Part shown: one piece after another, positions 1 to 49,024 of the stretch | How the letters are laid out: the number at the start of each line of letters is the position of its first letter | Position numbering within the stretch: position 1 is the stretch's first letter | Assembly: GCA_964459295.1 (NCBI GenBank) | Contig: CAYWLT010000001.1 | Coordinates: forward strand, 1 to 49,024 | DNA from: an uncultured Thermodesulfobacteriota bacterium | GTDB taxonomy: Bacteria > Desulfobacterota > WTBG01 | DNA length: 49,024 nucleotides | Reading direction: 5' to 3' | The notes under the pieces: model-generated | The model's input: the letters and a program-made list of their open reading frames with translations, nothing else | What the model was told of the DNA's origin: nothing | Databases searched by the model: none | Program-made: the position numbers and the translations under genes

Positions 1-625
1 TGTGGTTGTAAACCTCCTTAGCCTCTTCCGCGCTCCGGGCGCCGTTAACCAGGAGATTAAAATGATTCTTCTCATGCTTTAAGCACAGCACCTTCATCAT
101 GGCATAGGCATCAGTGACGGAAGTGGGCTCCGGCGACACCAGCATGAGGATAGCATGGGCCGCCAGATTGAAGTAGATCACGTTGGAAGAAATGCCGGTA
201 CTGGTATCGATCAGAATCATGTCGACCTGGCGGGATAGAGATTCCAGTTCGGAGAGAAGGCAGATTTTCTGCGACTTGGACAAGTCGGTGAGTTCCTGTA
301 TGCCTGAACTTGCCGGGAGTATTTTCATTCCTTCCGGTGTTGTTATGACCACCTCCCCGATCGATTTTTCACCGCTCAGCACGTGCTGTAAATTGTAGCG
401 CGGCGATAACCCCAGGATAACATCCAGGTTGGCCAACCCAATGTCGGCATCCACGAGCAGGACCCGTTTGTCGAGCCGGGTCAGGGCATAGCCAAGATTG
501 GCCACCACGCAGGTCTTTCCCACCCCCCCCTTGCCGCTGGTCACCGCAATAACCTGGGTGTGGGTTGCCTGGCCGCCCACAGACCGGTGCTCACGCTTCT
601 TCCCGTTCGCACCGCAACCTGCCAT
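1..625 (-). CDS. MinD/ParA-type P-loop ATPase, FlhG paralog (N-terminal ~208 codons; the 3' end lies beyond the window start)
   Basis: Not in the ORF track because there is no in-window stop. Manual reverse translation from the ATG at 625-623 gives MAGCGANGKKREHRSVGGQATHTQVIAVTSGKGGVGKTCVVANLGYALTRLDKRVLLVDADIGLANLD... The deviant Walker A KGGVGKT lies at ~520-545. Both nt and aa sequence align by eye with flhG at 38471-39409. Confidence 0.8.
   Translation of the reverse strand, partial: MAGCGANGKKREHRSVGGQATHTQVIAVTSGKGGVGKTCVVANLGYALTRLDKRVLLVDADIGLANLDVILGLSPRYNLQHVLSGEKSIGEVVITTPEGMKILPASSGIQELTDLSKSQKICLLSELESLSRQVDMILIDTSTGISSNVIYFNLAAHAILMLVSPEPTSVTDAYAMMKVLCLKHEKNHFNLLVNGARSAEEAKEVYNH
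523..530. repeat. C8 (G8 on the coding strand) homopolymer inside the Walker A codons of the FlhG paralog
   Basis: Read directly: caCCCCCCCCtt, encoding K-G-G-V (aag ggg ggg gtg). Confidence 0.95.
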
Positions 626-792
626 ATGCCTTTCCTCTTTTTGGGTCGGACCGCACGTGAGGCCTTCCCGGTTCGCAACCTGTCCTTACGCCACGTCTTC
701 GATCCGTATCATGCTGCGTAAAAGATGATCTTCCCTGGTTAAGGACAAGCTGTTTCAGGTGTATGCGGATTGGGTAACCGCAGAACGCGATG

Positions 793-1515
793 TTATATTT
801 CATTTAGAAACTTGGTTTTGCAGCTAAGAAACTCCTCTTCAGTAATAATTCCTTCTTCCCTGAGCTTTCCCAATTTCTCCAGCTCCACAAGCACGTATCT
901 TTTATCGGTGCGCCTTTTTTGTAGGTAATGGACAGCGGCTAAACCAGTGGGAAGAGTTTGCAAGCCGATGATATCTTCTGCAACCCTATCCCGGATTTCA
1001 TCCATTTTTTTGCTAATTGCAGGCATCCGCATTTCAGGTACATTGCGGGACTTTTTCAAGTTGTCCAGTTCCTGGTAGACATGGTTGAGATTTGCAATCA
1101 ATGTGCGATTCTGTCGTAACAACCTGATTTTCTCGCACGCGTTCTGCACCGCAATTTTTATCTCATCAAGCTTAAAGGGTTTTGTAATATAATCATACGC
1201 ACCTTTTTTTATGGCCTCCATTGCCGTTTCCAGGGATGCAAACCCTGTCATGATAACCACATGTGCTTCTTGGTTGATTTCTTTGGCAATTTTTAAAACT
1301 TCAATGCCATCAGCGCCGGGCATCCTTAAATCAGTAAGAACAAGATCGAATTGTCTTTCCTTTATCTTTTGGATGGCATCAACGCCGTTATATGACGACG
1401 TAATTTTTAAGCTCTCTTCCTTGGCAAAGATATCTCTTAGCGTCTCGCACAACATCCTGTCATCATCAACGATTAAAATATTCAGCACTTCTTCGATAAC
1501 CGGCGAGTTAGCCAT
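793..1515 (-). CDS. Response regulator: CheY-like receiver domain, coiled-coil linker, SHOCT-like C-terminal tail
   Basis: 240-aa ORF. Receiver signature LIVDDD...FDLVLTDLRMPGADG...VIMTGF...KPF. The C-terminus LEKLGKLREEGIITEEEFLSCKTKFL resembles the SHOCT short C-terminal domain. Confidence 0.85.
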   Translation of the reverse strand: MANSPVIEEVLNILIVDDDRMLCETLRDIFAKEESLKITSSYNGVDAIQKIKERQFDLVLTDLRMPGADGIEVLKIAKEINQEAHVVIMTGFASLETAMEAIKKGAYDYITKPFKLDEIKIAVQNACEKIRLLRQNRTLIANLNHVYQELDNLKKSRNVPEMRMPAISKKMDEIRDRVAEDIIGLQTLPTGLAAVHYLQKRRTDKRYVLVELEKLGKLREEGIITEEEFLSCKTKFLNEI

Positions 1516-1633
1516 CTTCTAACACCTTGAAAAAAAGCTCCTGAGAGTTTTCCTATCATAGCAGCCTGTCACCGCAAAGACCATTTGGATAAGGGTATGC
1601 CCTATGCTAACCATCGGAGCCATGTGCGTCGGA

Positions 1634-1867
1634 TTAGGGATTTCCGTCCGCGCCTTCAGGAAATGCAATATTATATGTTGTCTTCTCAACTAGCGGATTG
1701 GTCGACCGCTGATCGATCTGCTGTCTTTTGCCTTCTGCAGAAATCGTAACCTCATCCTTTCTGGTTGGAGGAGGATCACATCTTTTGGTTCTGTTGAACC
1801 CGGCCAGTCTTAACTGCTTGTTATACGTTCTCACAACAGTTTGAATCTGTTGAGTCAAGAGAGCCAT
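1634..1867 (-). CDS. Small hypothetical protein (77 aa) in the motility cluster
   Basis: ORF only. Contains DEVTISAEGK, reminiscent of the D-x-V-x-(I/L)-S motif of FlgM N-terminal halves. There is no FlgM C-terminal helix. Confidence 0.35.
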   Translation of the reverse strand: MALLTQQIQTVVRTYNKQLRLAGFNRTKRCDPPPTRKDEVTISAEGKRQQIDQRSTNPLVEKTTYNIAFPEGADGNP

Positions 1868-2427
1868 TCTCTAATTTTCCAGGTAGTCAGGACATATCGA
1901 AGTTGGTAGTTTTTCCGATCGCTTCGCATTGAGTAATCGGAATGGCACAAAAAAACTTTAGTGTTTTTTACCAATTGACTATTTATGATCCCATGCATGC
2001 TATATAAAAATAAACAATTTGACAGGCTAAGGCTTCTTGTGGGGTGTCAAAACAGGAAAATACAATCAAAGTGGCTTGGTCATTCTACCTATATGATAAT
2101 AAAAGAAACCAAAAACTGATATATGCCTGATCTAAGCTCGTTCTGTTTGGGAAGGTTTCCATTGCGCTGACGTTTCACCTGACTTCCATAAAGCGTCTCC
2201 CATCAGTCCCGAACCTCGCTTGGTGCACGGAATTTGCAATGCAATGGAATCTTTAATACGTCAAGAAGTGTTGGACGCGCTATACCAGCAGGACTCCGCT
2301 GGAAATATTTTTTGAGGGTAAGAAGCTGTTCGAAGAAAAAAATTCCGGGAGGAAGGCGGCAGCATAGTTACCGTTGACACGCCGGGCACGCTGGGTCACG
2401 GTTAACTCAAGCGCAGTTCAGGACGGA

Positions 2428-2862
2428 TCATACCCTGCCGTCGAACAGTTTCGGGTTATTCCGGGAAGGGCTCTTGTAACCGCTCAATGCCTGTTTTCCC
2501 TTTCCTATCTCTTTCACGCGATCTCCAACCCCCTCTTTAAACTTCTGCAGGTTAATCTCGCTTTCCCTGTCAATCGCAAGGGTCTCCTTGATAATCGCTT
2601 CAAGTCGCGCGCTCATTATTATAATCTGGTCCTTGAGCCGGGCCGATACGTATCCGAGCTTATCCGGCAACTCCTTAAGATATGGATCCATTACCACCTG
2701 CAGGGCATTCAGTTGCCCGATGATCTCGCTTCTGACGGCATCGCTTTCCATAACCAGGGCGATATTTCCTGCAGCAATGGCATCCCTCTCCTGTTTTGCC
2801 AGTGCGTTGATCCTCTGATTCTTGTCAATCTGTTTCCCCAATAAACGCAAGTAGTCTTCCAC
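2428..2862 (-). CDS. FlgN-family / FliT-like flagellar export chaperone candidate
   Basis: Coiled-coil ORF directly downstream of fliS. Heptad-like text LGKQIDKNQRINALAKQERDAIAAGNIALVMESDAVRSEIIGQLNALQ. I prefer the in-frame GTG at 2862, preceded by GAGGGAAGGAAG. The ORF-track start at 2958 would overlap fliS. Confidence 0.5.
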   Translation of the reverse strand: MEDYLRLLGKQIDKNQRINALAKQERDAIAAGNIALVMESDAVRSEIIGQLNALQVVMDPYLKELPDKLGYVSARLKDQIIIMSARLEAIIKETLAIDRESEINLQKFKEGVGDRVKEIGKGKQALSGYKSPSRNNPKLFDGRV

Positions 2863-2923
2863 CGTCTTCCTTCCCTCGGCCGCTTCCCCAATCGCCGTAC
2901 CAGGACAGCCGGGTGTTGAAAAT

Positions 2924-3433
2924 TTATAATTTAATCGCCAGGCGGTTGTACATCTCATGTCTTTTATCCTGCAACGCTTCCCGGGGCAATCCCGCTTCCG
3001 GCGCTTCGCTCTTACGACAGTTCGCCTTTTGCCGGCATTGGTTTTCCTGGATCAGGATGCCCACCCATCCTTCTCTCAATTCGGATAAAATTCTCAATGA
3101 TTCATCCAGCATTACCGGATCGCCATTCAAGTTTGCGCTGAGCAGCCTCATGTTCACAAATTCATAAAGTTTTCCCAGGTTCAGGGAGATTTCCCCCCCC
3201 CGTTCCGTGTCCAGCGCTTCGGCCAACCCGGTAACAATGCTCACCGCCTTACCTATGGATCGGGTCTTTTCCTTAAGTTCATCAAAGGTCAGCTTTTCAC
3301 TTTTTTTCAGAATCGTTCTTGCATGCTGAATGTTTTTTATGACCTCATCGTATAGCTGAACGATGAGCTCCACCCCACTGGCAGTAACCACCTTATGCTT
3401 TTTGTATTCGTCATATGCAATATTGGCACACAT
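2924..3433 (-). CDS. fliS: Flagellin-specific export chaperone FliS
   Basis: MCANIAYDEYKKHKVVTASGVELIVQLYDEVIKNI matches the FliS N-terminal signature (Y..n.V.TAS..eLi.mLYdg.i). GGAGAG precedes the ATG at 3433. Confidence 0.9.
   Translation of the reverse strand: MCANIAYDEYKKHKVVTASGVELIVQLYDEVIKNIQHARTILKKSEKLTFDELKEKTRSIGKAVSIVTGLAEALDTERGGEISLNLGKLYEFVNMRLLSANLNGDPVMLDESLRILSELREGWVGILIQENQCRQKANCRKSEAPEAGLPREALQDKRHEMYNRLAIKL
3193..3201. repeat. C9 (G9 on the coding strand) homopolymer inside fliS
   Basis: Read directly: ttCCCCCCCCCgtt. It encodes R-G-G-E (cgg ggg ggg gaa). Confidence 0.95.
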
Positions 3434-3499
3434 TCTTCTCTCCTTCCATATCACCCGGATTTTTAATGAGCAATTCGCAAAACCTCAAATTGCGCAATG

Positions 3500-5818
3500 T
3501 TACTTGCTTGCTTTGTATAAACCAGGAAGATTATTCAGTTGGGTGCTCAAATATTCCCCCTGCGACCGCAGTGAGTTGAGTAAGATCTCCAGGTTTGCGA
3601 ACTGCTTGCGTAAGTTTACCTCCATATCATTAAGTCTCGTCTCCTTAGTTTCAATCTGATCATCAATATCATCGATCATGGCCTGGTAGGTTTTATTCCG
3701 GTAAGCGAAAGCACCCTTGTTGACGTTGATGACGGGGTCGAGCTGGGCAATCAGGCGGGCGGCCACCCCGGAGGAAAGATAGATATGCCCTTTCCCGCCG
3801 GCGGCGGTGGCGCTTATCCTCAAGCCTTCTTCAGGGAAACCGGTTGCCCCGGTTAAATATTTTCCTTTACCGTAGGCGGCATGACCGTTAATCGTCCCCA
3901 CTACGTCGGTACCGCTCCTGCTCACCAGGCTGGTTCCAACGCCCGACTGATCCGCGGCAGCCTTGTCGGATATCACGGTAAATTTTACATCGCTCCCGAG
4001 GTCGGCGGAGGTAATTTTCAGTCTACCCTCATTATTGGTAGCCGTAAGCCCCGCTTTTTCCGTGTTGAATTTGCTGTTCAATTTACTCACGATGGTGTTG
4101 ATGGTGTCCCCGGAAGTGAGATTTACGGTAAAGGCAATCACGCCCGGCCCGGTCTCGGTAGATCCTGCAGTATAGGTAAAGGTCAACGTCTCGTCTTCGA
4201 CGATCCCGCTGCCGTCGATAATCTGGCTGCTTTCATAGGTTGCATGATCCGGAGGAGTCTGGATATAAATGCTGTATTTTCCCGCAACGGTATTGGCGGT
4301 CTTGCCAATATATTGAATTGTGCTGTCGGTTGGGGTGCCGTAGTCGGTGAAAAGCTTCATTACCGCTAACGGATCAGAGTTAAGCGCCCTGCTTAACTCG
4401 GCGCTATTGATGGAAAGCAAACCGCTGTTATCCACGCTTATGCCGATTTGATACAGTGAGATGTAGCTTCCGGTGAGATTTGGGATAGTATTCAACACGA
4501 CATTCTTTAAACTTGCCTGAATACCCCTCACCGTATAGTCGCCTCTTAAGGGGTTGTTGGCGGGATTATCCGGGTTATAAGCAAAGGTGGCAAAAAGGTC
4601 TTGCATTACCGTATTGTAAGCGGAGACGAAATTCTCAATGTTTGATTGAATCTGACTCATGTCTTCCTGAGACACCGTCACCAGGTTGGCTACCGAGGAA
4701 TTGGCCCTGGTCAACTTCAGAGTTACTCCATCAATCACATCATCGATGGTGTTGCCGGGCTTGCTCAGGGTAAGGTTGTCCACCCGGATCACCGCATCCT
4801 GCGCATGAGTGAAGGTAGGGTTGAACACATCTACCCGGAAGGTGTCGCCCGCCGACACGGTTCCGCTGTCGCTAAACTGCACTTTCACGTTCTCCGTGTT
4901 ACCCGTACTGTTGGTCCCGTCGGTGGAACCAATGTTGGTAAATCCCGCCGTATAAAAAACAAAACCATTTCCGCCATTGTCATGCCAGGTAATCCCGCCG
5001 TCAGTTGAATACCTGTACCGGGCGTCACCCGCGACTCCCACTGAACCCGGCCTTATGGTCTCGATGATATAAGCTTTGTTGGCGGACCCGGTATAGTATT
5101 CCGATGAATTGGAGGTAACGGCGCCGGTATAGGTTCCGCTGTTGGTGGTATCGGCGGTCGCATCTTCAATCAGCTTATCCATAAAGTTAAGCTGGGTCGC
5201 ATTGGCGGTTATCTGGACATCGTTGGATACCCCGGTAATATCGCTGGTTAACACCAGTCGGAAAGGGTTGGTGTCCGTTCCGTCATTCAAGATCGTGGCG
5301 GTAACCCCGGCACCGGCGGAATTGATCAAGTCGCGGAGCTCCTGTAGAGTAGTCGAGGTGCTAATATGGATATTATGAATTGCCCCCGAGTCTCCTACCC
5401 TGAAACTGAAATTGTCTCCCGCGGGATAGGCGGTGCTGTTCAGTATAGGGGTGGCGCCGGCATCCACCCAGCCCTGCGATGCAATCTTGTGGGCCCGGGC
5501 AAGCTGATCAACGTACACCTCATAAGTCCCCAGCGCGGCAGTATTGCTGGCGGTAGCGGTTAAGTAGGTATCGTTTCCCCCGTTGGTCACCTCAACCGAT
5601 TTTGTGCTGAACAAACCAACATTGTTGAGGGTCGCGGCCGCGGCCTTGAGCGAGCCAAGTTTCACGCTAAGAGAATCGAGCGCCCCCATCTTGGTCTGAA
5701 TGCCCAGTTTTCTTTGCTGAAGCAGGGTAATGGGTTTTTTTTCCAGCTGGATGAGCTTGCTCACCAGTTCTTCATAATTGATGCCGGAAATGAGTCCCAG
5801 GCTTGAGGCAACGCCCAT
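3500..5818 (-). CDS. fliD: Flagellar filament cap protein FliD (772 aa, enlarged)
   Basis: N-terminus GLISGINYEELVSKLIQLEKKPITLLQQRKLGIQTKMGALDSL and a C-terminal coiled coil AMIDDIDDQIETKETRLNDMEVNLRKQFANLE are typical of FliD. AGAGGGAAA RBS. Confidence 0.9.
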   Translation of the reverse strand: MGVASSLGLISGINYEELVSKLIQLEKKPITLLQQRKLGIQTKMGALDSLSVKLGSLKAAAATLNNVGLFSTKSVEVTNGGNDTYLTATASNTAALGTYEVYVDQLARAHKIASQGWVDAGATPILNSTAYPAGDNFSFRVGDSGAIHNIHISTSTTLQELRDLINSAGAGVTATILNDGTDTNPFRLVLTSDITGVSNDVQITANATQLNFMDKLIEDATADTTNSGTYTGAVTSNSSEYYTGSANKAYIIETIRPGSVGVAGDARYRYSTDGGITWHDNGGNGFVFYTAGFTNIGSTDGTNSTGNTENVKVQFSDSGTVSAGDTFRVDVFNPTFTHAQDAVIRVDNLTLSKPGNTIDDVIDGVTLKLTRANSSVANLVTVSQEDMSQIQSNIENFVSAYNTVMQDLFATFAYNPDNPANNPLRGDYTVRGIQASLKNVVLNTIPNLTGSYISLYQIGISVDNSGLLSINSAELSRALNSDPLAVMKLFTDYGTPTDSTIQYIGKTANTVAGKYSIYIQTPPDHATYESSQIIDGSGIVEDETLTFTYTAGSTETGPGVIAFTVNLTSGDTINTIVSKLNSKFNTEKAGLTATNNEGRLKITSADLGSDVKFTVISDKAAADQSGVGTSLVSRSGTDVVGTINGHAAYGKGKYLTGATGFPEEGLRISATAAGGKGHIYLSSGVAARLIAQLDPVINVNKGAFAYRNKTYQAMIDDIDDQIETKETRLNDMEVNLRKQFANLEILLNSLRSQGEYLSTQLNNLPGLYKASK

Positions 5819-6131
5819 ATAGTTTCCCTCTAATCGAACAGAGATTTTCGCAGGTAAAAGCGGTTAAAATTAAAAAACCCAAAAACAAATAAAGAAGTCA
5901 TCAATTTGTAATGTATAAAACTGATGATCTGTGTCCGAAAAAATTGGCACCCTAATTTACTTCAATCGGATTTAGTAGGTAATTTTGTCCCTTCTCGACG
6001 GCGGCAATGATAATTACCAGAGACGATCAATATTGTTGGTGATTCGTTCTAACCAATTAAGAAAACTCATCTTATTTCCTGGTTGCACTTCACTCTTTCG
6101 CTTTTTTTCTCCGACATGTCGATTTATAACA

Positions 6132-6146
6132 GCAATATTCATACCA
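6132..6146 (-). promoter_or_regulatory. Candidate sigma54 promoter upstream of fliD (TGGTAT-N5-TTGC)
   Basis: The minus strand reads TGGTATGAATATTGC, with GG-N10-GC spacing correct. It lies downstream of the flaG terminator hairpin and ~310 nt upstream of the fliD ATG, which is a long leader. Confidence 0.35.
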
Positions 6147-6204
6147 GCTGATAGATTAAATGAGCATATAGTAATTGGCGAAAGGAGGTGGCGGGCTTCA
6201 GGTA

Positions 6205-6236
6205 AAAGAGGAGGGTAATATGTTACCCTCCTCTTT
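6205..6236 (-). terminator. Stem-loop terminator after flaG
   Basis: Perfect 14-bp inverted repeat AAAGAGGAGGGTAA / TTACCCTCCTCTTT with a 4-nt loop, 13 nt after the flaG stop. A short U-run follows on the minus strand (CUCUUUUAC). Confidence 0.55.
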
Positions 6237-6248
6237 GTTGCATACTTT

Positions 6249-6653
6249 TTAAATGCTCTGATTAAAGAGCATCCCCATCATCCCTTCTATCTTTAAAGCG
6301 AGACGAATCATCTCTTCAGGGGGGATTTGCCGAATTACTTCTTCGGAATCACCTTCCGTAACCTTCACGATCACTTTGCCTATTCGGTCATCATAAGAAA
6401 ATATCAGCTTTCTGTTTAGGTGCCTGGCCAGATCATTTTTTTCTTGAAGCATTCTCTCGATTTCTTCGCTCGAAAGCCTTTCATTTTCATTAACCGCATC
6501 AACCCTTCCGCTGCCTTGTGAAGGTTTGCCCGCACCGTTTCTTTCCTGCAGTGCATTCGAGTTATTTTGCAGTACCGGCGTTGAGACCCCCGAAGACAAG
6601 TTGCGAAGCTTGTTAACCACAGGGACCGTAATCTCATTTATGTTAGAGGCCAT
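6249..6653 (-). CDS. flaG: Flagellar protein FlaG
   Basis: C-terminus LIFSYDDRIGKVIVKVTEGDSEEVIRQIPPEEMIRLA is the FlaG family signature. GAGGAGG sits 8 nt before the ATG at 6653. The longer ORF-track start would run through the hairpin at 6677-6714. Confidence 0.8.
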   Translation of the reverse strand: MASNINEITVPVVNKLRNLSSGVSTPVLQNNSNALQERNGAGKPSQGSGRVDAVNENERLSSEEIERMLQEKNDLARHLNRKLIFSYDDRIGKVIVKVTEGDSEEVIRQIPPEEMIRLALKIEGMMGMLFNQSI

Positions 6654-6676
6654 TACCTTCACCTCCTCGCCATGTG

Positions 6677-6714
6677 CCTTCGGGGGCGGGAGCATAATCT
6701 CCCGCCCCCGAAGG
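6677..6714 (-). terminator. GC-rich perfect 16-bp stem-loop between fliC and flaG (attenuator or mRNA 3' stabiliser)
   Basis: CCTTCGGGGGCGGGAG-cataat-CTCCCGCCCCCGAAGG, 22 nt after the fliC stop. No U-tract follows on the minus strand. Confidence 0.55.
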
Positions 6715-6735
6715 TTGGCTATCCTTCATTCCCGG

Positions 6736-8487
6736 TTATTTCAACAGTTGCAGCGCTAACTGCGGCAGCTGATTTGCCTGGGCCAGCATAGCCGTTGCAG
6801 CCTGTGTCAGGATGGAGTTTTTGGTAAAGACCGCCGTCTCTTCGGCAAAATCCACATCCCTGATGCGAGATTCGGATGCCGACAGGTTTTCCGCCGTGGT
6901 GGTCAGGTTCTGGATGGTCATGGTCACCCTTGATTGAATGGCGCCAAGGCCCGACCTGGTTCTACTAACCTGGTACATGGCGGCATCCAGGGTTGCCAGC
7001 GCATCATCAGCCCCGGCCTGGGTAGAGAGATCAATTAAGCTCACCGCATGGTCAAGTGAGGTGGTGTAGGTCTTTGCGGTTATGCTACCCAAATCGGCGT
7101 TTGAACCGGTGATGGTAAAGTTATCAGATGAATTAAGTTTTACCCCGCCCCGGTAGACATCCGTGCTGATGCCGGTGGCGGTTGCGGCCGCGGATCGCGC
7201 CACGACCGAAATGTTTCTTCCATCGGCGGCGTTGAGCACCAGCCGGTTCTGATTGTCCAGGCTCGCGCTCACCCCGGTGGTGGAGGCTTTGGCATTAATC
7301 GCGGCGAGCAGCGAACCACTGCTGTCACCATCCAGCACGGTTGTCGCACCGATCTCGATGCCATTAATATAGAGAGCGCCGGCCGCAAGGGTTCCGGCCG
7401 CGACTGCCGCCGAACCGGTCACCGTTGTGGCGACGGTCAAGGCATCCACCTTGGTAGATGATTTTATCGAATCGATAGCAGCCACTTTGGCAATCGCACT
7501 GGTCTCACCATTGTAAACGGTGTTTGCCGCACCATCGACAAAGTAGGCGGCCGATAAACCGGTTAAGGTGCTCAGGGAGGCGGCGGTCCGGCTCGAGTTG
7601 GTCAAGTCAAAGTTAATATTCTTTCCGGTATCAGCCGTCAAAACGATGCTATTACCGGATCCCGCCCGTGCGGTAACATGGGTTTTAGCAGCAGCGGAAT
7701 TTATCGCCCGGGTCAGGTCGGCGATCATGTCTGTCGCTATCGACCCAGCGCCGCCGTCGCCCAGGGTAACCGTGGCGATGGTTGCGCCGTTTATCACCAA
7801 TCCGCTAATCTCAACCCCGCTTGCGCCGGCTACATCGATCTCAGTCCCGACCAGGTCCAGAATCGACACCTGATCATCGGTCTCCTTGGTGGCGGCTACC
7901 AGCCGGTTGTTAATGGTAAATTCACCGACACTGAACCCTCCCTGGGTAGTTCCGCTGGCAAGGGTAGCGGCCGCCGTTGCCCTTTCACCCAGGGCGGCTG
8001 CCCTGATGTCACCGATGGAGAAACTGATGGTCTGGCCTTGATTAGCGCCGATCTGGATCTTGCCGGAGGTGAAGCTGCCGTTGAGCAGGGTATTGCCGAC
8101 AAATTCCGTGTCGTTGGCCACCCGGGTTAATTCGGCAATCAGCTGATTCGCTTCCGAGATCAGCAGGTCGCGGTTGGTGGTGTCGGTTGCGGCCTGTACC
8201 GCAAGGTCCCTTAAGCGCAGAATAATGTTGGTTGAAACATCCAGCGCGCCTTCCGCGGTCTGGGTCATGCTGATGGCGTCATTGGCATTTCTCGCCGCCT
8301 GATTCAATCCGCCGATTTGGCCCCTCAAATACACCGAGGTGGCCATGCCGGAGGCGTCATCCGCCGCCTTGTTAATGCGAAGGCCCGATGACAGACGCTC
8401 CAGCGACTTGTCCAGCTTCTCACTGATGTTGGTTAAGTGCCGCTGTGAATTTAATGCAGCTATATTGGTGTTGATTCTGAAACTCAT
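6736..8487 (-). CDS. fliC: Flagellin (583 aa from the second ATG)
   Basis: MSFRINTNIAALNSQRHLTNISEKLDKSLERLSSGLRINKAADDASGMA plus C-terminus TTAENLSASESRIRDVDFAEETAVFTKNSILTQAATAMLAQANQLPQLALQLL. AAGGAGG sits 8 nt before the ATG at 8487. The central domain is Ala/Thr/Ser/Gly-rich. Confidence 0.95.
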   Translation of the reverse strand: MSFRINTNIAALNSQRHLTNISEKLDKSLERLSSGLRINKAADDASGMATSVYLRGQIGGLNQAARNANDAISMTQTAEGALDVSTNIILRLRDLAVQAATDTTNRDLLISEANQLIAELTRVANDTEFVGNTLLNGSFTSGKIQIGANQGQTISFSIGDIRAAALGERATAAATLASGTTQGGFSVGEFTINNRLVAATKETDDQVSILDLVGTEIDVAGASGVEISGLVINGATIATVTLGDGGAGSIATDMIADLTRAINSAAAKTHVTARAGSGNSIVLTADTGKNINFDLTNSSRTAASLSTLTGLSAAYFVDGAANTVYNGETSAIAKVAAIDSIKSSTKVDALTVATTVTGSAAVAAGTLAAGALYINGIEIGATTVLDGDSSGSLLAAINAKASTTGVSASLDNQNRLVLNAADGRNISVVARSAAATATGISTDVYRGGVKLNSSDNFTITGSNADLGSITAKTYTTSLDHAVSLIDLSTQAGADDALATLDAAMYQVSRTRSGLGAIQSRVTMTIQNLTTTAENLSASESRIRDVDFAEETAVFTKNSILTQAATAMLAQANQLPQLALQLLK

Positions 8488-8740
8488 AGTCATTACCTCC
8501 TTGTAAGTGTGTTAGTGGTGGACGTCCATGTCCTTGGTGGTACTGTCGATGAAGCCATTTTTCGCAGAACGCTCTAGCCCGGCGCCAATAGTAGTTATTA
8601 TGCAACCGGGGCGGCTTCTGCCAGGTTTCGCTTCAAAACCTCTTCGTTCATCCCTCCTTTCATATCATCATTGTTGCTGCCCACAACCCTTCTATGTTGA
8701 CCACCTGCATTGTTCGTAGACCGCTTGAGTTGCTGTATGA

Positions 8741-8769
8741 TATCGGTACCGGGCCGACAAACCTTTAAT
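8741..8769 (-). promoter_or_regulatory. Sigma28 (FliA) promoter for the flagellin gene
   Basis: The minus strand reads TAAAGGTT-N12-ACCGATAT. Consensus is TAAAGTTT-N11-GCCGATAA; the B. subtilis sigmaD form is TAAA-N15-GCCGATAT. This implies a ~245-nt leader. Confidence 0.6.
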
Positions 8770-8875
8770 TCTATTTTACAATAGTGCGGCATGACTTTCA
8801 GGCGGATATGGTTTTTTCTCCGACCGCGACAAGGCCGGTTCCGCCGGCAAAAAATATTGAAATGAAAAAAAGGGC

Positions 8876-8902
8876 TAAAGTTATTTTTTATCCGGCCGAA
8901 CC
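8876..8902 (+). promoter_or_regulatory. Candidate sigma28 promoter for the glycosylation island
   Basis: The plus strand reads TAAAGTTA-N11-GCCGAACC (TAAA-N15-GCCGA). It is divergent from the flagellin promoter and ~35 nt before the ATG at 8936. Confidence 0.45.
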
Positions 8903-8935
8903 AACCATTAAGTGAATGGACAGTTGGAAGCAACG

Positions 8936-9631
8936 ATGAAAAACAATGGGTTAAAATTCTTCAAGCATTCGCCCCTTTTCAACCGGCTGCTCATCCTCAG
9001 CGCACTTGAGAGGACTCCCCGGAGCAGCCAGAGCAGCCTGGCGAAGGAGGCCGGTTTAACTTCATCCATGGTAAACAATTACATCCGCGAACTTTCACAT
9101 GAACGGTTGATCCTGATTCAGGGAAATACCAATAGGACGATCAGTTATAATCTTACCGGTAAGGGTTTACAGGAAAAGATGTCTTTGCTTGTCGCCTATA
9201 TATTAGAAACTACCGGCCTCTACCAGACAGCCAAGTGGGAATTTACTCAAAGACTTAAGAAAATCTATGAAGAAGGAATTCGCCGTGTCGTTCTCTTCGG
9301 TGCCGGCGCAACCGCGGAGCTTCTCTACAATGCCCGAAAATCCCTCGATCTTAAAATCGTCGGGGTAGTTGATAACGATCCTAAAAAACAAGGTACGCTT
9401 TTCGGCAATCTGATCATACAGGGACCCGAATATATTGAGCGGGTTAATCCGGATGGAGTAATCATCGCCTCAATCGGAAGACAAGATGAAATCTACGCCC
9501 AGATACGCCATCTTGCGAAAAAAGGGATTTCCGTACGTACCATAAGCGCTTCATGCCATGACAGTCAGAAAAAGCAAGAGAGCAGGCCTGCACCACGGAT
9601 GTCCAGAGGTTGCATAAGGAGGCAGGCATAA
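8936..9631 (+). CDS. Winged-helix (MarR-like) regulator fused to a Rossmann-like NAD/CoA-binding domain
   Basis: N-terminus SQSSLAKEAGLTSSMVNNYIRELSHERLI is HTH-like. C-terminus RRVVLFGAGATAELLYNARKSLDLKIVGVVDNDPKKQG resembles the N-terminal domain of NeuD/PglB-type proteins, but without the LbH part. Confidence 0.55.
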   Translation: MKNNGLKFFKHSPLFNRLLILSALERTPRSSQSSLAKEAGLTSSMVNNYIRELSHERLILIQGNTNRTISYNLTGKGLQEKMSLLVAYILETTGLYQTAKWEFTQRLKKIYEEGIRRVVLFGAGATAELLYNARKSLDLKIVGVVDNDPKKQGTLFGNLIIQGPEYIERVNPDGVIIASIGRQDEIYAQIRHLAKKGISVRTISASCHDSQKKQESRPAPRMSRGCIRRQA

Positions 9632-9662
9632 GGCTGGTAATGACCCACCTTCGGATAACCGC

Positions 9663-10385
9663 ATGAACCGATCCACGATAGGAGATCAGAAGATACTCGC
9701 AGTCATACCGGCCCGGGGCGGATCCAAAGGGATTCCCCGGAAGAATATACAGATGCTTCTGGGCAGGCCTTTAATCGCCTACTCCATTATTGCCGCACTC
9801 CGGTCGCAAACCGTACAGCAAACAGTTGTTTCAACCGACGATGAGGTTATTGCGCGCATCGCGCGGCACTTTGGAGCGGAAGTTCCCTTTCTACGACCTC
9901 CCTGCCTGTCAACCGATACCGCCTCCACCACATCTGTTTTGCGGCACGCGGTACGGTTCCTGTCGGACAAAAAAGAAAAGCCGGATGATATTATCGTGTG
10001 TCTGCAGCCGACCAGTCCGCTGCGCTCAGCCAATGACATCGATCAGGCGGTGCTTTTATGTTTGCAGGCGGGGGCGGATTCCGTGGTTTCACTCTGTCCG
10101 GCGGAACATCACCCCTACTGGATGAAAAAAGTGATGGGGGACAGGGTGTATCCGCTGATGGAGGTGGATGATGAACAATATCCCCGAAGACAAGACCTGC
10201 CTCCGGCATATCAATTAAACGGGGCTATTTATGTCACCCGAAGAAAAATCCTCCTCGAGGAAGAGCGACTGCTGGGAGAGAACACCCTGGCTTACATCAT
10301 GCCCCGGGAGCGATCTATCGATATTGATACCCCCTTTGATTTAAAGCTGGCGGAACTGATCATGAAGGGAGAGGTCACCCCATGA
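9663..10385 (+). CDS. neuA: Acylneuraminate (nonulosonate) cytidylyltransferase, NeuA/LegF type
   Basis: ILAVIPARGGSKGIPRKNIQMLLGRPLIAYSI is the CMP-NeuAc synthetase family signature. The stop overlaps the next start (ATGA). Confidence 0.9.
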   Translation: MNRSTIGDQKILAVIPARGGSKGIPRKNIQMLLGRPLIAYSIIAALRSQTVQQTVVSTDDEVIARIARHFGAEVPFLRPPCLSTDTASTTSVLRHAVRFLSDKKEKPDDIIVCLQPTSPLRSANDIDQAVLLCLQAGADSVVSLCPAEHHPYWMKKVMGDRVYPLMEVDDEQYPRRQDLPPAYQLNGAIYVTRRKILLEEERLLGENTLAYIMPRERSIDIDTPFDLKLAELIMKGEVTP

Positions 10386-11422
10386 CCGCGATAAAAATCG
10401 GCCGCAGGAGAATCGGTGAAAATCACCCTGCTTTCATTATTGCCGAAGCGGGTGTCAATCACAATGGTGACACGAGTCTGGCCAGAAAGCTGGTGGATGA
10501 CGCGGTTGCGGCAGGGGTTGATGCGGTTAAGTTCCAGACCTTTGTCACGGAGGAGATAGTCACCCGTACGGCACAGAAGGCGGACTACCAGAAGAAAAAC
10601 ACGGGGAGCTCAGGTGAATCGCAGTTTGAAATGCTGAAAAAACTGGAGTTATCGTTCGGCGCGTTCCGGGAGTTGAAGCGATATTGCGCGTTCCGGGGGA
10701 TTTTGTTTCTTTCCACCCCCTTTGATCGCCGGAGCGCCGATTTTTTAGATGATTTGAAAATCTCCGCCTTCAAGATCGCTTCCGGGGAGTTAACCAACCG
10801 GTCCCTCCTCCGCCATGTCGCTCTAAAGCGAAAACCGATCATTCTGTCTACCGGTATGTCCACCCTGAAAGAAGTGGAAAATGCGGTTACGATACTGGGC
10901 GGGACGCAAAACCGGCAAATAATTCTTCTCCACTGCACCTCCGAGTATCCGGCGAGGGCGGAAAGTATTAATTTGAGGGGCATGCGCACCCTGCAGGATC
11001 GGTTCGGCGTTCCGGTAGGCCTCTCAGATCATTCCCGGGGAATAGAAATCGCGCTTGCCGCCGTTGCCCTGGGGGCGTGCGTAATCGAAAAGCACTTTAC
11101 CCTGGACAAGAAGTTGCCCGGCCCCGATCACCGCGCCTCCCTGGAGCCTCAAGAATTAAAGGCATTGGTGCGGGGCATCCGAAATATCGAAAAAGCGATG
11201 GGAAACGGGACAAAGGCTCCATCCGGAACCGAAAGGAAAATCAGCCGCATTGTGAGAAAGAGCATCGTTGCCGCGGTGGATATAAAGCAGGGAACGCCGT
11301 TCCGTGAAGACAACCTCACCACCAAAAGGCCGGGGCATGGTATCAGCCCCATGCGATGGAACGAGGTGATCGGCAAAACGGCGATGAGAGATTTTAAGGC
11401 GGATGAGCTGATAATAATTTGA
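10382..11422 (+). CDS. neuB: Nonulosonic acid synthase, NeuB/LegI type
   Basis: IGENHPAFIIAEAGVNHNGD...DAVKFQTF...HCTSEYPA...LSDHS, plus a C-terminal SAF/antifreeze-like domain. Confidence 0.9.
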   Translation: MTAIKIGRRRIGENHPAFIIAEAGVNHNGDTSLARKLVDDAVAAGVDAVKFQTFVTEEIVTRTAQKADYQKKNTGSSGESQFEMLKKLELSFGAFRELKRYCAFRGILFLSTPFDRRSADFLDDLKISAFKIASGELTNRSLLRHVALKRKPIILSTGMSTLKEVENAVTILGGTQNRQIILLHCTSEYPARAESINLRGMRTLQDRFGVPVGLSDHSRGIEIALAAVALGACVIEKHFTLDKKLPGPDHRASLEPQELKALVRGIRNIEKAMGNGTKAPSGTERKISRIVRKSIVAAVDIKQGTPFREDNLTTKRPGHGISPMRWNEVIGKTAMRDFKADELIII

Positions 11423-12603
11423 GAGTCGCCATGAAACGGAAAATTTGCATTGTGACCGGCAGCCGCGCCGAATACGGATTGATGCACTGCCTAATGCAGG
11501 AAATTAGAGAAGACCCCGATCTGGCATTACAGCTAATCGTTACCGGCATGCACCTTTCGCCGGAGTTTGGTTTAACCTACAAGGCGATTGAAGAAGACGG
11601 CTTTGTGATCAACGAAAAAGTGGAGATGCTGATGTCAGGGGACACCCCGAGCGCCATTGCCAAATCCATGGGGCTCGGCGTTATCGGCTTTGCCGATGCC
11701 CTGGCGCGGCTCGGACCTGATATCATGGTTGTGCTGGGTGACCGGTATGAAATCTTCGCCGCCTGCGCCGCCGCCCTGCCTGCCCGTATCCCGATTGCCC
11801 ACCTGCACGGCGGAGAAACTACCCAGGGGGTTATTGATGAAGCAATCCGCCACGCAATAACCAAGATGGCGCACCTTCATTTCACCGCCACGGAAACATA
11901 CAAAAAAAGGGTCATTCAAATGGGAGAGCACCCGACGCGGGTTTTCTGTTTCGGCGCGCCCGGCCTTGATGCCATCGGGCGGCTCAGGCTGCGTGAACGC
12001 AGGGCGTTTGAAAAATCAATTGGATTTGAACTGGGCGCGAAAAACATCCTGATTACCTTTCATCCGGTCACCCTGGAGGCAAAGGTATCCGGTCTGCATT
12101 TCGGAGAACTGTTAAAAGCTCTGAAAAGGCTTAATGACACAAAGCTCATTTTTACCAAACCCAACGCGGACACCGATGGCCGGATTATCATCACAATGAT
12201 CAATGATTTTGTGAAGGAAAACGGCGACAGGGCCATTGGGGTTGACTCCCTGGGCCGGCTTAATTACTTGAGCGCCCTCAAACATGTAGACATGCTGGTG
12301 GGCAATTCTTCCAGCGGCCTGACCGAAGCACCGTCTTTTAAAATACCCACGGTTGATATCGGAGACCGGCAGAAGGGCCGCGTCCGGGCCCAAACGGTTA
12401 TTCATTGCGAAGCCAAGAGAAAAGATATTCTGGCTGCCATCAACCGGGGGTTCTCAACAAAATTTCGCGATTCCATCAAGGACGCGGTGAACCCCTACGG
12501 CGGAGGAGGGGCGTCGCGCCGCATAAAAAACAAGCTAAAAAATATTGGCCTTGGAAAGAATCTGCTTCAGAAGGAATTCCAGGATATCGGCTGCACGCCA
12601 TGA
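11419..12603 (+). CDS. neuC: UDP/GDP-N-acetylglucosamine 2-epimerase (hydrolysing), NeuC/LegG type
   Basis: KICIVTGSRAEYGLMHCLMQEI...VLGDRYE...AHLHGGE...HPVT. Overlaps the neuB stop. Confidence 0.9.
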   Translation: MRVAMKRKICIVTGSRAEYGLMHCLMQEIREDPDLALQLIVTGMHLSPEFGLTYKAIEEDGFVINEKVEMLMSGDTPSAIAKSMGLGVIGFADALARLGPDIMVVLGDRYEIFAACAAALPARIPIAHLHGGETTQGVIDEAIRHAITKMAHLHFTATETYKKRVIQMGEHPTRVFCFGAPGLDAIGRLRLRERRAFEKSIGFELGAKNILITFHPVTLEAKVSGLHFGELLKALKRLNDTKLIFTKPNADTDGRIIITMINDFVKENGDRAIGVDSLGRLNYLSALKHVDMLVGNSSSGLTEAPSFKIPTVDIGDRQKGRVRAQTVIHCEAKRKDILAAINRGFSTKFRDSIKDAVNPYGGGGASRRIKNKLKNIGLGKNLLQKEFQDIGCTP

Positions 12604-12636
12604 AGGTTCGCCAATCATAGCCGGGGCAATAGCAGC

Positions 12637-13746
12637 ATGAGTATTATATCTGAGGTTAAAGATGTGATAGTGGATCAGCACACTTCTTTCGGGGAAACGC
12701 TTCGGCGGATGGACCGGCATCAGAGAAGTATCACGCTGATAGTGGATGAGCATAACCGGCTGTCCGGCATTTTAACCGATGGCGACATTCGCAAGGCCAT
12801 TCTCAGCGGCATAACACCGGAGGAGAGCGTGCAAAAGGCGATGAACCGCAATTATTTCTGTTTAAAGTCCGGGTATGCGGACGGAGAAATGATCAGAATT
12901 ATGAAGGAAAACGGCATCTACCATCTTCCCATCGTGGATGAGCACCGGCGGCTCATCGGCGTCGTTTTCCAACAAACCTTTATCCAGCAAAAGATCCTGC
13001 TCAGTCCCATCGTTATTATGGCGGGTGGATTGGGCAGCCGCCTCTTCCCTTTAACCCGGGATACACCTAAGCCTCTCCTGGAGGTTTCGGGAAAGCCGAT
13101 GATTATCCATATACTGGAAAAGTTTCGCGATGAGGGGGCAAGGGATTTTTTCATTTGCGTCAATTATAAAAGCACCATGATTGAGGAACACCTGGGAGAT
13201 GGAAGCGCCTACCGCATTAACATAAATTATATCAAGGAAACCGAAAAGCTCGGCACGGCAGGCGCGCTCTCGCTCCTGCCGGAAATGTCCGCCCCCTTTT
13301 TTGTGGCCAACGCGGACGTCATGACTTCCATTAACTTGAGAGCGATGTATCAGTTTCACATCGATAACGAGGCGGCGCTCACCATGGCGATTAAAAAAAA
13401 CCAAAAGAATGTTCCCTTTGGAACGGTTACCCTGGAACACAACCGAATCGTTGACCTGAGTGAAAAGCCTTCAATCGTGTACTATCTCAACGCGGGTATC
13501 TACATTATCGATCATCACTGTCTCAAGGAGATCCCGACAAACCGCCTATACCATATGACCGATTTTGTCACCCACCTGCTCTCCCGCAATGAGAAGATAA
13601 CCGGGTATCTGATTAACGGCCCGTGGACCGATATAGGACAATTCAAGGATTATCTTGAATGCAACTGGGAAAGAGCGTCCAGCGGACACTCCGCCGAAAG
13701 CATCGGAAATCTCTACCGGGATGCGGTCCGGATCCCCCATCCGTAA
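12637..13746 (+). CDS. CBS-pair + sugar-phosphate nucleotidyltransferase (PtmE-like architecture)
   Basis: N-terminal CBS text LIVDEHNRLSGILTDGDIRK...HLPIVDEHRRLIGVV, then IVIMAGGLGSRLFPLTRDTPKPLL (G-x-G-t-R-l nucleotidyltransferase motif). Confidence 0.8.
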   Translation: MSIISEVKDVIVDQHTSFGETLRRMDRHQRSITLIVDEHNRLSGILTDGDIRKAILSGITPEESVQKAMNRNYFCLKSGYADGEMIRIMKENGIYHLPIVDEHRRLIGVVFQQTFIQQKILLSPIVIMAGGLGSRLFPLTRDTPKPLLEVSGKPMIIHILEKFRDEGARDFFICVNYKSTMIEEHLGDGSAYRININYIKETEKLGTAGALSLLPEMSAPFFVANADVMTSINLRAMYQFHIDNEAALTMAIKKNQKNVPFGTVTLEHNRIVDLSEKPSIVYYLNAGIYIIDHHCLKEIPTNRLYHMTDFVTHLLSRNEKITGYLINGPWTDIGQFKDYLECNWERASSGHSAESIGNLYRDAVRIPHP

Positions 13747-13772
13747 ATTGTTACAGTGCAGCCTAAGGAAAG

Positions 13773-14770
13773 ATGATCTCTATGGACTGGAAAAATAAAA
13801 CCATACTGGTGACCGGGGCGGAAGGATTTATCGGAAGCCATTTAACCGAAAGCCTGGTTGCCCGGGGAGCCCGGGTCAAGGCGCTGGCCATGTACAATGC
13901 CTTTAACAAGTGGGGTGGATCGACCGCTTTAAGCGTAATGATATGAATGGCCTCAGCGTTCTCTGCGGCGACATTCGGGAAGCTGATTTCTTGAAAGTTG
14001 CGCTCAAAGGGGTTGATATGGTTTTTCATCTGGCCGCGCTTATTTCCATTCCCTACTCGTATGTATCACCCTCTTCCTACATCAAGACCAATATCGAAGG
14101 GACACTCGCTCTTTTACAGGCATCGCAGGAGTGTGAGGTTGAAAAAATCATTCATACCTCATCCAGCGAGGTGTATGGAACCGCCCGGTATGTTCCCATC
14201 GACGAGCAGCATCCCCTCCAGGGCCAGTCTCCCTATGCGGCGAGCAAAATCGGCGCGGATATGATTGTGGAAAGTTTTTATCGTTCTTTTAATCTGCCGG
14301 TGATCACGGTTCGTCCCTTTAATACCTACGGCCCCCGGCAGTCTGCCAGGGCTATCATCCCCACCCTGATTGTTCAGATGCTCACCCGGAATACAATTAA
14401 GCTCGGGTCCCTGCACCCGGTAAGGGATTTCACCTACGTTTCGGATACAGTGCAGGGTTTTATCGCTGCGGCGGAGGCCGAGGGGATATACGGGGAAGTA
14501 ATCAACCTCGGCACCACCCGCGGCATATCAATCGGCGACCTGGCCGACAAACTGATGAAGATGATGGGAAAGACAGTGGAAATCGAATGTGAGCAGGAGA
14601 GGACCAGGCCGGCACGCAGCGAGGTCAACCGGCTTATCTGTGACAATCAAAAGGCGGGCGGGTTAATTGGCTGGCGCCCGGCGGTGCATCTGGACGAAGG
14701 TTTGGAGAAAACCATAAACTGGTTTAAGGAAAATCTGGAAGAATACAAGGGTGATGCATACGCCATTTGA
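13773..14770 (+). pseudogene. NAD-dependent sugar 4,6-dehydratase/epimerase (LegB-like SDR) with the reading frame broken at ~13911-13916
   Basis: The frame from the ATG at 13773 gives MISMDWKNKTILVTGAEGFIGSHL...YNAFNKWGG.. and stops at 13944-13946. A second frame (ORF track 13910-14770) continues GWIDRF...HLAAL...SPYAASK... So the Rossmann GxxGxxG and the catalytic YxxxK are in different frames. One extra G in TGGGGTGG would restore N-K-W-G-W-I-D. Confidence 0.75.
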
Positions 14771-14795
14771 TAATGCATAAGGACGGGGAGAGCGT

Positions 14796-17489
14796 ATGAG
14801 CTATTTTGAACAAAACCTGAAAGCCCTGGAGAAATGGCACCCCGAGATAGCCCGGCTGATGCGACGGGAGATAGATACGCGCCATATCGAGGTGTGTGTC
14901 TCAAAGGCCGGCATTGCCACCGCCAGGGTTACAACCCCCATCGGGGAGAGGGTCATGGTACATGATGAATTTGATCCGGCGGCAAAGGCTGAAGGGCACG
15001 TAAAAAAGCTTGATCTGTCCGGCACCAGCGGTTCGGTTCTTCTCGGCTTCGGGCTTGGGTATCTGGCTCGGGAAATAGTGAAAGCCATGGAAACCGGACA
15101 CCTGCTCATTATCTGTGAAGCCGATCCCGCACTGTTCAGGGTGGCCTTAGAACACTGTGATCTGGCACGGGTGTTTGAAACATCGAGCGTAAAACTGTTG
15201 CTGGGAAAAGACATTGATATAGCGCCGCACATTTTTAGTCTCACGATGAAATATCTCACCGCCAAAATATCGGTGATTAGCTTTCATCCATCCCTGGTTA
15301 TCGATCCCGAGGTATACCAGAACCTGTATCAAAAGGCGCAGGAAGCGGCCCTGCTGATTAAGGTAAAAGCCAATACCGTCCTCTACGGAGGCAGGGAAAT
15401 GGCGGGGAATATACTCGCCAATACCATGGAAATCATTCGATCCGCCGGCATTAGAAGATTGTTTAATAAGTTCAGGGGTATTCCCGCAATCATCGTAGGA
15501 GCCGGTCCTTCGCTGGAGAAAAATGTGGCGTTTTTAAAAGAGGTTAAGGAAAAAGCGATACTGATCGCGGCAGACCGAACCTTGGGACTGCTCTTACCTT
15601 TAGGCATAACCCCCCACCTGGTGCCGTCGATCGATTACAGCAAAGTCAACTATGACGAAAAATATGCATCGCTTCACATGAGCGATAAACTTTACATGGT
15701 CTTTTCTCAAACCCTTCATCACAATATTACCAGGAAGTTTTGGGGAGAAAAGTTTGTCCTGGGTACCCAGGATACCCTGGGCACTATGCTCAGTTATTAT
15801 TGGGGTGACAAGGGATATGTCCCCACCGGGCTGCACGTGGGTCATTTAGCATTTTGTTTGGCCGGCGCCATGGGCTGCAATCCCATTATACTCACCGGTA
15901 TGGACCTGGCCTTTTCCGGAGACAAGGTCCATGCCGGGGATATTGAAACGAAGGAGCACTATGTAGCGTCTGACCGGTTTGCCAGTGAAGGCATCTTCGG
16001 AGAGCGATTAAAATCGGATGCGCCTTTCAGAAGTTTTGTCTTTGATTTAAACAGGGCTATACGCGAGTCAAACGCACTGTGCATCGATGCCAGCGAGGGG
16101 GGGGCAAAAAAAGAGGGCGCCAGGATAATGCGTTTAAGAGATGCGGTTAGCGAATACTGCAAAGTCGACCATCCGGAAATAAGAAGTATTCTTGAAGAGG
16201 AGAGCCAAAAATTTGATGATTCGCTATATGATGAGTTGCAAAAAGATTTAATCTTTGTTGAAAAAGAGTCCAAAAGCATGAAACGGGCTTCCCGGGCAAT
16301 ACTAAGAATTATTGGAAAATTCCGGGCAATGAAGGCGGCGGGCAGGCAAACAAGCTCGGAATATATCAAGCTCACCAGGAAAGCCGAGATGTTGACCCGC
16401 CAGGCCGAGGGAAGAGGGCGGATCTGGAATATGTTGATGAATTACAACTTTGCCAATGTGCTTTTTATGGGAAGGGAGGAGATAAAAAAAATAGATTTAA
16501 TCGATGATCCGTATGAAAAACTGGAGGGCCAGTTGGATCGGGCGGCAACCTACTACAAAAACTTTCTCGATGCCCTTACCCCCTTCATTGACGACATTCA
16601 AAAACTCACAAAGAGACTTGCGCGGGAATGCACGGCAAAAGCTACTTTCGAAAAATCAGCGAAAACCTGGAGAGACTATCTCAGCTACGGCACGGATCTC
16701 TTTAAAGCGGAAATATACCGTGAGGCTGAAGCCGCCTTCAAGCAGGCCATCGAGTTAAATCCCGACCATAGTGAGGCCTGCTACTATTTAGGCAGGATTT
16801 ATCACGAACAGAATAGATTTAAGGCCGCCGCCTCCATATTAGAAAAGGCCATCGCGCTTGGAAGTGATGTAACCGATGCGAAAGATCTTCTCGATGCCTG
16901 TAACGAGAGGAACCGGCAATGGGATTCCCGCTGCCGGAAATTAAGGGAAAAATTCTACCGCCAGGCATTGCAAGGGCGTTATGAAAAGGCGGCTATTTTG
17001 GAAGGAGGGAATTTCTATTTTCGGGTTAAGGACTACGAACGGGCGAAGCAGGAGTATTTGTCGGTGATTGACCGCCATCCCGCACTGCCTGAGGCGCACT
17101 ACCACCTGGGACATACCTATTTTGCCATGCAAGATTTTGAAAAAGGCGTGGAGTCTTTGAGTAAAGCAATGGAGCTTGAACCGGACAACCCGGCGATATA
17201 TCGCGACCTGGGGCTGGTTTCAATCAAGCGGGGCCTGGTTGGGTCGGCTGAAAGATTTCTGCTGAAAGCGATCGAGCTGAAGCCGGACGACCTGGAACTG
17301 CATGAGATCCTGGGAAACCTCTACTTCAATAATGATCAGTATGAAAAGGCGGTTGAAATATACGAGCGGATTCTCGCAATCAAGCCGGATCACCACGAGT
17401 CGGCAAACAACCTGGGCAGGGCCTACCGTAAATTGATCGATGATAGCCTGCACGCGCCAGGCCGGACTCAAACCCAGTCACTACCGTAA
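14796..17489 (+). CDS. maf: Motility-associated factor (Maf, DUF115/MptE-like) flagellin glycosyltransferase with a C-terminal TPR array
   Basis: N-terminus FEQNLKALEKWHPEIARLM and core IPAIIVGAGPSLEKN...LIAADRTL...PSIDY are typical of Maf proteins. The last ~270 aa contain repeated TPR-like A..Y..AIEL.PD / Y.LG..Y units. Confidence 0.8.
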   Translation: MSYFEQNLKALEKWHPEIARLMRREIDTRHIEVCVSKAGIATARVTTPIGERVMVHDEFDPAAKAEGHVKKLDLSGTSGSVLLGFGLGYLAREIVKAMETGHLLIICEADPALFRVALEHCDLARVFETSSVKLLLGKDIDIAPHIFSLTMKYLTAKISVISFHPSLVIDPEVYQNLYQKAQEAALLIKVKANTVLYGGREMAGNILANTMEIIRSAGIRRLFNKFRGIPAIIVGAGPSLEKNVAFLKEVKEKAILIAADRTLGLLLPLGITPHLVPSIDYSKVNYDEKYASLHMSDKLYMVFSQTLHHNITRKFWGEKFVLGTQDTLGTMLSYYWGDKGYVPTGLHVGHLAFCLAGAMGCNPIILTGMDLAFSGDKVHAGDIETKEHYVASDRFASEGIFGERLKSDAPFRSFVFDLNRAIRESNALCIDASEGGAKKEGARIMRLRDAVSEYCKVDHPEIRSILEEESQKFDDSLYDELQKDLIFVEKESKSMKRASRAILRIIGKFRAMKAAGRQTSSEYIKLTRKAEMLTRQAEGRGRIWNMLMNYNFANVLFMGREEIKKIDLIDDPYEKLEGQLDRAATYYKNFLDALTPFIDDIQKLTKRLARECTAKATFEKSAKTWRDYLSYGTDLFKAEIYREAEAAFKQAIELNPDHSEACYYLGRIYHEQNRFKAAASILEKAIALGSDVTDAKDLLDACNERNRQWDSRCRKLREKFYRQALQGRYEKAAILEGGNFYFRVKDYERAKQEYLSVIDRHPALPEAHYHLGHTYFAMQDFEKGVESLSKAMELEPDNPAIYRDLGLVSIKRGLVGSAERFLLKAIELKPDDLELHEILGNLYFNNDQYEKAVEIYERILAIKPDHHESANNLGRAYRKLIDDSLHAPGRTQTQSLP
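16097..16104 (+). repeat. G8 homopolymer (followed by C then A7, 16106-16112) inside the maf coding sequence
   Basis: Read directly: gcgaGGGGGGGGcAAAAAAAgag, encoding E-G-G-A-K-K-E. Confidence 0.95.
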
Positions 17490-17536
17490 TAAATACCGCA
17501 ACCGAAACAGCCGGTTATTCTCAGGGGGTCTCGCAC

Positions 17537-18958
17537 ATGACATTAAAAGGAAGGGTGCTATTTATTATTCATGATTTATATCAGGAAGACAATCACTTGC
17601 CGCTCGGTCCGGCCTATCTGGGCGCGGTTTTAAAAAAACAGGGTGTAACGGTTGAAGCGTATTGCCAGGACCTTTTTCACCACAGCAATCAGGCGCTGGC
17701 CGCCCATTTAGCCAGGAACACCTACGATCTCATCGGCGTAGGATTTCTAGCGGCCCGCTTTACCGAGACCGTCATCGACCTCTGCGCGACCATTAAGCGG
17801 CATAACCGCGGCTGGTTAATCCTGGGCGGACACGGCCCCACTCCTATCCCGGAATACATGCTGAAAAAAACCGGCGCCGATGTGGTGATAATGGGGGAAG
17901 CCGAAGAAACCATTATAGACCTATTACGATGCAGAATTGATGGAGGAGACCTTTCGGCGATAAAGGGAATCGCGTTCCGGAACGGTGCGGAAATCACGAT
18001 TAATGAAAGGCGACCGCCGATTAAGAGTTTGGATTCCATTCCCTTTCCGGAGTGGTCTTTATTCCCCATGGAAAAGTACACTAACTGCTTGAGTCTCTTC
18101 AGACAAGAGAAAGGAGACAGAGCCGTGGGTATACTGACCAGCCGGGGCTGCGTAAACCGGTGTGCGTTCTGCTACCGGATGGAAAATGGCATTCGGTTCA
18201 GGTCGGTTGAAAATGTGGTTGAAGAAATGAAGGTTCTGAACAAAACCTACGGGGTTAACTACTTCCACCCCCAGGATGAACTTTTTATTGCCAGTAAAAA
18301 GAGGGCTTTTGAGCTGCATCGTCAGTTAAAGAAAAACAAGCTTACCATAAAATTCGCGTGTAATGCGCGGGTCGATATCTTTGACCAAGAGCTGGCATCC
18401 TGTTTAAAAGAATGCGGATGCCAGTTTCTCAATTTCGGCATGGAGTCTTCCGACCAAAACGTGCTGAACCTGATGAACAAAGGAACCTCCGTAGCCCAGA
18501 ATATAAAAGCGGCGGAAATAACAAGAAAGGCGGGAATCGGGCTTGGTTTAAATTTCATCTGGGGCAATATCGGCGATACGGAAGAATCGCTTAAAAATAA
18601 CGTAAGGCTGATTAAAGAATATACCACCTATGATCAGCTCAGAACCATTCGGCCGGTTACCCCCTATCCCGGATGCGACTTGTATTATGAGGCAATCCGC
18701 CGGGGGCTTTTAGCCGGACCTGAGGACTTCTTCAATAAATTTAAAAACTCTGATCTTCGGTTGGTTAATTTTACCGAGATACCGGAAGGAGAGTTCTACC
18801 AGCTGCTCTTTGAAGCCAATAAAGAACTCATCCGAGACCACTACTGGCACACCACTCGGAACATGGACCAGGCGCAAGCGCTGATTAATGACTTTAAGGG
18901 TCTATATTTTGGGAATAAAATTAAATTTAGAGGGGCCCGACACTACCAGGCCGCCTGA
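17537..18958 (+). CDS. B12-binding-domain radical SAM enzyme
   Basis: N-terminal cobalamin-binding-like Rossmann text (YDLIGVGFLAARF...VIMGEAEE), then the radical SAM cluster motif SRGCVNRCAFCY. Confidence 0.85.
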   Translation: MTLKGRVLFIIHDLYQEDNHLPLGPAYLGAVLKKQGVTVEAYCQDLFHHSNQALAAHLARNTYDLIGVGFLAARFTETVIDLCATIKRHNRGWLILGGHGPTPIPEYMLKKTGADVVIMGEAEETIIDLLRCRIDGGDLSAIKGIAFRNGAEITINERRPPIKSLDSIPFPEWSLFPMEKYTNCLSLFRQEKGDRAVGILTSRGCVNRCAFCYRMENGIRFRSVENVVEEMKVLNKTYGVNYFHPQDELFIASKKRAFELHRQLKKNKLTIKFACNARVDIFDQELASCLKECGCQFLNFGMESSDQNVLNLMNKGTSVAQNIKAAEITRKAGIGLGLNFIWGNIGDTEESLKNNVRLIKEYTTYDQLRTIRPVTPYPGCDLYYEAIRRGLLAGPEDFFNKFKNSDLRLVNFTEIPEGEFYQLLFEANKELIRDHYWHTTRNMDQAQALINDFKGLYFGNKIKFRGARHYQAA

Positions 18959-18966
18959 CCCGGCTT

Positions 18967-19014
18967 CCGGCGGGCGGTTGAAAAAGCGCCGGTCTGCGGT
19001 TTAAGCCATAGGGC
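18967..19014 (+). repeat. Dispersed intergenic repeat, copy 1 (diverged)
   Basis: CCGGCGGGCGGTTGAAAAAGCGCCGGTCTGCGGTTTAAGCCATAGGGC. It shares GCGGTTGAAAAA, TCTG and a GGG tail with the family consensus. Confidence 0.6.
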
Positions 19015-19061
19015 ACCGGGTCGTTCCGTAAGCTGCCAAATACATTGTTGTGGCTACAAAG

Positions 19062-19114
19062 CCCCCCCCCTTGAGCCACGAATCAGATGGGTTTTTTTCA
19101 ACCGCCGGCTCCGC
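19062..19114 (-). repeat. Dispersed intergenic repeat, copy 2 (includes a C9 tract at 19062-19070)
   Basis: The plus strand reads CCCCCCCCCTTGAGCCACGAATCAGATGGGTTTTTTTCAACCGCCGGCTCCGCC. It is nearly identical to the copy at 33964-34010. Confidence 0.85.
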
Positions 19115-19120
19115 CACGGA

Positions 19121-20122
19121 ATGAATATGCTGATTGAGTACGAAAAGGCATTAGCGGTATTTAATCGGTTTCAAGAAAACCAGAAAATCCCGTATCTTCA
19201 TCCGTACTATGTGGCGGCTGATGCCCAACGCGATGGAGGATTGACCCCGGGATTTTTTGTATACGAGGAAGAAAAGTCGGTTTTTTATCACCCCTTTCAT
19301 ATTGCGCCGGTAGCGGGAACTGGGTTCTTCGACATACAATCCGCCTACGGTTACGGAGGCCCCCTGGCAAACAGTAAGGAGGCGGGATTTCTGACCAGAG
19401 CATGGTCTGCCCACTGTGCCTGGTGTAAGCAACAAAATGTTCTGGCGGAATTTATTCGTTTTCATCCTCTGCTCCACAACTGGTGTTATTATCACGGCGA
19501 GGTGGTGGAGGAGCGCGAGACCGTGTGGGTAAATCTTTGCACCAACCATGTGTCGTCCGCCTATCGGGAGCTCGCCAGAAGAGGTGTGAGAAAAGCAAAA
19601 AAGAACGGGTTGACCGTTGAGTGGTGGAGCGGTGATCAGTTTATCAAGATATTTCCCCTTTTGTACGATATCTTCATGACCGAATTGAACGCGGATACTT
19701 TTTATCATTTTAGCAATGAATATTTTGCAGGAATCCTATCATGGGAAAAGGCACTTTGTGCAGTATGTAAACGGGGAGATGAGGTGGTGTCCGCGGGAGT
19801 CTTTTTGGCGGATGCCGACGCCATGGAATATCATCTCTCAGCTTCAAGTCCCGCCGCAAGAGAGCTCGGTTCAGTCTATTTGCTGATGGATGAAGCCGCC
19901 CGGCGCGGCCAGCAGCTTGCCTGCCGGACTTTACATCTGGGGGGCGGTACTGATAACCGTTCCGATAACCCACTGCTTTTCTTCAAATCAAGATTTTCCG
20001 ATTTGCGCGCCTCCTTCCGGATCGGGAAAAAGATCTATTTTTCAGAGGACTACGATCAAATGAAACGCAGATGGCAGGAAAAACAAGGTGTTGCCGCACA
20101 TCGGGTGCTCTTTTATCGATAA
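19121..20122 (+). CDS. FemAB-like / GNAT-fold acyl(aminoacyl)transferase candidate
   Basis: 333-aa ORF. FDIQSAYGYGGPL...AEFIRFHPLL...MEYHLSAS resembles the Acetyltransf_6/FemAB-type proteins seen in polysaccharide loci. Assigned by motif recollection only. Confidence 0.55.
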   Translation: MNMLIEYEKALAVFNRFQENQKIPYLHPYYVAADAQRDGGLTPGFFVYEEEKSVFYHPFHIAPVAGTGFFDIQSAYGYGGPLANSKEAGFLTRAWSAHCAWCKQQNVLAEFIRFHPLLHNWCYYHGEVVEERETVWVNLCTNHVSSAYRELARRGVRKAKKNGLTVEWWSGDQFIKIFPLLYDIFMTELNADTFYHFSNEYFAGILSWEKALCAVCKRGDEVVSAGVFLADADAMEYHLSASSPAARELGSVYLLMDEAARRGQQLACRTLHLGGGTDNRSDNPLLFFKSRFSDLRASFRIGKKIYFSEDYDQMKRRWQEKQGVAAHRVLFYR

Positions 20123-20139
20123 GCTGGAGGAGGCAGGGA

Positions 20140-20817
20140 ATGACTTGGGATCCGGTATGGGAAGAAGTTTTTAAAACACAGGCCTGGGGCAAATACCCGA
20201 CGGTTGATCTTATCCGTTTTGTCGCACGCAATTTTTACCGGTCAAAAGATCGTCAAGGCATAAAATTACTGGAAGTCGGCTGCGGGCCGGGCGCAAATTT
20301 ATGGTATATGGCGCGTGAAGGATTTACTGTCTACGGGATGGATGCCTCTAAAACGGCGATTGCCCGGGCGGAGGAACGTCTGCACCGGGAGTGTCCCGGA
20401 TGGTGTGGCAAACTTAGCACCGGAGATATAAGTGTTCTCCCTTTTCATGACGAATTCTTTGACGCGGTTATCGATATTGAGGCGATTTCCTGCAATTCCT
20501 ATGATAACGCAAAAACTATTTACGGTGAACTGGCGCGGGTGGCGAAGAAAGGCGGTAAATTGTTTTCCCAGACATTTGCAACCGGCTGCTGGGGTGACCG
20601 CACCGGTAGAAAAGTCGGTCACCGGGCGTGGATCGTATCGGAAGGTCCCCTGCTGGATAAGGGGTATGTGCGTTTTACCGACCGGAGCGAACTGGAAGAC
20701 CTCACCGGTGGATTTACACTTCATGAAGCGGAGCTTCTGACCCGAACCATGAACGGCATGCGCCATGAAATAAAGGAATGGATTATCATTGGTGAAAAAA
20801 AGCCGGAGCCCGCATGA
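20140..20817 (+). CDS. Class I SAM-dependent methyltransferase
   Basis: LLEVGCGPGANLWYMAREGFTVYGMDAS is motif I (E/DxGxGxG). GGAGGAGG RBS before the ATG at 20140. The ORF-track start at 20071 overlaps the previous gene. Confidence 0.85.
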   Translation: MTWDPVWEEVFKTQAWGKYPTVDLIRFVARNFYRSKDRQGIKLLEVGCGPGANLWYMAREGFTVYGMDASKTAIARAEERLHRECPGWCGKLSTGDISVLPFHDEFFDAVIDIEAISCNSYDNAKTIYGELARVAKKGGKLFSQTFATGCWGDRTGRKVGHRAWIVSEGPLLDKGYVRFTDRSELEDLTGGFTLHEAELLTRTMNGMRHEIKEWIIIGEKKPEPA

Positions 20818-21959
20818 TACCCCTGAGCGCACCCTCCCTCAAAGGAAATGAATGGAAGTATGTAAAAGAATGCCTTGACACCGAGTGGGTTTCATCTGTC
20901 GGGAAATACGTCGATGCCTTCGAAAAAAACATGGCCGACTACCTTGGTGCAAAATATGCGGTAGCATGCATGAACGGCACCTCAGCTCTACATGTGTCAT
21001 TGCTCCTCGCAGAGGTAAAACCTTCGGAAGAGGTCATTGTCCCTACGGTAAGCTTTATCGCGCCGGTTAACGCAGTAAAATATGTAGGTGCTGAACCGCT
21101 TTTTATGGATTGCGATGGATATTGCAATATAGACGTGAACAAAACCAAAGAATTTATCAAGACCGGCTGTCACGTGATTAACGGCAATTTAATTAATAAT
21201 ACCACGGGAAAAAGAATAGCGGCTATAATCCCGGTGCATATCTTTGGAACCCCGGTGGACATGGACCCTTTAAGGGAATTGGCGGATAGCTATAAGATAA
21301 AAATTATTGAAGATGCAACCGAATCACTGGGAGCTGAGTATAAGGGAAAGAAAACCGGGACCCTGGGCCTGCTGGGTTGCTTAAGTTTTAACGGTAATAA
21401 GATTATTACCACCGGCGGGGGAGGAATGATCATTACCAATGATGAGCGCCTGGCAAAAAAGGCAAAATACTTGATTACCCAGGCAAAGGAAGAAGGAACG
21501 GAATATGTCCATGGAGAAATTGGTTTTAACTACCGGATGGTTAACGTGCTCGCCGCAATCGGCATGGGTCAGCTTGAAATGATAGACGATTATATGGCGA
21601 TAAAAAGAAAAAATTTCCTTCGCTACCGGGAACTGCTGTCTGACCAGCGCTACAGCTTGTTGGACGAACCGGTCTATGCTAAGTCGAACCGCTGGCTCTA
21701 CGCGGTCAGGTGCCACGATAAAAGAGAAAAAGAATTTTTACTCCGCTATCTCAATAGCGACGGTATCGAAGCCCGCCCGTTATGGCATCTGAACCACCTG
21801 CAAAAGCCCTACCTCAAGTGCCAGTCATATAAAATTGAGCAGGCGCCGAGAATGCATGACATCATAGCAAACATTCCCTCTTCCGTGAATTTGACAGAGA
21901 CCCAGATCAGAGAAGTGGTGCAAGCGATGAAAAAAGCCGGCACGGCCAGTGGGGTCTAA
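20814..21959 (+). CDS. DegT/DnrJ/EryC1/StrS-family PLP aminotransferase (LegC/PglE-like)
   Basis: IPLSAPSLKGNEWKYVKECLDTEWVSSVGKYVDAFE...MNGTSALH...SFNGNKIITTGGGGMI (PLP lysine context). Confidence 0.9.
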   Translation: MIPLSAPSLKGNEWKYVKECLDTEWVSSVGKYVDAFEKNMADYLGAKYAVACMNGTSALHVSLLLAEVKPSEEVIVPTVSFIAPVNAVKYVGAEPLFMDCDGYCNIDVNKTKEFIKTGCHVINGNLINNTTGKRIAAIIPVHIFGTPVDMDPLRELADSYKIKIIEDATESLGAEYKGKKTGTLGLLGCLSFNGNKIITTGGGGMIITNDERLAKKAKYLITQAKEEGTEYVHGEIGFNYRMVNVLAAIGMGQLEMIDDYMAIKRKNFLRYRELLSDQRYSLLDEPVYAKSNRWLYAVRCHDKREKEFLLRYLNSDGIEARPLWHLNHLQKPYLKCQSYKIEQAPRMHDIIANIPSSVNLTETQIREVVQAMKKAGTASGV

Positions 21960-22034
21960 CCGTAATTGGGTTGCGGTCTGCCTCGTCCGTCCGCCTGCTG
22001 AAGGGCGGCATTCCCGCAGGGTTACAAGGGTTGG

Positions 22035-22529
22035 CTAAAGGGGATGGGTTGCTGCCTCTCGCTTAACCTTGGAAGGTCCGCCGGCAGGCACTGCATCTCG
22101 CGTATCTGAAAAGATAATATGGCGCACGGAATACACGCTTTCCTTTATGACCGTCTGCTTGGCTAATTTCTTCTCAGCATTGATTATAACCGGACCCTGC
22201 AAGTTAATGGTAATTTCACTGTGGTCGCGTTTGATGTTGACAATGACCACGATCAGGCCTCTGCCTGCATCCGTGAGTCCGATCGACCTTACCTCTTCTT
22301 CGGTTATTTTTATTGTGTAATCGGGGACAAACAGAAGAGGATCGGTTATGACAAAGGCGAGCGAGGGATCTTCCGTGGATTGTAGCCACTTAAAGGGGGT
22401 TTCCCTGTCAAAGTGGTCCAAAATAATATACCGTTTCAGGCTTTCAAACCCTAAAATTCCCTCAGGCAAGGTGAGAATAAGGTCTTCATCAATTTTTATC
22501 CGGCCAAAACGGGTTGTTTCTATCTCCAC
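22035..22529 (-). CDS. fliW: Flagellar assembly factor FliW (CsrA antagonist)
   Basis: RFGRIKIDEDLILTLPEGILGFESLKRYIIL...PFKWLQSTEDPSLAFVITDP is the FliW signature. Confidence 0.9.
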   Translation of the reverse strand: MEIETTRFGRIKIDEDLILTLPEGILGFESLKRYIILDHFDRETPFKWLQSTEDPSLAFVITDPLLFVPDYTIKITEEEVRSIGLTDAGRGLIVVIVNIKRDHSEITINLQGPVIINAEKKLAKQTVIKESVYSVRHIIFSDTRDAVPAGGPSKVKREAATHPL

Positions 22530-22578
22530 CGGGTCACCTCTTATATCTCATGTAGAAGTCTGCGCATTGTTTGTCTTT

Positions 22579-22818
22579 TCAGCGCTTCATATTCCTTTTC
22601 CAGAAATCATCAATCTGTTTGAAGTGAACCGGGCTGATGAGTGCGGCCATCTTATTTTCTTCCAGAATCCTCTGGTAAATTTCCTCGCGATGTACGGTTG
22701 TGCCCTGGGGCGCCTCAATGCCCAACCGCACCTGTTTTAGCTTAATCTCAAGCACGGTGACCTTTACGTCGTCCCCGATTGCAATACTCTCTCCCGACTT
22801 CCTTGTCAGTACCAACAT
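22579..22818 (-). CDS. csrA: Carbon storage regulator CsrA (flagellar type)
   Basis: [48 protein letters not shown]. Confidence 0.95.
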
Positions 22819-22937
22819 TGTCTGCCTTCCCTGTAATCGCCGTCCGGCAAGACACCCCGCCCGCGTTTAACAGGTAAAAACTGAAGGTCTCTGGTTAATG
22901 CATCCTTATAATCCACCTCCCTTTTACTATAAACCAT

Positions 22938-22977
22938 GGCCTTTGGCAAATTGTTTCAACCGCATTCATCCCGGCTA
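22938..22977 (-). repeat. Dispersed intergenic repeat, copy 3 (truncated/degenerate). Its terminal CTA is the flgL TAG stop.
   Basis: The plus strand reads ...GGCCTTTGGCAAATTGTTTCAACCGCattcatcCCGGCTA. The tail matches TTTTTCAACCGCCGGCTA with a 7-nt insertion. Confidence 0.45.
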
Positions 22978-25530
22978 TCTTAAAAAATTAAGCAGGGACA
23001 ATTCAGTGGTCCGGGCGGCGGTAGACATGACCGCTTCCAGCGCTATTCTCTGAATAGCAAATTTGGTCAGGTACTCTACCATGTCCGCGTCTTCCACATC
23101 CGACTTTAAATTACTGATCTCGGTTTCACTGGTGGTGATACGGTTATGCATTGCGTCAAGCTTGTTGGATCTTACCCCGATCTCGGACCCCTTGTCGACC
23201 AGGGTGCTCAGGATGTGATCAAATTGATCGAGCATGGCAAGCAGCGCAAGGCGGTCGTTCTTTTCCAGCGCTTCCTGAAGTACGGCGAGGGTCTTGAAGA
23301 AATCATGTGCCCCTTGGATGCCCAGGCCGGAAGCAGTGGTCCCGTCATCGATTTCCGAAACTACCGCTGCGGACCGGGCAGAGGTGGAATTCACATCCAG
23401 GGCGTTCTTTGCGGAATTGACGGTTGCCTGAATGCCGATGCCAAGACGATTAAGCGCGGTTAAGATATCGCTGATCGATTCAGCCCGGCGCAAGTCGATC
23501 TTTTCATTTTCAAGGCCGTTGGCAATCTTGATGCCGGTTAAGGTCAGACCTTTTCCTCCATTCAATGCCGAGATGCGGGTGGCACCGCTCAACGACGGAT
23601 TCAGGTCGTTACCATAAATAGTACCCGGTTTGTCGCCCACTATTCCCAGATCCCGGGCGGTGGGGCTGTCTGCGACCACCAGATTCTGTACGGGGAACCC
23701 GCTGGTGTCCCTGAGGACAATGCCATTTCCTTGCGTATTAAGTGCCGCGGTCACCTCGATCCCTGCGATGTTGATACTATTAATTACATCGGTTATGGTT
23801 TGGCCGGCAAGCACCGTCACCACTGCGGTGGTACCGCTTCGGTCGGTCATGGTAATACTGCCCGCCCTCACCCCGGCACCCCGGTTAAGGTCGGCCAGAG
23901 GGGTAGGGCTGGTGCCCGCAACCGCAAAACCCCGGTCCAGCCCAATGGTTCTTAGGAAATCATCGGAGGCATTCCCGGTCAGAGAAACGGTCGAGGAGAT
24001 TCCGGTGGTGCCCGAGGTAATGGTAAACTGACCCGCAGCCGTTGTCCCAAAATCTACGGCAATGCCGGCGAAAGAGGCATCATGGTTGATTTGGGCCTGC
24101 ATCTCGGCCGCCAGGCCGGTTGAGGTATAGGCTCCGGCCGAAATAACGATATCGGCCATGGCGGGAGTACCGTCAATGGTCAACCGGAATTTATCATTCA
24201 CCTGGTTGAGCACATTAAATGCGACCTGGTTGTCGCTGATGTCGGAACTGCCGGGCGCACATGCTCCTGAGTCAACCCGGTTAAAACCGAGGGTTTGCCC
24301 GGCAGTGGTTCCTGCCGCTCCCCACCTCAAATTGAGGGTTCCCCCATTGCCGGCATTGTTGACGATGGTAAAGCGGTTGGTTGTTGCATCGTAGGAGACG
24401 CTATAGGTATAGGCATTATTACTTTGGGAATCCAGGGCTCTTGCAATGAAGGAAGCAATCTGCTCACCGGTGTAGACCCGTTCCGGTGCCGCCCCCCCGT
24501 CGGCAATAATATTGGCGGTCCTATCGGCACCCCCGGCTTCCGAAAAAACGATCTCCGCATTAGTGGCGTCGAAGATAAAACCGGAGGTTACATGGGAGTT
24601 TCCGCCGACAAACCCGGCAACCGGGGTTCCTGCAAAAATGGTAGAGTTTGCCCCGTCGATACTGTACTCATTTCCGGCGGCACCCGCTTCCTTGGCTTCA
24701 AAAGTAATGGTCCCGGCAGCCGCATTATAGTCGGCGCGAATGTACTGATTGAGGTCATAATTATGGTTGACCGCCTCTGCAATCCCCGCGCCCAGCTCAT
24801 CCCGGGTGGGGTCGGTATCGGTGGTAAAGGCCGCTTCCAGTACACGACCATTGCTCAGTTTAAAGGTCACCCGATGCTCACTTGCTCCACTCGGGTCGGC
24901 CAGAATGGCATTGGTGTTTTTTGCGGTGAGGCCGGCGGTTGAGGCAGTTCCTGCGGTTGCTGCCGCTTCCGAAAGCGCCGGATTGAGATCGGTAACTAAA
25001 AATTCAGATCCTGCCAGATTAATTTTAGACTTTATCCCCTGCAAAATCTCCACCGTGAAATCGTCCCGGTTGCCATTATACGTTCCATCAGCATTGAAAG
25101 GCATGCAATCGGTCTGGGATCCGGCGAAGATATATCTTCCACCCAGTTTGGTATTTGCATAGTTAATTAACTGTTCGTATAGATTCTGCACCTGAAGGGC
25201 TGCCCCGGTTCTGCTTTCCCTGCTCACCGTACCGGTAGACTGGGCAATGGCTATGTTTTTCGCTTCGCCTAACAGTGTTTGCATATCCTGCAGCACCGAA
25301 TCACTCATGTTCAGCCAGGAGTAGCCGTATTTGATATTTTCCTTATATTGGCTTAACCCCCGGAGATCCTCCTGATAGCGAATTATGCGGGAACTTCCAA
25401 TAGGATCGTCTGAAAGGCGGTTGATCTTTTTCCCGGTTGAAAGCACTTCCTGAATAGCCTGGGTGTGGTTGGTGCCCTTTGCCAGATTTCTTATCAGGCT
25501 ATCAAACATCATCATAGTCGAAATGCGCAT
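22975..25530 (-). CDS. flgL: Hook-filament junction protein FlgL (HAP3), enlarged to 851 aa
   Basis: MRISTMMMFDSLIRNLAKGTNHTQAIQEVLSTGKKINRLSDDPIGS plus a flagellin-like C-terminus LSNLKSDVEDADMVEYLTKFAIQRIALEAVMSTAARTTELSLLNFL. Confidence 0.85.
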   Translation of the reverse strand: MRISTMMMFDSLIRNLAKGTNHTQAIQEVLSTGKKINRLSDDPIGSSRIIRYQEDLRGLSQYKENIKYGYSWLNMSDSVLQDMQTLLGEAKNIAIAQSTGTVSRESRTGAALQVQNLYEQLINYANTKLGGRYIFAGSQTDCMPFNADGTYNGNRDDFTVEILQGIKSKINLAGSEFLVTDLNPALSEAAATAGTASTAGLTAKNTNAILADPSGASEHRVTFKLSNGRVLEAAFTTDTDPTRDELGAGIAEAVNHNYDLNQYIRADYNAAAGTITFEAKEAGAAGNEYSIDGANSTIFAGTPVAGFVGGNSHVTSGFIFDATNAEIVFSEAGGADRTANIIADGGAAPERVYTGEQIASFIARALDSQSNNAYTYSVSYDATTNRFTIVNNAGNGGTLNLRWGAAGTTAGQTLGFNRVDSGACAPGSSDISDNQVAFNVLNQVNDKFRLTIDGTPAMADIVISAGAYTSTGLAAEMQAQINHDASFAGIAVDFGTTAAGQFTITSGTTGISSTVSLTGNASDDFLRTIGLDRGFAVAGTSPTPLADLNRGAGVRAGSITMTDRSGTTAVVTVLAGQTITDVINSINIAGIEVTAALNTQGNGIVLRDTSGFPVQNLVVADSPTARDLGIVGDKPGTIYGNDLNPSLSGATRISALNGGKGLTLTGIKIANGLENEKIDLRRAESISDILTALNRLGIGIQATVNSAKNALDVNSTSARSAAVVSEIDDGTTASGLGIQGAHDFFKTLAVLQEALEKNDRLALLAMLDQFDHILSTLVDKGSEIGVRSNKLDAMHNRITTSETEISNLKSDVEDADMVEYLTKFAIQRIALEAVMSTAARTTELSLLNFLR

Positions 25531-25600
25531 GCGCTCCCTCCCGGATGTCCCCTTTTGATCGAAGGCGGAGGCGTATCACGGCGCCACCGCCCGAGGCATA

Positions 25601-25648
25601 CTCCCCTTGAGCCATAAATCAGATGAGGTGTTTTTCAACCGCCGGCTA
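25601..25648 (-). repeat. Dispersed intergenic repeat, copy 4. Its terminal CTA is the flgK TAG stop.
   Basis: The plus strand reads CTCCCCTTGAGCCATAAATCAGATGAGGTGTTTTTCAACCGCCGGCTA. Confidence 0.85.
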
Positions 25649-27349
25649 GATCATATTGAGCAACTCCTGCAACAGCTCATCTACCGCAACTATCACCTTT
25701 GCCGATGCGATATAAGCCTGTTGAAATCTCACGAGGTTTGCCATCTCCTCATCCAGATTAACCCCCGACACAGACTGCTTTCGGTTGCTAAGCTGGTCAA
25801 CCATGGTTTGGGTATAGTCGTGGGATCGGGAGGAGCCTGCTGCCCTTACCCCGATTTCACCCACCAGCCCGTTAAAAAAACTGCCGAAACCGGCGGTCGC
25901 ATTGTTCATGGTATATGCGTCCCGCAGCGCCGCAATGGCCCGGGCGTTGAGGTTGTCGCTTCCCGAGTTTCCCTCTGCCGCAGCTATTTTCCCCACATCC
26001 CCCGCCAGCACCTGATTGACGGCCATGGCTTTGGCTGCATCCTCGATTGTATTGACCGTAAAAATATCTCCCCTCGCGGGGCCACCGACCCCATCGTTAA
26101 TTGCCGCCCTTATCCCGTCAAACTCAATGAGGGTTCCACTGGTGTACACAAAGGATCCGCCATTATCGATCACGCCGTTTATGCGGGCGGTCATGACCTG
26201 CGCTCCATCGGTGGTATTGTGTATTTCAAATGTGTCCGCTCCGGTAAATCTAATTTCATAATCATCGAGGGTCAGCCCGGAGGTATCATAGACCGCACCG
26301 GTAGTGATTGAGGCACCGCCGGCATTATTGCCCGAAGATCCGGTGTGCACCGTAAGGGGATGAAAAAAATTATTTTCGGTGGAACCGTCGATCCCAAAAC
26401 CGTAGTAGTGAAGCTTGTTTACCTCATGGATAATCCCCGCGGCGAGCTGATTCACTTTTTTTAGATAAGAAGGAATAGCGGTGTCTCTCATTTCTATCAA
26501 TCCGCTCAGCTCTCCTCGGCTTATCCTTTCCGTAAGATCGGTTAAGCCGCCATTTCCATCATCCCACATCATCCGATAGAAGTTGTGATTGGCCACATCG
26601 GCCTGCGCGACTAAATGCCAGCCGGTCTTTCCCTGCACCAGGGGATTCCCATTTTCGAGAAAGATGGCAACCTGACCCGCACTTTCTTCAAAATAGCTAA
26701 TACCGATCTCTTCCGCCAGCTCATCCAGCAGACAATCCCTTTGATCTCTCAGGTCGTTAGCGTAGCCCCCCCCAATTTCGATCGATGCGATTCGCACATT
26801 GAGACCGGCAATCCGGTCAATCAGTCCATTGATATTATCTATCGCCCCTTTAATGCTGCCGTTAATGTCCTCCTGCAGGGCATAAAGATCGTGCTGCTTT
26901 TTATTAAAGCCCTCTGCCATCATTTCTGCTTTACCGAGTAACGCACTCCGCTCCGCCTGCCCCTGAGGGTTGTTGGCCAGAGCCTGCCAGGCATTCCAGA
27001 ATTCTCCCATCATGGTGCTCAAACCATAGCCGTCGGATTCATTAAACATTTCTTCTAATCGCTGAAAATTAGCATACCGGGCCTTACAACTTCCCAATAG
27101 CTGGATCTCCGAATTAAGTTGCGCGCTGATAAACTTATCATATTCTCTCTTAACGGTTACCACCCTGACGCCGGTTCCTATTTGCCCCTGAGAAGTGGTG
27201 ATTGAAGGTCCTGCTTCCAACACAATATTTTGGCGGCTAAACCCCGGGGTATTGACATTGGCAATGTTGTGGGCTACCACCTCTATATTGGCTTGCTGGG
27301 CCAGGGTGCCCCACTTGGCCATATTGAGAACACCGTTTAGACCGGCCAT
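25646..27349 (-). CDS. flgK: Hook-associated protein FlgK (HAP1)
   Basis: MAGLNGVLNMAKWGTLAQQANIEVVAHNIANVNTPGFSRQ plus C-terminus VSGVNLDEEMANLVRFQQAYIASAKVIVAVDELL. AAGGGAG RBS before the ATG at 27349. Confidence 0.9.
   Translation of the reverse strand: MAGLNGVLNMAKWGTLAQQANIEVVAHNIANVNTPGFSRQNIVLEAGPSITTSQGQIGTGVRVVTVKREYDKFISAQLNSEIQLLGSCKARYANFQRLEEMFNESDGYGLSTMMGEFWNAWQALANNPQGQAERSALLGKAEMMAEGFNKKQHDLYALQEDINGSIKGAIDNINGLIDRIAGLNVRIASIEIGGGYANDLRDQRDCLLDELAEEIGISYFEESAGQVAIFLENGNPLVQGKTGWHLVAQADVANHNFYRMMWDDGNGGLTDLTERISRGELSGLIEMRDTAIPSYLKKVNQLAAGIIHEVNKLHYYGFGIDGSTENNFFHPLTVHTGSSGNNAGGASITTGAVYDTSGLTLDDYEIRFTGADTFEIHNTTDGAQVMTARINGVIDNGGSFVYTSGTLIEFDGIRAAINDGVGGPARGDIFTVNTIEDAAKAMAVNQVLAGDVGKIAAAEGNSGSDNLNARAIAALRDAYTMNNATAGFGSFFNGLVGEIGVRAAGSSRSHDYTQTMVDQLSNRKQSVSGVNLDEEMANLVRFQQAYIASAKVIVAVDELLQELLNMI
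26766..26773. repeat. C8 (G8 on the coding strand) homopolymer inside flgK
   Basis: Read directly: tagCCCCCCCCaat, encoding I-G-G-G-Y. Confidence 0.95.
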
Positions 27350-27350
27350 A

Positions 27351-27851
27351 CTATATCTCCCTTTTAAGTAGACTCCCAAACCGCGCCGCATCTTTTATTC
27401 TTCCGCTGTTCAGGTATGTAGGGTTTGCGGAGAAAGAATGATTTAGAAAATCCAGCGAACGATTGCAATAGAAAAGGGAATCTTTAACAATCAGTGAATT
27501 GCCCTGATTTATCTCTTGTATGCTGTTAAGCAGAGCAAGAAGGGTAGATCGCGAGTTGTTCAAGGCTGAACGATGAGGTTCCTCGGCCGCCGATGCCAGA
27601 TCGGATAAGGTCGGCGGCTGCTGAGAAATTCCATAGTGGGGGGATAATTGCTCAACCAGTGATACCCTCGACTCTTCCAGCATTTTAATCTTAACGCTTA
27701 ATGTTTCCTTTTTTTTGATATTTTCAAAGATATCATCCACCCGAAGGTCAACCAGGAGGCATCGGTCCTGCTGAATGCACGAAAGCAGTTCCTTGTACAA
27801 CTCTATCTCCCGATTTAAAATGTCAATCAGTTCCGACAGCAAGGTATTCAT
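27351..27851 (-). CDS. flgN: Flagellar chaperone FlgN
   Basis: MNTLLSELIDILNREIELYKELLSCIQQDRCLLVDLRVDDIFENIKKKETL is typical of FlgN. AAGGTGGA RBS before the ATG at 27851. The stop lies 1 nt before the flgK start. Confidence 0.8.
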   Translation of the reverse strand: MNTLLSELIDILNREIELYKELLSCIQQDRCLLVDLRVDDIFENIKKKETLSVKIKMLEESRVSLVEQLSPHYGISQQPPTLSDLASAAEEPHRSALNNSRSTLLALLNSIQEINQGNSLIVKDSLFYCNRSLDFLNHSFSANPTYLNSGRIKDAARFGSLLKREI

Positions 27852-27883
27852 GCTTTCCACCTTCTTTGAAGAAACAGGAACAG

Positions 27884-28120
27884 TCAATGGCTTCGCAGAT
27901 TAGGGCCCGGGGAAGATATGGCGGTACTATACAAAACTGTCGAAGATAACTTTTGAATCATTTTCCCTGATACGTCGTCCGCGGCGATAGTGTATGTCCC
28001 GGTTGCCACCGTTCTTTTGTATTGCGCCGCTCGGTCTTCTCGGTTCCCGGCGGTTGCTTCGATGTATACTACGGCGAAAAATCGGATAATCTTTAGTCCT
28101 TTATGGCATACTATCGTTCT
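27884..28120 (-). CDS. flgM: FlgM-like anti-sigma-28 open frame (78 codons) with no canonical start codon
   Basis: Not in the ORF track. Manual translation: ..KGLKIIRFFAVVYIEATAGNREDRAAQYKRTVATGTYTIAADDVSGKMIQKL... The segment NREDRAAQYKRTVATGTYTIAADDVSGKMI aligns residue by residue with the B. subtilis FlgM C-terminus [30 protein letters not shown]. Position immediately upstream of flgN is the canonical one. The only ATG/GTG/TTG in frame are too far downstream. GGAGGAAGG at 28125-28133 precedes an in-frame ATA and an out-of-frame ATG at 28109. Confidence 0.45.
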   Translation of the reverse strand, partial: RTIVCHKGLKIIRFFAVVYIEATAGNREDRAAQYKRTVATGTYTIAADDVSGKMIQKLSSTVLYSTAISSPGPNLRSH

Positions 28121-28309
28121 TTATCCTTCCTCCCCCTCGATAGCGGGAGCAATCTACCGGGTCGGCGATAACGTAACCTGCCCCGGGCAGCTTAAAAAAT
28201 AGGGATGCAGGACCGGTAAATGCCGCGGGAAGTGCACATGCTGGCACGTTGCAATGGCGAAAGGTGCGCCTGAATCGGCCGGGGGGCGGGTTGCAGGCGC
28301 CGGCTAAAA

Positions 28310-29119
28310 TTAAAATAACTGAGCGTACTGCCTCGCCTGGTTTAGACGAGTGAACTTTGAGGGGTCAACCACTTTTCCCTCTACTCTCACTTCATAGTGG
28401 AGATGGGGACCCGTCGAACGCCCCGAACTTCCCACCAGTGCGATGGGCTGGTCTTTTGCAACCATTTCCCCTGCTTTCACCAGGTTTCGTGAATTATGGG
28501 CATAGAGTGTGCTAATACCGTTGCTATGCGCTATCTCAACTACCTGCCCGTACCCTCTTCTCCATCCGCTATAGACAACCATTCCTTCTCCCGCCGCCAT
28601 AATTTCAGAGCCGAAAGGTTTTGCCAGATCGATGCCGTTATGGAAATCTCGTTTGCCGGTAAAAGGGTCGGTCCTCCAGCCATAGTGAGAAGAAATGCTT
28701 CCGGAAACCGAGAGCTCGGGCACCGGATTATTGTTTCTCATCACACGAGTCTTATCATATCGGTGGACTCTGCTATGGCGTGGTAATATCTTTCCCCGCT
28801 CGCCGGTTAATTGCTCGATCAGCGCCTCTTTAAGACCGAGTCCCTGTCTCAAAGCCATCTGCTTAGAGATCTCTTCATCCATCATCTCGGTAAACACCCG
28901 TTCACCTTTCCCGCCGTCAATCAGCTCTGATTTAACTACCGTTTTTCTCATCTGCTTCATAAGCTGGTTAATGAAAAGCGACTCAAATTCGGCACATGCC
29001 TCTTTTAGCTTTTGTGAATCGGCAGCGGACCCCCGTTTGTGATGTGCTTCCGTCTTTTCCATTGTAAGCACTTTTGCGGTAAGCGGGGGCGTATATGATA
29101 GAGAGGTAAGTTTAGTCAT
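28310..29119 (-). CDS. flgJ: FlgJ-like rod-binding domain fused to an M23 (LytM) metallopeptidase
   Basis: N-terminal half ACAEFESLFINQLMKQMRKT (rod-binding/FlgJ_N). C-terminal half HNGIDLAKPFGSEIMAAGEGMVVYSG...GPHLHYEVRVEG (M23 HxxxD / HxH motifs). Confidence 0.8.
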   Translation of the reverse strand: MTKLTSLSYTPPLTAKVLTMEKTEAHHKRGSAADSQKLKEACAEFESLFINQLMKQMRKTVVKSELIDGGKGERVFTEMMDEEISKQMALRQGLGLKEALIEQLTGERGKILPRHSRVHRYDKTRVMRNNNPVPELSVSGSISSHYGWRTDPFTGKRDFHNGIDLAKPFGSEIMAAGEGMVVYSGWRRGYGQVVEIAHSNGISTLYAHNSRNLVKAGEMVAKDQPIALVGSSGRSTGPHLHYEVRVEGKVVDPSKFTRLNQARQYAQLF

Positions 29120-29121
29120 TT

Positions 29122-30228
29122 TTAAATAATCACCAGCTCAGCCTGCAGGGCACCGGCAGCTCTGATTGCCTGGAAAATAGAAATCAAATCACGGGGAGAA
29201 ACGCCTATCGCGTTTAAACCCCGGACAACTTCTCCTAAGTTAGCCCCCTGAGGAATAACAACCAACTTTCTTGTCTCTTCCTGGGCGGTCAGCGCGGTTT
29301 CAGGGGTAATCACTGTCTCACCCTCGGAGAAGGGGAGCGGCTGCGATACTCGTTCGGTTTCCTTGATAATGACACTCAGGTTGCCGTGAGCAACAGCAAC
29401 CGTGGATATTCTCACATTCTCACCCATAATCACTGTTCCGGTTCGCTCATTGAGCACAACTTTGGCAACCGCATCCGGCGCAATTTCCAGATTTTCCACC
29501 TGGGATATAAACCCCACTACATTTTTCAGGCAGTTGGCGGGGATTGCGATCTCCACCGTACCGGCATCAACCGATTGTGCCAGCACTTCCCCGAAACTCA
29601 GGTTGACCGCGGTAGCGAGACGCTGCGAGGTGGTAAAATCGGGATTATTCAAATTTAATGAAATCTTCTCTCTATCCGCCAGGTGCAAGGACAAATCCTT
29701 TTCCACAATAGCTCCTCCCGGGATGTAGCCTACGGTGGGATGGTTTTTCTGAACCCCTCCTCCCGCTGCGCCACCGGCGGAAAATCCTCCGATAGAAATG
29801 GGACCCTGAGCCACCGCATACACATTGTTATCGGGGGCTGCGAGCGGGGTAAGCAGTAGCGTGCCCCCCTGCAGGTCCTTGGCGTTACCCATGGAAGAAA
29901 CTACCACGTCGATTTGTGTTCCTACTTTGGCAAAGGCGGGCAACGTGGCAGTCACCATCACGCCGGCCACGTTATCAAGGTCTATCTTCTTTTTATCCAC
30001 CACAATCCCCATCCGGGTCATCATATTGGCTAAACTCTGGAAGGTAAATTCCGTCTTATCATCATCACCGGAGCGTTTCAATCCCACCACCAGTCCGTAA
30101 CCGATCAACTGGTTGGAGCGCGCTCCCTCGATATTGACGACATCTTTAATCCGGGCCGCGCCGGAATCCTTCCCGGTCACCAGCAGATAGGCGAGTGCCA
30201 GGCCAATGATCATACTTTTTTTCATCAT
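29122..30228 (-). CDS. flgI: Flagellar P-ring protein FlgI
   Basis: ARIKDVVNIEGARSNQLIGYGLVVGLKRSGD... and C-terminus LNAIGVSPRDLISIFQAIRAAGALQAELVII. Confidence 0.95.
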   Translation of the reverse strand: MMKKSMIIGLALAYLLVTGKDSGAARIKDVVNIEGARSNQLIGYGLVVGLKRSGDDDKTEFTFQSLANMMTRMGIVVDKKKIDLDNVAGVMVTATLPAFAKVGTQIDVVVSSMGNAKDLQGGTLLLTPLAAPDNNVYAVAQGPISIGGFSAGGAAGGGVQKNHPTVGYIPGGAIVEKDLSLHLADREKISLNLNNPDFTTSQRLATAVNLSFGEVLAQSVDAGTVEIAIPANCLKNVVGFISQVENLEIAPDAVAKVVLNERTGTVIMGENVRISTVAVAHGNLSVIIKETERVSQPLPFSEGETVITPETALTAQEETRKLVVIPQGANLGEVVRGLNAIGVSPRDLISIFQAIRAAGALQAELVII

Positions 30229-30304
30229 CTATGTTCCTTTCGGCATGTCTCTCGGTGGATGCCACTGGTGAGCCATGCTATGCACGCTCGGGATAGATCA
30301 GAGG

Positions 30305-31042
30305 TTAAAGGGGATAGAGCCAGTCAAATATGCGATGGAACACTCCCGGTTTCTGCTTGTCACTGACAACCCCGGTCCCCGAATACTCGATCCGGGCATC
30401 CGCAATCCTGCTGGACGCAACACTATTGTCAAATTCTATGTCTTCAGGCCGGACGATGCCGCTCAACAAAATAAAACGTTTCTCTTTATCAAAGGTAACT
30501 TCTTTTCGTCCCTCAATCCGGAGATTTCCGTTAGGCATCAGGTCTATTACTTTCGCGCTGATGCGCGCGATCATCTTATCGCTGCCGCTGATCTTCCCTG
30601 ATCCGCTGTGAGAACTCTTTGCTGAACTGGTGATCTCCGGCTGAAAAGGGATGTCGTTTCCCTCGTCATCCTTACCCCAGAAGTTTTTCAGACCGAAGTG
30701 GAGGGGAGATCCCAAAAACTTGGTGATACTTGCAAGGATGCTTGAATCTCTGGCTGTCTTGGTCGACATCTGTTGAGAAACATTTGACATTTCTTCAATC
30801 CTAATAGTCAGGATGTCGCTTATGCGCCGGGCCTTGGTATCCATATACATTGATGAACTGGTGTCCCGCCAGAGCGAACCCTCATAGCGATACCGGAAAG
30901 GAGGCTGCTCAATGTCTTTTGCCTGGTGATCAAGATATTGCGAATTCGGACTCTGCCGCTCCAGGGGACCCAATCCTCCGCTTACCGCAATTGCCGGGCA
31001 CAATAATACCGCACCAAACCACACACATAGCCTCTTCTTCAT
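30305..31042 (-). CDS. flgH: Flagellar L-ring protein FlgH
   Basis: GSLWRDTSSSMYMDTKARRISDILTIRIEE...LMPNGNLRIEGRKEVTFDKEKRFILLSGIVRPEDI. GGTGAGG RBS before the ATG at 31042. Confidence 0.9.
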   Translation of the reverse strand: MKKRLCVWFGAVLLCPAIAVSGGLGPLERQSPNSQYLDHQAKDIEQPPFRYRYEGSLWRDTSSSMYMDTKARRISDILTIRIEEMSNVSQQMSTKTARDSSILASITKFLGSPLHFGLKNFWGKDDEGNDIPFQPEITSSAKSSHSGSGKISGSDKMIARISAKVIDLMPNGNLRIEGRKEVTFDKEKRFILLSGIVRPEDIEFDNSVASSRIADARIEYSGTGVVSDKQKPGVFHRIFDWLYPL

Positions 31043-31078
31043 CCTGTACCTCACCCTGTTAGCTGATGGGTTAACCCC

Positions 31079-31122
31079 CGGTGGTTATTGAAAAACTTCC
31101 ATTTGCTTTGTGGCTAAAAAGG
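31079..31122 (+). repeat. Dispersed intergenic repeat, copy 5 (inverted partner of copy 6)
   Basis: CGGTGGTTATTGAAAAACTTCCATTTGCTTTGTGGCTAAAAAGG against the consensus GGCGGTTGAAAAACACCCATCTGATTCGTGGCTCAAAGGGG. Confidence 0.7.
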
Positions 31123-31125
31123 CGC

Positions 31126-31171
31126 TCTCTTTGAGCCACGGATGTGTCACCATTTTTTCAACCGACTGCTA
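31126..31171 (-). repeat. Dispersed intergenic repeat, copy 6. Its terminal CTA is the flgA TAG stop.
   Basis: The plus strand reads TCTCTTTGAGCCACGGATGTGTCACCATTTTTTCAACCGACTGCTA. Confidence 0.8.
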
Positions 31172-32152
31172 GAAAATCACTTCCACCGTCTTCGAGTCCC
31201 TTACCTTGCCGTATACTTCTTTCTGGGAGCCTGTATTTATTACCCGAACCTTTTCTCCCTTACCGCCGTTATCGATTGCCATTCCTTGGGTGGTAATTTT
31301 TACCACATCCGACTCGGCTAGAATCGTCACCAGGTCGCCCCGCTTTACCAGAGGCATAGCCTTCAGAAATTTGGATCTGAGGGGATGGTTGATGTCCATT
31401 GCCCTCTGAGTGCTCATCCCTATTGCCTCCAGGGGGTCAGTAATAACGTCTTCGGGGAATTCTTTGAGGCTCAGCGTATCCAGCCGAATGTCATTCTGGG
31501 TGATGACATGATCTCTCGGTAAGGTCCGGTTGCATACCACCACTTTCTGGGATACCTCTATTTCGGCGTTTACCCAGATCTTTTTTTCCGCTTTCCCGTC
31601 CACCATAAACACCAGCCCAAGGGTGGTACTTCCCAGATAATCTTCATTTCTCTGCGGTGTGACCTCATAAGTAATTTTCCCCGCAAGGAGGGAAATGGGG
31701 CCTGCCGGTGAAATCCTAATAGATGTTAGATTTTGGTCCCAGCTCATTTTTTTGTGAATGAAGCTCCTCACGATTTCATTTATTTCTTTGGGAGAGATGA
31801 TAACCGTCTTGCGTGTCACCTCGATCTTTTCAGGAAGACGGAGGGCGATGGTATCGATACCGATACCATTTTGTCTCACCCTTGATCTAAGATAATCGGC
31901 GCTGATAATCCTCGCTTCTCCGGGGGAAGGCGATTTGCCAAGCGTGATGGATTGCAGCTTCTCCAACAGGGTGGTATCCCCTCCTTCGATTTGGGAAATC
32001 TCACCCAGTACAATCATGTCTGAGCTCACCTGAGCATGCGCCGGCACCATGACGGTGGTCACCGCCAGAGCCGGAGGGGTGCGGCATACGGAAAAGGAAA
32101 GCACCGCGCCGGCCAGCAGAAAAAATATTAATATCCTGAAGGACTTTTTCAT
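31169..32152 (-). CDS. flgA: Flagellar P-ring assembly chaperone FlgA (327 aa)
   Basis: Signal-peptide-like N-terminus. C-terminus VKRGDLVTILAESDVVKITTQGMAIDNGGKGEKVRVINTGSQKEVYGKVRDSKTVEV is the FlgA/SAF signature. Confidence 0.8.
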   Translation of the reverse strand: MKKSFRILIFFLLAGAVLSFSVCRTPPALAVTTVMVPAHAQVSSDMIVLGEISQIEGGDTTLLEKLQSITLGKSPSPGEARIISADYLRSRVRQNGIGIDTIALRLPEKIEVTRKTVIISPKEINEIVRSFIHKKMSWDQNLTSIRISPAGPISLLAGKITYEVTPQRNEDYLGSTTLGLVFMVDGKAEKKIWVNAEIEVSQKVVVCNRTLPRDHVITQNDIRLDTLSLKEFPEDVITDPLEAIGMSTQRAMDINHPLRSKFLKAMPLVKRGDLVTILAESDVVKITTQGMAIDNGGKGEKVRVINTGSQKEVYGKVRDSKTVEVIF

Positions 32153-32169
32153 GGTGATATCACCCTCTT

Positions 32170-32961
32170 TTAGCGTCTAATATTGTTTGCCATTTGCAGC
32201 ATCTCGTCTGCGGTTTGAATGGCCTTGCCGTTAATCTCGTACGCTCTTTGAGCTAAAATCATTTGCACCATCTCTTCCACGATACTGACATTGGACATTT
32301 CCAGAAATCCCTGGCTAATGGTGCCTAGTCCGTCTTCCCCCGGTGTGCCGGTGGTGGGGTTTCCGGACGTCTCTGATTCTAAGAAGAGGTTTTTGCCTAT
32401 TGCCGTCAACCCGGCCGGATTGGCGAATCGAGCTGTCTCAATGTTTCCAATCTCAGAAGGTGCGGTCTCTCCGGCGTTCATCACGGTTATCGTTCCATCA
32501 AGGCCGACGGTGAGCTGGCTCGCGTTTTCCGGTACGGTTATCTGGGGCTGCAGCAAATACCCATCTGAGTTAACAATATTTCCACTGCCATCAAGCTTGA
32601 ATGCCCCTGCCCGGGTGTAGGCGATCTCACCGTCCGGAGTAGTGATTTGAAAAAACCCCCGCCCGTCAATAGCAAGATCAAGCTCGTTTCCCGTCTGTTT
32701 GTAATCCCCCTGGGCAAAGAGCTTGTCGACCGCCGACACTTTGGCGCCAAGTCCTATCTGGTTGGAAGTAGGTATTTCAGTGCCCGTCGATGAGGCTGCT
32801 CCCGCGATTCTCAAGTTTTGGTAAAACAGATCCTGGAAATCAGCCCGGCTCCTTTTAAAACCGGTGGTATTCACGTTGGCGAGGTTATTGGCAATAACGT
32901 CCATATTGAGCGCTTGTGAGCTCATACCCACCGCCGCCGTCCATAGAGATCTTAATGACAT
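32170..32961 (-). CDS. flgG: Distal rod protein FlgG
   Basis: [48 protein letters not shown] plus C-terminus [36 protein letters not shown]. Confidence 0.95.
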
Positions 32962-32988
32962 GTTATTCCTCCTTTTAACCGGTGAACC

Positions 32989-33756
32989 TTAAGCCACTGC
33001 GGCTATTTCTTTGGTTGCCTGAGCATCTATTTCATCCAGGGCACGGATAACCTTTTGATAAGACTCACAGATCCGTGTCACATCTATCATCTTCACCATT
33101 TCCTGCACGATATCTATATTGGAGAGCTCCAGGTGGCGCTGTTGTACCTCGCTTACCTCAGCTTGACGTTCATTGGCGGTGCCTTTTACGTTTTTAAAAA
33201 GGTTATCTCCTACCTTTACCAAGCCCGAGTAATCTTCAAAATCAACCACTTTTAAGGTATCAACCAGCTGTCCGTCCACGGTTATCGTGCCGTCCCGGGC
33301 AATATCGATCGTTTTCCCTTCTATTAATATATTTTTCTCTTTTCCTCTTACCGGATGGCCACTCTGGGTAACAAGCTCTTTCTTGCTATTGAGTGAAAAA
33401 TTGCCTGTCCGGGTATAGAGCTCACCTCCGGGGGTGTTCACTGCGAAAAAGCCTGAGCCGCTGATGGCGACATTCAACTCGTTTCCGGTTTGTTGCATCT
33501 CACCTACCGAAAAGTCGGTGGTAATACCGGATAACGTCGGATAACTCATGCTCATTTTTCGGGAGAGGACTAAACTTCTCGCATCAGCGTGGTCCGTCGG
33601 CACGGCGGTATCCAGCGCGGGGTATGTTGCGCCAAAGTGCGGTTTGTCTTCCTTGTAGCCGGACGTACTCACATTGGCAAGGTTGTTGGAAAGGATTTCG
33701 AGTCTCCTCTCCTGCATAATATCGCCGCACACCGCCGTATACAGTCCACTGCTCAT
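32989..33756 (-). CDS. flgF: Proximal rod protein FlgF (FlgG-family paralog)
   Basis: GLYTAVCGDIMQERRLEILSNNLANVSTSGYKEDK plus C-terminus LELSNIDIVQEMVKMIDVTRICESYQKVI. AAGGAG RBS. Confidence 0.8.
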   Translation of the reverse strand: MSSGLYTAVCGDIMQERRLEILSNNLANVSTSGYKEDKPHFGATYPALDTAVPTDHADARSLVLSRKMSMSYPTLSGITTDFSVGEMQQTGNELNVAISGSGFFAVNTPGGELYTRTGNFSLNSKKELVTQSGHPVRGKEKNILIEGKTIDIARDGTITVDGQLVDTLKVVDFEDYSGLVKVGDNLFKNVKGTANERQAEVSEVQQRHLELSNIDIVQEMVKMIDVTRICESYQKVIRALDEIDAQATKEIAAVA

Positions 33757-33798
33757 ATATTCACTCCTTACGTTTTTAAATTTGTGGAAGAAAGAGAA

Positions 33799-33813
33799 GC
33801 AAAAGGAATGCCA
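33799..33813 (-). promoter_or_regulatory. Sigma54 promoter upstream of flgF (TGGCAT-N5-TTGC)
   Basis: The minus strand reads TGGCATTCCTTTTGC, with GG-N10-GC spacing exact. The -12 element is ~43 nt before the flgF ATG. Confidence 0.55.
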
Positions 33814-33963
33814 CTTTTCCCAAGATAAAGAAATAGTTTAACCAATTGTAAAAACGGCGTATTTTGTTTTTTCGTTTTCGAGTCACGATCGCGAGCCCTT
33901 TATAACCGCCGCCCGGCAGGTATTTTTTTCCTACCTAAACTTGGACCGTATATCCGGAAACAT

Positions 33964-34010
33964 CCTTTTGAGCCACGAATCAGATGGGTGTTTTTCAACA
34001 GCCTGCTGGA
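33964..34010 (-). repeat. Dispersed intergenic repeat, copy 7
   Basis: The plus strand reads CCTTTTGAGCCACGAATCAGATGGGTGTTTTTCAACAGCCTGCTGGA. Confidence 0.85.
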
Positions 34011-34090
34011 AGCGGTTCGGAATAGCCTGTTTCAGCGGGCGTCGGTAGAAGCAATATGGAGAGCGCAGGATACGGGTTCAGTGGAAACAA

Positions 34091-34390
34091 TCAATTACCG
34101 CAGATGCGCTTTTCCATGTACTTCCGGTTGAGATGGCAGACAAAGGCTAGTAATTCCGCTACCACCGGGTACACAGCAGGAGGAATCTGTTCATCCAGTT
34201 CTAGCCGGGAAAGAATCTCGATCAGGTCCGGATCATCCTTGAGGGGAATATGGTGCTTCCGGGCAAGGGCAATTATCTTCTCCGCAATAAACCCCTGCCC
34301 CTTTGCCGTAACCAAAGGCGTCTTCCATAGAGAAGGCTCATATTGTAAGGCTACGGCCTTTTTTAGTGATCTTTTCTCTTTTCCGCCCAT
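34091..34390 (-). CDS. FlhB C-terminal-domain-like protein (EscU/YscU/HrcU switch family; YlqH/FlhX type)
   Basis: KKAVALQYEPSLWKTPLVTAKGQGFIAEKIIALARKHHIPLKDDPDLIEIL...IPPAVYPVVAELLAFV. Confidence 0.85.
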   Translation of the reverse strand: MGGKEKRSLKKAVALQYEPSLWKTPLVTAKGQGFIAEKIIALARKHHIPLKDDPDLIEILSRLELDEQIPPAVYPVVAELLAFVCHLNRKYMEKRICGN

Positions 34391-34486
34391 TGCTTACTAC
34401 CCGAAGGAAAATCCGAAACAGTTGAAGAACGCTTTTTTACACTAGAAGGTTGCACGTCATGGGAATGCTAAGACTATTGGGTCTTC

Positions 34487-34810
34487 TCATGCCGTAATAT
34501 CAAGCAGCTTCATGGTTAGCAGAGAAAAGCCCTTAAGCGCACTCGGGTCCTGATCTTCCTTTGGGTCACCTTTTTTTACTTCACCGGAAAGCTGCTCCAC
34601 CCGGTAGCCGAAGGATTCAAGCCGGCGGCATAGTTCGGATGAATATTGTAGCACAAAATCGGCAACCTCTTTATTGCCTACCCGGATTGTACAGTGAATC
34701 TTCTTTTTCATTACGCGGGTATCAATTCTCTGCGGACCCGGGCTTCTCATAGTGAGCAGGAACACGATATAAACAGTATCCCTATGGCTTTTCCCTTTTT
34801 TACCCCCCAT
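34487..34810 (-). CDS. FliK-like C-terminal (Flg_hook-type) fragment
   Basis: YIVFLLTMRSPGPQRIDTRVMKKKIHCTIRVGNKEVADFVLQYSSELCRRLESFGYRVEQLS follows the alternating-strand pattern of hook-length-control C-domains. The upstream open frame at 34750-34962 looks like its continuation in another frame. Confidence 0.5.
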   Translation of the reverse strand: MGGKKGKSHRDTVYIVFLLTMRSPGPQRIDTRVMKKKIHCTIRVGNKEVADFVLQYSSELCRRLESFGYRVEQLSGEVKKGDPKEDQDPSALKGFSLLTMKLLDITA

Positions 34811-34933
34811 CCTTTGCGGACATAAAGCTCTGCGGTTTTAATCCCTTCGGGTAGAATCAGTGGAATTTGAACAATAAGCTGCCGGTCACTTTTTGCGGTC
34901 ACGCAATTGAGCAGTTGGTGAAGCTCAATCTTC

Positions 34934-35566
34934 TTAATCGATGAAGTTATCGCATCCAGTAATTAAGGATAATGCTTTCTGCTCCAACATCCCTTCTGGG
35001 ATAAGGTTCAAAACCACCCGGGGATGGGTCTGCACTACTCTGGCGAGCACCTGCTGCCCCGCTTTCAGGCAGGCAGTACTATCAACCGCAACCTTGAATC
35101 CTCTAAACGTAACCTGAAATATATGATCAGCAATATCCTTCTCCACCTTTCCCTGCAATACCTGTCCTTGGGCAATCTTCGCAACAAGGGAATCCTTCTC
35201 CGAAGGAGAGAGTAACAGTACAAGCGATCGGTTAACCGGCCGGTTTGAGGTCAGCCTTGGCGTGCAGAGAGCTTCTTCGTCCGGTATCGCCTCCCCGACA
35301 AGCTTCATCACTACCTGGGGACGGGTAGCGGCTACCCTCACTTGTACCTGCTGTTCAGGGTGCAGTGGAATCGTACACTTCGCAATCGCAGTGGTTCCGT
35401 TAATGTTGACCAACAAGGTGTTGTCTTCTAAACACCTCATCACCTTCGCCTCCAGCGCCTGGTCTTCGGAAAGTCCGGCAAGGAAGGGGCTTTTCACGGA
35501 GGAGGAAAATAAGAGGGAGCACGGGGGCTTATTAAGAGTGCACTGAACCGGTGTGTCGTCAGTCAT
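34934..35566 (-). CDS. FliK-like N-terminal fragment with two internal ~55-aa repeats
   Basis: Internal repeat ALEAKVMRCLEDNTLLVNINGTTAIAKCTIPLHPEQQVQVRVAATRPQVVMKLV // VLQGKVEKDIADHIFQVTFRGFKVAVDSTACLKAGQQVLARVVQTHPRVVLNLI. No obvious RBS. Position upstream of the flhB-like gene fits fliK. Confidence 0.45.
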   Translation of the reverse strand: MTDDTPVQCTLNKPPCSLLFSSSVKSPFLAGLSEDQALEAKVMRCLEDNTLLVNINGTTAIAKCTIPLHPEQQVQVRVAATRPQVVMKLVGEAIPDEEALCTPRLTSNRPVNRSLVLLLSPSEKDSLVAKIAQGQVLQGKVEKDIADHIFQVTFRGFKVAVDSTACLKAGQQVLARVVQTHPRVVLNLIPEGMLEQKALSLITGCDNFID

Positions 35567-35646
35567 CGGCGATTGTCATAAAAAGCATGTAGCAAGAATT
35601 GACAACCCTGCTTTCTGCTTTCCGTCAAATCCGATCATGATATGGG

Positions 35647-36069
35647 TTATTGTCTTTTAAGATTGATTGCCAGCTCGACTTCGCCTTGCGGCAACCCCAG
35701 CTTTCGGGAAATCTCTTTTGCCGATAATCCCTTTGCAATCAGGTGCGCCACCTTTCCATAATCACTTGCGCTTGAGTCCATTGCTTCACATTCTGCTTTG
35801 CCGCGATCAAGGCGGGTCTTGAGGACGACGCTTTTTCCACTTATTTTCCCACAGAGCTCCAGTGCCTTTTTTCTTTGTTTGTCTAGCTCTTCCGATTTTT
35901 TTATCAGTTGGTGCAGCGAATCAACCACGATCTTCATCTTTTCCTTTTCGAGCTTTGTCGCTCGGCGCAGGTTTTTAGCCTCGCAGATATAGTACACAAA
36001 GAGAACGCACAGGCCGGTTTCGACAAGCAACTGTAAAATCAGCCACAATTCAATAGTAAAGCCGGTCAT
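35647..36069 (-). CDS. Membrane-anchored protein with a C-terminal HTH-like tail (DUF2802-like)
   Basis: One N-terminal TM segment (IELWLILQLLVETGLCVLFVYYI), a coiled coil, then YGKVAHLIAKGLSAKEISRKLGLPQGEVELAINL. GGAGGGGAAGG RBS. Confidence 0.55.
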   Translation of the reverse strand: MTGFTIELWLILQLLVETGLCVLFVYYICEAKNLRRATKLEKEKMKIVVDSLHQLIKKSEELDKQRKKALELCGKISGKSVVLKTRLDRGKAECEAMDSSASDYGKVAHLIAKGLSAKEISRKLGLPQGEVELAINLKRQ

Positions 36070-36093
36070 GCCTTCCCCTCCGTTCGAAGTAGT

Positions 36094-36414
36094 TCATACC
36101 GTAAGATCCAGAATTGTACCCTTATCTGCTTCTTCGAATGCAGCCTTTTTTTGCGTATGGTCCTCTTCTTTTCCGCAAACCGCATCGGGCTCATAACTCT
36201 TCTTTTGTTGACCTCCTCTTTCTTCATCTCTGATTGCCGCTTCCTTGCTCTTTTTTGCATCCTGTACTTCTTTTTTCTTCTGCTCTGTCTCCTCCTGCAG
36301 TTGTTGGGCAAAATGCTTCTTCACCACATCAGCCTGCTGTTGCTGCACCTGTTGAATTTTTTCCAAGGTTGTTGATTGCAGCAAAATTTGCTGCATGTCC
36401 ACCGATCTTAACAT
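36094..36414 (-). CDS. Lys/Glu/Gln-rich hypothetical protein (106 aa)
   Basis: GGAGGA RBS 6 nt before the ATG. Low-complexity charged sequence. No family recognised. Confidence 0.45.
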   Translation of the reverse strand: MLRSVDMQQILLQSTTLEKIQQVQQQQADVVKKHFAQQLQEETEQKKKEVQDAKKSKEAAIRDEERGGQQKKSYEPDAVCGKEEDHTQKKAAFEEADKGTILDLTV

Positions 36415-36449
36415 CGACGTCCTCCAATGTATTTGTCGGCGAACTACTC

Positions 36450-36519
36450 TAGCAGGCAGTTGAAAAACGCCAATCTGATTTGTCTCTCAAAGGGGGAGGG
36501 GCTTTTCAGCCGCCTGCTA
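36450..36519 (+). repeat. Dispersed intergenic repeat, copy 8 (opposite orientation; self-complementary ends)
   Basis: TAGCAGGCAGTTGAAAAACGCCAATCTGATTTGTCTCTCAAAGGGGGAGGGGCTTTTCAGCCGCCTGCTA. The ends TAGCAGGCAGTTGAAAA / TTTTCAGCCGCCTGCTA can pair. Confidence 0.8.
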
Positions 36520-36622
36520 AGTAATTTTCCTGTCGGGAGCATCCCGAAGGGCCCTCTTCCTTTATCGTCCGGCCAGCTTCAAATCTTAACCCGAGGAATG
36601 CGTTGCAGCTTGATGCGCCAGT

Positions 36623-36853
36623 TTAGTCTTTAGCCGCCCTGAAAAATCTGCTGTTCGTTCCCTTCTTATCAATCTTAATCTCCACGCGCTGTGCGCATCT
36701 GGGGCACCAGCCCGTATAGGCCGTCATTTGCTTATTGGTATACACGCGGGCATAGACGTTACAGCACTCAAATAATATCCCAATGAATCTTCGTCGGGGC
36801 AAAGAGCTTGCCGCTTTTATGTTCGGCTGCATTCTATCCTGCGTATCTTTCAT
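36623..36853 (-). CDS. Small Cys-rich protein (76 aa; CC...CPxC)
   Basis: MKDTQDRMQPNIKAASSLPRRRFIGILFECCNVYARVYTNKQMTAYTGWCPRCAQRVEIKIDKKGTNSRFFRAAKD. Four Cys, arranged like a zinc knuckle or ribbon. The start was chosen at an internal ATG, because the ORF-track N-terminal extension looks non-coding. Confidence 0.45.
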   Translation of the reverse strand: MKDTQDRMQPNIKAASSLPRRRFIGILFECCNVYARVYTNKQMTAYTGWCPRCAQRVEIKIDKKGTNSRFFRAAKD

Positions 36854-36983
36854 ACATGCCCGAAGCCGGATTAGATTTATAAATAATCGGATGTTTTTAA
36901 GGGCGGGTGTCGCCTTTGGGGGATTCCAAACCAGGGCAGTGTGTCTCCAGCCCTTTTCCCCCTGCACCGGTCGTTATACGGTA

Positions 36984-37595
36984 TCATACCACCTGCAAGT
37001 CATTAAAAATTACTCCTTTTACAATATTTCCCTCTATCAGGAGATTGATGGCGGAGATAATTTGTTCTGACAACAGATCTTCCACCTGCTTAATTTCCAT
37101 ATCCCGGGGAGGAATACTGACCAACGTTTTCAGGATGCTGGTTCTAACCTCCTCAGCATGTGTCGCAATCTGTTTAGGGGCATTCTTGCCGGACAGTTCC
37201 AAGGCGATAGTCACTCTAAGAAATTTTTTCGACTCAGGTTTTGACAGGGGCACAAAAAACGGTTTCAGTCCGTACAAATACTCCTGAGTAGCGGCGGAAT
37301 CCGTCCTGGGGGAGGAACAATACTGTGTCCGCATAAGCAGACCGCCGCTTACCACGATTGCCAAGCACAGCAAAAGGAGAAATGCCGTTATATACTTCCA
37401 TTTGCGGGAGCGACCGGCATTTCCCCGAATCGCATCTTCCTTCGGCTCTTCCTGAAGCGGTCCATCTACACCCAATTCCGTGCGAGATGTTTCCTTATGC
37501 GCTGCGGATTTTATTGCGTCCTGCTCTGCTCGCTTTTGCGCCCCATCCACCTCGATGAGATTCTCTTTGAAGTTTTCTTCTGGTCTCTCGGCCAT
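36984..37595 (-). CDS. FliL-family basal-body-associated protein, second paralog with an extended N-terminus
   Basis: One TM segment (ITAFLLLLCLAIVVSGGLL), then FFVPLSKPESKKFLRVTIALELSGKN...VRTSILKTLVSIPPRDM, a FliL-domain pattern. Confidence 0.7.
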   Translation of the reverse strand: MAERPEENFKENLIEVDGAQKRAEQDAIKSAAHKETSRTELGVDGPLQEEPKEDAIRGNAGRSRKWKYITAFLLLLCLAIVVSGGLLMRTQYCSSPRTDSAATQEYLYGLKPFFVPLSKPESKKFLRVTIALELSGKNAPKQIATHAEEVRTSILKTLVSIPPRDMEIKQVEDLLSEQIISAINLLIEGNIVKGVIFNDLQVV

Positions 37596-37690
37596 GAATA
37601 CACCCCCTGAAAGCGCTAAACATCAAAATTTCTTTTTTGGCGATTTGAATTCGCACAATATAGATGGTAGTGTGCCGCTTCGATAGGGTC

Positions 37691-38452
37691 TTATCTATGT
37701 ATAAGACTTTGTATCCTGACCTTTAATCGTAGTATGGCTTTGGTGTGTATTTGTGAAACTCTTGACTCCGTAAGATCGAGCACCTTGCCAATCTCTTTCA
37801 TGGTAAGCTGCTCGTAGTAATAGAGAGAAATGACCTGTTTTTCCTTTTGGGGCAAGTCCCCAATAGCTTTGGCAACGGCATCTTTAACCTCACCCAATCC
37901 AAGCATGCCAAAGGCATCGTCAGATTTCGGATCTGCCAGGCAACTTAAAATATTTCTTTTTTTATCATCATAATCCACCATCATATCCAGGCTGATCAGG
38001 GAAATGCCGGCAGTCTGCCTAATTAGTTCATGAAACCCCTCCATGGACAGACCTAATAACTCAGCTATTTCTTCATCTTCGGCGGGCCTTCTTAAGCGCT
38101 GTTCCAATTCGTGATAGGCATTAACCATCTGGTTGATCATTTTACGGATAGACCGGGGGATCCAGTCCATCGCTCGGAGTTCATCTAGGATGGCGCCTCG
38201 GATACGGATCTCGGCATACGTCTTAAACTTGACCCCTTTGGAGGGATCAAATTTCTCCACCGCATCAATCAGACCAAGAATGCCCGCATCGACCAGGTCC
38301 GCCACCTCAATGTGTGGAGGCAGCCTCATGGCAACACGGTTGGCAATATACTTGACCAGAGGAGCATATTCCATGATCAGCCGCTCCCTTCTGGTAAAAT
38401 CCTCTTTACCGTGCTGGATGTTCTCTGCGATCTGATTGCATGATTTTTTCAT
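37691..38452 (-). CDS. fliA: Flagellar sigma factor FliA (sigma28)
   Basis: LVKYIANRVAMRLPPHIEVADLVDAGILGLIDAVEKFDPSKGVKFKTYAEIRIRGAILDELR (region 2) and LTMKEIGKVLDLTESRVSQIHTKAILRL (region 4.2). Confidence 0.9.
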   Translation of the reverse strand: MKKSCNQIAENIQHGKEDFTRRERLIMEYAPLVKYIANRVAMRLPPHIEVADLVDAGILGLIDAVEKFDPSKGVKFKTYAEIRIRGAILDELRAMDWIPRSIRKMINQMVNAYHELEQRLRRPAEDEEIAELLGLSMEGFHELIRQTAGISLISLDMMVDYDDKKRNILSCLADPKSDDAFGMLGLGEVKDAVAKAIGDLPQKEKQVISLYYYEQLTMKEIGKVLDLTESRVSQIHTKAILRLKVRIQSLIHR

Positions 38453-38470
38453 CTATTTCCCCCCTTCTGG

Positions 38471-39409
38471 TTACATTCTGGAAAGCGATAACGGAAATGA
38501 TTCAGAGGGTTCGAGAAAATGATTCCAGAAAAAACGGATGTTACCCCGGGAACGGTTATTGGGGCGGTTTTCACAGACTTTTCTTGCCAGGGCGGAAAAG
38601 CACTGGCTGGCAGGTGAGAGGGGATAAAGTTCAACCAGCGCTTTCTGCTGCCTCACCGCTTTAGCAACATACTCGTCCTGCTCAATGTATCCCCAGTAAT
38701 CAATAGACAGATTAAGAAATTTTTGCCCGACCAGGCTCAAATTATTAAATACCTCTTCCGCCTCAGTGGCGCTTCGCGCAGAGTTAACCAAGAGTCTAAA
38801 ATGGTTTTCTGAATATTTCAGACAGAGAACTTTCATCATGGCGTATGCATCAGTGATGGAGGTGGGTTCCGGGGAGACCACCACCAGGATCTCCTGAGCG
38901 GCAAGGTTAAAGTAGATTACATTTGAAGAAATACCTGCGCTGGTATCTATCAGCAGCACATCGATCTGGTCGTAAAGGGAATTAAGCTCCGATAACAGAC
39001 ATAGTTTTTGCGCACTGCTCAAATCGGACAATTCCTGAATGCCTGAGCTCGCGGGCAGAATCTTCATGCCCCCCGGCCCGGGGAGCATGATCTCCGAAAC
39101 AGACTTTTCACCTGTCAGCACATGCTGTAAGGTATATTTAGGAGTAAGACCTAAGAGAACATCGATATTGGCAAGCCCTACGTCTGCGTCCAGTATCATT
39201 ACCCTCTTGTTCGATTTGCTCAGGGCATAACCCAGATTGGCCACTACATTGGTTTTGCCGACGCCACCCTTACCGCTGGTAACCGCAATAACCTGAACCG
39301 GTGAATCTTTGCCCCTCTCACACATCTTTTGGTTACTTCCCCTGTTATTGCTTCCGCTCTTTTTATCCTTGGTTTCCATTATATTGCGTAAGGTTTCGAC
39401 CTGGTCCAT
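38471..39409 (-). CDS. flhG: Flagellar number/placement regulator FlhG (MinD-like ATPase)
   Basis: N-terminal MDQVETLRNI (a DQAxxLR-like FlhF-activating motif), Walker A TSGKGGVGKT, and a MinD-like body. Confidence 0.9.
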   Translation of the reverse strand: MDQVETLRNIMETKDKKSGSNNRGSNQKMCERGKDSPVQVIAVTSGKGGVGKTNVVANLGYALSKSNKRVMILDADVGLANIDVLLGLTPKYTLQHVLTGEKSVSEIMLPGPGGMKILPASSGIQELSDLSSAQKLCLLSELNSLYDQIDVLLIDTSAGISSNVIYFNLAAQEILVVVSPEPTSITDAYAMMKVLCLKYSENHFRLLVNSARSATEAEEVFNNLSLVGQKFLNLSIDYWGYIEQDEYVAKAVRQQKALVELYPLSPASQCFSALARKVCENRPNNRSRGNIRFFWNHFLEPSESFPLSLSRM

Positions 39410-39430
39410 TACAAGCCCTCTCTGATGAGA

Positions 39431-40660
39431 TTAACAATCGTAGACGTTGCGTTCCCCCAGTACCGCTGGAATTATGTGTTCTCTGGTTGCAACCTCAATA
39501 TCTTCCGGCACATTCTGTCCGGTAGTGACATAGGATAGGGGTTTTCTCAGCTTATAAAGCTGATTGACAATACTTCCTAAGGTGTGTGCCTCATCAAGTT
39601 TTGTGAAAATAATATTATCCACCGGAAGCACCTTAAACTGATCGCCGGTGGCTGAGAGGGCGTCATCCTTATGAGTAATGCTCATGACCAGATGCACCTC
39701 GACAGGGAAGGATTGCTTGAGAAAACTCCGAAGTTCTTCCAGTTGGGTGAGATTCCGCGGGCTCCTTCCCGCCGTATCCACCAGGATCAAGTCCCGGTCG
39801 CAAAAGTCTGAGAAGGTGTGACTGAATTCCCGGGGGGACGATACGCGTTTAAAAGGAAGATCCATTATGCGGGCGTATGCCCGGAGCTGCTCCGCCGCGG
39901 CAATGCGGTAGGTGTCGATCGTAACCAGCGCAATCTTGTTTTTGTTGTTCAATGCGTAAATGGCCGCCAATTTAGCTATGGTAGTGGTTTTCCCCACCCC
40001 GGTGGATCCCACCAGGGCAACCACCTTGGTTTTTCCGGGAACTAACTGCAGCGGCCCGGCGAAAAGCATCTCTTTTTCCATCTCTGAGATCAAACAGTCC
40101 TTGACCATCACCTTATTGCCCTGAACATCGGGAGAAAGATTATGATGCAGCCTTTCGATCAACATTAATGCCATCTCTTCACAAATGCCCTGTTGCAGCA
40201 TTTGATAGTAAAAATAGAGCAAAAGTTTCGGGAACCGGCTGTGCCGGACCGGAGTTGCTTGTTTTAAAAAAAATCGGGCCATCCATTTAAGGTCTTTCAA
40301 TTCCTTCGCTAGAGAATTCCCTTTGTACTCCTCAAGTGGACGCAAAGAACGTTGCAGGGTCTCCTTCAATTCATCCAGTTCGCGTTTCAGGAAAGACAAT
40401 GATTCTTTTTCAGCCGGCATCGCCTTCCATGACGCAATTTTGTCCTTAACCATCTGGGAAAACGGCGATGAATCAGCAGCCGGTGCATAGTCATAATCAA
40501 GAGCGGCGACTACCTCTACTCCCTTCTTTCCGGCACCTGCTTGGTCGGGCAATCCTTCAACAACTTTTGTCGACAAAATGATTGCTTGGGAGCCCAGATC
40601 CCGCTTCACCAATTTGACCGCATCTTGTACCGTGGCTGCCTGATATGTTCTAAGCTGCAT
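39431..40660 (-). CDS. flhF: Flagellar SRP-type GTPase FlhF
   Basis: MQLRTYQAATVQDAVKLVKRDLGSQAIILSTK, G1 LVGSTGVGKTTTIAKLA, G3 LVDTAGRS. Confidence 0.9.
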   Translation of the reverse strand: MQLRTYQAATVQDAVKLVKRDLGSQAIILSTKVVEGLPDQAGAGKKGVEVVAALDYDYAPAADSSPFSQMVKDKIASWKAMPAEKESLSFLKRELDELKETLQRSLRPLEEYKGNSLAKELKDLKWMARFFLKQATPVRHSRFPKLLLYFYYQMLQQGICEEMALMLIERLHHNLSPDVQGNKVMVKDCLISEMEKEMLFAGPLQLVPGKTKVVALVGSTGVGKTTTIAKLAAIYALNNKNKIALVTIDTYRIAAAEQLRAYARIMDLPFKRVSSPREFSHTFSDFCDRDLILVDTAGRSPRNLTQLEELRSFLKQSFPVEVHLVMSITHKDDALSATGDQFKVLPVDNIIFTKLDEAHTLGSIVNQLYKLRKPLSYVTTGQNVPEDIEVATREHIIPAVLGERNVYDC

Positions 40661-42749
40661 GACTCAGCCCGACCACTCCCAGTGATTTGAGTTTAACCCG
40701 TTTATCGATTTCGTTGTGAGAGAGCACCACCAGCGTGGGAAGGAACCTCTCGGTCAGTCTCTTCAGATGAGATCGAATGCCGGGGGAACAAAGAATTACC
40801 GGCTGGTAATTCATGTTGGAAAATTTCTCAAGTGCTTTATTGAGCTGAGTGAGAATCCTCTGGGCTACGCTTGGCTCCAAAGAAAGATAGGATTCATGTT
40901 CGGTATGCTGCACAGCATTGGTAATAAGCTCCTCAATCTCGTTATCCACGGTCATCAGGGCAATGTCGCCGGTCGGCGTCGCGTACTTTTTGGTAATGCT
41001 TCGCGCCAGCTTCTGCCTCACATATTCCGTTAGAATATCCAGGTTTTTAGTCACCGGCGCATAATCTGCGAGGGTTTCTGCAATAGTAAGCAAATCACGG
41101 ATAGATACCTGCTCTTTTAGTAGATTCTGAAGAACCCGCTGCACTCCGCCCAGTGAAAGGAGGTTCGGAAGCAGCTCCTCTACCACCTTGGGATGATTGA
41201 CCGCAAGGGTATCCAGCAATGATTGCACTTCCTGTCGGCCTAATAATTCGTATGCGTGGGTTTTTAAAACCTCGGAGATATGTGTGGCAATCATGGTAGA
41301 CAGGTCTACCACGGTATACCCTGCAAGCTGCGCTTTTTCTTTGCTCTTTTCATCAATCCAAAGCGCGGGGATGCCAAAAGCGGGCTCCCGTGTGGGAATG
41401 CCTTCAATCTCGGCTTTGATATCACCGGGGTTCATTGCAAGAAAGTGGCCGGGCATAAGCTCCGCTCCTGCAACCTCCACTCCTTTGATGATGATCGAAT
41501 ACTGATTAGGCTTGAGCTGCAGATTATCCCGTATATGCATGGGAGGGACAATCACCCCCATTTCCACCGCAAACTGGCGCCGGATAGATTTAATCCGATC
41601 CAGGAGCTCTCCGCCCTGCTCGGCATTCACGAGGGGAATCAACCCGTATCCCACTTCGAGCTCCAGAAGGTCCAAAGGCAGGAGCGCTTCCACCTTCTCA
41701 TATCCCTTTTCTTTTTCAGTGTTTTTTCTTTCCTCTTCTTTTTGTACGATAACCGCTTTTTTGCTCTGCGCGATCAGATAAGCCAGTACAGCCGCTATAC
41801 CGCCGAGCGTAATAAAGGGGAGGGTGGGTAATCCCGGTACAAATCCGAAGAAGATGAGAACTACCGACGCAATGGCAACCGCCCGGGGGTGTCCCGTGAG
41901 CTGACTCACCATATTTTCTCCCAGGTGAGATTCCGAGGCAGCCTGGGTAACCAATATGCCGGCGGCAGTGGAAACGATCAGTGCCGGGATTTGGCTGACC
42001 AGCCCGTCTCCTATGGTTAATAAAGTATAGTCCCGGGCTGCGGCTGAGATCGACATGTCCTTTTGCAGAACCCCGATGATCAGTCCGCCTACAATATTGA
42101 TCAAGGTAATCACAATGCCAGCAATCGCGTCTCCCCTGACAAACTTACTGGCGCCGTCCATCGCCCCGTAAAAATCGGCTTCGCGCGCAATGTTGGCTCG
42201 TCTTTCCCTGGCCTCGGAATCGCTGATCAGCCCGGCATTAAGATCGGCATCGATGCTCATCTGCTTTCCCGGCATGGCATCCAGAGTGAACCTGGCGGCT
42301 ACTTCGGCAATCCGGGTAGCGCCCTTGGTGATTACCACGAAATTTATCACCACCAGGATCAGAAACACTACCAGACCCACCACATAGTTGCCTCCGACGA
42401 CAAAACTTCCGAAGGCCTTAATAACCTGGCCGGCCGCCGCCGTCCCCTGGTCTCCGTAAAGGAGTATGAGCCTGGTTGATGCAACATTGAGGGATAATCG
42501 AAGCAAGGTGGCAATCAGCAGGAGAGAAGGGAATACCGAAAATTCCAACGGCTTTAAGGTATACATGGCAACCAACAGCACTACCACCGAGAAGGTTATG
42601 TTGAACGACAAGAAGACATCCAACAAAATGGTGGGAATGGGAATGACCATGATCACCAGCATTCCCACCACCCCCACCGCCATCATCACGTCACTGTTAC
42701 GCGTAAGAAACGGTATGCCGGAAAGAGTGTGCTGGTAGTGCTTAGCCAT
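40650..42749 (-). CDS. flhA: Flagellar export gate protein FlhA
   Basis: 699 aa with the hallmark motifs FPSLLLIATLLRLSLNVASTRLIL, RIAEVAARFTLDAMPGKQMSIDADL and GAMDGASKFVRGDAIAG. Confidence 0.95.
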   Translation of the reverse strand: MAKHYQHTLSGIPFLTRNSDVMMAVGVVGMLVIMVIPIPTILLDVFLSFNITFSVVVLLVAMYTLKPLEFSVFPSLLLIATLLRLSLNVASTRLILLYGDQGTAAAGQVIKAFGSFVVGGNYVVGLVVFLILVVINFVVITKGATRIAEVAARFTLDAMPGKQMSIDADLNAGLISDSEARERRANIAREADFYGAMDGASKFVRGDAIAGIVITLINIVGGLIIGVLQKDMSISAAARDYTLLTIGDGLVSQIPALIVSTAAGILVTQAASESHLGENMVSQLTGHPRAVAIASVVLIFFGFVPGLPTLPFITLGGIAAVLAYLIAQSKKAVIVQKEEERKNTEKEKGYEKVEALLPLDLLELEVGYGLIPLVNAEQGGELLDRIKSIRRQFAVEMGVIVPPMHIRDNLQLKPNQYSIIIKGVEVAGAELMPGHFLAMNPGDIKAEIEGIPTREPAFGIPALWIDEKSKEKAQLAGYTVVDLSTMIATHISEVLKTHAYELLGRQEVQSLLDTLAVNHPKVVEELLPNLLSLGGVQRVLQNLLKEQVSIRDLLTIAETLADYAPVTKNLDILTEYVRQKLARSITKKYATPTGDIALMTVDNEIEELITNAVQHTEHESYLSLEPSVAQRILTQLNKALEKFSNMNYQPVILCSPGIRSHLKRLTERFLPTLVVLSHNEIDKRVKLKSLGVVGLSHAA

Positions 42750-42750
42750 G

Positions 42751-43818
42751 CTACATCCTCTCTTTTTTTAGACGGTATACGTAGGCGAGAATTTCTGCCA
42801 CTGCTTTATAAAAAACGGCAGGGATCTCCATCCCTATTTCCACCCCTTTAAATAGTGCCCGCGCCAGCGGCTTGTTTTCCACAATGGGAATCCGGTGCTG
42901 TCTGGCAATTTCCTTAATGCGCTCTGCCATCAAACGGGCTCCTTTTGCGGTAACCCGGGGAGCGCCCATGCGACGCGAATGGTACTCCAGCGCTATGGCC
43001 AGGTGAGATGGATTGGTAATCACCACGTCCGCCTTTGGCACTGCATCCATCATTCGCCTTCGGGCCATCTCTCGCTGTACCTGCCGCACCCGGGCTCTAA
43101 CTAAAGGATCCCCTTCTCTCTGCTTGAATTCATCTTTAACTTCCTGCTTGGTCATCTTGTTTTGCTGCAGAAAGTCCCACCGCTGGAATGCATAGTCCAG
43201 CGCCGCCAGCACAATGAGTATCCAGCTGGTGCGCAGCATTATCTTAAAACAAATCTTTCCCATGTATGAGAGAATGGCCCATACCTCCATATCCATCATG
43301 GGAATAATGTGGCGCATCTCCCCTTTGACGGTGAGGTAGGTCACGTATCCTACCGCCGTAACTTTGACGATATTTTTTATCAGTTCCACCAGGGCCTGTT
43401 TGGAAAATATTTTCAAAAGACCCTTCAGGGGATTGAGTTTGGAAAACTTGGGGGTCAGCGATTCGAGTGAAAAAAGGAAGCCTACCTGGAGGTAGTTGGA
43501 TGCGAGTCCCACCGTCACGATTCCAGCCAGAAGGGGAGCCATAATATGTGCCACCCTTTTTGCGATCTCTATTATGAACCATTGAAAACTGGCCTCTTCT
43601 ATCCGTAGCCTATCCGAGGCGTTAAAGACCCACTTCATCAGGTCCATAAACTGCCAGATTATGGATGATCCCAGATAGTAAAATACCAGCAGACCGGTAA
43701 TGAGCACCGCCACCGAGGGAACCTCCCTGCTCCTGGCAACCTGTCCCTTTTCTCTCAGTTCCTGCAGCCGTTTGGGAGTTGCGGGCTCTGTCTTCTCCTG
43801 GTCAAATCCGCTTGCCAT
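42751..43818 (-). CDS. flhB: Flagellar export switch protein FlhB
   Basis: EKTEPATPKRLQELREKGQVARSREV...VVITNPSHLAIAL (NPTH-like autocleavage site NPSH). Confidence 0.95.
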   Translation of the reverse strand: MASGFDQEKTEPATPKRLQELREKGQVARSREVPSVAVLITGLLVFYYLGSSIIWQFMDLMKWVFNASDRLRIEEASFQWFIIEIAKRVAHIMAPLLAGIVTVGLASNYLQVGFLFSLESLTPKFSKLNPLKGLLKIFSKQALVELIKNIVKVTAVGYVTYLTVKGEMRHIIPMMDMEVWAILSYMGKICFKIMLRTSWILIVLAALDYAFQRWDFLQQNKMTKQEVKDEFKQREGDPLVRARVRQVQREMARRRMMDAVPKADVVITNPSHLAIALEYHSRRMGAPRVTAKGARLMAERIKEIARQHRIPIVENKPLARALFKGVEIGMEIPAVFYKAVAEILAYVYRLKKERM

Positions 43819-43850
43819 ATCCCACTCTTCGAACAGCTATTGGATAATTA

Positions 43851-43867
43851 AGCAATTCAATTGCCGA
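43851..43867 (-). promoter_or_regulatory. Candidate sigma54 promoter upstream of flhB (CGGCAA-N5-TTGC)
   Basis: The minus strand reads CGGCAATTGAATTGC. GG-N10-GC spacing is correct, with three mismatches to TGGCACG. It sits in the 179-bp fliR-flhB gap, ~34 nt before the flhB ATG. Confidence 0.35.
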
Positions 43868-43997
43868 ATTGCGATGAACAGAATTCATAAGGGATAAGGA
43901 TATAGATATTTATTGTCTCACATCTCTCATCGCGTATCCCATAGTGCGGGCTGGTCATACCTTTCACCATGCCGGCCGGGGACAACCGGTTAGCCGA

Positions 43998-44774
43998 TCA
44001 GGACATCAGCTTCAGCAATACTACAATCTCTCCTCCCATCTTCTGGAACAACGGCCTCAGGGTATACAAGAAGATGGGGAAGGAAAAACCCATGCCTAAA
44101 AGCCCTATTGCTATCTTCAGCGGAAACCCCACCATGAAGATGTTCATCTGAGGCACGGTTCGGGCAATGAGTCCCAGCGCCAGATCGGTAAAAAGAAGCG
44201 CCGCAATGATAGGCGCCGCCAGTTTGGTGGCAATGACAAACATCTCACAGGACAATCTGACAACCGCCGCCGTCAAGGAATTCGTAAAATAAAATCCGCC
44301 GGGGGGGATCAACTCGAAGCTCTTGGCTATGGAAAGAATGAACCAGTGGTGGGCATCAACCGTCAGAAATATAAGGAGAGCAATTATATTCTGGAATTCG
44401 GCTACTATGGACACCTGGCTGCTGGTCTGCGGGTCGATGACGTTGACAATACCAAAGCCCATTTGAAAACCTATCAGCTGACCTGCTAGTTGAACGGCGG
44501 CAAAAATCCATCGAGCGGTATACCCGATGATGACTCCTATGAATACCTCTCCTACCATGGCTGATCCCAAAGAGGGTAGGTCTGTCAGATATACTTCCCG
44601 CAAGCCGACTATAGGAAACACCGCAATCGTAAGCACCAGAGATAATCCTGCCTTCATCTGGAGCGGCACATTCTTGCTGCCTAGGAGGGGTGCCGATACC
44701 AGTATGGCGGCGGTCCTGGTAAATAGCAAAGTTGCGGCCTGAAGCTGCGGCAGAGATACAGCAAAGGAATTCAA
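43998..44774 (-). CDS. fliR: Flagellar export apparatus protein FliR
   Basis: 258-aa polytopic membrane ORF between fliQ and flhB. LLFTRTAAILVSAPLLG...MGFGIVNVIDPQ. Confidence 0.9.
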   Translation of the reverse strand: MNSFAVSLPQLQAATLLFTRTAAILVSAPLLGSKNVPLQMKAGLSLVLTIAVFPIVGLREVYLTDLPSLGSAMVGEVFIGVIIGYTARWIFAAVQLAGQLIGFQMGFGIVNVIDPQTSSQVSIVAEFQNIIALLIFLTVDAHHWFILSIAKSFELIPPGGFYFTNSLTAAVVRLSCEMFVIATKLAAPIIAALLFTDLALGLIARTVPQMNIFMVGFPLKIAIGLLGMGFSFPIFLYTLRPLFQKMGGEIVVLLKLMS

Positions 44775-44789
44775 CCGTGCGCTCCTTGG

Positions 44790-45059
44790 CTAGCGAATAT
44801 ACATCGGTATGTTGCTGAACAGTTTCTCCGTGAAATTCAGTAACACTCTCATCATCCACGGGAAACAAATCACAAGGGCCGCGATAACCGCCAGAATTTT
44901 AGGAATGAAGGTGAGTGTCATTTCTTGAATTTGGGTAACTGCCTGAAATATGCTCACCATCAGCCCCACCACAAGACCAGAAAGCAACATGGGCCCCGCT
45001 ATCAGCAATGTTATCCAGACCACCTCTTTGGAAAATCCAACTATAAAATCAGGCGTCAT
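44790..45059 (-). CDS. fliQ: Flagellar export apparatus protein FliQ
   Basis: 89 aa. LLIAGPMLLSGLVVGLMVSIFQAVTQIQEMTLTFIPKI. Confidence 0.95.
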   Translation of the reverse strand: MTPDFIVGFSKEVVWITLLIAGPMLLSGLVVGLMVSIFQAVTQIQEMTLTFIPKILAVIAALVICFPWMMRVLLNFTEKLFSNIPMYIR

Positions 45060-45095
45060 ACCCCATACCTTCTAACACAGCCAATAACCTTGTGG

Positions 45096-45872
45096 TCAGG
45101 AGCCGAAACTTCTGATTAATGACCCCACTATCAAATACCAGCCATCAACCAGGACAAAGAGCAGCAATTTAAATGGCAGGGAGATCATGATAGGAGGCAA
45201 CATGAGCATACCCATAGAGAGCAGCACGCAGGACACCACCATATCCAGAATCAAAAAAGGCACATAAATTAAAAACCCAATCTGAAACGCCACGCGCAGT
45301 TCGCTGATTACAAAGGCAGGAACCAATGCGGTCAACGAAACATCGGAAGCGGACTGCAGCTTTTTCGCCTGCGAAATATTCACCAAAAGCGCAAGATCTT
45401 TTTTTCTTGTCTGTCTCAGCATGAATTCCTTAAGGGGCTGGGTTGCATGATCTAGCGCGACTTCGTAGGAAATTTTTTTATCGAGAAGAGGGGTAAGCGC
45501 TTTTTCATTGATTTCGTTCCACACGGGCATCATGATAAAAAAGGTAAGAAAGAGGGCCAGGCTGATAAGTACTTGATTCGGGGGCATTTGCTGGGTTCCC
45601 ATAGCCTGTCTTAAGAAGGAAAAAACCACCACCATTCGGGTAAAGGAGGTGAGCATAATCAAAATGGTGGGAGCAACCGAGAGGATTGTAATCAATAATA
45701 AAATCTTTAGCGTGACTGCCAGATCAGCCGGCTCACCGGATTCACCGATGGTAATATGAAAGTTGGGGATAGGCATGGTCTGGCCATGGGCGTATATGAG
45801 ACTACCGCTGATGAACATCAGCAAGGCGGTAATCACCAGAATTGCAGCTGAAAAGCGCGTGTATTTCTTCAT
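45096..45872 (-). CDS. fliP: Flagellar export apparatus protein FliP
   Basis: LLLITILSVAPTILIMLTSFTRMVVVFSFLRQAMGTQQMPPNQVLISLALFLTFFIM...FVISELRVAFQIGFLIYVPFLILDMVV. An alternative GTG start lies at 45893. Confidence 0.95.
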   Translation of the reverse strand: MKKYTRFSAAILVITALLMFISGSLIYAHGQTMPIPNFHITIGESGEPADLAVTLKILLLITILSVAPTILIMLTSFTRMVVVFSFLRQAMGTQQMPPNQVLISLALFLTFFIMMPVWNEINEKALTPLLDKKISYEVALDHATQPLKEFMLRQTRKKDLALLVNISQAKKLQSASDVSLTALVPAFVISELRVAFQIGFLIYVPFLILDMVVSCVLLSMGMLMLPPIMISLPFKLLLFVLVDGWYLIVGSLIRSFGS

Positions 45873-45900
45873 AATCCGAGCCGGTGCTGCCACCGGTGCA

Positions 45901-46383
45901 TTAGCAATTATGGTTTTTTTTCACCACTTCCGTGGGAATACCCGTGATCCGATCGAGCAGCACGTTATTCTGCCCTCTTTCATCCTGTCTTCCGGACAGC
46001 ATTGATTTAAGATGATTACGGAAGAGACCGGTGCTCTCCCTTTGCCTCAGAGACCCTTTGAGGGTGGTGATCGTTTCCTGATTGGTTACTCTTGCGAGCA
46101 TGCTGATCTGGTGTTCGGTAAGGCCGAGCACCAGTACTTCCCCCGCTACCTCAACGATGCTGATTATCTTCTTGGGAGCGAGATAGCCTGTTGCAATGAC
46201 CCTGATCCACTGCTCGCCACTCATGAAACCCGCGCTTTTGGGCCAAAAACGCCTGAGCAGGTAAAAGCCGAAAATGATCACCGCCAGCAGTATGCAAAGA
46301 GTTGAAAACGTCCTCACCGCAGAGGAAAAGAAATCGGGCGGGGTGACCGCAGCAGCCTTTGCAAGATGAGTGTCGATGCCCAT
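45901..46383 (-). CDS. fliO: Flagellar export protein FliO
   Basis: Single TM segment (LCILLAVIIFGFYLLRRFW), then IRVIATGYLAPKKIISIVEVAGEVLVLGLTEHQISML. Position between fliN and fliP. Confidence 0.7.
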   Translation of the reverse strand: MGIDTHLAKAAAVTPPDFFSSAVRTFSTLCILLAVIIFGFYLLRRFWPKSAGFMSGEQWIRVIATGYLAPKKIISIVEVAGEVLVLGLTEHQISMLARVTNQETITTLKGSLRQRESTGLFRNHLKSMLSGRQDERGQNNVLLDRITGIPTEVVKKNHNC

Positions 46384-46407
46384 GAGACAATTCCTTTGTT
46401 TTCCGCA

Positions 46408-46872
46408 TTATTTGAGCTGCTCTACTCTTTCTAAAGGACTAATGATATCGGTGAGGCGGACACCGAATTTCTCGTTAACCACCACCACCTCGCCCCGGGC
46501 AACCAGTTTCTGATTGACCAGAACCTCCATGGGCTCTCCGGCCAACTTTGAGAGCTCAATTACCGAACCCTGTCCCAGTTGAAGCAGATCATTAACAAGC
46601 ATCTGGGTGCGTCCCAGTTCCACACTGACCTTCAGCGGAATATCCAGAATAAAATCAAGCCCCCGCCTTCCGGCAGGTTTGCCGGTATCCTGGACATTAG
46701 AAAACTGCGCTGTTTTTGTATCAACCGCCTCCTTGGTAACGCCGGCACCGGCCACGCTCTCCCGGTCCCCCTGTTCTTGAGACGCTTGCTCGTCAGCGGT
46801 TGTCGTCGCCACGCCGCCGGCGGCGGCCGAATCTTCCGGTCTGGGCGTGGTAAGTGTCCCTCCTGTATCCAT
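46408..46872 (-). CDS. fliN: Flagellar C-ring protein FliN
   Basis: LDFILDIPLKVSVELGRTQMLVNDLLQLGQGSVIELSKLAGEPMEVLVNQKLVARGEVVVVNEKFGVRLTDI. GGAGG RBS 8 nt before the ATG at 46872. Confidence 0.9.
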   Translation of the reverse strand: MDTGGTLTTPRPEDSAAAGGVATTTADEQASQEQGDRESVAGAGVTKEAVDTKTAQFSNVQDTGKPAGRRGLDFILDIPLKVSVELGRTQMLVNDLLQLGQGSVIELSKLAGEPMEVLVNQKLVARGEVVVVNEKFGVRLTDIISPLERVEQLK

Positions 46873-46873
46873 T

Positions 46874-47854
46874 TTAATACCTCCTCTCAACGACATCAGA
46901 AATCTTCAGTGCCTGGTTTCCTCTGTGCAATCCCGGATATCCGCTGAATTTGGTAATACCCTCCAGTTTCACTTCAAGCCCGTCTTTTGAATAGGTGTTC
47001 AAAGATATGATATCACCCACGGCTAGGCTTAGCAGTTCTTTGCCTTTTATGGTCGCACTGCCAAGTTCTACTGCCACTTCGACCGGGACCTCGTGCAACT
47101 GCTTTGTTAGCTTTTCAATCCAGATTCCATCTACCTCCCTAGGGTCACTTTGGACGCCTCCCTGGAGTTTGTCCTTGATCGGTTCCAGAGAAGAATAAGG
47201 AAAACACAGAGAAACTTTTCCCGCTGAATTCTCCATCTCCAGCTCAAAGGCGATGACCACGACAACATCATCCGGGGGAACAATGGTAACAAACTGTGGA
47301 TTGACTTCAGATCTCACAAGGTGAAAGGAGACAGGGTGTATACTTTTCCAAGCCTCCTTCAGATCTCCCAGCATCACATTTACCACCTTCTTGACCAGGT
47401 GATTTTCGATACTGGTGAACTCTCTTCCCTCGACCTTATAGGTATCCGCACCACTTCCCCCGAAAAAAACATCGATCAGACGGAAAACCAGCTTCGATTC
47501 CAGGACAATGAGGATATTTCCCCGCAAGGGCTCCATCTTTAAAACATGGATGCTGGTGGGAAGGGAGAGAGTTTTTAAGAAATCACCGTACCTTGCCATG
47601 TCGTTTGAAACCACGGTCGAGCTTACGGGTTTCCTGATTGCTGAGGAAAGTGAGGCGCGCATTAAACGAGAAAACCTGTCGCTGAGCAATTGCAAAACCG
47701 GCATCCGCCCCCTTACCACCCCTTCCTGACTGGTGAGGTCATATCTTTTTAAGCTGCCCGTGCCCTGAGGCTTATTGGTCTCCGTTTCAACCTTCCCTCC
47801 GGAAATTCCTTTCAACAGAGCGTCTACCTCATCTTGTGATAAAATCTGGCTCAT
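46874..47854 (-). CDS. fliM: Flagellar C-ring protein FliM
   Basis: MSQILSQDEVDALLKGISGG (LSQxEIDALL CheY-P binding motif), plus a FliM middle domain and a SpoA-like C-terminus. Confidence 0.95.
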   Translation of the reverse strand: MSQILSQDEVDALLKGISGGKVETETNKPQGTGSLKRYDLTSQEGVVRGRMPVLQLLSDRFSRLMRASLSSAIRKPVSSTVVSNDMARYGDFLKTLSLPTSIHVLKMEPLRGNILIVLESKLVFRLIDVFFGGSGADTYKVEGREFTSIENHLVKKVVNVMLGDLKEAWKSIHPVSFHLVRSEVNPQFVTIVPPDDVVVVIAFELEMENSAGKVSLCFPYSSLEPIKDKLQGGVQSDPREVDGIWIEKLTKQLHEVPVEVAVELGSATIKGKELLSLAVGDIISLNTYSKDGLEVKLEGITKFSGYPGLHRGNQALKISDVVERRY

Positions 47855-47895
47855 GCTAAGGTTCCTTGTGCGTGGCGTTCCGAAATATTCCCCTG

Positions 47896-48393
47896 CTACT
47901 GCACTACAAAGTCGGTGAAATACACTTTCTTAACCGAATCGGGAGTTACCAAGCCATTTAGCCGGGATGTAATCTCATTTCGCAGCTTTGTTTTTCCCCG
48001 AAAAGTAGCTACATCATCAAAGGTCATACCGGAAAGCAGCAGAAGGATGGTATCCCTGATTTGTGGTTTTCTTTTCTCCATCTCTGTGATCATGCGGTTG
48101 TCACTAAGTTCCAGTTCCAGGGTAACTTTGAGATACCCTTTACCGCCGGTGCCCGCTAGGTTTACGATAAAGGGATCCAGGGCAATAGTCGGTCCTAACC
48201 CACCCTTCACTGAAGCATTCTCTGTGCCGGATTCTTTTTGGGCCGGATGAAAAAATGCCTTCCAACTTGCAAAACCGCCCCCGGCGAGCACCAACAAGAC
48301 CACTGCTCCAATGATAATCCACTTTATGGCAATCCCCTTTTTCTGTGGGACTTCTTCTGCTCCTTCTTTCTCTTTTTTCTCTTCGACTGCCAT
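47896..48393 (-). CDS. fliL: Flagellar basal-body-associated protein FliL
   Basis: One TM segment, then LDPFIVNLAGTGGKGYLKVTLELELSD...IRDTILLLLSGMTFDDV...KVYFTDFVVQ. Confidence 0.9.
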   Translation of the reverse strand: MAVEEKKEKEGAEEVPQKKGIAIKWIIIGAVVLLVLAGGGFASWKAFFHPAQKESGTENASVKGGLGPTIALDPFIVNLAGTGGKGYLKVTLELELSDNRMITEMEKRKPQIRDTILLLLSGMTFDDVATFRGKTKLRNEITSRLNGLVTPDSVKKVYFTDFVVQ

Positions 48394-48621
48394 CGTACCA
48401 TTACCTCCCTATTATAATTTCCGGCACACAAGGCATTTCTACTCTCCTGTTTTTACAGCTACCGTCAGGCACATGGTTTAAAATACAAACTTAAAAATGC
48501 AAAGGTTAGGTAAAATGATGCTGGTTGCTGGATACCGGATGGGTTGATGACTGACAACCGACAAACTGGATACTCATTTATTGTAAATGCCGATTTGCTT
48601 TTTTCATTTTAATGTAAGGTC

Positions 48622-48638
48622 CGCAATTACTATGCCAA
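48622..48638 (-). promoter_or_regulatory. Sigma54 promoter upstream of the fliL operon (TGGCAT-N5-TTGC)
   Basis: The minus strand reads TTGGCATAGTAATTGCG, with GG-N10-GC spacing exact. It is ~230 nt upstream of the fliL ATG, with AT-rich DNA and palindromes further upstream. Confidence 0.6.
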
Positions 48639-48720
48639 TCACTGAAGTTCCATTATTACAGCTAGTTATAAAAAATTGCTCTTATAGTTCCATTTTTGGT
48701 CAAGTCATTATTTTGTAATA

Positions 48721-48761
48721 CGTCATAATATTGACGACAATTTTGGTCGTTTTGCGCAAAA
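48721..48761. promoter_or_regulatory. Two palindromes ~85-140 bp upstream of the sigma54 -24 element (candidate enhancer-binding-protein sites)
   Basis: CGTCA-taatat-TGACG (48721-48736) and the perfect 12-mer TTTTGCGCAAAA (48750-48761). Confidence 0.3.
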
Positions 48762-49024
48762 ATTCGTCCCTGTCATCTTACGCTCGAGGGTGTCTGTCAA
48801 TTACCTAAAGAGAAACGATCGACCTTTTGTTTCCTGGGGTTTGCTTTCCATGCCAGCCGGAACAGGGAATCAAAGTGCGGTATATTGTTGGTTGCCGTAT
48901 TCAAGGCAAGGGATTGAGTGATGTCATGAACCGCATTGCTCTGCGGTGTTGCATGAGCTGGTATTGCGCGTCAGTAGTGTCCCAACGTTAATCGAAGAGG
49001 GACAGCTGTTTACAGCGATGTTCA

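Follow-up and report, generated by a model that had tools for sequence, protein, structure and literature searches.

A legionaminic-type sugar operon beside the flagellin gene of an uncultured Thermodesulfobacteriota bacterium, with a FemX-like candidate in the place of LegH

Which sugar would an uncultured Thermodesulfobacteriota bacterium attach to its flagellin, and how would that sugar be acylated when the operon beside the flagellin gene lacks the usual acetyltransferase? The question is raised by a stretch of 49,024 nucleotides (the window; positions 1 to 49,024 of contig CAYWLT010000001.1, assembly GCA_964459295.1), in which eleven same-direction genes occupy positions 8912-21959 of the + strand. 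They are bordered on one side by the divergent gene for a 585-aa flagellin (6736..8493, − strand; NCBIfam flagellin models, best 343 bits), the presumed acceptor, with 24% Ser+Thr in its central domain, and on the other by the convergent gene for FliW (22035..22529, − strand; NCBIfam NF009793, 135.9 against a cut-off of 130), which ends 76 nt past the last island gene. This arrangement, described in an earlier note on the same DNA, is borne out by the open reading frame listing, and every gene was confirmed by Pfam and NCBIfam in the content and order given there. The note began the island at 8876, but that position belongs to a putative sigma-28-like promoter motif facing the island (8876..8902, + strand; TAAAGTT, 12 nt, GCCGAAC; read from the sequence), while the first gene begins at 8912; a sigma-70 scan gave nothing of note at 8876..8902. 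The eleven genes are one genuine operon, for which the putative motif makes late flagellar regulation probable.

The intergenic gaps measure, in gene order, 31, -4, 8, 33, 26, 25, 47, 162, 17 and -4 nt. The tight packing noted earlier therefore includes two real overlaps of 4 nt; a further overlap, between the Fem-like and methyltransferase genes, is only apparent, since the latter starts at 20140 in near-identical sibling assemblies. The operon's only long gap (18959..19120) holds a dispersed repeat as two copies in inverted orientation, with arms at 18970-18985 and 19094-19109 that are 94% complementary, and a run of nine C at 19062-19070 that is invariant across the sibling assemblies.

One gene is broken in the present assembly. 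LegB, a LegB-type NAD-dependent 4,6-dehydratase (13773..14770, + strand; TIGR04180), is split at a G4 run (13913-13916) into two frames, 13773-13916 and 13916-14770, which places the NAD-binding N-terminus (GAEGFIGSH) and the catalytic part (YAASK) in different frames and could mean that the island is dead in its source organism. This is very improbable: in six assemblies obtained independently from other samples, with 99.85-99.97% identity across as much as 11 kb, the run is G5 and LegB is an intact protein of 329 aa. Only one more indel occurs in the set, seen once, in a different gene and in an assembly other than the present one, and all island genes besides LegB are undamaged. The split is specific to the present assembly. 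Intact sibling LegB scores 467.4 against TIGR04180 (cut-off 475), 300 bits over the next family, and 66 against PseB.

The remaining core genes identify the type of sugar. The NeuB/LegI-type nonulosonate synthase (10382..11422, + strand) passes TIGR03569 (485.7 against 399.65) and falls below the PseI model (312.2 against 340.25), and the LegC-family sugar 4-aminotransferase (20814..21959, + strand) passes TIGR04181 (473 against 420) and falls below PseC (230.1 against 423.5). The NeuC/LegG-type hydrolysing 2-epimerase (11431..12603, + strand) passes TIGR03568 (478.2 against 235.9) and falls below WecB (100.9 against 210); its start is given as ATG 11431 in the sibling gene calls and as TTG 11419 in the open reading frame list, and a sibling variant at 11421 abolishes the TTG start. 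The NeuA/LegF-type CMP-nonulosonate synthetase (9663..10385, + strand; CTP_transf_3, 93 bits) likewise stays below the PseF model (182.8 against 205.7). In a synthase tree that took in no characterised LegI or LegC sequence, the island synthase joins the synthases of LegB/LegC clusters in a clade with 96% SH-aLRT support, with a PseI and meningococcal NeuB outside; SpsE of B. subtilis, of a reported Leg pathway, forms a long branch outside that clade. An HMM search of the 94.6%-complete metagenome-assembled genome (MAG) found no PseB, PseG or PseI above cut-off, and no second nonulosonate cluster was found in the genome. Both HMM placement and phylogeny thus agree with the earlier proposal of a legionaminic-type sugar, neither pseudaminic nor plain sialic acid, and such an assignment is supported, with legionaminic acid and its 4- or 8-epimers indistinguishable from sequence.

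The entry enzyme fits the same picture. The PtmE-like sugar-1-phosphate nucleotidyltransferase with a CBS pair (12637..13746, + strand; CBS 58.7, NTP_transferase 146.6 bits) has mannose-1-phosphate guanylyltransferases as its closest solved structures and is probably a guanylyltransferase, and the closest solved structures to LegC are GDP-perosamine synthases, so that the GDP-linked Campylobacter route fits. The Pfam domains and the structural matches both uphold the earlier reading of this gene as a PtmE-like GDP-sugar entry enzyme.

Three further genes accompany the core. The first (8912..9631, + strand) encodes a MarR-like winged helix (HTH_24, 32 bits) followed by a small Rossmann domain that matches the Methyltransf_14 C-domain, CoA_binding and the NeuD N-domain. 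Its family (1070 representatives, about 205 aa) gives a profile matching the WbpM-type N-domain (3nkl), Rex and MarR proteins, with PglD_N present in 6 of 30 members, and the protein probably acts as a regulator that senses through a nucleotide-binding domain; alignment with homologs begins near residue 12, and the true start may therefore lie slightly downstream of 8912. The Maf-type flagellin nonulosonate transferase (14796..17489, + strand; 897 aa; MptE-like 135.8, Maf_flag10_N 29.8 bits; 59 bits to the PseD domain model) ends in a TPR array, hit by many TPR models over residues 610-880 or so. The cobalamin-binding radical SAM enzyme of class B type (17537..18958, + strand; B12-binding 46.1, Radical_SAM 65.5 bits) carries its CxxxCxxC motif as CVNRCAFC at residue 205 and is closest to the solved structures of AprD4, TsrM, OxsB and TokK. 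Homologs of 39-41% identity occur both in Leg clusters that have LegH and in those that have Fem, and this enzyme is, for that reason, independent of Fem.

In the canonical pathway, LegH acetylates the C4 amine with acetyl-CoA after LegC has acted. The enzyme set had been called incomplete, and this holds for the LegH step, with all other steps present. No left-handed beta-helix acetyltransferase was found in the island, where a NeuD HMM built in the present analysis matched nothing better than the Rossmann domain of the first gene's product, at 22.6 bits; in the MAG, none passed the TIGR03570 cut-off. The strongest candidate for a left-handed beta-helix enzyme is encoded on contig C150, in a WbpB/WbpE/WbpD-like cluster that includes an aminotransferase and an oxidoreductase of its own. 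The earlier observation that LegH/NeuD is lacking is thereby extended to the whole assembly.

The candidate for the vacant step is a FemX-like tandem-GNAT transferase (19121..20122, + strand), which matches Acetyltransf_6 with 27.7 bits and Pfam FemAB with 19.9, under the cut-off of 24. The best 24 matches of its AlphaFold model (pLDDT 90.9) in a Foldseek search of the PDB are all aminoacyl-tRNA-dependent transferases, among them FemX (TM 0.70-0.72), FemA, MprF and Sbb17/Sba18 bound to the amino sugar streptothrisamine. The family profile also matches FemX (E = 8e-9), and F288-K289 and Y237, invariant in the family, align with F304-K305 and Y254 of FemX. The next gene encodes a class I SAM methyltransferase (20140..20817, + strand; Methyltransf_11, 62 bits; start from sibling gene calls), homologs of which (39-65% identity) lie immediately downstream of Fem in about 30 loci.

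Comparison across genomes places the Fem gene in a recurrent cassette, defined as six or more members of an eight-gene core, namely LegB, LegC, NeuC, NeuB, Fem, MT (methyltransferase), PtmE and NeuA, at loci chosen via Fem. Such cassettes were found at 37 loci in Bacillota, Pseudomonadota, Acidobacteriota and others, mostly with the core genes in that order; they adjoin Maf and flagellin in Brevibacillus and Paenibacillus and stand in a capsule/O-antigen setting in Geomesophilobacter. A NeuD/LegH-type gene is absent from 36 of the 37, the remaining locus (L034) having both. Among 20 LegC loci of the same phylum, drawn from 401 genomes, a LegH-type gene adjoins LegC/NeuB in 11, all without Fem, and two have Fem without LegH. 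Twelve remoter Fem homologs (25-33% identity) have a DegT-type sugar aminotransferase within about 1.5 kb. This complementarity rests on few independent events, with only two supported contrasts on the synthase tree, a number at which a sign test is powerless. Fold, catalytic residues, conserved cassette and LegH-complementary distribution together support the suggestion, made in the earlier note, that the Fem-like protein takes LegH's place as the N-acylating enzyme; judging from the modelled fold, it is probably aminoacyl-tRNA dependent.

Other roles for the Fem-like enzyme have been considered. The product might be ordinary di-N-acetyl legionaminic acid, its 4-amine acetylated by an enzyme whose gene lies outside the island or has dropped out of the MAG, with the Fem-like protein, methyltransferase and radical SAM enzyme acting later or elsewhere. 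CMP-Leg and flagellin itself are examples of targets for these three. The MAG is in 391 contigs, and at its level of completeness an unlinked acetyltransferase may be missing; GlmU, too, is below its cut-off, so such absences do occur in this assembly. Moreover, a NeuD-type gene lies elsewhere in 9 of 20 other cassette genomes, and C150 supplies a WbpD-like acetyltransferase. This reading is nevertheless unlikely, given that the other 11 genomes have no NeuD-type gene above cut-off anywhere, that a local one is almost never found in the cassettes, while in this phylum the canonical Leg clusters have LegH adjoining LegC, and that the C150 enzyme belongs to a complete amino-sugar cluster of its own. 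Quite unlikely, too, is that the Fem-like enzyme replaces LegH but uses acyl-CoA (acetyl or another short acyl) rather than aminoacyl-tRNA. GNAT folds can use acyl-CoA, the GNAT model is the one above its Pfam cut-off, and tandem-GNAT acyl-CoA enzymes enter the fold list from rank 25; yet the 24 matches ahead of them all depend on aminoacyl-tRNA, the family is invariant at the positions of the Phe-Lys pair and Tyr254 of FemX, and the conserved methyltransferase partner suits a free-amine residue better than an acetyl group.

Acylation of the C2 amine of GDP-glucosamine, which becomes N5, with N7 acetylated or free, is a reading to which we give little credence. Wherever Fem is present the missing enzyme is LegH, the N4 acetyltransferase; the remote homologs pair with 4-aminotransferase-type DegT genes; and two cassettes (L038 and L049) carry a PIG-L de-N-acetylase and a formyltransferase, which suggests that N5 is initially acetylated. 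A free 2-amine does occur along the PtmE-type route, and the MAG holds no GlmU above cut-off: in Campylobacter, Schoenhofen and colleagues are said to have found that PtmE yields GDP-GlcN, which GlmU then acetylates. There is also a precedent in C. botulinum, whose legionaminic acid bears an amino acid on N5 (bioRxiv 10.1101/2020.06.03.131540), but its gene set differs: Table S3 of PMC13317340 lists a CarB-type gene along with an acyltransferase and an N-acetylglucosamine deacetylase.

That system, FGI-II of Clostridium botulinum F Langeland, is reported to place Leg5GluNMe7Ac on flagellin (Twine et al. 2008, as cited in PMC13317340 and bioRxiv 10.1101/2020.06.03.131540). As described there, it resembles the island in encoding LegB, LegC, LegG, LegI, LegF, a nucleotidyltransferase and a methyltransferase together, and in an N-methylated amino acid on flagellin Leg, which in the island is only predicted. 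The island has neither deacetylase nor CarB-type gene, and the FGI-II gene list has no Fem-like entry. CarB we take, by its family name, to be an ATP-grasp-type ligase, giving FGI-II a deacetylate-and-ligate route at N5. With the GDP-linked CMP-Leg pathway of Campylobacter jejuni/coli (PtmE, LegB, LegC, LegH, LegG, LegI, LegF), the island shares all families but one, along with the CBS-bearing GDP-type entry enzyme, the Maf transferase and adjacency to flagellin. Unlike Campylobacter, it lacks LegH and has the FemX-like enzyme, the methyltransferase, the B12-radical SAM enzyme, a long TPR tail on Maf and a wHTH-Rossmann regulator first in the operon.

Precedents for an amino acid on such a sugar come from other settings. 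As summarised in PMC7685785 (after Li et al. 2010), Lea1-Lea7 of the E. coli O161 O-antigen lead to CMP-Leg5Ac7Ala, and Lea3 is annotated 'alanyltransferase'; like the island, this set has a dedicated transferase in the LegH slot (a likeness drawn from annotation) and a PtmE-like sugar-phosphate nucleotidyltransferase, and its N7 amino acid is the position proposed here. It differs in serving an O-antigen rather than a flagellar glycan, the genes listed there include no methyltransferase or radical SAM, and its enzyme roles are given by annotation. V. vulnificus CMCP6 has Leg5Ac7AcAla (PMC7371886), and Orf11 of the BD-12 pathway uses Gly-tRNA to glycylate an amino sugar (PMC12945691). Orf11 and these alanine-bearing sugars, the O161 one as summarised, make amino-acylation by the Fem-like protein plausible. 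In architecture (structures 1ne9, 4ii9 and 9wqx) this protein is like Weissella viridescens FemX, Orf11 and Sbb17/Sba18, tandem GNATs of about 330 aa without the FemA coiled coil, and shares the conserved Phe-Lys and Tyr of FemX-type transferases; the substrate of FemX is soluble and linked to a nucleotide, and Orf11, Sbb17 and Sba18 act on an amino-sugar amine (PMC12945691). It differs from them in a nonulosonate operon setting and an identity of only 12-14%, and the function of its subfamily is assigned from sequence, fold and context.

The pathway that we favour, with fair confidence, would yield a CMP-activated 5,7-diamino nonulosonate of legionaminic type for flagellin by the GDP-linked route. 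The PtmE-like enzyme would form a GDP-hexosamine, LegB would dehydrate it across C4/C6 and LegC would aminate C4. The FemX-like enzyme would then move an amino acid from aminoacyl-tRNA to the C4 amine (later N7), and the neighbouring methyltransferase may methylate that residue, most simply at its free alpha-amine. NeuC/LegG would remove GDP and epimerise C2, NeuB/LegI would condense the product with PEP, NeuA/LegF would activate it with CMP, and the Maf-TPR protein would attach it to flagellin Ser/Thr. The B12-radical SAM enzyme may add a further change, most likely a C-methylation, on a Fem-independent part of the sugar. Since the acetyl-adding enzyme appears to have been swapped for a relative of cell-wall enzymes that use aminoacyl-tRNA, the sugar of this island probably carries a methylated amino acid in place of an acetyl group.

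The eleven genes of the island lie on the + strand from 8912 to 21959, with spacings of -4 to 47 nt and a sole exception of 162 nt ahead of the Fem-like gene. On the upstream side a 418-nt spacer separates the island from the divergent flagellin gene (6736-8493, -), and the downstream border is formed by the convergent genes for FliW, CsrA and FlgL. The gene content and order proposed in the earlier note, running from a winged-helix protein through NeuA, NeuB, NeuC, a PtmE-like nucleotidyltransferase, LegB, Maf, a B12-radical SAM enzyme, a Fem-like protein and a methyltransferase to LegC, are borne out item by item by both Pfam and NCBIfam. The window is the entire contig C1 of a 2.94 Mb metagenome-assembled genome (MAG) of 391 contigs and 94.6% completeness, and MAGs labelled Deltaproteobacteria have proteins that match its FlhA at 83% identity. 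Two putative sigma-28-like motifs, read from the sequence, stand back to back in the spacer, one toward flagellin at 8741-8769 (-) and one toward the island at 8876-8902 (+); should both function, flagellin and the sugar pathway would be turned on at the same time.

The first gene encodes a member of a family of proteins of about 205 amino acids with 1070 representatives, in which a MarR-like winged helix is joined to a small domain of Rossmann type that resembles the N-termini of PglD and WbpM as well as Rex. It can fairly be read as a regulator whose sensor domain binds a nucleotide. Further along, Maf, which carries a TPR array, matches the MptE-like model (135.8 bits, cut-off 34.6) and Maf_flag10_N (29.8, cut-off 23.5), and the flagellin gene lies 6.3 kb upstream of it. 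Encoded beside flagellin and nonulosonate genes, it is a predicted flagellin nonulosonate transferase. A G8-C-A7 tract inside maf (16097-16112) and a C9 tract before fem (19062-19070) do not vary in length among the sibling assemblies that span them, these being near-identical independent assemblies of other samples. Phase variation at the two tracts thus shows no sign at the level of contigs, which speaks weakly against it as contigs hide minority variants.

The sugar made by this pathway had been proposed to be of the legionaminic (Leg) type and not pseudaminic, and the family models agree. The 4-aminotransferase belongs to the LegC family (TIGR04181, 473 bits against a cut-off of 420) and fails the PseC model (230 against 423.5), while the synthase passes NeuB_NnaB (TIGR03569, 486 against 400) and fails PseI (312 against 340.25). 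The 2-epimerase is of the hydrolysing NeuC/LegG type rather than WecB (TIGR03568, 478 against 236), and the CMP-synthetase NeuA/LegF matches CTP_transf_3 (93 against 22.6); the models TIGR03568, TIGR03569 and CTP_transf_3 do not split Leg from Neu enzymes. The predicted NAD-dependent 4,6-dehydratase LegB, in its intact sibling form, reaches 467.4 bits over its full length with TIGR04180, whose cut-off is 475, standing 300 bits over the next model (167), with PseB at 66. As for the remaining pseudaminic equivalogs, the best PseB match is 51.9 against 407.75 and PseG has no match. The rest of the 94.6%-complete genome contains no PseB, PseG or PseI, and no further NeuB, NeuC, Maf or Fem gene.

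The placement of the synthase was also examined in a tree of 53 synthases, in which the window enzyme belongs to a clade supported at 96% SH-aLRT; the other members of this clade come from clusters with LegC, nearly all of them with LegB as well. A PseI (8h2c), meningococcal NeuB (1xuu) and B. subtilis SpsE (1vli) lie outside that clade on long branches. Because no characterised LegI is included, the tree excludes pseudaminic and capsule-sialic placements and stops short of proving a Leg placement. Of the placements that the earlier note would have taken as a refutation, the pseudaminic one is disfavoured by the HMM scores of synthase and aminotransferase, and both the pseudaminic and the capsule-sialic one by the tree of the synthase. 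Comparison of NeuB with solved structures by sequence was discarded as a classifier, with PseI, SpsE and NeuB scoring alike (210, 206 and 198 bits).

The entry into the pathway is represented by a PtmE-type protein that joins CBS domains (58.7 bits) to a sugar-1-phosphate nucleotidyltransferase (NTP_transferase, 146.6 bits). Since its closest solved structures are mannose-1-phosphate guanylyltransferases and those of LegC are GDP-perosamine synthases, the two proteins fit the GDP-linked route of Campylobacter. That Leg pathway plus Maf forms the backbone of the island, which differs from it in having no LegH. Taken as a whole, the gene content supports a legionaminic-type flagellin glycosylation operon predicted to be complete except for LegH.

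In the window, LegB is split at a run of four G (13913-13916), which leaves its NAD-binding N-terminus (GAEGFIGSH; 13773-13916) in a different frame from its catalytic part (YAASK; 13916-14770). In six independent assemblies of other samples, which match the island at 99.85-99.97% identity over as much as 11 kb, the run has five G and LegB is an intact protein of 329 amino acids. This site is the only indel of the window contig against its siblings across the island, and the ten sibling contigs contain one further indel, which lies in the Fem gene and occurs in a single other assembly. Because the independent assemblies carry G5 with an intact gene and the other indel is only a singleton, the split is, by this comparison, either an error in the assembly or a variant of low frequency and not a property of the lineage; the G4 itself looks like a consensus error of the MAG.

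The N-acetylation step of the canonical Leg pathway is the one for which the island offers no familiar enzyme. The earlier observation that it has no left-handed beta-helix N-acetyltransferase of the LegH/NeuD/PglD type holds for the island and extends to the 94.6%-complete genome, where none exceeds the TIGR03570 cut-off. The top beta-helix candidate of the genome, on contig C150, was rejected as the primary reading of a stand-in for LegH, because it is flanked by a DegT aminotransferase and a Gfo/Idh/MocA oxidoreductase and so belongs to a separate WbpB/E/D-like pathway. The reading of the first gene of the island as a LegH remnant was likewise rejected: of the LegH architecture its product has only the small Rossmann-like domain of the N-terminus, it lacks a beta-helix, and it belongs to the large wHTH-Rossmann family. 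Also in this MAG, no GlmU gene exceeds the model cut-off, and the best frame, of 477 amino acids, has the beta-helix half only (69 bits; C116:2796-3497, -); either GlmU is divergent or split here, or the assembly has a gap.

Within the island, the enzyme that most likely substitutes for LegH is a FemX-like protein (19121-20122, +). This protein of 333 amino acids has 1600 relatives in the protein collection, mostly of about 332 amino acids and unnamed or called "GNAT family". Its AlphaFold model, built on 17 relatives, has a pLDDT of 90.9 and adopts a tandem GNAT fold that matches FemX of Weissella with a TM-score of 0.70-0.72 (E = 1e-14). The best 24 PDB matches are all aminoacyl-tRNA-dependent transferases, among them FemX, FemA, Sbb17/Sba18 with the bound amino sugar streptothrisamine, and the aminoacyl-phosphatidylglycerol synthase domain of MprF, and tandem GNATs that use acyl-CoA rank after them. 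The window protein scores 19.9 with PF02388, for which the cut-off is 24, and many homologs have a precomputed match to this family; the profile of the Fem family in turn matches FemX (E = 8e-9). Residues F288-K289 and Y237, invariant in 17 family members, align with Phe304-Lys305 and Tyr254 of FemX, and the enzyme is probably tRNA-dependent.

Scanning genome contigs for Fem relatives with the single protein returned no match, while a profile scan of species-representative genomes identified 64 Fem loci. Homologs at least 35% identical almost always occur in the order LegB, LegC, NeuC, NeuB, Fem, methyltransferase, PtmE-like, NeuA, and at least six of these eight genes are present in 37 loci. 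The cassette stands beside Maf and flagellin in Brevibacillus, Paenibacillus, Metabacillus, Cohnella and Pseudoalteromonas, and beside Wzz/Wzx-type genes in Geomesophilobacter. A LegH-type gene is absent from 36 of the 37 cassettes, and 11 of 20 cassette genomes have none over the cut-off anywhere. For a comparison set independent of Fem, LegC-positive loci were collected among 401 genomes of the window's phylum, of which 26 exceeded the cut-off and 20 regions were examined. In eleven of these regions a LegH-type gene adjoins LegC or NeuB and Fem is absent, in two Fem is present without LegH, and seven have neither. Such a complementary distribution is what functional replacement predicts, though it reflects few independent events; with phylogenetic correction on the synthase tree, a test of the exclusion of Fem and LegH retains only two supported independent contrasts and has no power. 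Because more distant Fem homologs (25-33% identity) adjoin a DegT-type sugar aminotransferase in twelve loci, gene neighbourhood suggests that the acceptor is the amine of a sugar.

Some cassettes contain additional genes. A divergent DegT-fold protein of about 365 amino acids, absent from the window, is encoded between NeuC and NeuB in 12 of the 37 Fem cassettes (L021:7817-8926; also L016, L018, L022, L024-L027, L031, L039, L040 and L047). It matches PF01041 over its C-terminal part only, at 32 bits, and may be the "second aminotransferase" mentioned for Leg clusters of Vibrio/Aliivibrio. A formyltransferase is added in some cassettes (L009:6786-7709; L038:7341-8926; L049:13900-15377), accompanied in L038 and L049 by a PIG-L de-N-acetylase, a pairing that hints at exchange of the N5 acetyl group for formyl.

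The methyltransferase that follows Fem (20140-20817, +) is a generic class I enzyme for which no informative relative was found. It stands directly after Fem in about 30 loci, and because this position is fixed, gene order suggests that it methylates the group that Fem adds. The B12-radical SAM enzyme has the architecture of the cobalamin-dependent (class B) family, with an N-terminal B12-binding domain (46.1 bits, cut-off 32.1) and a radical SAM core (65.5, cut-off 29.5) carrying CVNRCAFC (CxxxCxxC) at residue 205. No NCBIfam equivalog was reached, the best being BchE at 127 against 481, and the solved relatives include the methylases TsrM and TokK and the aminoglycoside dehydratase AprD4. 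Its co-occurrence with Fem is confined to the closest relatives (85% and 76% identity). The canonical LegH-type clusters L150 and L158 also have homologs, at 39-41% identity, and these are closer to the window enzyme than are its eleven paralogs in its own genome. Because of these homologs in LegH-type clusters, the enzyme is taken to be a module independent of Fem that acts on a feature shared by the two types of pathway. Within the window's phylum, further nonulosonate clusters have B12-radical SAM genes, with L150, L158, L166, L167 and L164 as examples; in the last, from a genome of the window's class, the gene of a B12-radical SAM enzyme that itself has a TPR tail and the gene of a class I methyltransferase lie between NeuC and a second NeuB-like gene (15411-17698), with no Fem. 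In the window, the 162-nt gap between the radical SAM and Fem genes contains an inverted pair of a dispersed repeat, at 18970-18985 (GCGGGCGGTTGAAAAA) and 19094-19109 (TTTTTCAACCGCCGGC), which could form an internal stem-loop. Rfam reports no RNA family in the window and hence no cobalamin riboswitch ahead of the radical SAM gene.

Legionaminic acids bearing amino acids have been described in several bacteria. E. coli O161 produces Leg5Ac7Ala, with a cluster that lists Lea3 as an "alanyltransferase" (PMC7685785), V. vulnificus produces Leg5Ac7AcAla (PMC7371886), and the flagellin of C. botulinum carries Leg5GluNMe7Ac (bioRxiv 10.1101/2020.06.03.131540). The genes given for the C. botulinum island in Table S3 of PMC13317340 include those for an acyltransferase, a deacetylase and a PtmH-like methyltransferase as well as a CarB-type gene; we read this set as a different, ligase-based solution. 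Lea3 is compared here with the Fem family by its annotation: a "distant" blastn search of E. coli genomes with gammaproteobacterial cassette DNA gave no match, and the proteins found with the Pseudoalteromonas Fem homolog as query included none from E. coli or Vibrio. In the literature searched, no enzyme with demonstrated activity was found for the amino-acid step of legionaminic acids.

Against this background, we tentatively propose, as a real possibility held with somewhat more doubt than conviction, that the Fem-methyltransferase pair is a widespread alternative to LegH that brings aminoacyl-tRNA into nonulosonic acid biosynthesis, and that, together with the B12-radical SAM enzyme, it would here yield a flagellin legionaminic acid with an N-methylated, possibly C-methylated amino acid, a new sugar. 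The island and dozens of related cassettes offer a concrete candidate for the amino-acid step, a FemX-like enzyme with a conserved methyltransferase partner, and because culturable Brevibacillus, Paenibacillus and Geomesophilobacter carry the cassette, this candidate is directly testable. Cultured carriers include Brevibacillus reuszeri, B. porteri, B. fortis and Geomesophilobacter sediminis Red875. The nonulosonic acids of flagella and capsules shape motility as well as phage and immune recognition, and their diversity stems from their N-acyl groups. If the proposal is true, it would give charged tRNA a new role beyond translation and would allow surface-sugar structures to be better predicted from genomes.

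Follow-up and report, generated by a model that had tools for sequence, protein, structure and literature searches.

A probable undescribed legionaminic acid derivative from a flagellin glycosylation island with FemX-like, methyltransferase and cobalamin-type radical SAM genes

The window analysed here, a stretch of 49,024 nucleotides from an uncultured Thermodesulfobacteriota bacterium (GCA_964459295.1 CAYWLT010000001.1:1-49024), contains a legionaminic acid (Leg) island flanked by flagellin and FliD genes on one side and by FliW, FlgL and FlgK genes on the other. Flagellin, the presumed glycan acceptor, is encoded on the minus strand (6736..8493; Pfam Flagellin_N/IN/C), and the operon lies on the plus strand. 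Its first gene (8912..9631) encodes a 239-aa protein with a wHTH (Pfam HTH_24) and a NeuD/PglD-N-like Rossmann domain; the NCBIfam NeuD_NnaD model covers positions 2-89 only, at 26 bits against a cut-off of 160.8, and because the hexapeptide (LbH) domain is lacking the protein is not a LegH. It is probably a regulator, and a counterpart is kept at the same place in two related contigs (L142 and L145).

The genes of Leg synthesis comprise a LegF-like CMP-nonulosonate synthetase (9663..10385; Pfam CTP_transf_3, 93 bits; TIGR03584 PseF, 183 bits, below the cut-off of 205.7), the nonulosonate synthase NeuB/LegI (10382..11422; TIGR03569, 485.7 bits, cut-off 399.65), the hydrolysing 2-epimerase NeuC/LegG (11419..12603; TIGR03568, 478 bits, cut-off 235.9), a PtmE-like protein with CBS and nucleotidyltransferase domains that makes GDP-sugar (12637..13746; Pfam CBS and NTP_transferase), the 4,6-dehydratase LegB (13782..14770; TIGR04180, 396 bits for the 3' part) and the DegT-type aminotransferase LegC, which makes the C4 amine (20814..21959; Pfam DegT_DnrJ_EryC1, 313 bits). 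Taken together these form a Leg cluster, with LegB frameshifted and LegF below the PseF cut-off. In this assembly legB is split near 13913-13916, the first 45 aa being found by tblastn in a different frame, and the gene is unbroken (329 aa) in the relatives L142, L143 and L145; the pathway may thus be inactive here, unless the frameshift is an assembly error. Between legB and legC lies a gene for a Maf flagellin nonulosonate glycosyltransferase of 897 aa with a C-terminal TPR domain (14796..17489; Pfam MptE-like PF01973, 135.8 bits; Maf_flag10_N, 29.8 bits; TPRs), so that an MptE-like Maf gene, flagellin and nonulosonate genes adjoin as in a Maf island.

Three consecutive plus-strand genes lie between maf and legC, and they encode a cobalamin-type radical SAM protein (17537..18958, 473 aa), a FemX-fold tandem-GNAT transferase (19121..20122, 333 aa) and a class I SAM methyltransferase (20140..20817, 225 aa). 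The sequence-only reading had described B12-binding radical SAM, FemAB-like and methyltransferase genes beside maf, outside the textbook set of Leg/Pse/Neu enzymes; both observations hold, the genes being real, intact and where it had placed them, with the FemAB likeness one of fold and the curated score below cut-off. Compared with their homologs, none of the three proteins is truncated.

The radical SAM gene lies directly downstream of maf, and its product scores above the curated cut-off for Pfam Radical_SAM (65.5 bits, E 8e-18) and for the B12-binding domain PF02310 (46.1 bits, E 5e-12, cut-off 32.1). The CxxxCxxC cysteines of the barrel (C205/C209/C212) are invariant in 26 homologs, and this motif, with an N-terminal B12-binding Rossmann domain, fits class B. 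Its AF2 model (pLDDT 86) matches TsrM, MgmA, OxsB, CysS and TokK and superposes on all of these but CysS, with Foldseek E values of 1e-22 to 1e-14 against cobalamin radical SAM enzymes. It thus shares the B12-type Rossmann domain and CxxxCxxC radical SAM barrel of the methylases TsrM, MgmA, TokK and CysS, of OxsB and of the related AprD4, although it is at most 21% identical to any of them. The match with the best TM-score (0.73/0.76), also the best PDB match by sequence, is AprD4, a 1,2-diol dehydratase and no methylase, and because so close a structural match is not a methylase we infer methylation here rather than read it off the fold, with C-methylation as the best guess.

It is somewhat unlikely that the protein is instead a non-methylating enzyme, catalysing an AprD4-like dehydration, an OxsB/HpnJ-like rearrangement or an epimerisation on the sugar. 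Methylases make up four of the six structural families nearest to it, the B12-binding domain scores above its Pfam cut-off, the window lacks a partner reductase, and Leg has no vicinal diol for a reaction of the AprD4 type; set against this are the AprD4 matches themselves, the top NCBIfam scores, which go to BchE and HpnJ, neither of them a methylase, and the SDR reductases that adjoin the radical SAM gene in some other loci (for example, L088 and L006).

The FemX-like gene is preceded by a repeat-derived spacer (18959..19120) that includes an inverted repeat as well as a C9-10 tract. On its sequence the encoded protein is a distant relative of the FemABX proteins and no member by the curated model: it scores 27.7 bits with Pfam Acetyltransf_6 (cut-off 22) and 19.9 bits with FemAB (PF02388), below the cut-off of 24. 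Its AF2 model (pLDDT 93) has the two GNAT-like domains arranged as in FemX, which supplies the top PDB matches in Foldseek (TM 0.72-0.75, E 4e-15), and the best PDB neighbours (FemX, Sbb17/Sba18, FemA and MprF) are all aminoacyl-tRNA-dependent transferases. The family profile reaches FemX by sequence (E 1.8e-9), at about 14% identity, and aligns the invariant Tyr237 with FemX Tyr254 and the FFK residues (F288/K289) with the VFK of FemX, positions that we take to be functionally important in FemX, partly also from the titles of PDB mutant entries.

The methyltransferase (MT; ORF 20071/20140-20817) scores 62 bits with Methyltransf_11 and has a motif I, EVGCGPG, with invariant G47, G49 and G51, as expected of a class I Rossmann-like enzyme. 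Its likely start is the ATG at 20140, after GGAGGAGG, which gives the 225-aa length of its orthologs, and its TGA overlaps the legC ATG in an ATGA at 20814-20817. No close relative was found that would tell N- from O-methylation.

By collecting loci through conserved peptide patterns and viewing 10 kb to either side, we found the FemX-like and MT genes to be a conserved pair inside the Leg operons of many phyla, in the order NeuB-FemX-like-MT-PtmE-LegF; the branch that bears the pair includes Bacillota, Pseudomonadota, Acidobacteriota, cyanobacteria and others. Among the 34 FemX-like-anchored loci for which 8 kb or more of sequence was available, NeuB is present in 31, LegB and LegC in 28 each and an MT ortholog in 25, and the FemX-like gene directly adjoins NeuB in 25; the 68 MT-anchored loci contain the FemX-like gene in 60 cases and NeuB in 56, related genomes among all these loci being non-independent samples. 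Homologs of the three genes show strong co-conservation with neuB and the other genes of Leg synthesis, and linkage to unrelated pathways, the outcome that would have spoken against the sequence-only reading, is not what the neighbourhoods show. The linkage to maf, which that reading had expected alongside neuB, is only partial, many homologs being located in non-flagellar polysaccharide clusters or in flagellum-free organisms.

The clusters that carry the pair generally lack LegH. In tblastn searches with two bona fide LbH LegH proteins as queries, LegH was found in none of the 68 MT-anchored loci and in one of the 34 FemX-like-anchored loci (L036, which has a second, separate Leg module), and it was present in six of seven Leg clusters without a FemX-like gene in the radical-SAM-anchored set, the seventh having a formyltransferase. 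The island has no hexapeptide protein (left-handed beta-helix after PglD_N), and no NeuD/PglD-family (TIGR03570) match above cut-off was found in the window's genome or in the genomes of Brevibacillus fortis, B. porteri and Shewanella xiamenensis. A natural swap is seen among the relatives: L142 and L145 have the window's order Maf-rSAM-FemX-like-MT-LegC (radical SAM 87% and FemX-like 75% identical to the window's), whereas L143 (radical SAM 79%) reads Maf-rSAM-LegC without the FemX-like and MT genes and has a formyltransferase, a PIG-L protein and LegH between NeuC and PtmE. In L143 the radical SAM gene directly abuts legC, and the spacer at 18959..19120 is the left junction of the FemX-like and MT cassette. 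Since the pair takes the place of the missing LegH, the decorated position points to N7; the FemX-like protein is not a LegH, though it may do LegH's job. Some pair clusters also carry a 358-369 aa protein (one tested copy without a significant Pfam match, another with a weak partial DegT match) or a small GNAT, and the window has neither; these proteins could share the role of LegH in those clusters.

An acyl-CoA donor is possible because of the sub-cut-off FemAB score, the low identity to FemX and the public naming of the homologs as 'GNAT family N-acetyltransferase'. The FemX-like protein would then be a non-orthologous LegH, a tandem GNAT that N-acylates the C4 amine from acetyl-CoA, or from another acyl-CoA or acyl-ACP, and yields ordinary Leg5Ac7Ac or a simple acyl variant, with the MT acting elsewhere, for example as a sugar O-methylase. 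Complementarity with LegH would fit this equally well, the Pfam match above cut-off is to a GNAT family and not to FemAB, a consensus G-K-x-L-G-A stretch lies where GNATs bind the CoA pyrophosphate, and tRNA or synthetase genes were not seen in the clusters, although the lack of a dedicated tRNA gene in 58 of 60 related loci is neutral on an aminoacyl-tRNA donor. We nevertheless consider it unlikely, because CoA-using tandem GNATs match the model far less well (TM about 0.4-0.5) than its aminoacyl-tRNA-dependent neighbours, the profile reaches FemX and Sbb17 with a single marginal CoA-dependent GNAT match (IAA acetyltransferase 1y9k, E 0.25), the Tyr and F-K residues of FemX are kept throughout the family, and the tight pairing with the MT is better explained by a new free alpha-amine that can be methylated.

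The radical SAM family has a different distribution. It is highly conserved, with homologs 52-68% identical in CPR bacteria, DPANN, methanogens, Asgard archaea, Omnitrophota and Planctomycetota, and among 58 radical-SAM-anchored loci, collected in the same way and again including related and so non-independent genomes, NeuB lies within 10 kb in 46 and a CMP-nonulosonate synthetase in 48 (adjacent in 10). The commonest neighbour in other genomes is the WbuX amidotransferase (22/58), part of the acetamidino module of WbuX, HisH-like and HisF-like proteins known from Legionella and E. coli O145, a module not found in the window's genome.

That all three genes serve one pathway and one side chain, the FemX-like protein adding an amino acid that the radical SAM enzyme C-methylates and the class I MT N-methylates, appears improbable. 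The genes stand side by side in the window as well as in L015, L142, L145 and L146, and in other phyla radical SAM genes of the same family are found in clusters with the FemX-like and MT genes (L026, L147, L196, L214, L218 and L224), at four or more independent places on the tree. Against a single unit, as the sequence-only reading had conceived the trio, none of the 58 radical-SAM-anchored loci has the FemX-like gene and one has the MT, the radical SAM gene is found in only 5 of the 68 MT-anchored loci, L143 retains it without the pair, and the same-family genome G004 has lost it, keeping a 51-aa remnant between Maf and LegC. Copies in amidino, LegH and FemX-like contexts are 60-68% identical, which argues for a shared substrate feature and not the variable N7 acyl group. 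It is very improbable that the genes, as passengers or decaying remnants, contribute nothing to the host's flagellar glycan, as might be supposed from the frameshifted legB, the repeat-filled spacer with its homopolymer tract and the failure to find the island in same-genus genomes, because none of the three ORFs is broken or shortened, four related contigs with an intact legB keep the gene order at 65-87% identity, and overlapping stop and start codons link the MT to legC.

We hypothesize that the island makes a CMP-activated Leg derivative that Maf would attach to flagellin, that the FemX-like protein and MT replace LegH, and that the radical SAM gene is an independent second module, a scheme whose chances we regard as about evenly balanced. 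LegC would form the 4-amino group on the GDP-sugar, whose nitrogen becomes N7 of Leg; the FemX-like protein would acylate this amine, most likely taking an amino acid from a charged tRNA, much as FemX acylates a lysine amine of a UDP-linked precursor; and the partner MT would then methylate the new residue, most simply at its free alpha-amine, for a predicted product Leg5Ac7(N-methyl-aminoacyl). The radical SAM protein belongs to a family that goes with genes for NeuB and CMP-nonulosonate synthetase irrespective of how the sugar is N-acylated, and it would most likely alter the sugar core or the N5-acetyl group, perhaps once the sugar carries CMP; Fom3, an enzyme with a cytidylylated substrate, offers a loose analogy at most. 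With the pair in the place of the missing LegH and a nonulosonate-linked radical SAM gene beside it, the flagellar sugar is probably an undescribed Leg derivative, and an aminoacylated and/or methylated one is the best reading.

In Campylobacter jejuni the CMP-Leg pathway consists of PtmE, LegB, LegC, LegH, LegG, LegI and LegF with Maf transferases; the window likewise has PtmE-like, LegB, LegC, NeuC/LegG, NeuB/LegI, LegF-like and Maf proteins beside flagellin, but LegH is absent from island and genome, and the FemX-fold transferase, MT and B12 radical SAM protein are there in its stead or as additions. In Weissella viridescens, FemX is the aminoacyl-tRNA-dependent UDP-MurNAc-pentapeptide:L-alanine transferase; the FemX-like protein shares its tandem-GNAT fold without the coiled coil of FemA, is alignable over the C-terminal domain and would have a similar acceptor, an amine on a nucleotide-linked precursor, whereas its gene lies in a nonulosonate operon and not in a cell-wall context. 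A Fem-like fold is also common to Sbb17/Sba18 (PDB 9wqw-9wqy), aminoacyl-tRNA-dependent peptide synthases of streptothricin-type natural-product pathways to which sequence similarity is weak (E 4e-4); their crystallisation with streptothrisamine indicates that enzymes of the Fem type also work beyond peptidoglycan synthesis. A flagellin sugar bearing an amino acid and an N-methyl group has precedents in Leg5GluNMe7Ac of Clostridium botulinum and in the GlcNAc-phospho-N-methyl-threonine of Clostridioides difficile type A (10.1101/2020.06.03.131540; PMC4441256). The C. botulinum amino acid is on N5, as opposed to the N7 proposed here, and is described as glutam-4-yl, which, read as a side-chain and not an alpha-carboxyl linkage, would not fit a tRNA-dependent transferase. 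The radical SAM family is itself defined by its nonulosonate-gene neighbourhood, and no characterised class B enzyme is known to have that context.

Nonulosonic acids on flagella, S-layers and capsules affect motility, the surface charge of the cell and its recognition by phages and the immune system, and N-acyl groups are the chief source of their diversity; to our knowledge few of the enzymes that install these groups have been described. We advance tentatively, as possible rather than likely, that a large Leg branch uses aminoacyl-tRNA and not acetyl-CoA at the LegH step to give an N7-(N-methyl-aminoacyl) nonulosonate, and that, independently, the radical SAM family, common to CPR bacteria, DPANN and Asgard archaea, methanogens and flagellated bacteria, represents the first known radical carbon-level tailoring of sialic-acid-like sugars. 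If so, charged tRNA would be diverted from translation at the LegH step, both the pair and the radical SAM enzyme would bring new chemistries to nonulosonates, and undescribed structures would be present on many cell surfaces. A tRNA-dependent pair would connect translation with glycan synthesis in a new way, and glyco-engineering with the promiscuous Maf transferases could draw on it for sialic-acid analogues that bear amino acids. The analysis also corrects the current annotation of these proteins as 'GNAT N-acetyltransferase', 'YgiQ' or 'BchE'. Two enzyme families open to testing, each with a clear signature in genomes, emerge: the B12 radical SAM family, which marks the NeuB/CMP-synthetase loci of many uncultured bacteria and archaea, and the FemX-like/MT pair, which is present in cultured, tractable Brevibacillus, Paenibacillus, Kurthia, Shewanella xiamenensis and Pseudoalteromonas.

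The island shares its scaffold with the Campylobacter jejuni-type legionaminic acid (Leg) pathway with Maf, but differs from it in that the step of LegH, the canonical hexapeptide N-acetyltransferase, is replaced by a FemX-like/methyltransferase (MT) pair and that a B12-type radical SAM gene (rSAM) has been added. Judged by sequence, what appears to be new is thus a Leg pathway with this pair at the LegH step, together with a widespread, uncharacterised radical SAM tailoring step. A literature search found no paper linking a radical SAM or a Fem-like/FemAB enzyme with legionaminic, pseudaminic or nonulosonic acids, and the radical SAM genes mentioned in a Campylobacter phasome paper are of the SPASM type only.

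The genes lie on contig 1 of a metagenome-assembled genome of 2.94 Mb, in an operon (8912-21959, + strand) that encodes, from position 1 to position 11, a winged helix-turn-helix (wHTH) protein, a CMP-nonulosonate synthetase, NeuB (TIGR03569, 486 bits), NeuC (TIGR03568, 478 bits), a PtmE-like CBS-nucleotidyltransferase, LegB (TIGR04180), Maf-TPR, the B12-binding rSAM (17537-18958), a FemAB/Acetyltransf_6-like protein (19121-20122), a class I MT (20140-20817) and a DegT aminotransferase (LegC). Flagellin and FliD genes flank the operon on one side, and FliW, CsrA, FlgL and FlgK genes on the other. This gene order and the domain matches confirm the three consecutive genes that the sequence-only reading had placed next to maf. 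The MT most likely starts at the ATG at 20140, downstream of GGAGGAGG, and its stop codon overlaps the start of legC. At a short G-run near 13913-13916 (within 13782-13946) legB is split between two frames, its first 45 aa, with the GxxGxxG NAD motif, lying in one and the rest (ORF 13910-14770) in another; the gene is intact, at 329 aa, in related contigs, and may be broken in this genome. The first protein (8912-9631) combines a winged HTH and a PglD/NeuD-N-like Rossmann domain but lacks any acetyltransferase part. The close relatives L142 and L145 have it too, and it may regulate the island by sensing a sugar nucleotide; as a cryptic LegH it was ruled out, having no hexapeptide domain.

All locus counts refer to related genomes, with loci retrieved via conserved peptide patterns and viewed over +/-10 kb. 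A single-protein pattern scan for the FemX-like gene returned no loci. A scan built on an alignment, in which each GTDB species was represented by one genome, returned 51, of which the 34 that reach 34% identity and span 8 kb or more were counted. NeuB is encoded in 31 of these, NeuC in 32, PtmE in 30, and LegB, LegC and LegF in 28 each; the FemX-like gene directly adjoins neuB in 25. MT orthologs (41-74% identity) occur in 31/51 FemX-like loci, mostly immediately 3' of the FemX-like gene. The reciprocal MT-anchored scan gave 80 loci, 68 of them 8 kb or longer; a FemX-like gene is present in 60 of these 68 (adjacent in 41) and NeuB in 56. The homolog neighbourhoods for which the sequence-only reading had called therefore bear out a link with nonulosonate synthesis for each gene, the rSAM included (NeuB in 46/58 loci). 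The hosts of the FemX-like gene include Brevibacillus, Paenibacillus, Cohnella, Metabacillus and Kurthia, in flagellar islands flanked by flagellin, Maf, FliW and FliD, as well as Acidobacteriota, Burkholderiales, Pseudoalteromonas, Syntrophomonas, and Geomesophilobacter, where it stands in polysaccharide loci with Wzz and Wzx; cultured hosts added by the MT scan include Shewanella xiamenensis, Lysinibacillus, Kurthia gibsonii, Nostoc, Variovorax and Ca. Ferrigenium. When dedicated tRNA genes were scanned for in 60 related loci and the window, the sole find was a tRNA-Arg(CCT), which two Shewanella loci carry within their Maf/Leg region (L181:7242-7317 and L182:7244-7319).

Canonical Leg clusters retrieved via the radical SAM have a PglD/NeuD-type hexapeptide acetyltransferase between LegC and NeuB, and two such proteins from these clusters served as queries for LegH. 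LegH was found in 0/68 MT-anchored loci and in 1/34 FemX-like-anchored loci, the exception (L036) having a second, separate Leg module; it is present in six of the seven full Leg clusters that lack the FemX-like gene, the seventh having a formyltransferase. Tallied together, 61 Leg clusters carry the FemX-like gene only, one carries both, six carry LegH only and one carries neither, a tally that is descriptive only, with some contigs entered twice and relatives not independent. At the scale of whole genomes, neither the window's own nor those of B. fortis, B. porteri and S. xiamenensis encode a NeuD/PglD-family protein that exceeds the curated cut-off, and two other carriers of the pair have one such protein each, distant from the Leg cluster.

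The order Maf-rSAM-FemX-like-MT-LegC is common to the window and four contigs of close relatives (L142, L145, L146 and L015). In the close relative L143, by contrast, an rSAM 79% identical to the window's runs directly into legC, the FemX-like and MT genes are absent, and the interval from NeuC to PtmE, empty in the window, is occupied by genes for a formyltransferase, a PIG-L deacetylase and a LegH of the PglD type (L143:1648-3867); this set suggests a formylated Leg variant, made by de-N-acetylation and then N-formylation. The comparison thus points to two alternative N-acyl cassettes exchanged on one scaffold. The left junction of the FemX-like/MT cassette in the window is a 162-bp repeat-derived spacer (18959-19120); it contains a C9-10 tract as well as an inverted repeat (GGCGGTTGAAAAA...TTTTTTCAACCGCC), and could be the scar of a mobile repeat or an element subject to phase variation. 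No terminator-like site was found on the + strand between the rSAM and FemX-like genes, where matches did not exceed the shuffled expectation.

An AlphaFold model of the FemX-like protein, built from 25 homologs (pLDDT 93), has as its best PDB neighbours, from the first downwards, Weissella FemX (TM 0.72-0.75), Sbb17/Sba18, which are aminoacyl-tRNA-dependent peptide synthases, FemA, and the synthase domain of MprF, with CoA-dependent tandem GNATs much further down the list. The family profile matches FemX by sequence (E 1.8e-9), and in the profile alignment the family-invariant Tyr237 aligns with FemX Tyr254 and the family's Phe-Lys289 with a FemX Phe-Lys. As modelled, the protein is FemX-like in fold, and it is probably so in mechanism; since it scores below the curated Pfam threshold for FemAB (19.9 vs 24 bits), we call it FemX-like rather than a member. 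NCBIfam has no family for it, and matches the MT only generically.

Beyond domain identity and gene neighbourhood we infer throughout, and for the pair we propose the following route. LegC would make the C4 amine that later becomes N7 of Leg, the FemX-like enzyme would acylate it, and the MT would then N-methylate the newly added residue. Because the LegC amine needs acylation and the FemX-like enzyme is the only conserved candidate, and because a partner MT is best understood if a new free amine is created, the predicted product is Leg5Ac7(N-methyl-aminoacyl). We regard the LegC-made amine as the likely acceptor. The donor is less certain: the modelled FemX-like fold argues for aminoacyl-tRNA, which we favour slightly, and the main rival is an acyl-CoA donor. 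N-methylation by the MT is the most tentative step, a possibility we rate a little short of even. Flagellar glycans with an N-methyl amino acid are found in C. botulinum (Leg5GluNMe7Ac; 10.1101/2020.06.03.131540) and in C. difficile type A (PMC4441256); in the available text of these sources the enzymes are not assigned to the FemX-like family.

The rSAM family shows unusually high conservation. Mean column identity is 77% among 26 aligned relatives (selected from the best database matches; 62-87% identity to the protein of the window), and copies further removed, in other phyla, are 52-68% identical; members occur in Saccharibacteria and other CPR, Woese-, Pace- and Nanoarchaeota, Methanoregula, Methanosarcinales, Asgard archaea, Omnitrophota, Planctomycetota and deltaproteobacterial lineages. 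In the 58 rSAM loci that reach 37% identity and span 8 kb or more, a CMP-nonulosonate synthetase is encoded in 48 (adjacent in 10), the acetamidino module WbuX with HisH/HisF-like genes in 22, LegH in 8 and the FemX-like gene in none. A role as a specific part of the acetamidino module was ruled out, WbuX being absent from the window's genome and from 36/58 loci.

The maximum-likelihood tree of the rSAM has two clades, and copies accompanied by FemX-like/MT genes fall at no fewer than four independent places (the window's clade, L196, L147/L026, L218/L224 and L214); the window is therefore not alone in having this combination, which is nonetheless a minority context. In a same-family genome (G004) a 51-aa C-terminal rSAM remnant lies between Maf and LegC next to FliW (8445-8726 of L237, that is G004:C54), its ORF matching rSAM residues about 386-473, on a contig that ends within maf; it is a natural deletion of the enzyme. 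With the rSAM kept but the pair missing in L143, and only this remnant left in G004, the radical SAM step is best seen as an optional, separate decoration. That the three genes form one decoration set is thus unlikely, as the absence of the FemX-like gene from all 58 rSAM loci also indicates.

Since it is conserved across differing N7/N5 decorations and tied to NeuB and the CMP-synthetase, the rSAM probably acts, perhaps once the sugar is CMP-linked, on the common sugar core or the N5-acetyl group. An AF2 model (pLDDT 86) matches the cobalamin radical SAM enzymes TsrM, MgmA, OxsB, CysS and TokK; PDB sequence and NCBIfam searches found no close characterised relative, the NCBIfam matches being sub-threshold. 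Our best guess, held at about even chances, is C-methylation, and some other radical chemistry may operate instead. The best TM-score was to AprD4, a sugar 1,2-diol dehydratase, but Leg has no vicinal diol for such a reaction.

In 40 related genomes there was no close ortholog of either the rSAM or the FemX-like gene, the only matches being two distant ones (29% and 32% identity). Searches of three same-genus genomes (G001-G003, one of them 98% complete) found neither NeuB nor the Maf domain nor FlgK. Two same-family genomes, G004 and G009, carry flagellar genes, with FlgK at 62% identity in same-family genomes; G009 has no island in the 6.6 kb beside FliW. This patchy presence marks the island as accessory and variable, a typical trait of islands for flagellar glycosylation. 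Either only some members of the genus have a flagellum or contig 1 is mis-binned, and possible mis-binning leaves the reading of the operon unaffected.

Some rSAM loci represent another type of ulosonate cluster, with a short NeuB, SIS/HAD, a class III aminotransferase and a glyoxalase; the cassette at L088:4417-13734 and L144:581-6308 comprises HAD-SIS, a short NeuB, a xylose-isomerase-like TIM protein, a CMP-transferase, a class III aminotransferase, a glyoxalase, an MT and two SDRs. In many nonulosonate clusters the B12-binding radical SAM genes come as two or three paralogs (L005, L008, L009, L012, L013, L081, L147), often adjoined by ABC exporters, and some (L144) have SPASM-type radical SAM genes in addition. 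The FemX-like-type Leg clusters have a recurrent gene order, LegB-LegC-NeuC-(358-369-aa protein)-NeuB-FemX-like-MT-PtmE-LegF, the protein between NeuC and NeuB being present in about 17-19 of them (for example L023:7817-8926, L147:6108-7184 and L018:6081-7187). One copy of this family had no Pfam match at E 1e-4, and another matched DegT_DnrJ_EryC1 over the C-terminal part of that model (E 1e-7; its 32 bits exceed the model cut-off). Its Brevibacillus and Firmicute-like copies share 48% identity, and the protein may represent another step of this pathway variant.

Follow-up and report, generated by a model that had tools for sequence, protein, structure and literature searches.

In the window, by which we mean the whole 49 kb stretch of DNA analysed, arms of a dispersed repeat lie between a B12/radical-SAM gene (17537-18958, + strand) and an acetyltransferase-like gene (19121-20122, + strand), between flgK and flgL, between flgA and flgH, between an flhB-like gene (34091-34390, − strand) and the enhancer-like palindrome and sigma-54 promoter of flgF, and between fliL and a 106-aa ORF. 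An nhmmer profile was built solely from metagenome copies, with the window sequence excluded from the model, and detected seven arms at these five intergenic sites with E values from 3.6e-29 to 2.6e-5 (3.6e-29, 2.5e-14, 1.9e-13, 3.4e-10 and 2.6e-8/2.6e-5), and none in the rest of the window. A search with a 33-mer allowing up to three mismatches gave two matches in the window versus none in 100 shuffles. The dispersed intergenic repeat described in an earlier note is real: its arms at 18967-19014(+), 19062-19114(−), 25601-25648(−), 31079-31122(+), 31126-31171(−), 33964-34010(−) and 36450-36519(+) were all recovered by the independent model, and what had been counted as at least eight copies comes down to these seven arms at five insertion sites, the arms not being independent copies. 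The features are listed below.

18967..19114, − strand: internally deleted unit of a probable MITE (non-autonomous DNA transposon), 148 nt, two arms (nhmmer E 3.6e-29)
22938..22977, − strand: possible terminal-repeat relic, weak evidence, starting at the flgL stop codon TAG
25601..25650, − strand: solo left arm, beginning on the flgK stop codon (C-TAG, 25646-25648; nhmmer E 3.4e-10)
31076..31174, − strand: short unit of the probable MITE, ~95 nt, two inverted arms, between flgA and flgH (nhmmer matches both arms)
33963..34011, − strand: solo left arm, nearly identical to the consensus (nhmmer E 1.9e-13)
36447..36519, + strand: minimal unit of the probable MITE, 70 nt, left arm and right terminal repeat (TAGCAGGCAGTTGAAAA ... 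TTTTCAGCCGCCTGCTA; nhmmer E 2.5e-14)

The 148-nt unit consists of a strong left arm (19062-19114, −) and a diverged right terminal repeat (18967-18990), and the metagenome-only model aligned 19110-18983(−) to consensus positions 14-143. When its + strand was folded as RNA, the terminal inverted repeats paired (−60.8 kcal/mol, z −2.6). The 70-nt unit, whose terminal-repeat pair lies at 36452(+)/36501(−), gave a hairpin of −34.8 kcal/mol (z −4.7), with 0/200 shuffles as stable. The unit between flgA and flgH begins on the flgA stop codon (C-TAG, 31169-31171), and its right end is too decayed to reveal a duplication. Regarding the solo arms, the one at 33963..34011 has a 17-nt terminal repeat with 0 mismatches, and the one at 25601..25650, which belongs to a ~100-nt insertion separating flgK from flgL, showed no significant fold (z +1.0). 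The small inner hairpin proposed earlier is not supported: shuffled sequences fold as well as the solo arms do (z −0.2 and +1.0), and the segment is mostly unpaired in the consensus fold.

The possible relic at 22938-22977 is borderline. All that it has in common with the local terminal-repeat variant is TAGCCGG and the 10-nt GCGGTTGAAA, and neither HMM detects it at E<=10; its resemblance to two window arms was equalled in 0-4/500 shuffles, and its match to the consensus is not significant. The flgL-csrA gap in which it lies is ~40 nt longer in the window than in the related locus L127. A further degenerate copy suggested at 28262-28306 was unsupported by the HMMs or the shuffle comparison. 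The copies do all lie in intergenic gaps, as had been stated, and predicted sigma-70-like promoters and intrinsic terminators never overlap them.

The near-identity reported for the copies at 19062-19114 and 33964-34010 was reproduced (93% over 40 nt, 19071-19110 vs 33968-34007). It does not establish recent mobility for the window copies, which are truncated, diverged (68-93% identical) and fixed in the population (contigs 99.9% identical). None of them is intact: three have lost internal sequence (148, ~95 and 70 nt) and the other two are solo arms. All five sites cluster in the central third of the window (post hoc P ~0.006), which simple random insertion leaves unexplained.

Anatomy and size classes of the intact element

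The 45-nt sequence taken earlier as the repeat unit is in fact only the left arm of a larger, ~297-nt fold-back element. Full-length copies from different contigs (13, then 20) can be aligned across ~300 nt; they share CTAG flanks, and their terminal repeats are conserved. The intact element is an almost complete fold-back bounded by terminal inverted repeats of 16-19 nt (5'-CAGGCTGTTGAAAAAC ... GTTTTTCAACAGCCTG-3'). These two ends pair in nearly all 20 copies (alignment columns 11-25 with 304-325), and terminal-repeat pairs were seen in ~40 units. The consensus, of ~50% G+C by reading, folds at −141 kcal/mol (z −10), and enclosed in it is a non-palindromic core of ~115 nt, which is 85-95% conserved across copies and adopts a multi-branched fold. 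Conservation is very strong in a 30-nt core of the left arm, which comprises invariant alignment columns and is kept even in solo fragments and in every deletion derivative. At 297 nt the consensus stays below the ~500 bp limit for MITEs, and by-eye scanning of it revealed no gene, the only ORF being shorter than 20 codons.

Paired terminal repeats fell into spacing classes of ~50-70, 75-90, 100-148 and 270-300 nt, and a long HMM placed each short form on the ends of the 297-nt master element, showing that the size classes are internal deletions of this master (~150, 90 and 70 nt) together with solo left arms.

Target site and putative transposase

At 134 element ends the flanking logo was Y-T-A-R (CTAG 43, TTAG 21, CTAA 14, TTAA 0). 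Most complete units have YTAR at either end, and their flank pairs comprised six CTAG/CTAG, which are palindromic and uninformative, four direct non-palindromic, one inverted and four mixed pairs. The excess of direct over inverted repeats is weak (4 vs 1, n = 5 informative pairs, P ~0.07 by our own binomial estimate), and the target duplication is probably 4 bp (IS5-like), less likely TA (IS630-like). When ORFs of 100 codons or more are considered, 27/115 element ends match a stop codon to the base. Many copies start on an upstream stop codon, probably because genic insertions are selected against and because TAG and TAA stops are YTAR sequences that the duplication would regenerate.

Neither a transposase gene nor an IS-sized terminal-repeat pair was found in the ~300 kb of loci examined, where the sole 1.8-kb terminal-repeat pair (L166) encloses metabolic genes; an autonomous partner may lie outside these loci. 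As these loci hold no autonomous partner, the transposase family is inferred from the target site alone, and the mover is probably a putative DDE transposase of IS5-like or IS630-like type. Such an enzyme, encoded elsewhere in the genome, would bind the left arm, a conserved subterminal stretch, as well as the terminal repeats, and the element would insert at YTAR tetranucleotides with a preference for CTAG over TTAG and CTAA.

The arms occur as singlets and as inverted doublets that form hairpins, a layout with a superficial resemblance to REPINs and their decayed singlets. Elements of that type are short extragenic palindromes, with units of 20-40 nt, or inverted doublets of them; a RAYT, a tyrosine transposase of IS200/IS605 type, mobilises them, and host factors make use of them. 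This origin is very unlikely, as the arm itself is non-palindromic and alone does not fold (z −0.2), the intact unit of ~297 nt contains the ~115 nt non-palindromic core, and the conserved GTAG head is missing; moreover, the element has true terminal inverted repeats, YTAR flanks and direct repeats in 4/5 informative cases. REP elements are not known to make target duplications. Of the explanations raised earlier, a REP/MITE-like mobile element stands in its MITE form, on the basis of the terminal inverted repeats, YTAR flanks, dispersed copies, deletion size classes and orthologous sites found both filled and empty.

Relatives, neighbouring genes and a possible host function

The family's host is an uncultured wetland deltaproteobacterial (Desulfobacterota-like) lineage. 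An exact 30-mer of the arm was present in 63 metagenome contigs; two related MAGs together have seven loci with the arm. Many contigs end at element copies. Genes flanking the copies are mutually unrelated by Pfam (AOR (aldehyde oxidoreductase), NusG, GNAT, epimerase, GFO/IDH/MocA, CobA/HemD, SPL, phosphodiesterase and response regulator). The family had no match in Rfam, in plasmid and viral collections or in the searchable literature; at the gathering score Rfam gave 0 matches in the window, and at five loci with full-length copies it returned only isrG (17 bits vs a threshold of 100, E 0.58).

Several window sites are empty in relatives. At the flgA-flgH junction the window carries an element that L194/L195, L126 and L127 lack, the gap being 114 nt in the window vs 36, 39 and 33 nt in L194, L126 and L127, respectively. 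In L194/L195 (84% nt identity) the empty site retains a single CTAG that includes the flgA stop (...GGATTTCTAG|AGTTTTAATCG...), and the blastn alignment of these loci to the window ends at 31165. Likewise, the flgK-flgL junction carries the element in the window but not in L127 (115 vs 14 nt). Loci L126-L130 contain no copy of the element anywhere. Upstream of flgF the arm is absent in L126 and L127, and the same intergenic region of L194 holds an element fragment in the orientation opposite to that in the window.

These comparisons bear on the proposal of a cis-acting RNA element, selected in long flagellar operons to set the ratios of neighbouring products through processing, stability or attenuation. 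Several copies do lie between co-directional flagellar genes and start on the stop codon of the upstream gene. Hairpins are stable in the 70-nt unit (z −4.7) and in the 148-nt unit (z −2.6), and RNase III or RNase E is known to cleave other MITEs, Correia and ERIC, once they are transcribed (PMC10969869). However, the relatives lack the element at the same junctions (FlgI identity 86%, 78% and 76%) although their flagellar clusters are otherwise collinear, and other copies of the family adjoin unrelated genes. In co-directional contexts the arm was sense in 8 cases vs antisense in 17, giving no sense bias; solo arms have no fold, the covariation term (+0.39) amounts in effect to none, and a match in Rfam is lacking for both the window and the five full-length loci. 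We therefore regard this explanation, and with it the tuning of flagellar stoichiometry put forward in the earlier note, as very unlikely.

A site bound by a regulatory or nucleoid protein of the host, and recruited to promoters of flagellar and glycosylation genes, would fit the very strong conservation of the 30-nt left-arm core and its retention in solo fragments. In one case ~30 nt separate a copy from the enhancer-like palindrome that lies downstream of it and belongs to the sigma-54 promoter of flgF. Conservation of a subterminal arm is expected anyway from transposase binding and recent amplification, however, and positions relative to promoters are inconsistent (after stop codons, between coupled genes, in either orientation), while relatives have the same promoter and palindrome with the arm absent; the probability of such a site is accordingly very low. 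A protein-binding site thus holds only in the trivial sense that the conserved arm is presumably bound by the transposase. A small probability also goes to a structured core RNA that aids the element's own transposition or targeting (for example to the CTAG of stop codons), or to an arm domesticated as a host regulatory site that is clustered in the flagellar-glycosylation region.

Taken together, the repeats are very probably copies and fragments of a MITE, mobile DNA of an ordinary sort rather than a signal that controls flagellar genes. The window copies would be long-standing passengers that lie within flagellar and glycosylation operons or between them and are probably co-transcribed with them. 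The two units that retain both arms could fold into hairpins in the transcript and so influence mRNA processing, but nothing points to a selected role for these copies. The family accounts for puzzling conserved intergenic blocks in this lineage, and such blocks should not be taken for flagellar regulatory signals. Its consensus and model would aid repeat masking and MAG assembly in the clade. Since the element settled in gene gaps that are only 14-39 nt in relatives (flgK-flgL and flgA-flgH), it also offers a natural test of how far a flagellar operon tolerates internal hairpin DNA. The current understanding of MITEs is unchanged by these results.

Comparison with known mobile elements

Tenzen and Ohtsubo are said to have found in 1991 that IS630 prefers TA within CTAG, and a C-TA-[G...C]-TA-G arrangement is compatible with the commonest flanks observed here. 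IS630/Tc1-mariner elements insert at TA with a 2-bp duplication (PMC2170065). An IS630-like model, however, would need independent mutations of the element's first base to explain the CTAA...CTAA and TTAG...TTAG cases (L140, L167, L171 and L180), and the loci examined contain no IS630-type transposase. With the IS5 group it shares Y-T-A-R flanks, and the roughly similar numbers of CTAA (14) and TTAG (21) ends are as a 4-bp duplication would predict; direct repeats exceed inverted ones by 4 to 1. The terminal repeats are not known to resemble those of IS5 itself, and the loci examined differ in having no transposase gene or IS-sized copy. IS5 duplicates YTAR (PMC5009759).

Like the bacterial MITEs Correia/CREE of Neisseria, ERIC and Nezha, the element is a small non-coding fold-back with terminal inverted repeats and a TA-centred target, and occurs as tens to hundreds of dispersed intergenic copies in full-length, internally deleted and truncated forms. 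It has no sequence similarity to Correia, whose terminal repeat is TATAGCGGATTAACAAAAACCGGTACGG, and its intact length of ~297 nt exceeds those of Correia (~104-157), ERIC (~127) and Nezha (~130-170). It is further set apart from these three by its host, an uncultured wetland Desulfobacterota-like lineage. Filled and empty orthologous sites between related species were the criterion used for Nezha (PMC3184786), and MITEs are often co-transcribed with neighbouring genes (PMC10969869).

Another deltaproteobacterial MITE is Chunjie of Geobacter uraniireducens Rf4, described by Chen et al. 2008 (summarised in PMC3184786 and PMC10969869). It too lies within operons without breaking genes, occurs in many full and partial copies and is predicted to fold very stably as RNA. 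Chunjie is 178-235 bp long and A+T-rich, with 21-bp terminal repeats and 9-bp direct repeats (PMC3184786). The present element, in contrast, has ~297 nt, ~50% G+C, terminal repeats of 16-19 nt and YTAR flanks of 2 or 4 bp; judged by these descriptions, the two belong to different families, and their transposases are of different types.

The repeat in the window and the unit it belongs to

The earlier note had proposed a dispersed family of about 45 nt in intergenic gaps, and this repeat is real, as three approaches agreed. A 33-mer of the proposed consensus, with up to 3 mismatches, gave 2 matches in the window versus 0 in 100 shuffles, and a repeat search recovered a four-member direct family with inverted partners (93% identity between 19071-19110 and 33968-34007). 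The strongest test was an HMM trained on metagenome copies alone, without window sequence, which returned the matches below and no further match in the whole 49 kb.

Matches of the metagenome-only HMM in the window
19110-18983, - strand: E 3.6e-29
36443-36508, + strand: E 2.5e-14
34013-33964, - strand: E 1.9e-13
25654-25601, - strand: E 3.4e-10
31076-31177: both arms (arm: conserved left end of the element), E 2.6e-8 and 2.6e-5

Regarding the other proposed copies, the 'truncated' one at 22938-22977 is borderline, sharing just TAGCCGG and the 10-nt GCGGTTGAAA with a local terminal-repeat variant, and that at 28262-28306, with no match to this HMM, is unsupported. When flanks were added, the arms proved to be halves of palindromic units.

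Palindromic units in the window
18967-19114: single unit, both ends inverted repeats
31079-31171: two arms, head to head
36450-36519: one end TAGCAGGCAGTTGAAAA, other end TTTTCAGCCGCCTGCTA

About 25 of 63 metagenome contigs carry a conserved element of about 300 nt, whose consensus reads CTAG-CAGGCTGTTGAAAAAC-ACCCATCTGATTYGTGGCTCAAGGGGGAGGGGCTTTTGACGCCACAACAAT ... core of about 115 nt ... ATTTTGTTGTGGCTAAAAAGCCCCTCCCCCTTGAGCCAC ... GTTTTTCAACARCCTG-CTAG, the core being conserved across copies. This consensus folds back on itself as a single long hairpin (-141 kcal/mol, z -10), a stability reached by 0 of 200 shuffles. Paired terminal repeats fall into spacing classes of about 50-70, 75-90, 100-148 and 270-300 nt, every copy spans at most 320 nt by the long HMM, and the long model aligns each short form to both ends of the full-length master, indicating that the shorter versions arose by internal deletion. 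In the window, only derivatives of this kind and two solo left arms occur. The proposed 45-nt consensus corresponds to the terminal repeat together with the adjoining subterminal left arm.

Filled and empty flagellar sites and the target tetranucleotide

The window carries a minus-strand flagellar cluster (flgF, flgG, flgA, flgH, flgI, flgJ, flgK, flgL and fliW by NCBIfam; exact look-up of its FlgK gave no record), with flhA, flhB and fliPQR further along, as judged from ORF sizes, gene order and Pfam calls on L121, a fetched contig of 99.9% identity. Orthologous loci were reached through FlgI homologues, of which the closest named relatives showed only about 60% identity (host uncultured delta proteobacterium / Desulfobacterota-like). 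Contigs L121-L125 matched the window at 99.9% identity with no gaps, so they come from one population with it and add no independent evidence on strain polymorphism. The more distant loci L194/L195 (84% nucleotide and 86% FlgI identity), L126 (78% FlgI) and L127-L130 (76% FlgI) are collinear with the window and lack the arms.

Intergenic gap lengths in the window and related loci
flgA-flgH: window 114 nt; L194 36 nt; L126 39 nt; L127 33 nt
flgK-flgL: window 115 nt; L127 14 nt; contigs L194 and L126 end short of the junction

Between flgA and flgH, the sequence is ...GGATTTCTAG/AGTTTTAATCG... in L194 and ...GATTTTCTAG/CAGTCGGTTGAAAAA... in the window, where the downstream flank picks up again past the element. 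The blastn alignment breaks precisely at this junction, at 31165. The L194 junction is an empty site with one CTAG, within which the flgA stop codon lies. Upstream of flgF, no element is present in L126 or L127, and L194 has part of one in the orientation opposite to the window arm. The mobile-element reading offered earlier was therefore correct, given the inverted repeats, the dispersed copies and these filled and empty orthologous sites.

Over 134 pooled ends, the base counts at the four positions by the core were C 92 and T 38 (Y), T 99, A 103, and G 103 and A 20 (R), with CTAG at 43, TTAG at 21, CTAA at 14 and TTAA at 0. In being flanked by YTAR the element resembles IS5, which duplicates the same motif (PMC5009759). 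A 4-bp target duplication is favoured because CTAA and TTAG ends are about equal and direct pairs exceed inverted ones, an excess that is weak given the few informative pairs (complete units with non-palindromic direct repeats in four loci, L140, L167, L171 and L180, and an inverted pair in one, L072). Alternatively, an IS630-like duplication of TA inside CTAG (PMC2170065) may have occurred, which in the commonest flank case yields the same string as the favoured 4-bp duplication. TAG and TAA stop codons are YTAR sites, which the duplication would regenerate; accordingly, 27 of 115 ends match a stop codon exactly, in each case that of an ORF with 100 codons or more, those of flgK and flgA in the window included. 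The consensus proposed earlier begins with TAG because the ends fall on stop codons / YTAR sites.

Checks for an RNA or regulatory function, and the surrounding genes

Rfam had no match to the window or to full-length copies. Predictions of sigma-70-type promoters and intrinsic terminators over 18-37 kb were at chance level, and the only exact sigma-54 site, TGGCATTCCTTTTGCT at 33798-33813 (-), lies outside the elements; since no prediction overlaps an element, reading the arm as a sigma-54 or sigma-70 site or as a terminator was rejected. Solo arms folded no better than shuffles, and so the small inner hairpin of the earlier note was rejected; folds clearly more stable than those of shuffles were seen in only two cases, the 70-nt unit (z -4.7) and the 148-nt unit on its + strand (z -2.6). 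From 20 full copies, RNAalifold recovered the fold-back with a covariation term of +0.39, the copies being too alike, which gives no sign of a selected RNA structure. Where the neighbouring genes are co-directional, the strong arm was sense in 8 cases and antisense in 17, by a crude ORF-based call. Regulatory readings are thus not supported, as the relatives' junctions are empty, the neighbours elsewhere unrelated and covariation absent. Correia and ERIC elements are known to affect mRNA processing (PMC10969869), and for the two-armed units such an effect is possible as a side effect.

All five element sites fall between 18900 and 36600, the window's middle third, which has 2298 nt of the 6371 nt that are non-coding (P about 0.006, post hoc); the glycosylation genes (1-18.9 kb) and the flhA-fliP export-gene region have none. 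Local hopping, regional tolerance or chance could account for this clustering. The adjoining plus-strand flagellin-glycosylation island encodes a LegC-type aminotransferase, a methyltransferase, a B12/radical-SAM enzyme and a PseD/TPR protein. Its PseD/Maf-like protein (14796-17489, +; 897 aa, with TPR repeats) and LegC-family aminotransferase (20814-21959, +; 473 bits, cut-off 420) hint that flagellin is glycosylated with a sugar of the legionaminic-acid type.

About 40 nt separate flgF from the sigma-54 promoter upstream of it, and a palindrome, GGTAGGAAAAAAATACCTGCC (33915-33935, -), is found roughly another 100 nt upstream, probably serving the flagellar sigma-54 activator as its enhancer site; both are kept in L126 (GTAGGAAGAAAATTCCTAC), L127 and L194. 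At the left window edge, a second FlhG/MinD-type ATPase gene (2-613, -) encodes a protein about 70% identical to FlhG (38471-39409, -; tblastn E 1e-103), and this paralogue pair accounts for DNA repeats D1 and D3 of the repeat search. FlgL is usually about 300-400 aa; the protein at 22975-25530 (-) has 851 aa in the window and 860 aa in L127-L130, its match to the 387-position FlgL profile lies mainly within the N-terminal 215 residues, and Pfam gives only Flagellin_N for that of L121. The flgJ-flgN gap (27888-28309, about 420 nt) has no convincing ORF in the window, and genes for FlgM (PF04316) and a 66-aa protein occupy this position in L127-L130; the anti-sigma factor gene may have been lost, moved or become unrecognisable in the window. 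In L130, one metagenome variant of the 76% relative, a 170-aa opposite-strand ORF and a 33-aa C-terminal FlgF fragment stand in place of flgF (4188-5191, compared with 4368-5186 in L127), which may reflect insertion, rearrangement or a chimeric assembly.

Distribution and relation to known elements

A loose genome scan (GTTGAAAAAN{13,16}TGGCTCAA) gave mostly chance matches; among the matches listed, true loci, at least 7, came only from two Microflora Danica MAGs labelled 'uncultured delta proteobacterium', and seven of these loci (nhmmer E 1e-14 to 1e-8) show complete units with perfect terminal inverted repeats. A specific arm 30-mer found 63 metagenome contigs, mostly from wetland and freshwater-sediment samples. 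Genes beside the MAG and metagenome copies are unrelated to motility by Pfam (aldehyde:ferredoxin oxidoreductase, NusG, GNAT acetyltransferase, epimerase, GFO/IDH/MocA oxidoreductase, CobA/HemD, a spore-photoproduct-lyase-like enzyme, phosphodiesterase and response regulator), and two MAG copies have a thioredoxin-like and an MnmE-like C-terminus upstream, read by eye. Many metagenome contigs end inside or adjoining a copy (L132, L134, L141, L142, L154, L170, L175, L188, L191 and L193), which suggests that the element breaks short-read assemblies of the lineage. There was no match for the consensus among 72,556 plasmids (blastn), for a 28-base arm pattern in viral contigs, or for element sequence strings in full-text search of the searchable literature.

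In structure and population the element fits a MITE, save for the autonomous partner and the duplication length. Terminal-repeat pairs at IS-like spacing were sought in all fetched loci as an autonomous parent, giving one candidate, a 1.8-kb pair in L166, which was rejected, as it encloses glutamine synthetase-like and methylene-THF-reductase-like genes (by eye) and no transposase. The Geobacter MITE Chunjie is set apart by its description, differing in its 9-bp direct repeats, A+T-richness and length of 178-235 bp (PMC3184786), and REP/REPIN sequences are unlike the element, which has neither their 20-40-nt palindromic unit nor their GTAG head. The element is a new family within a well-known class, the MITEs.
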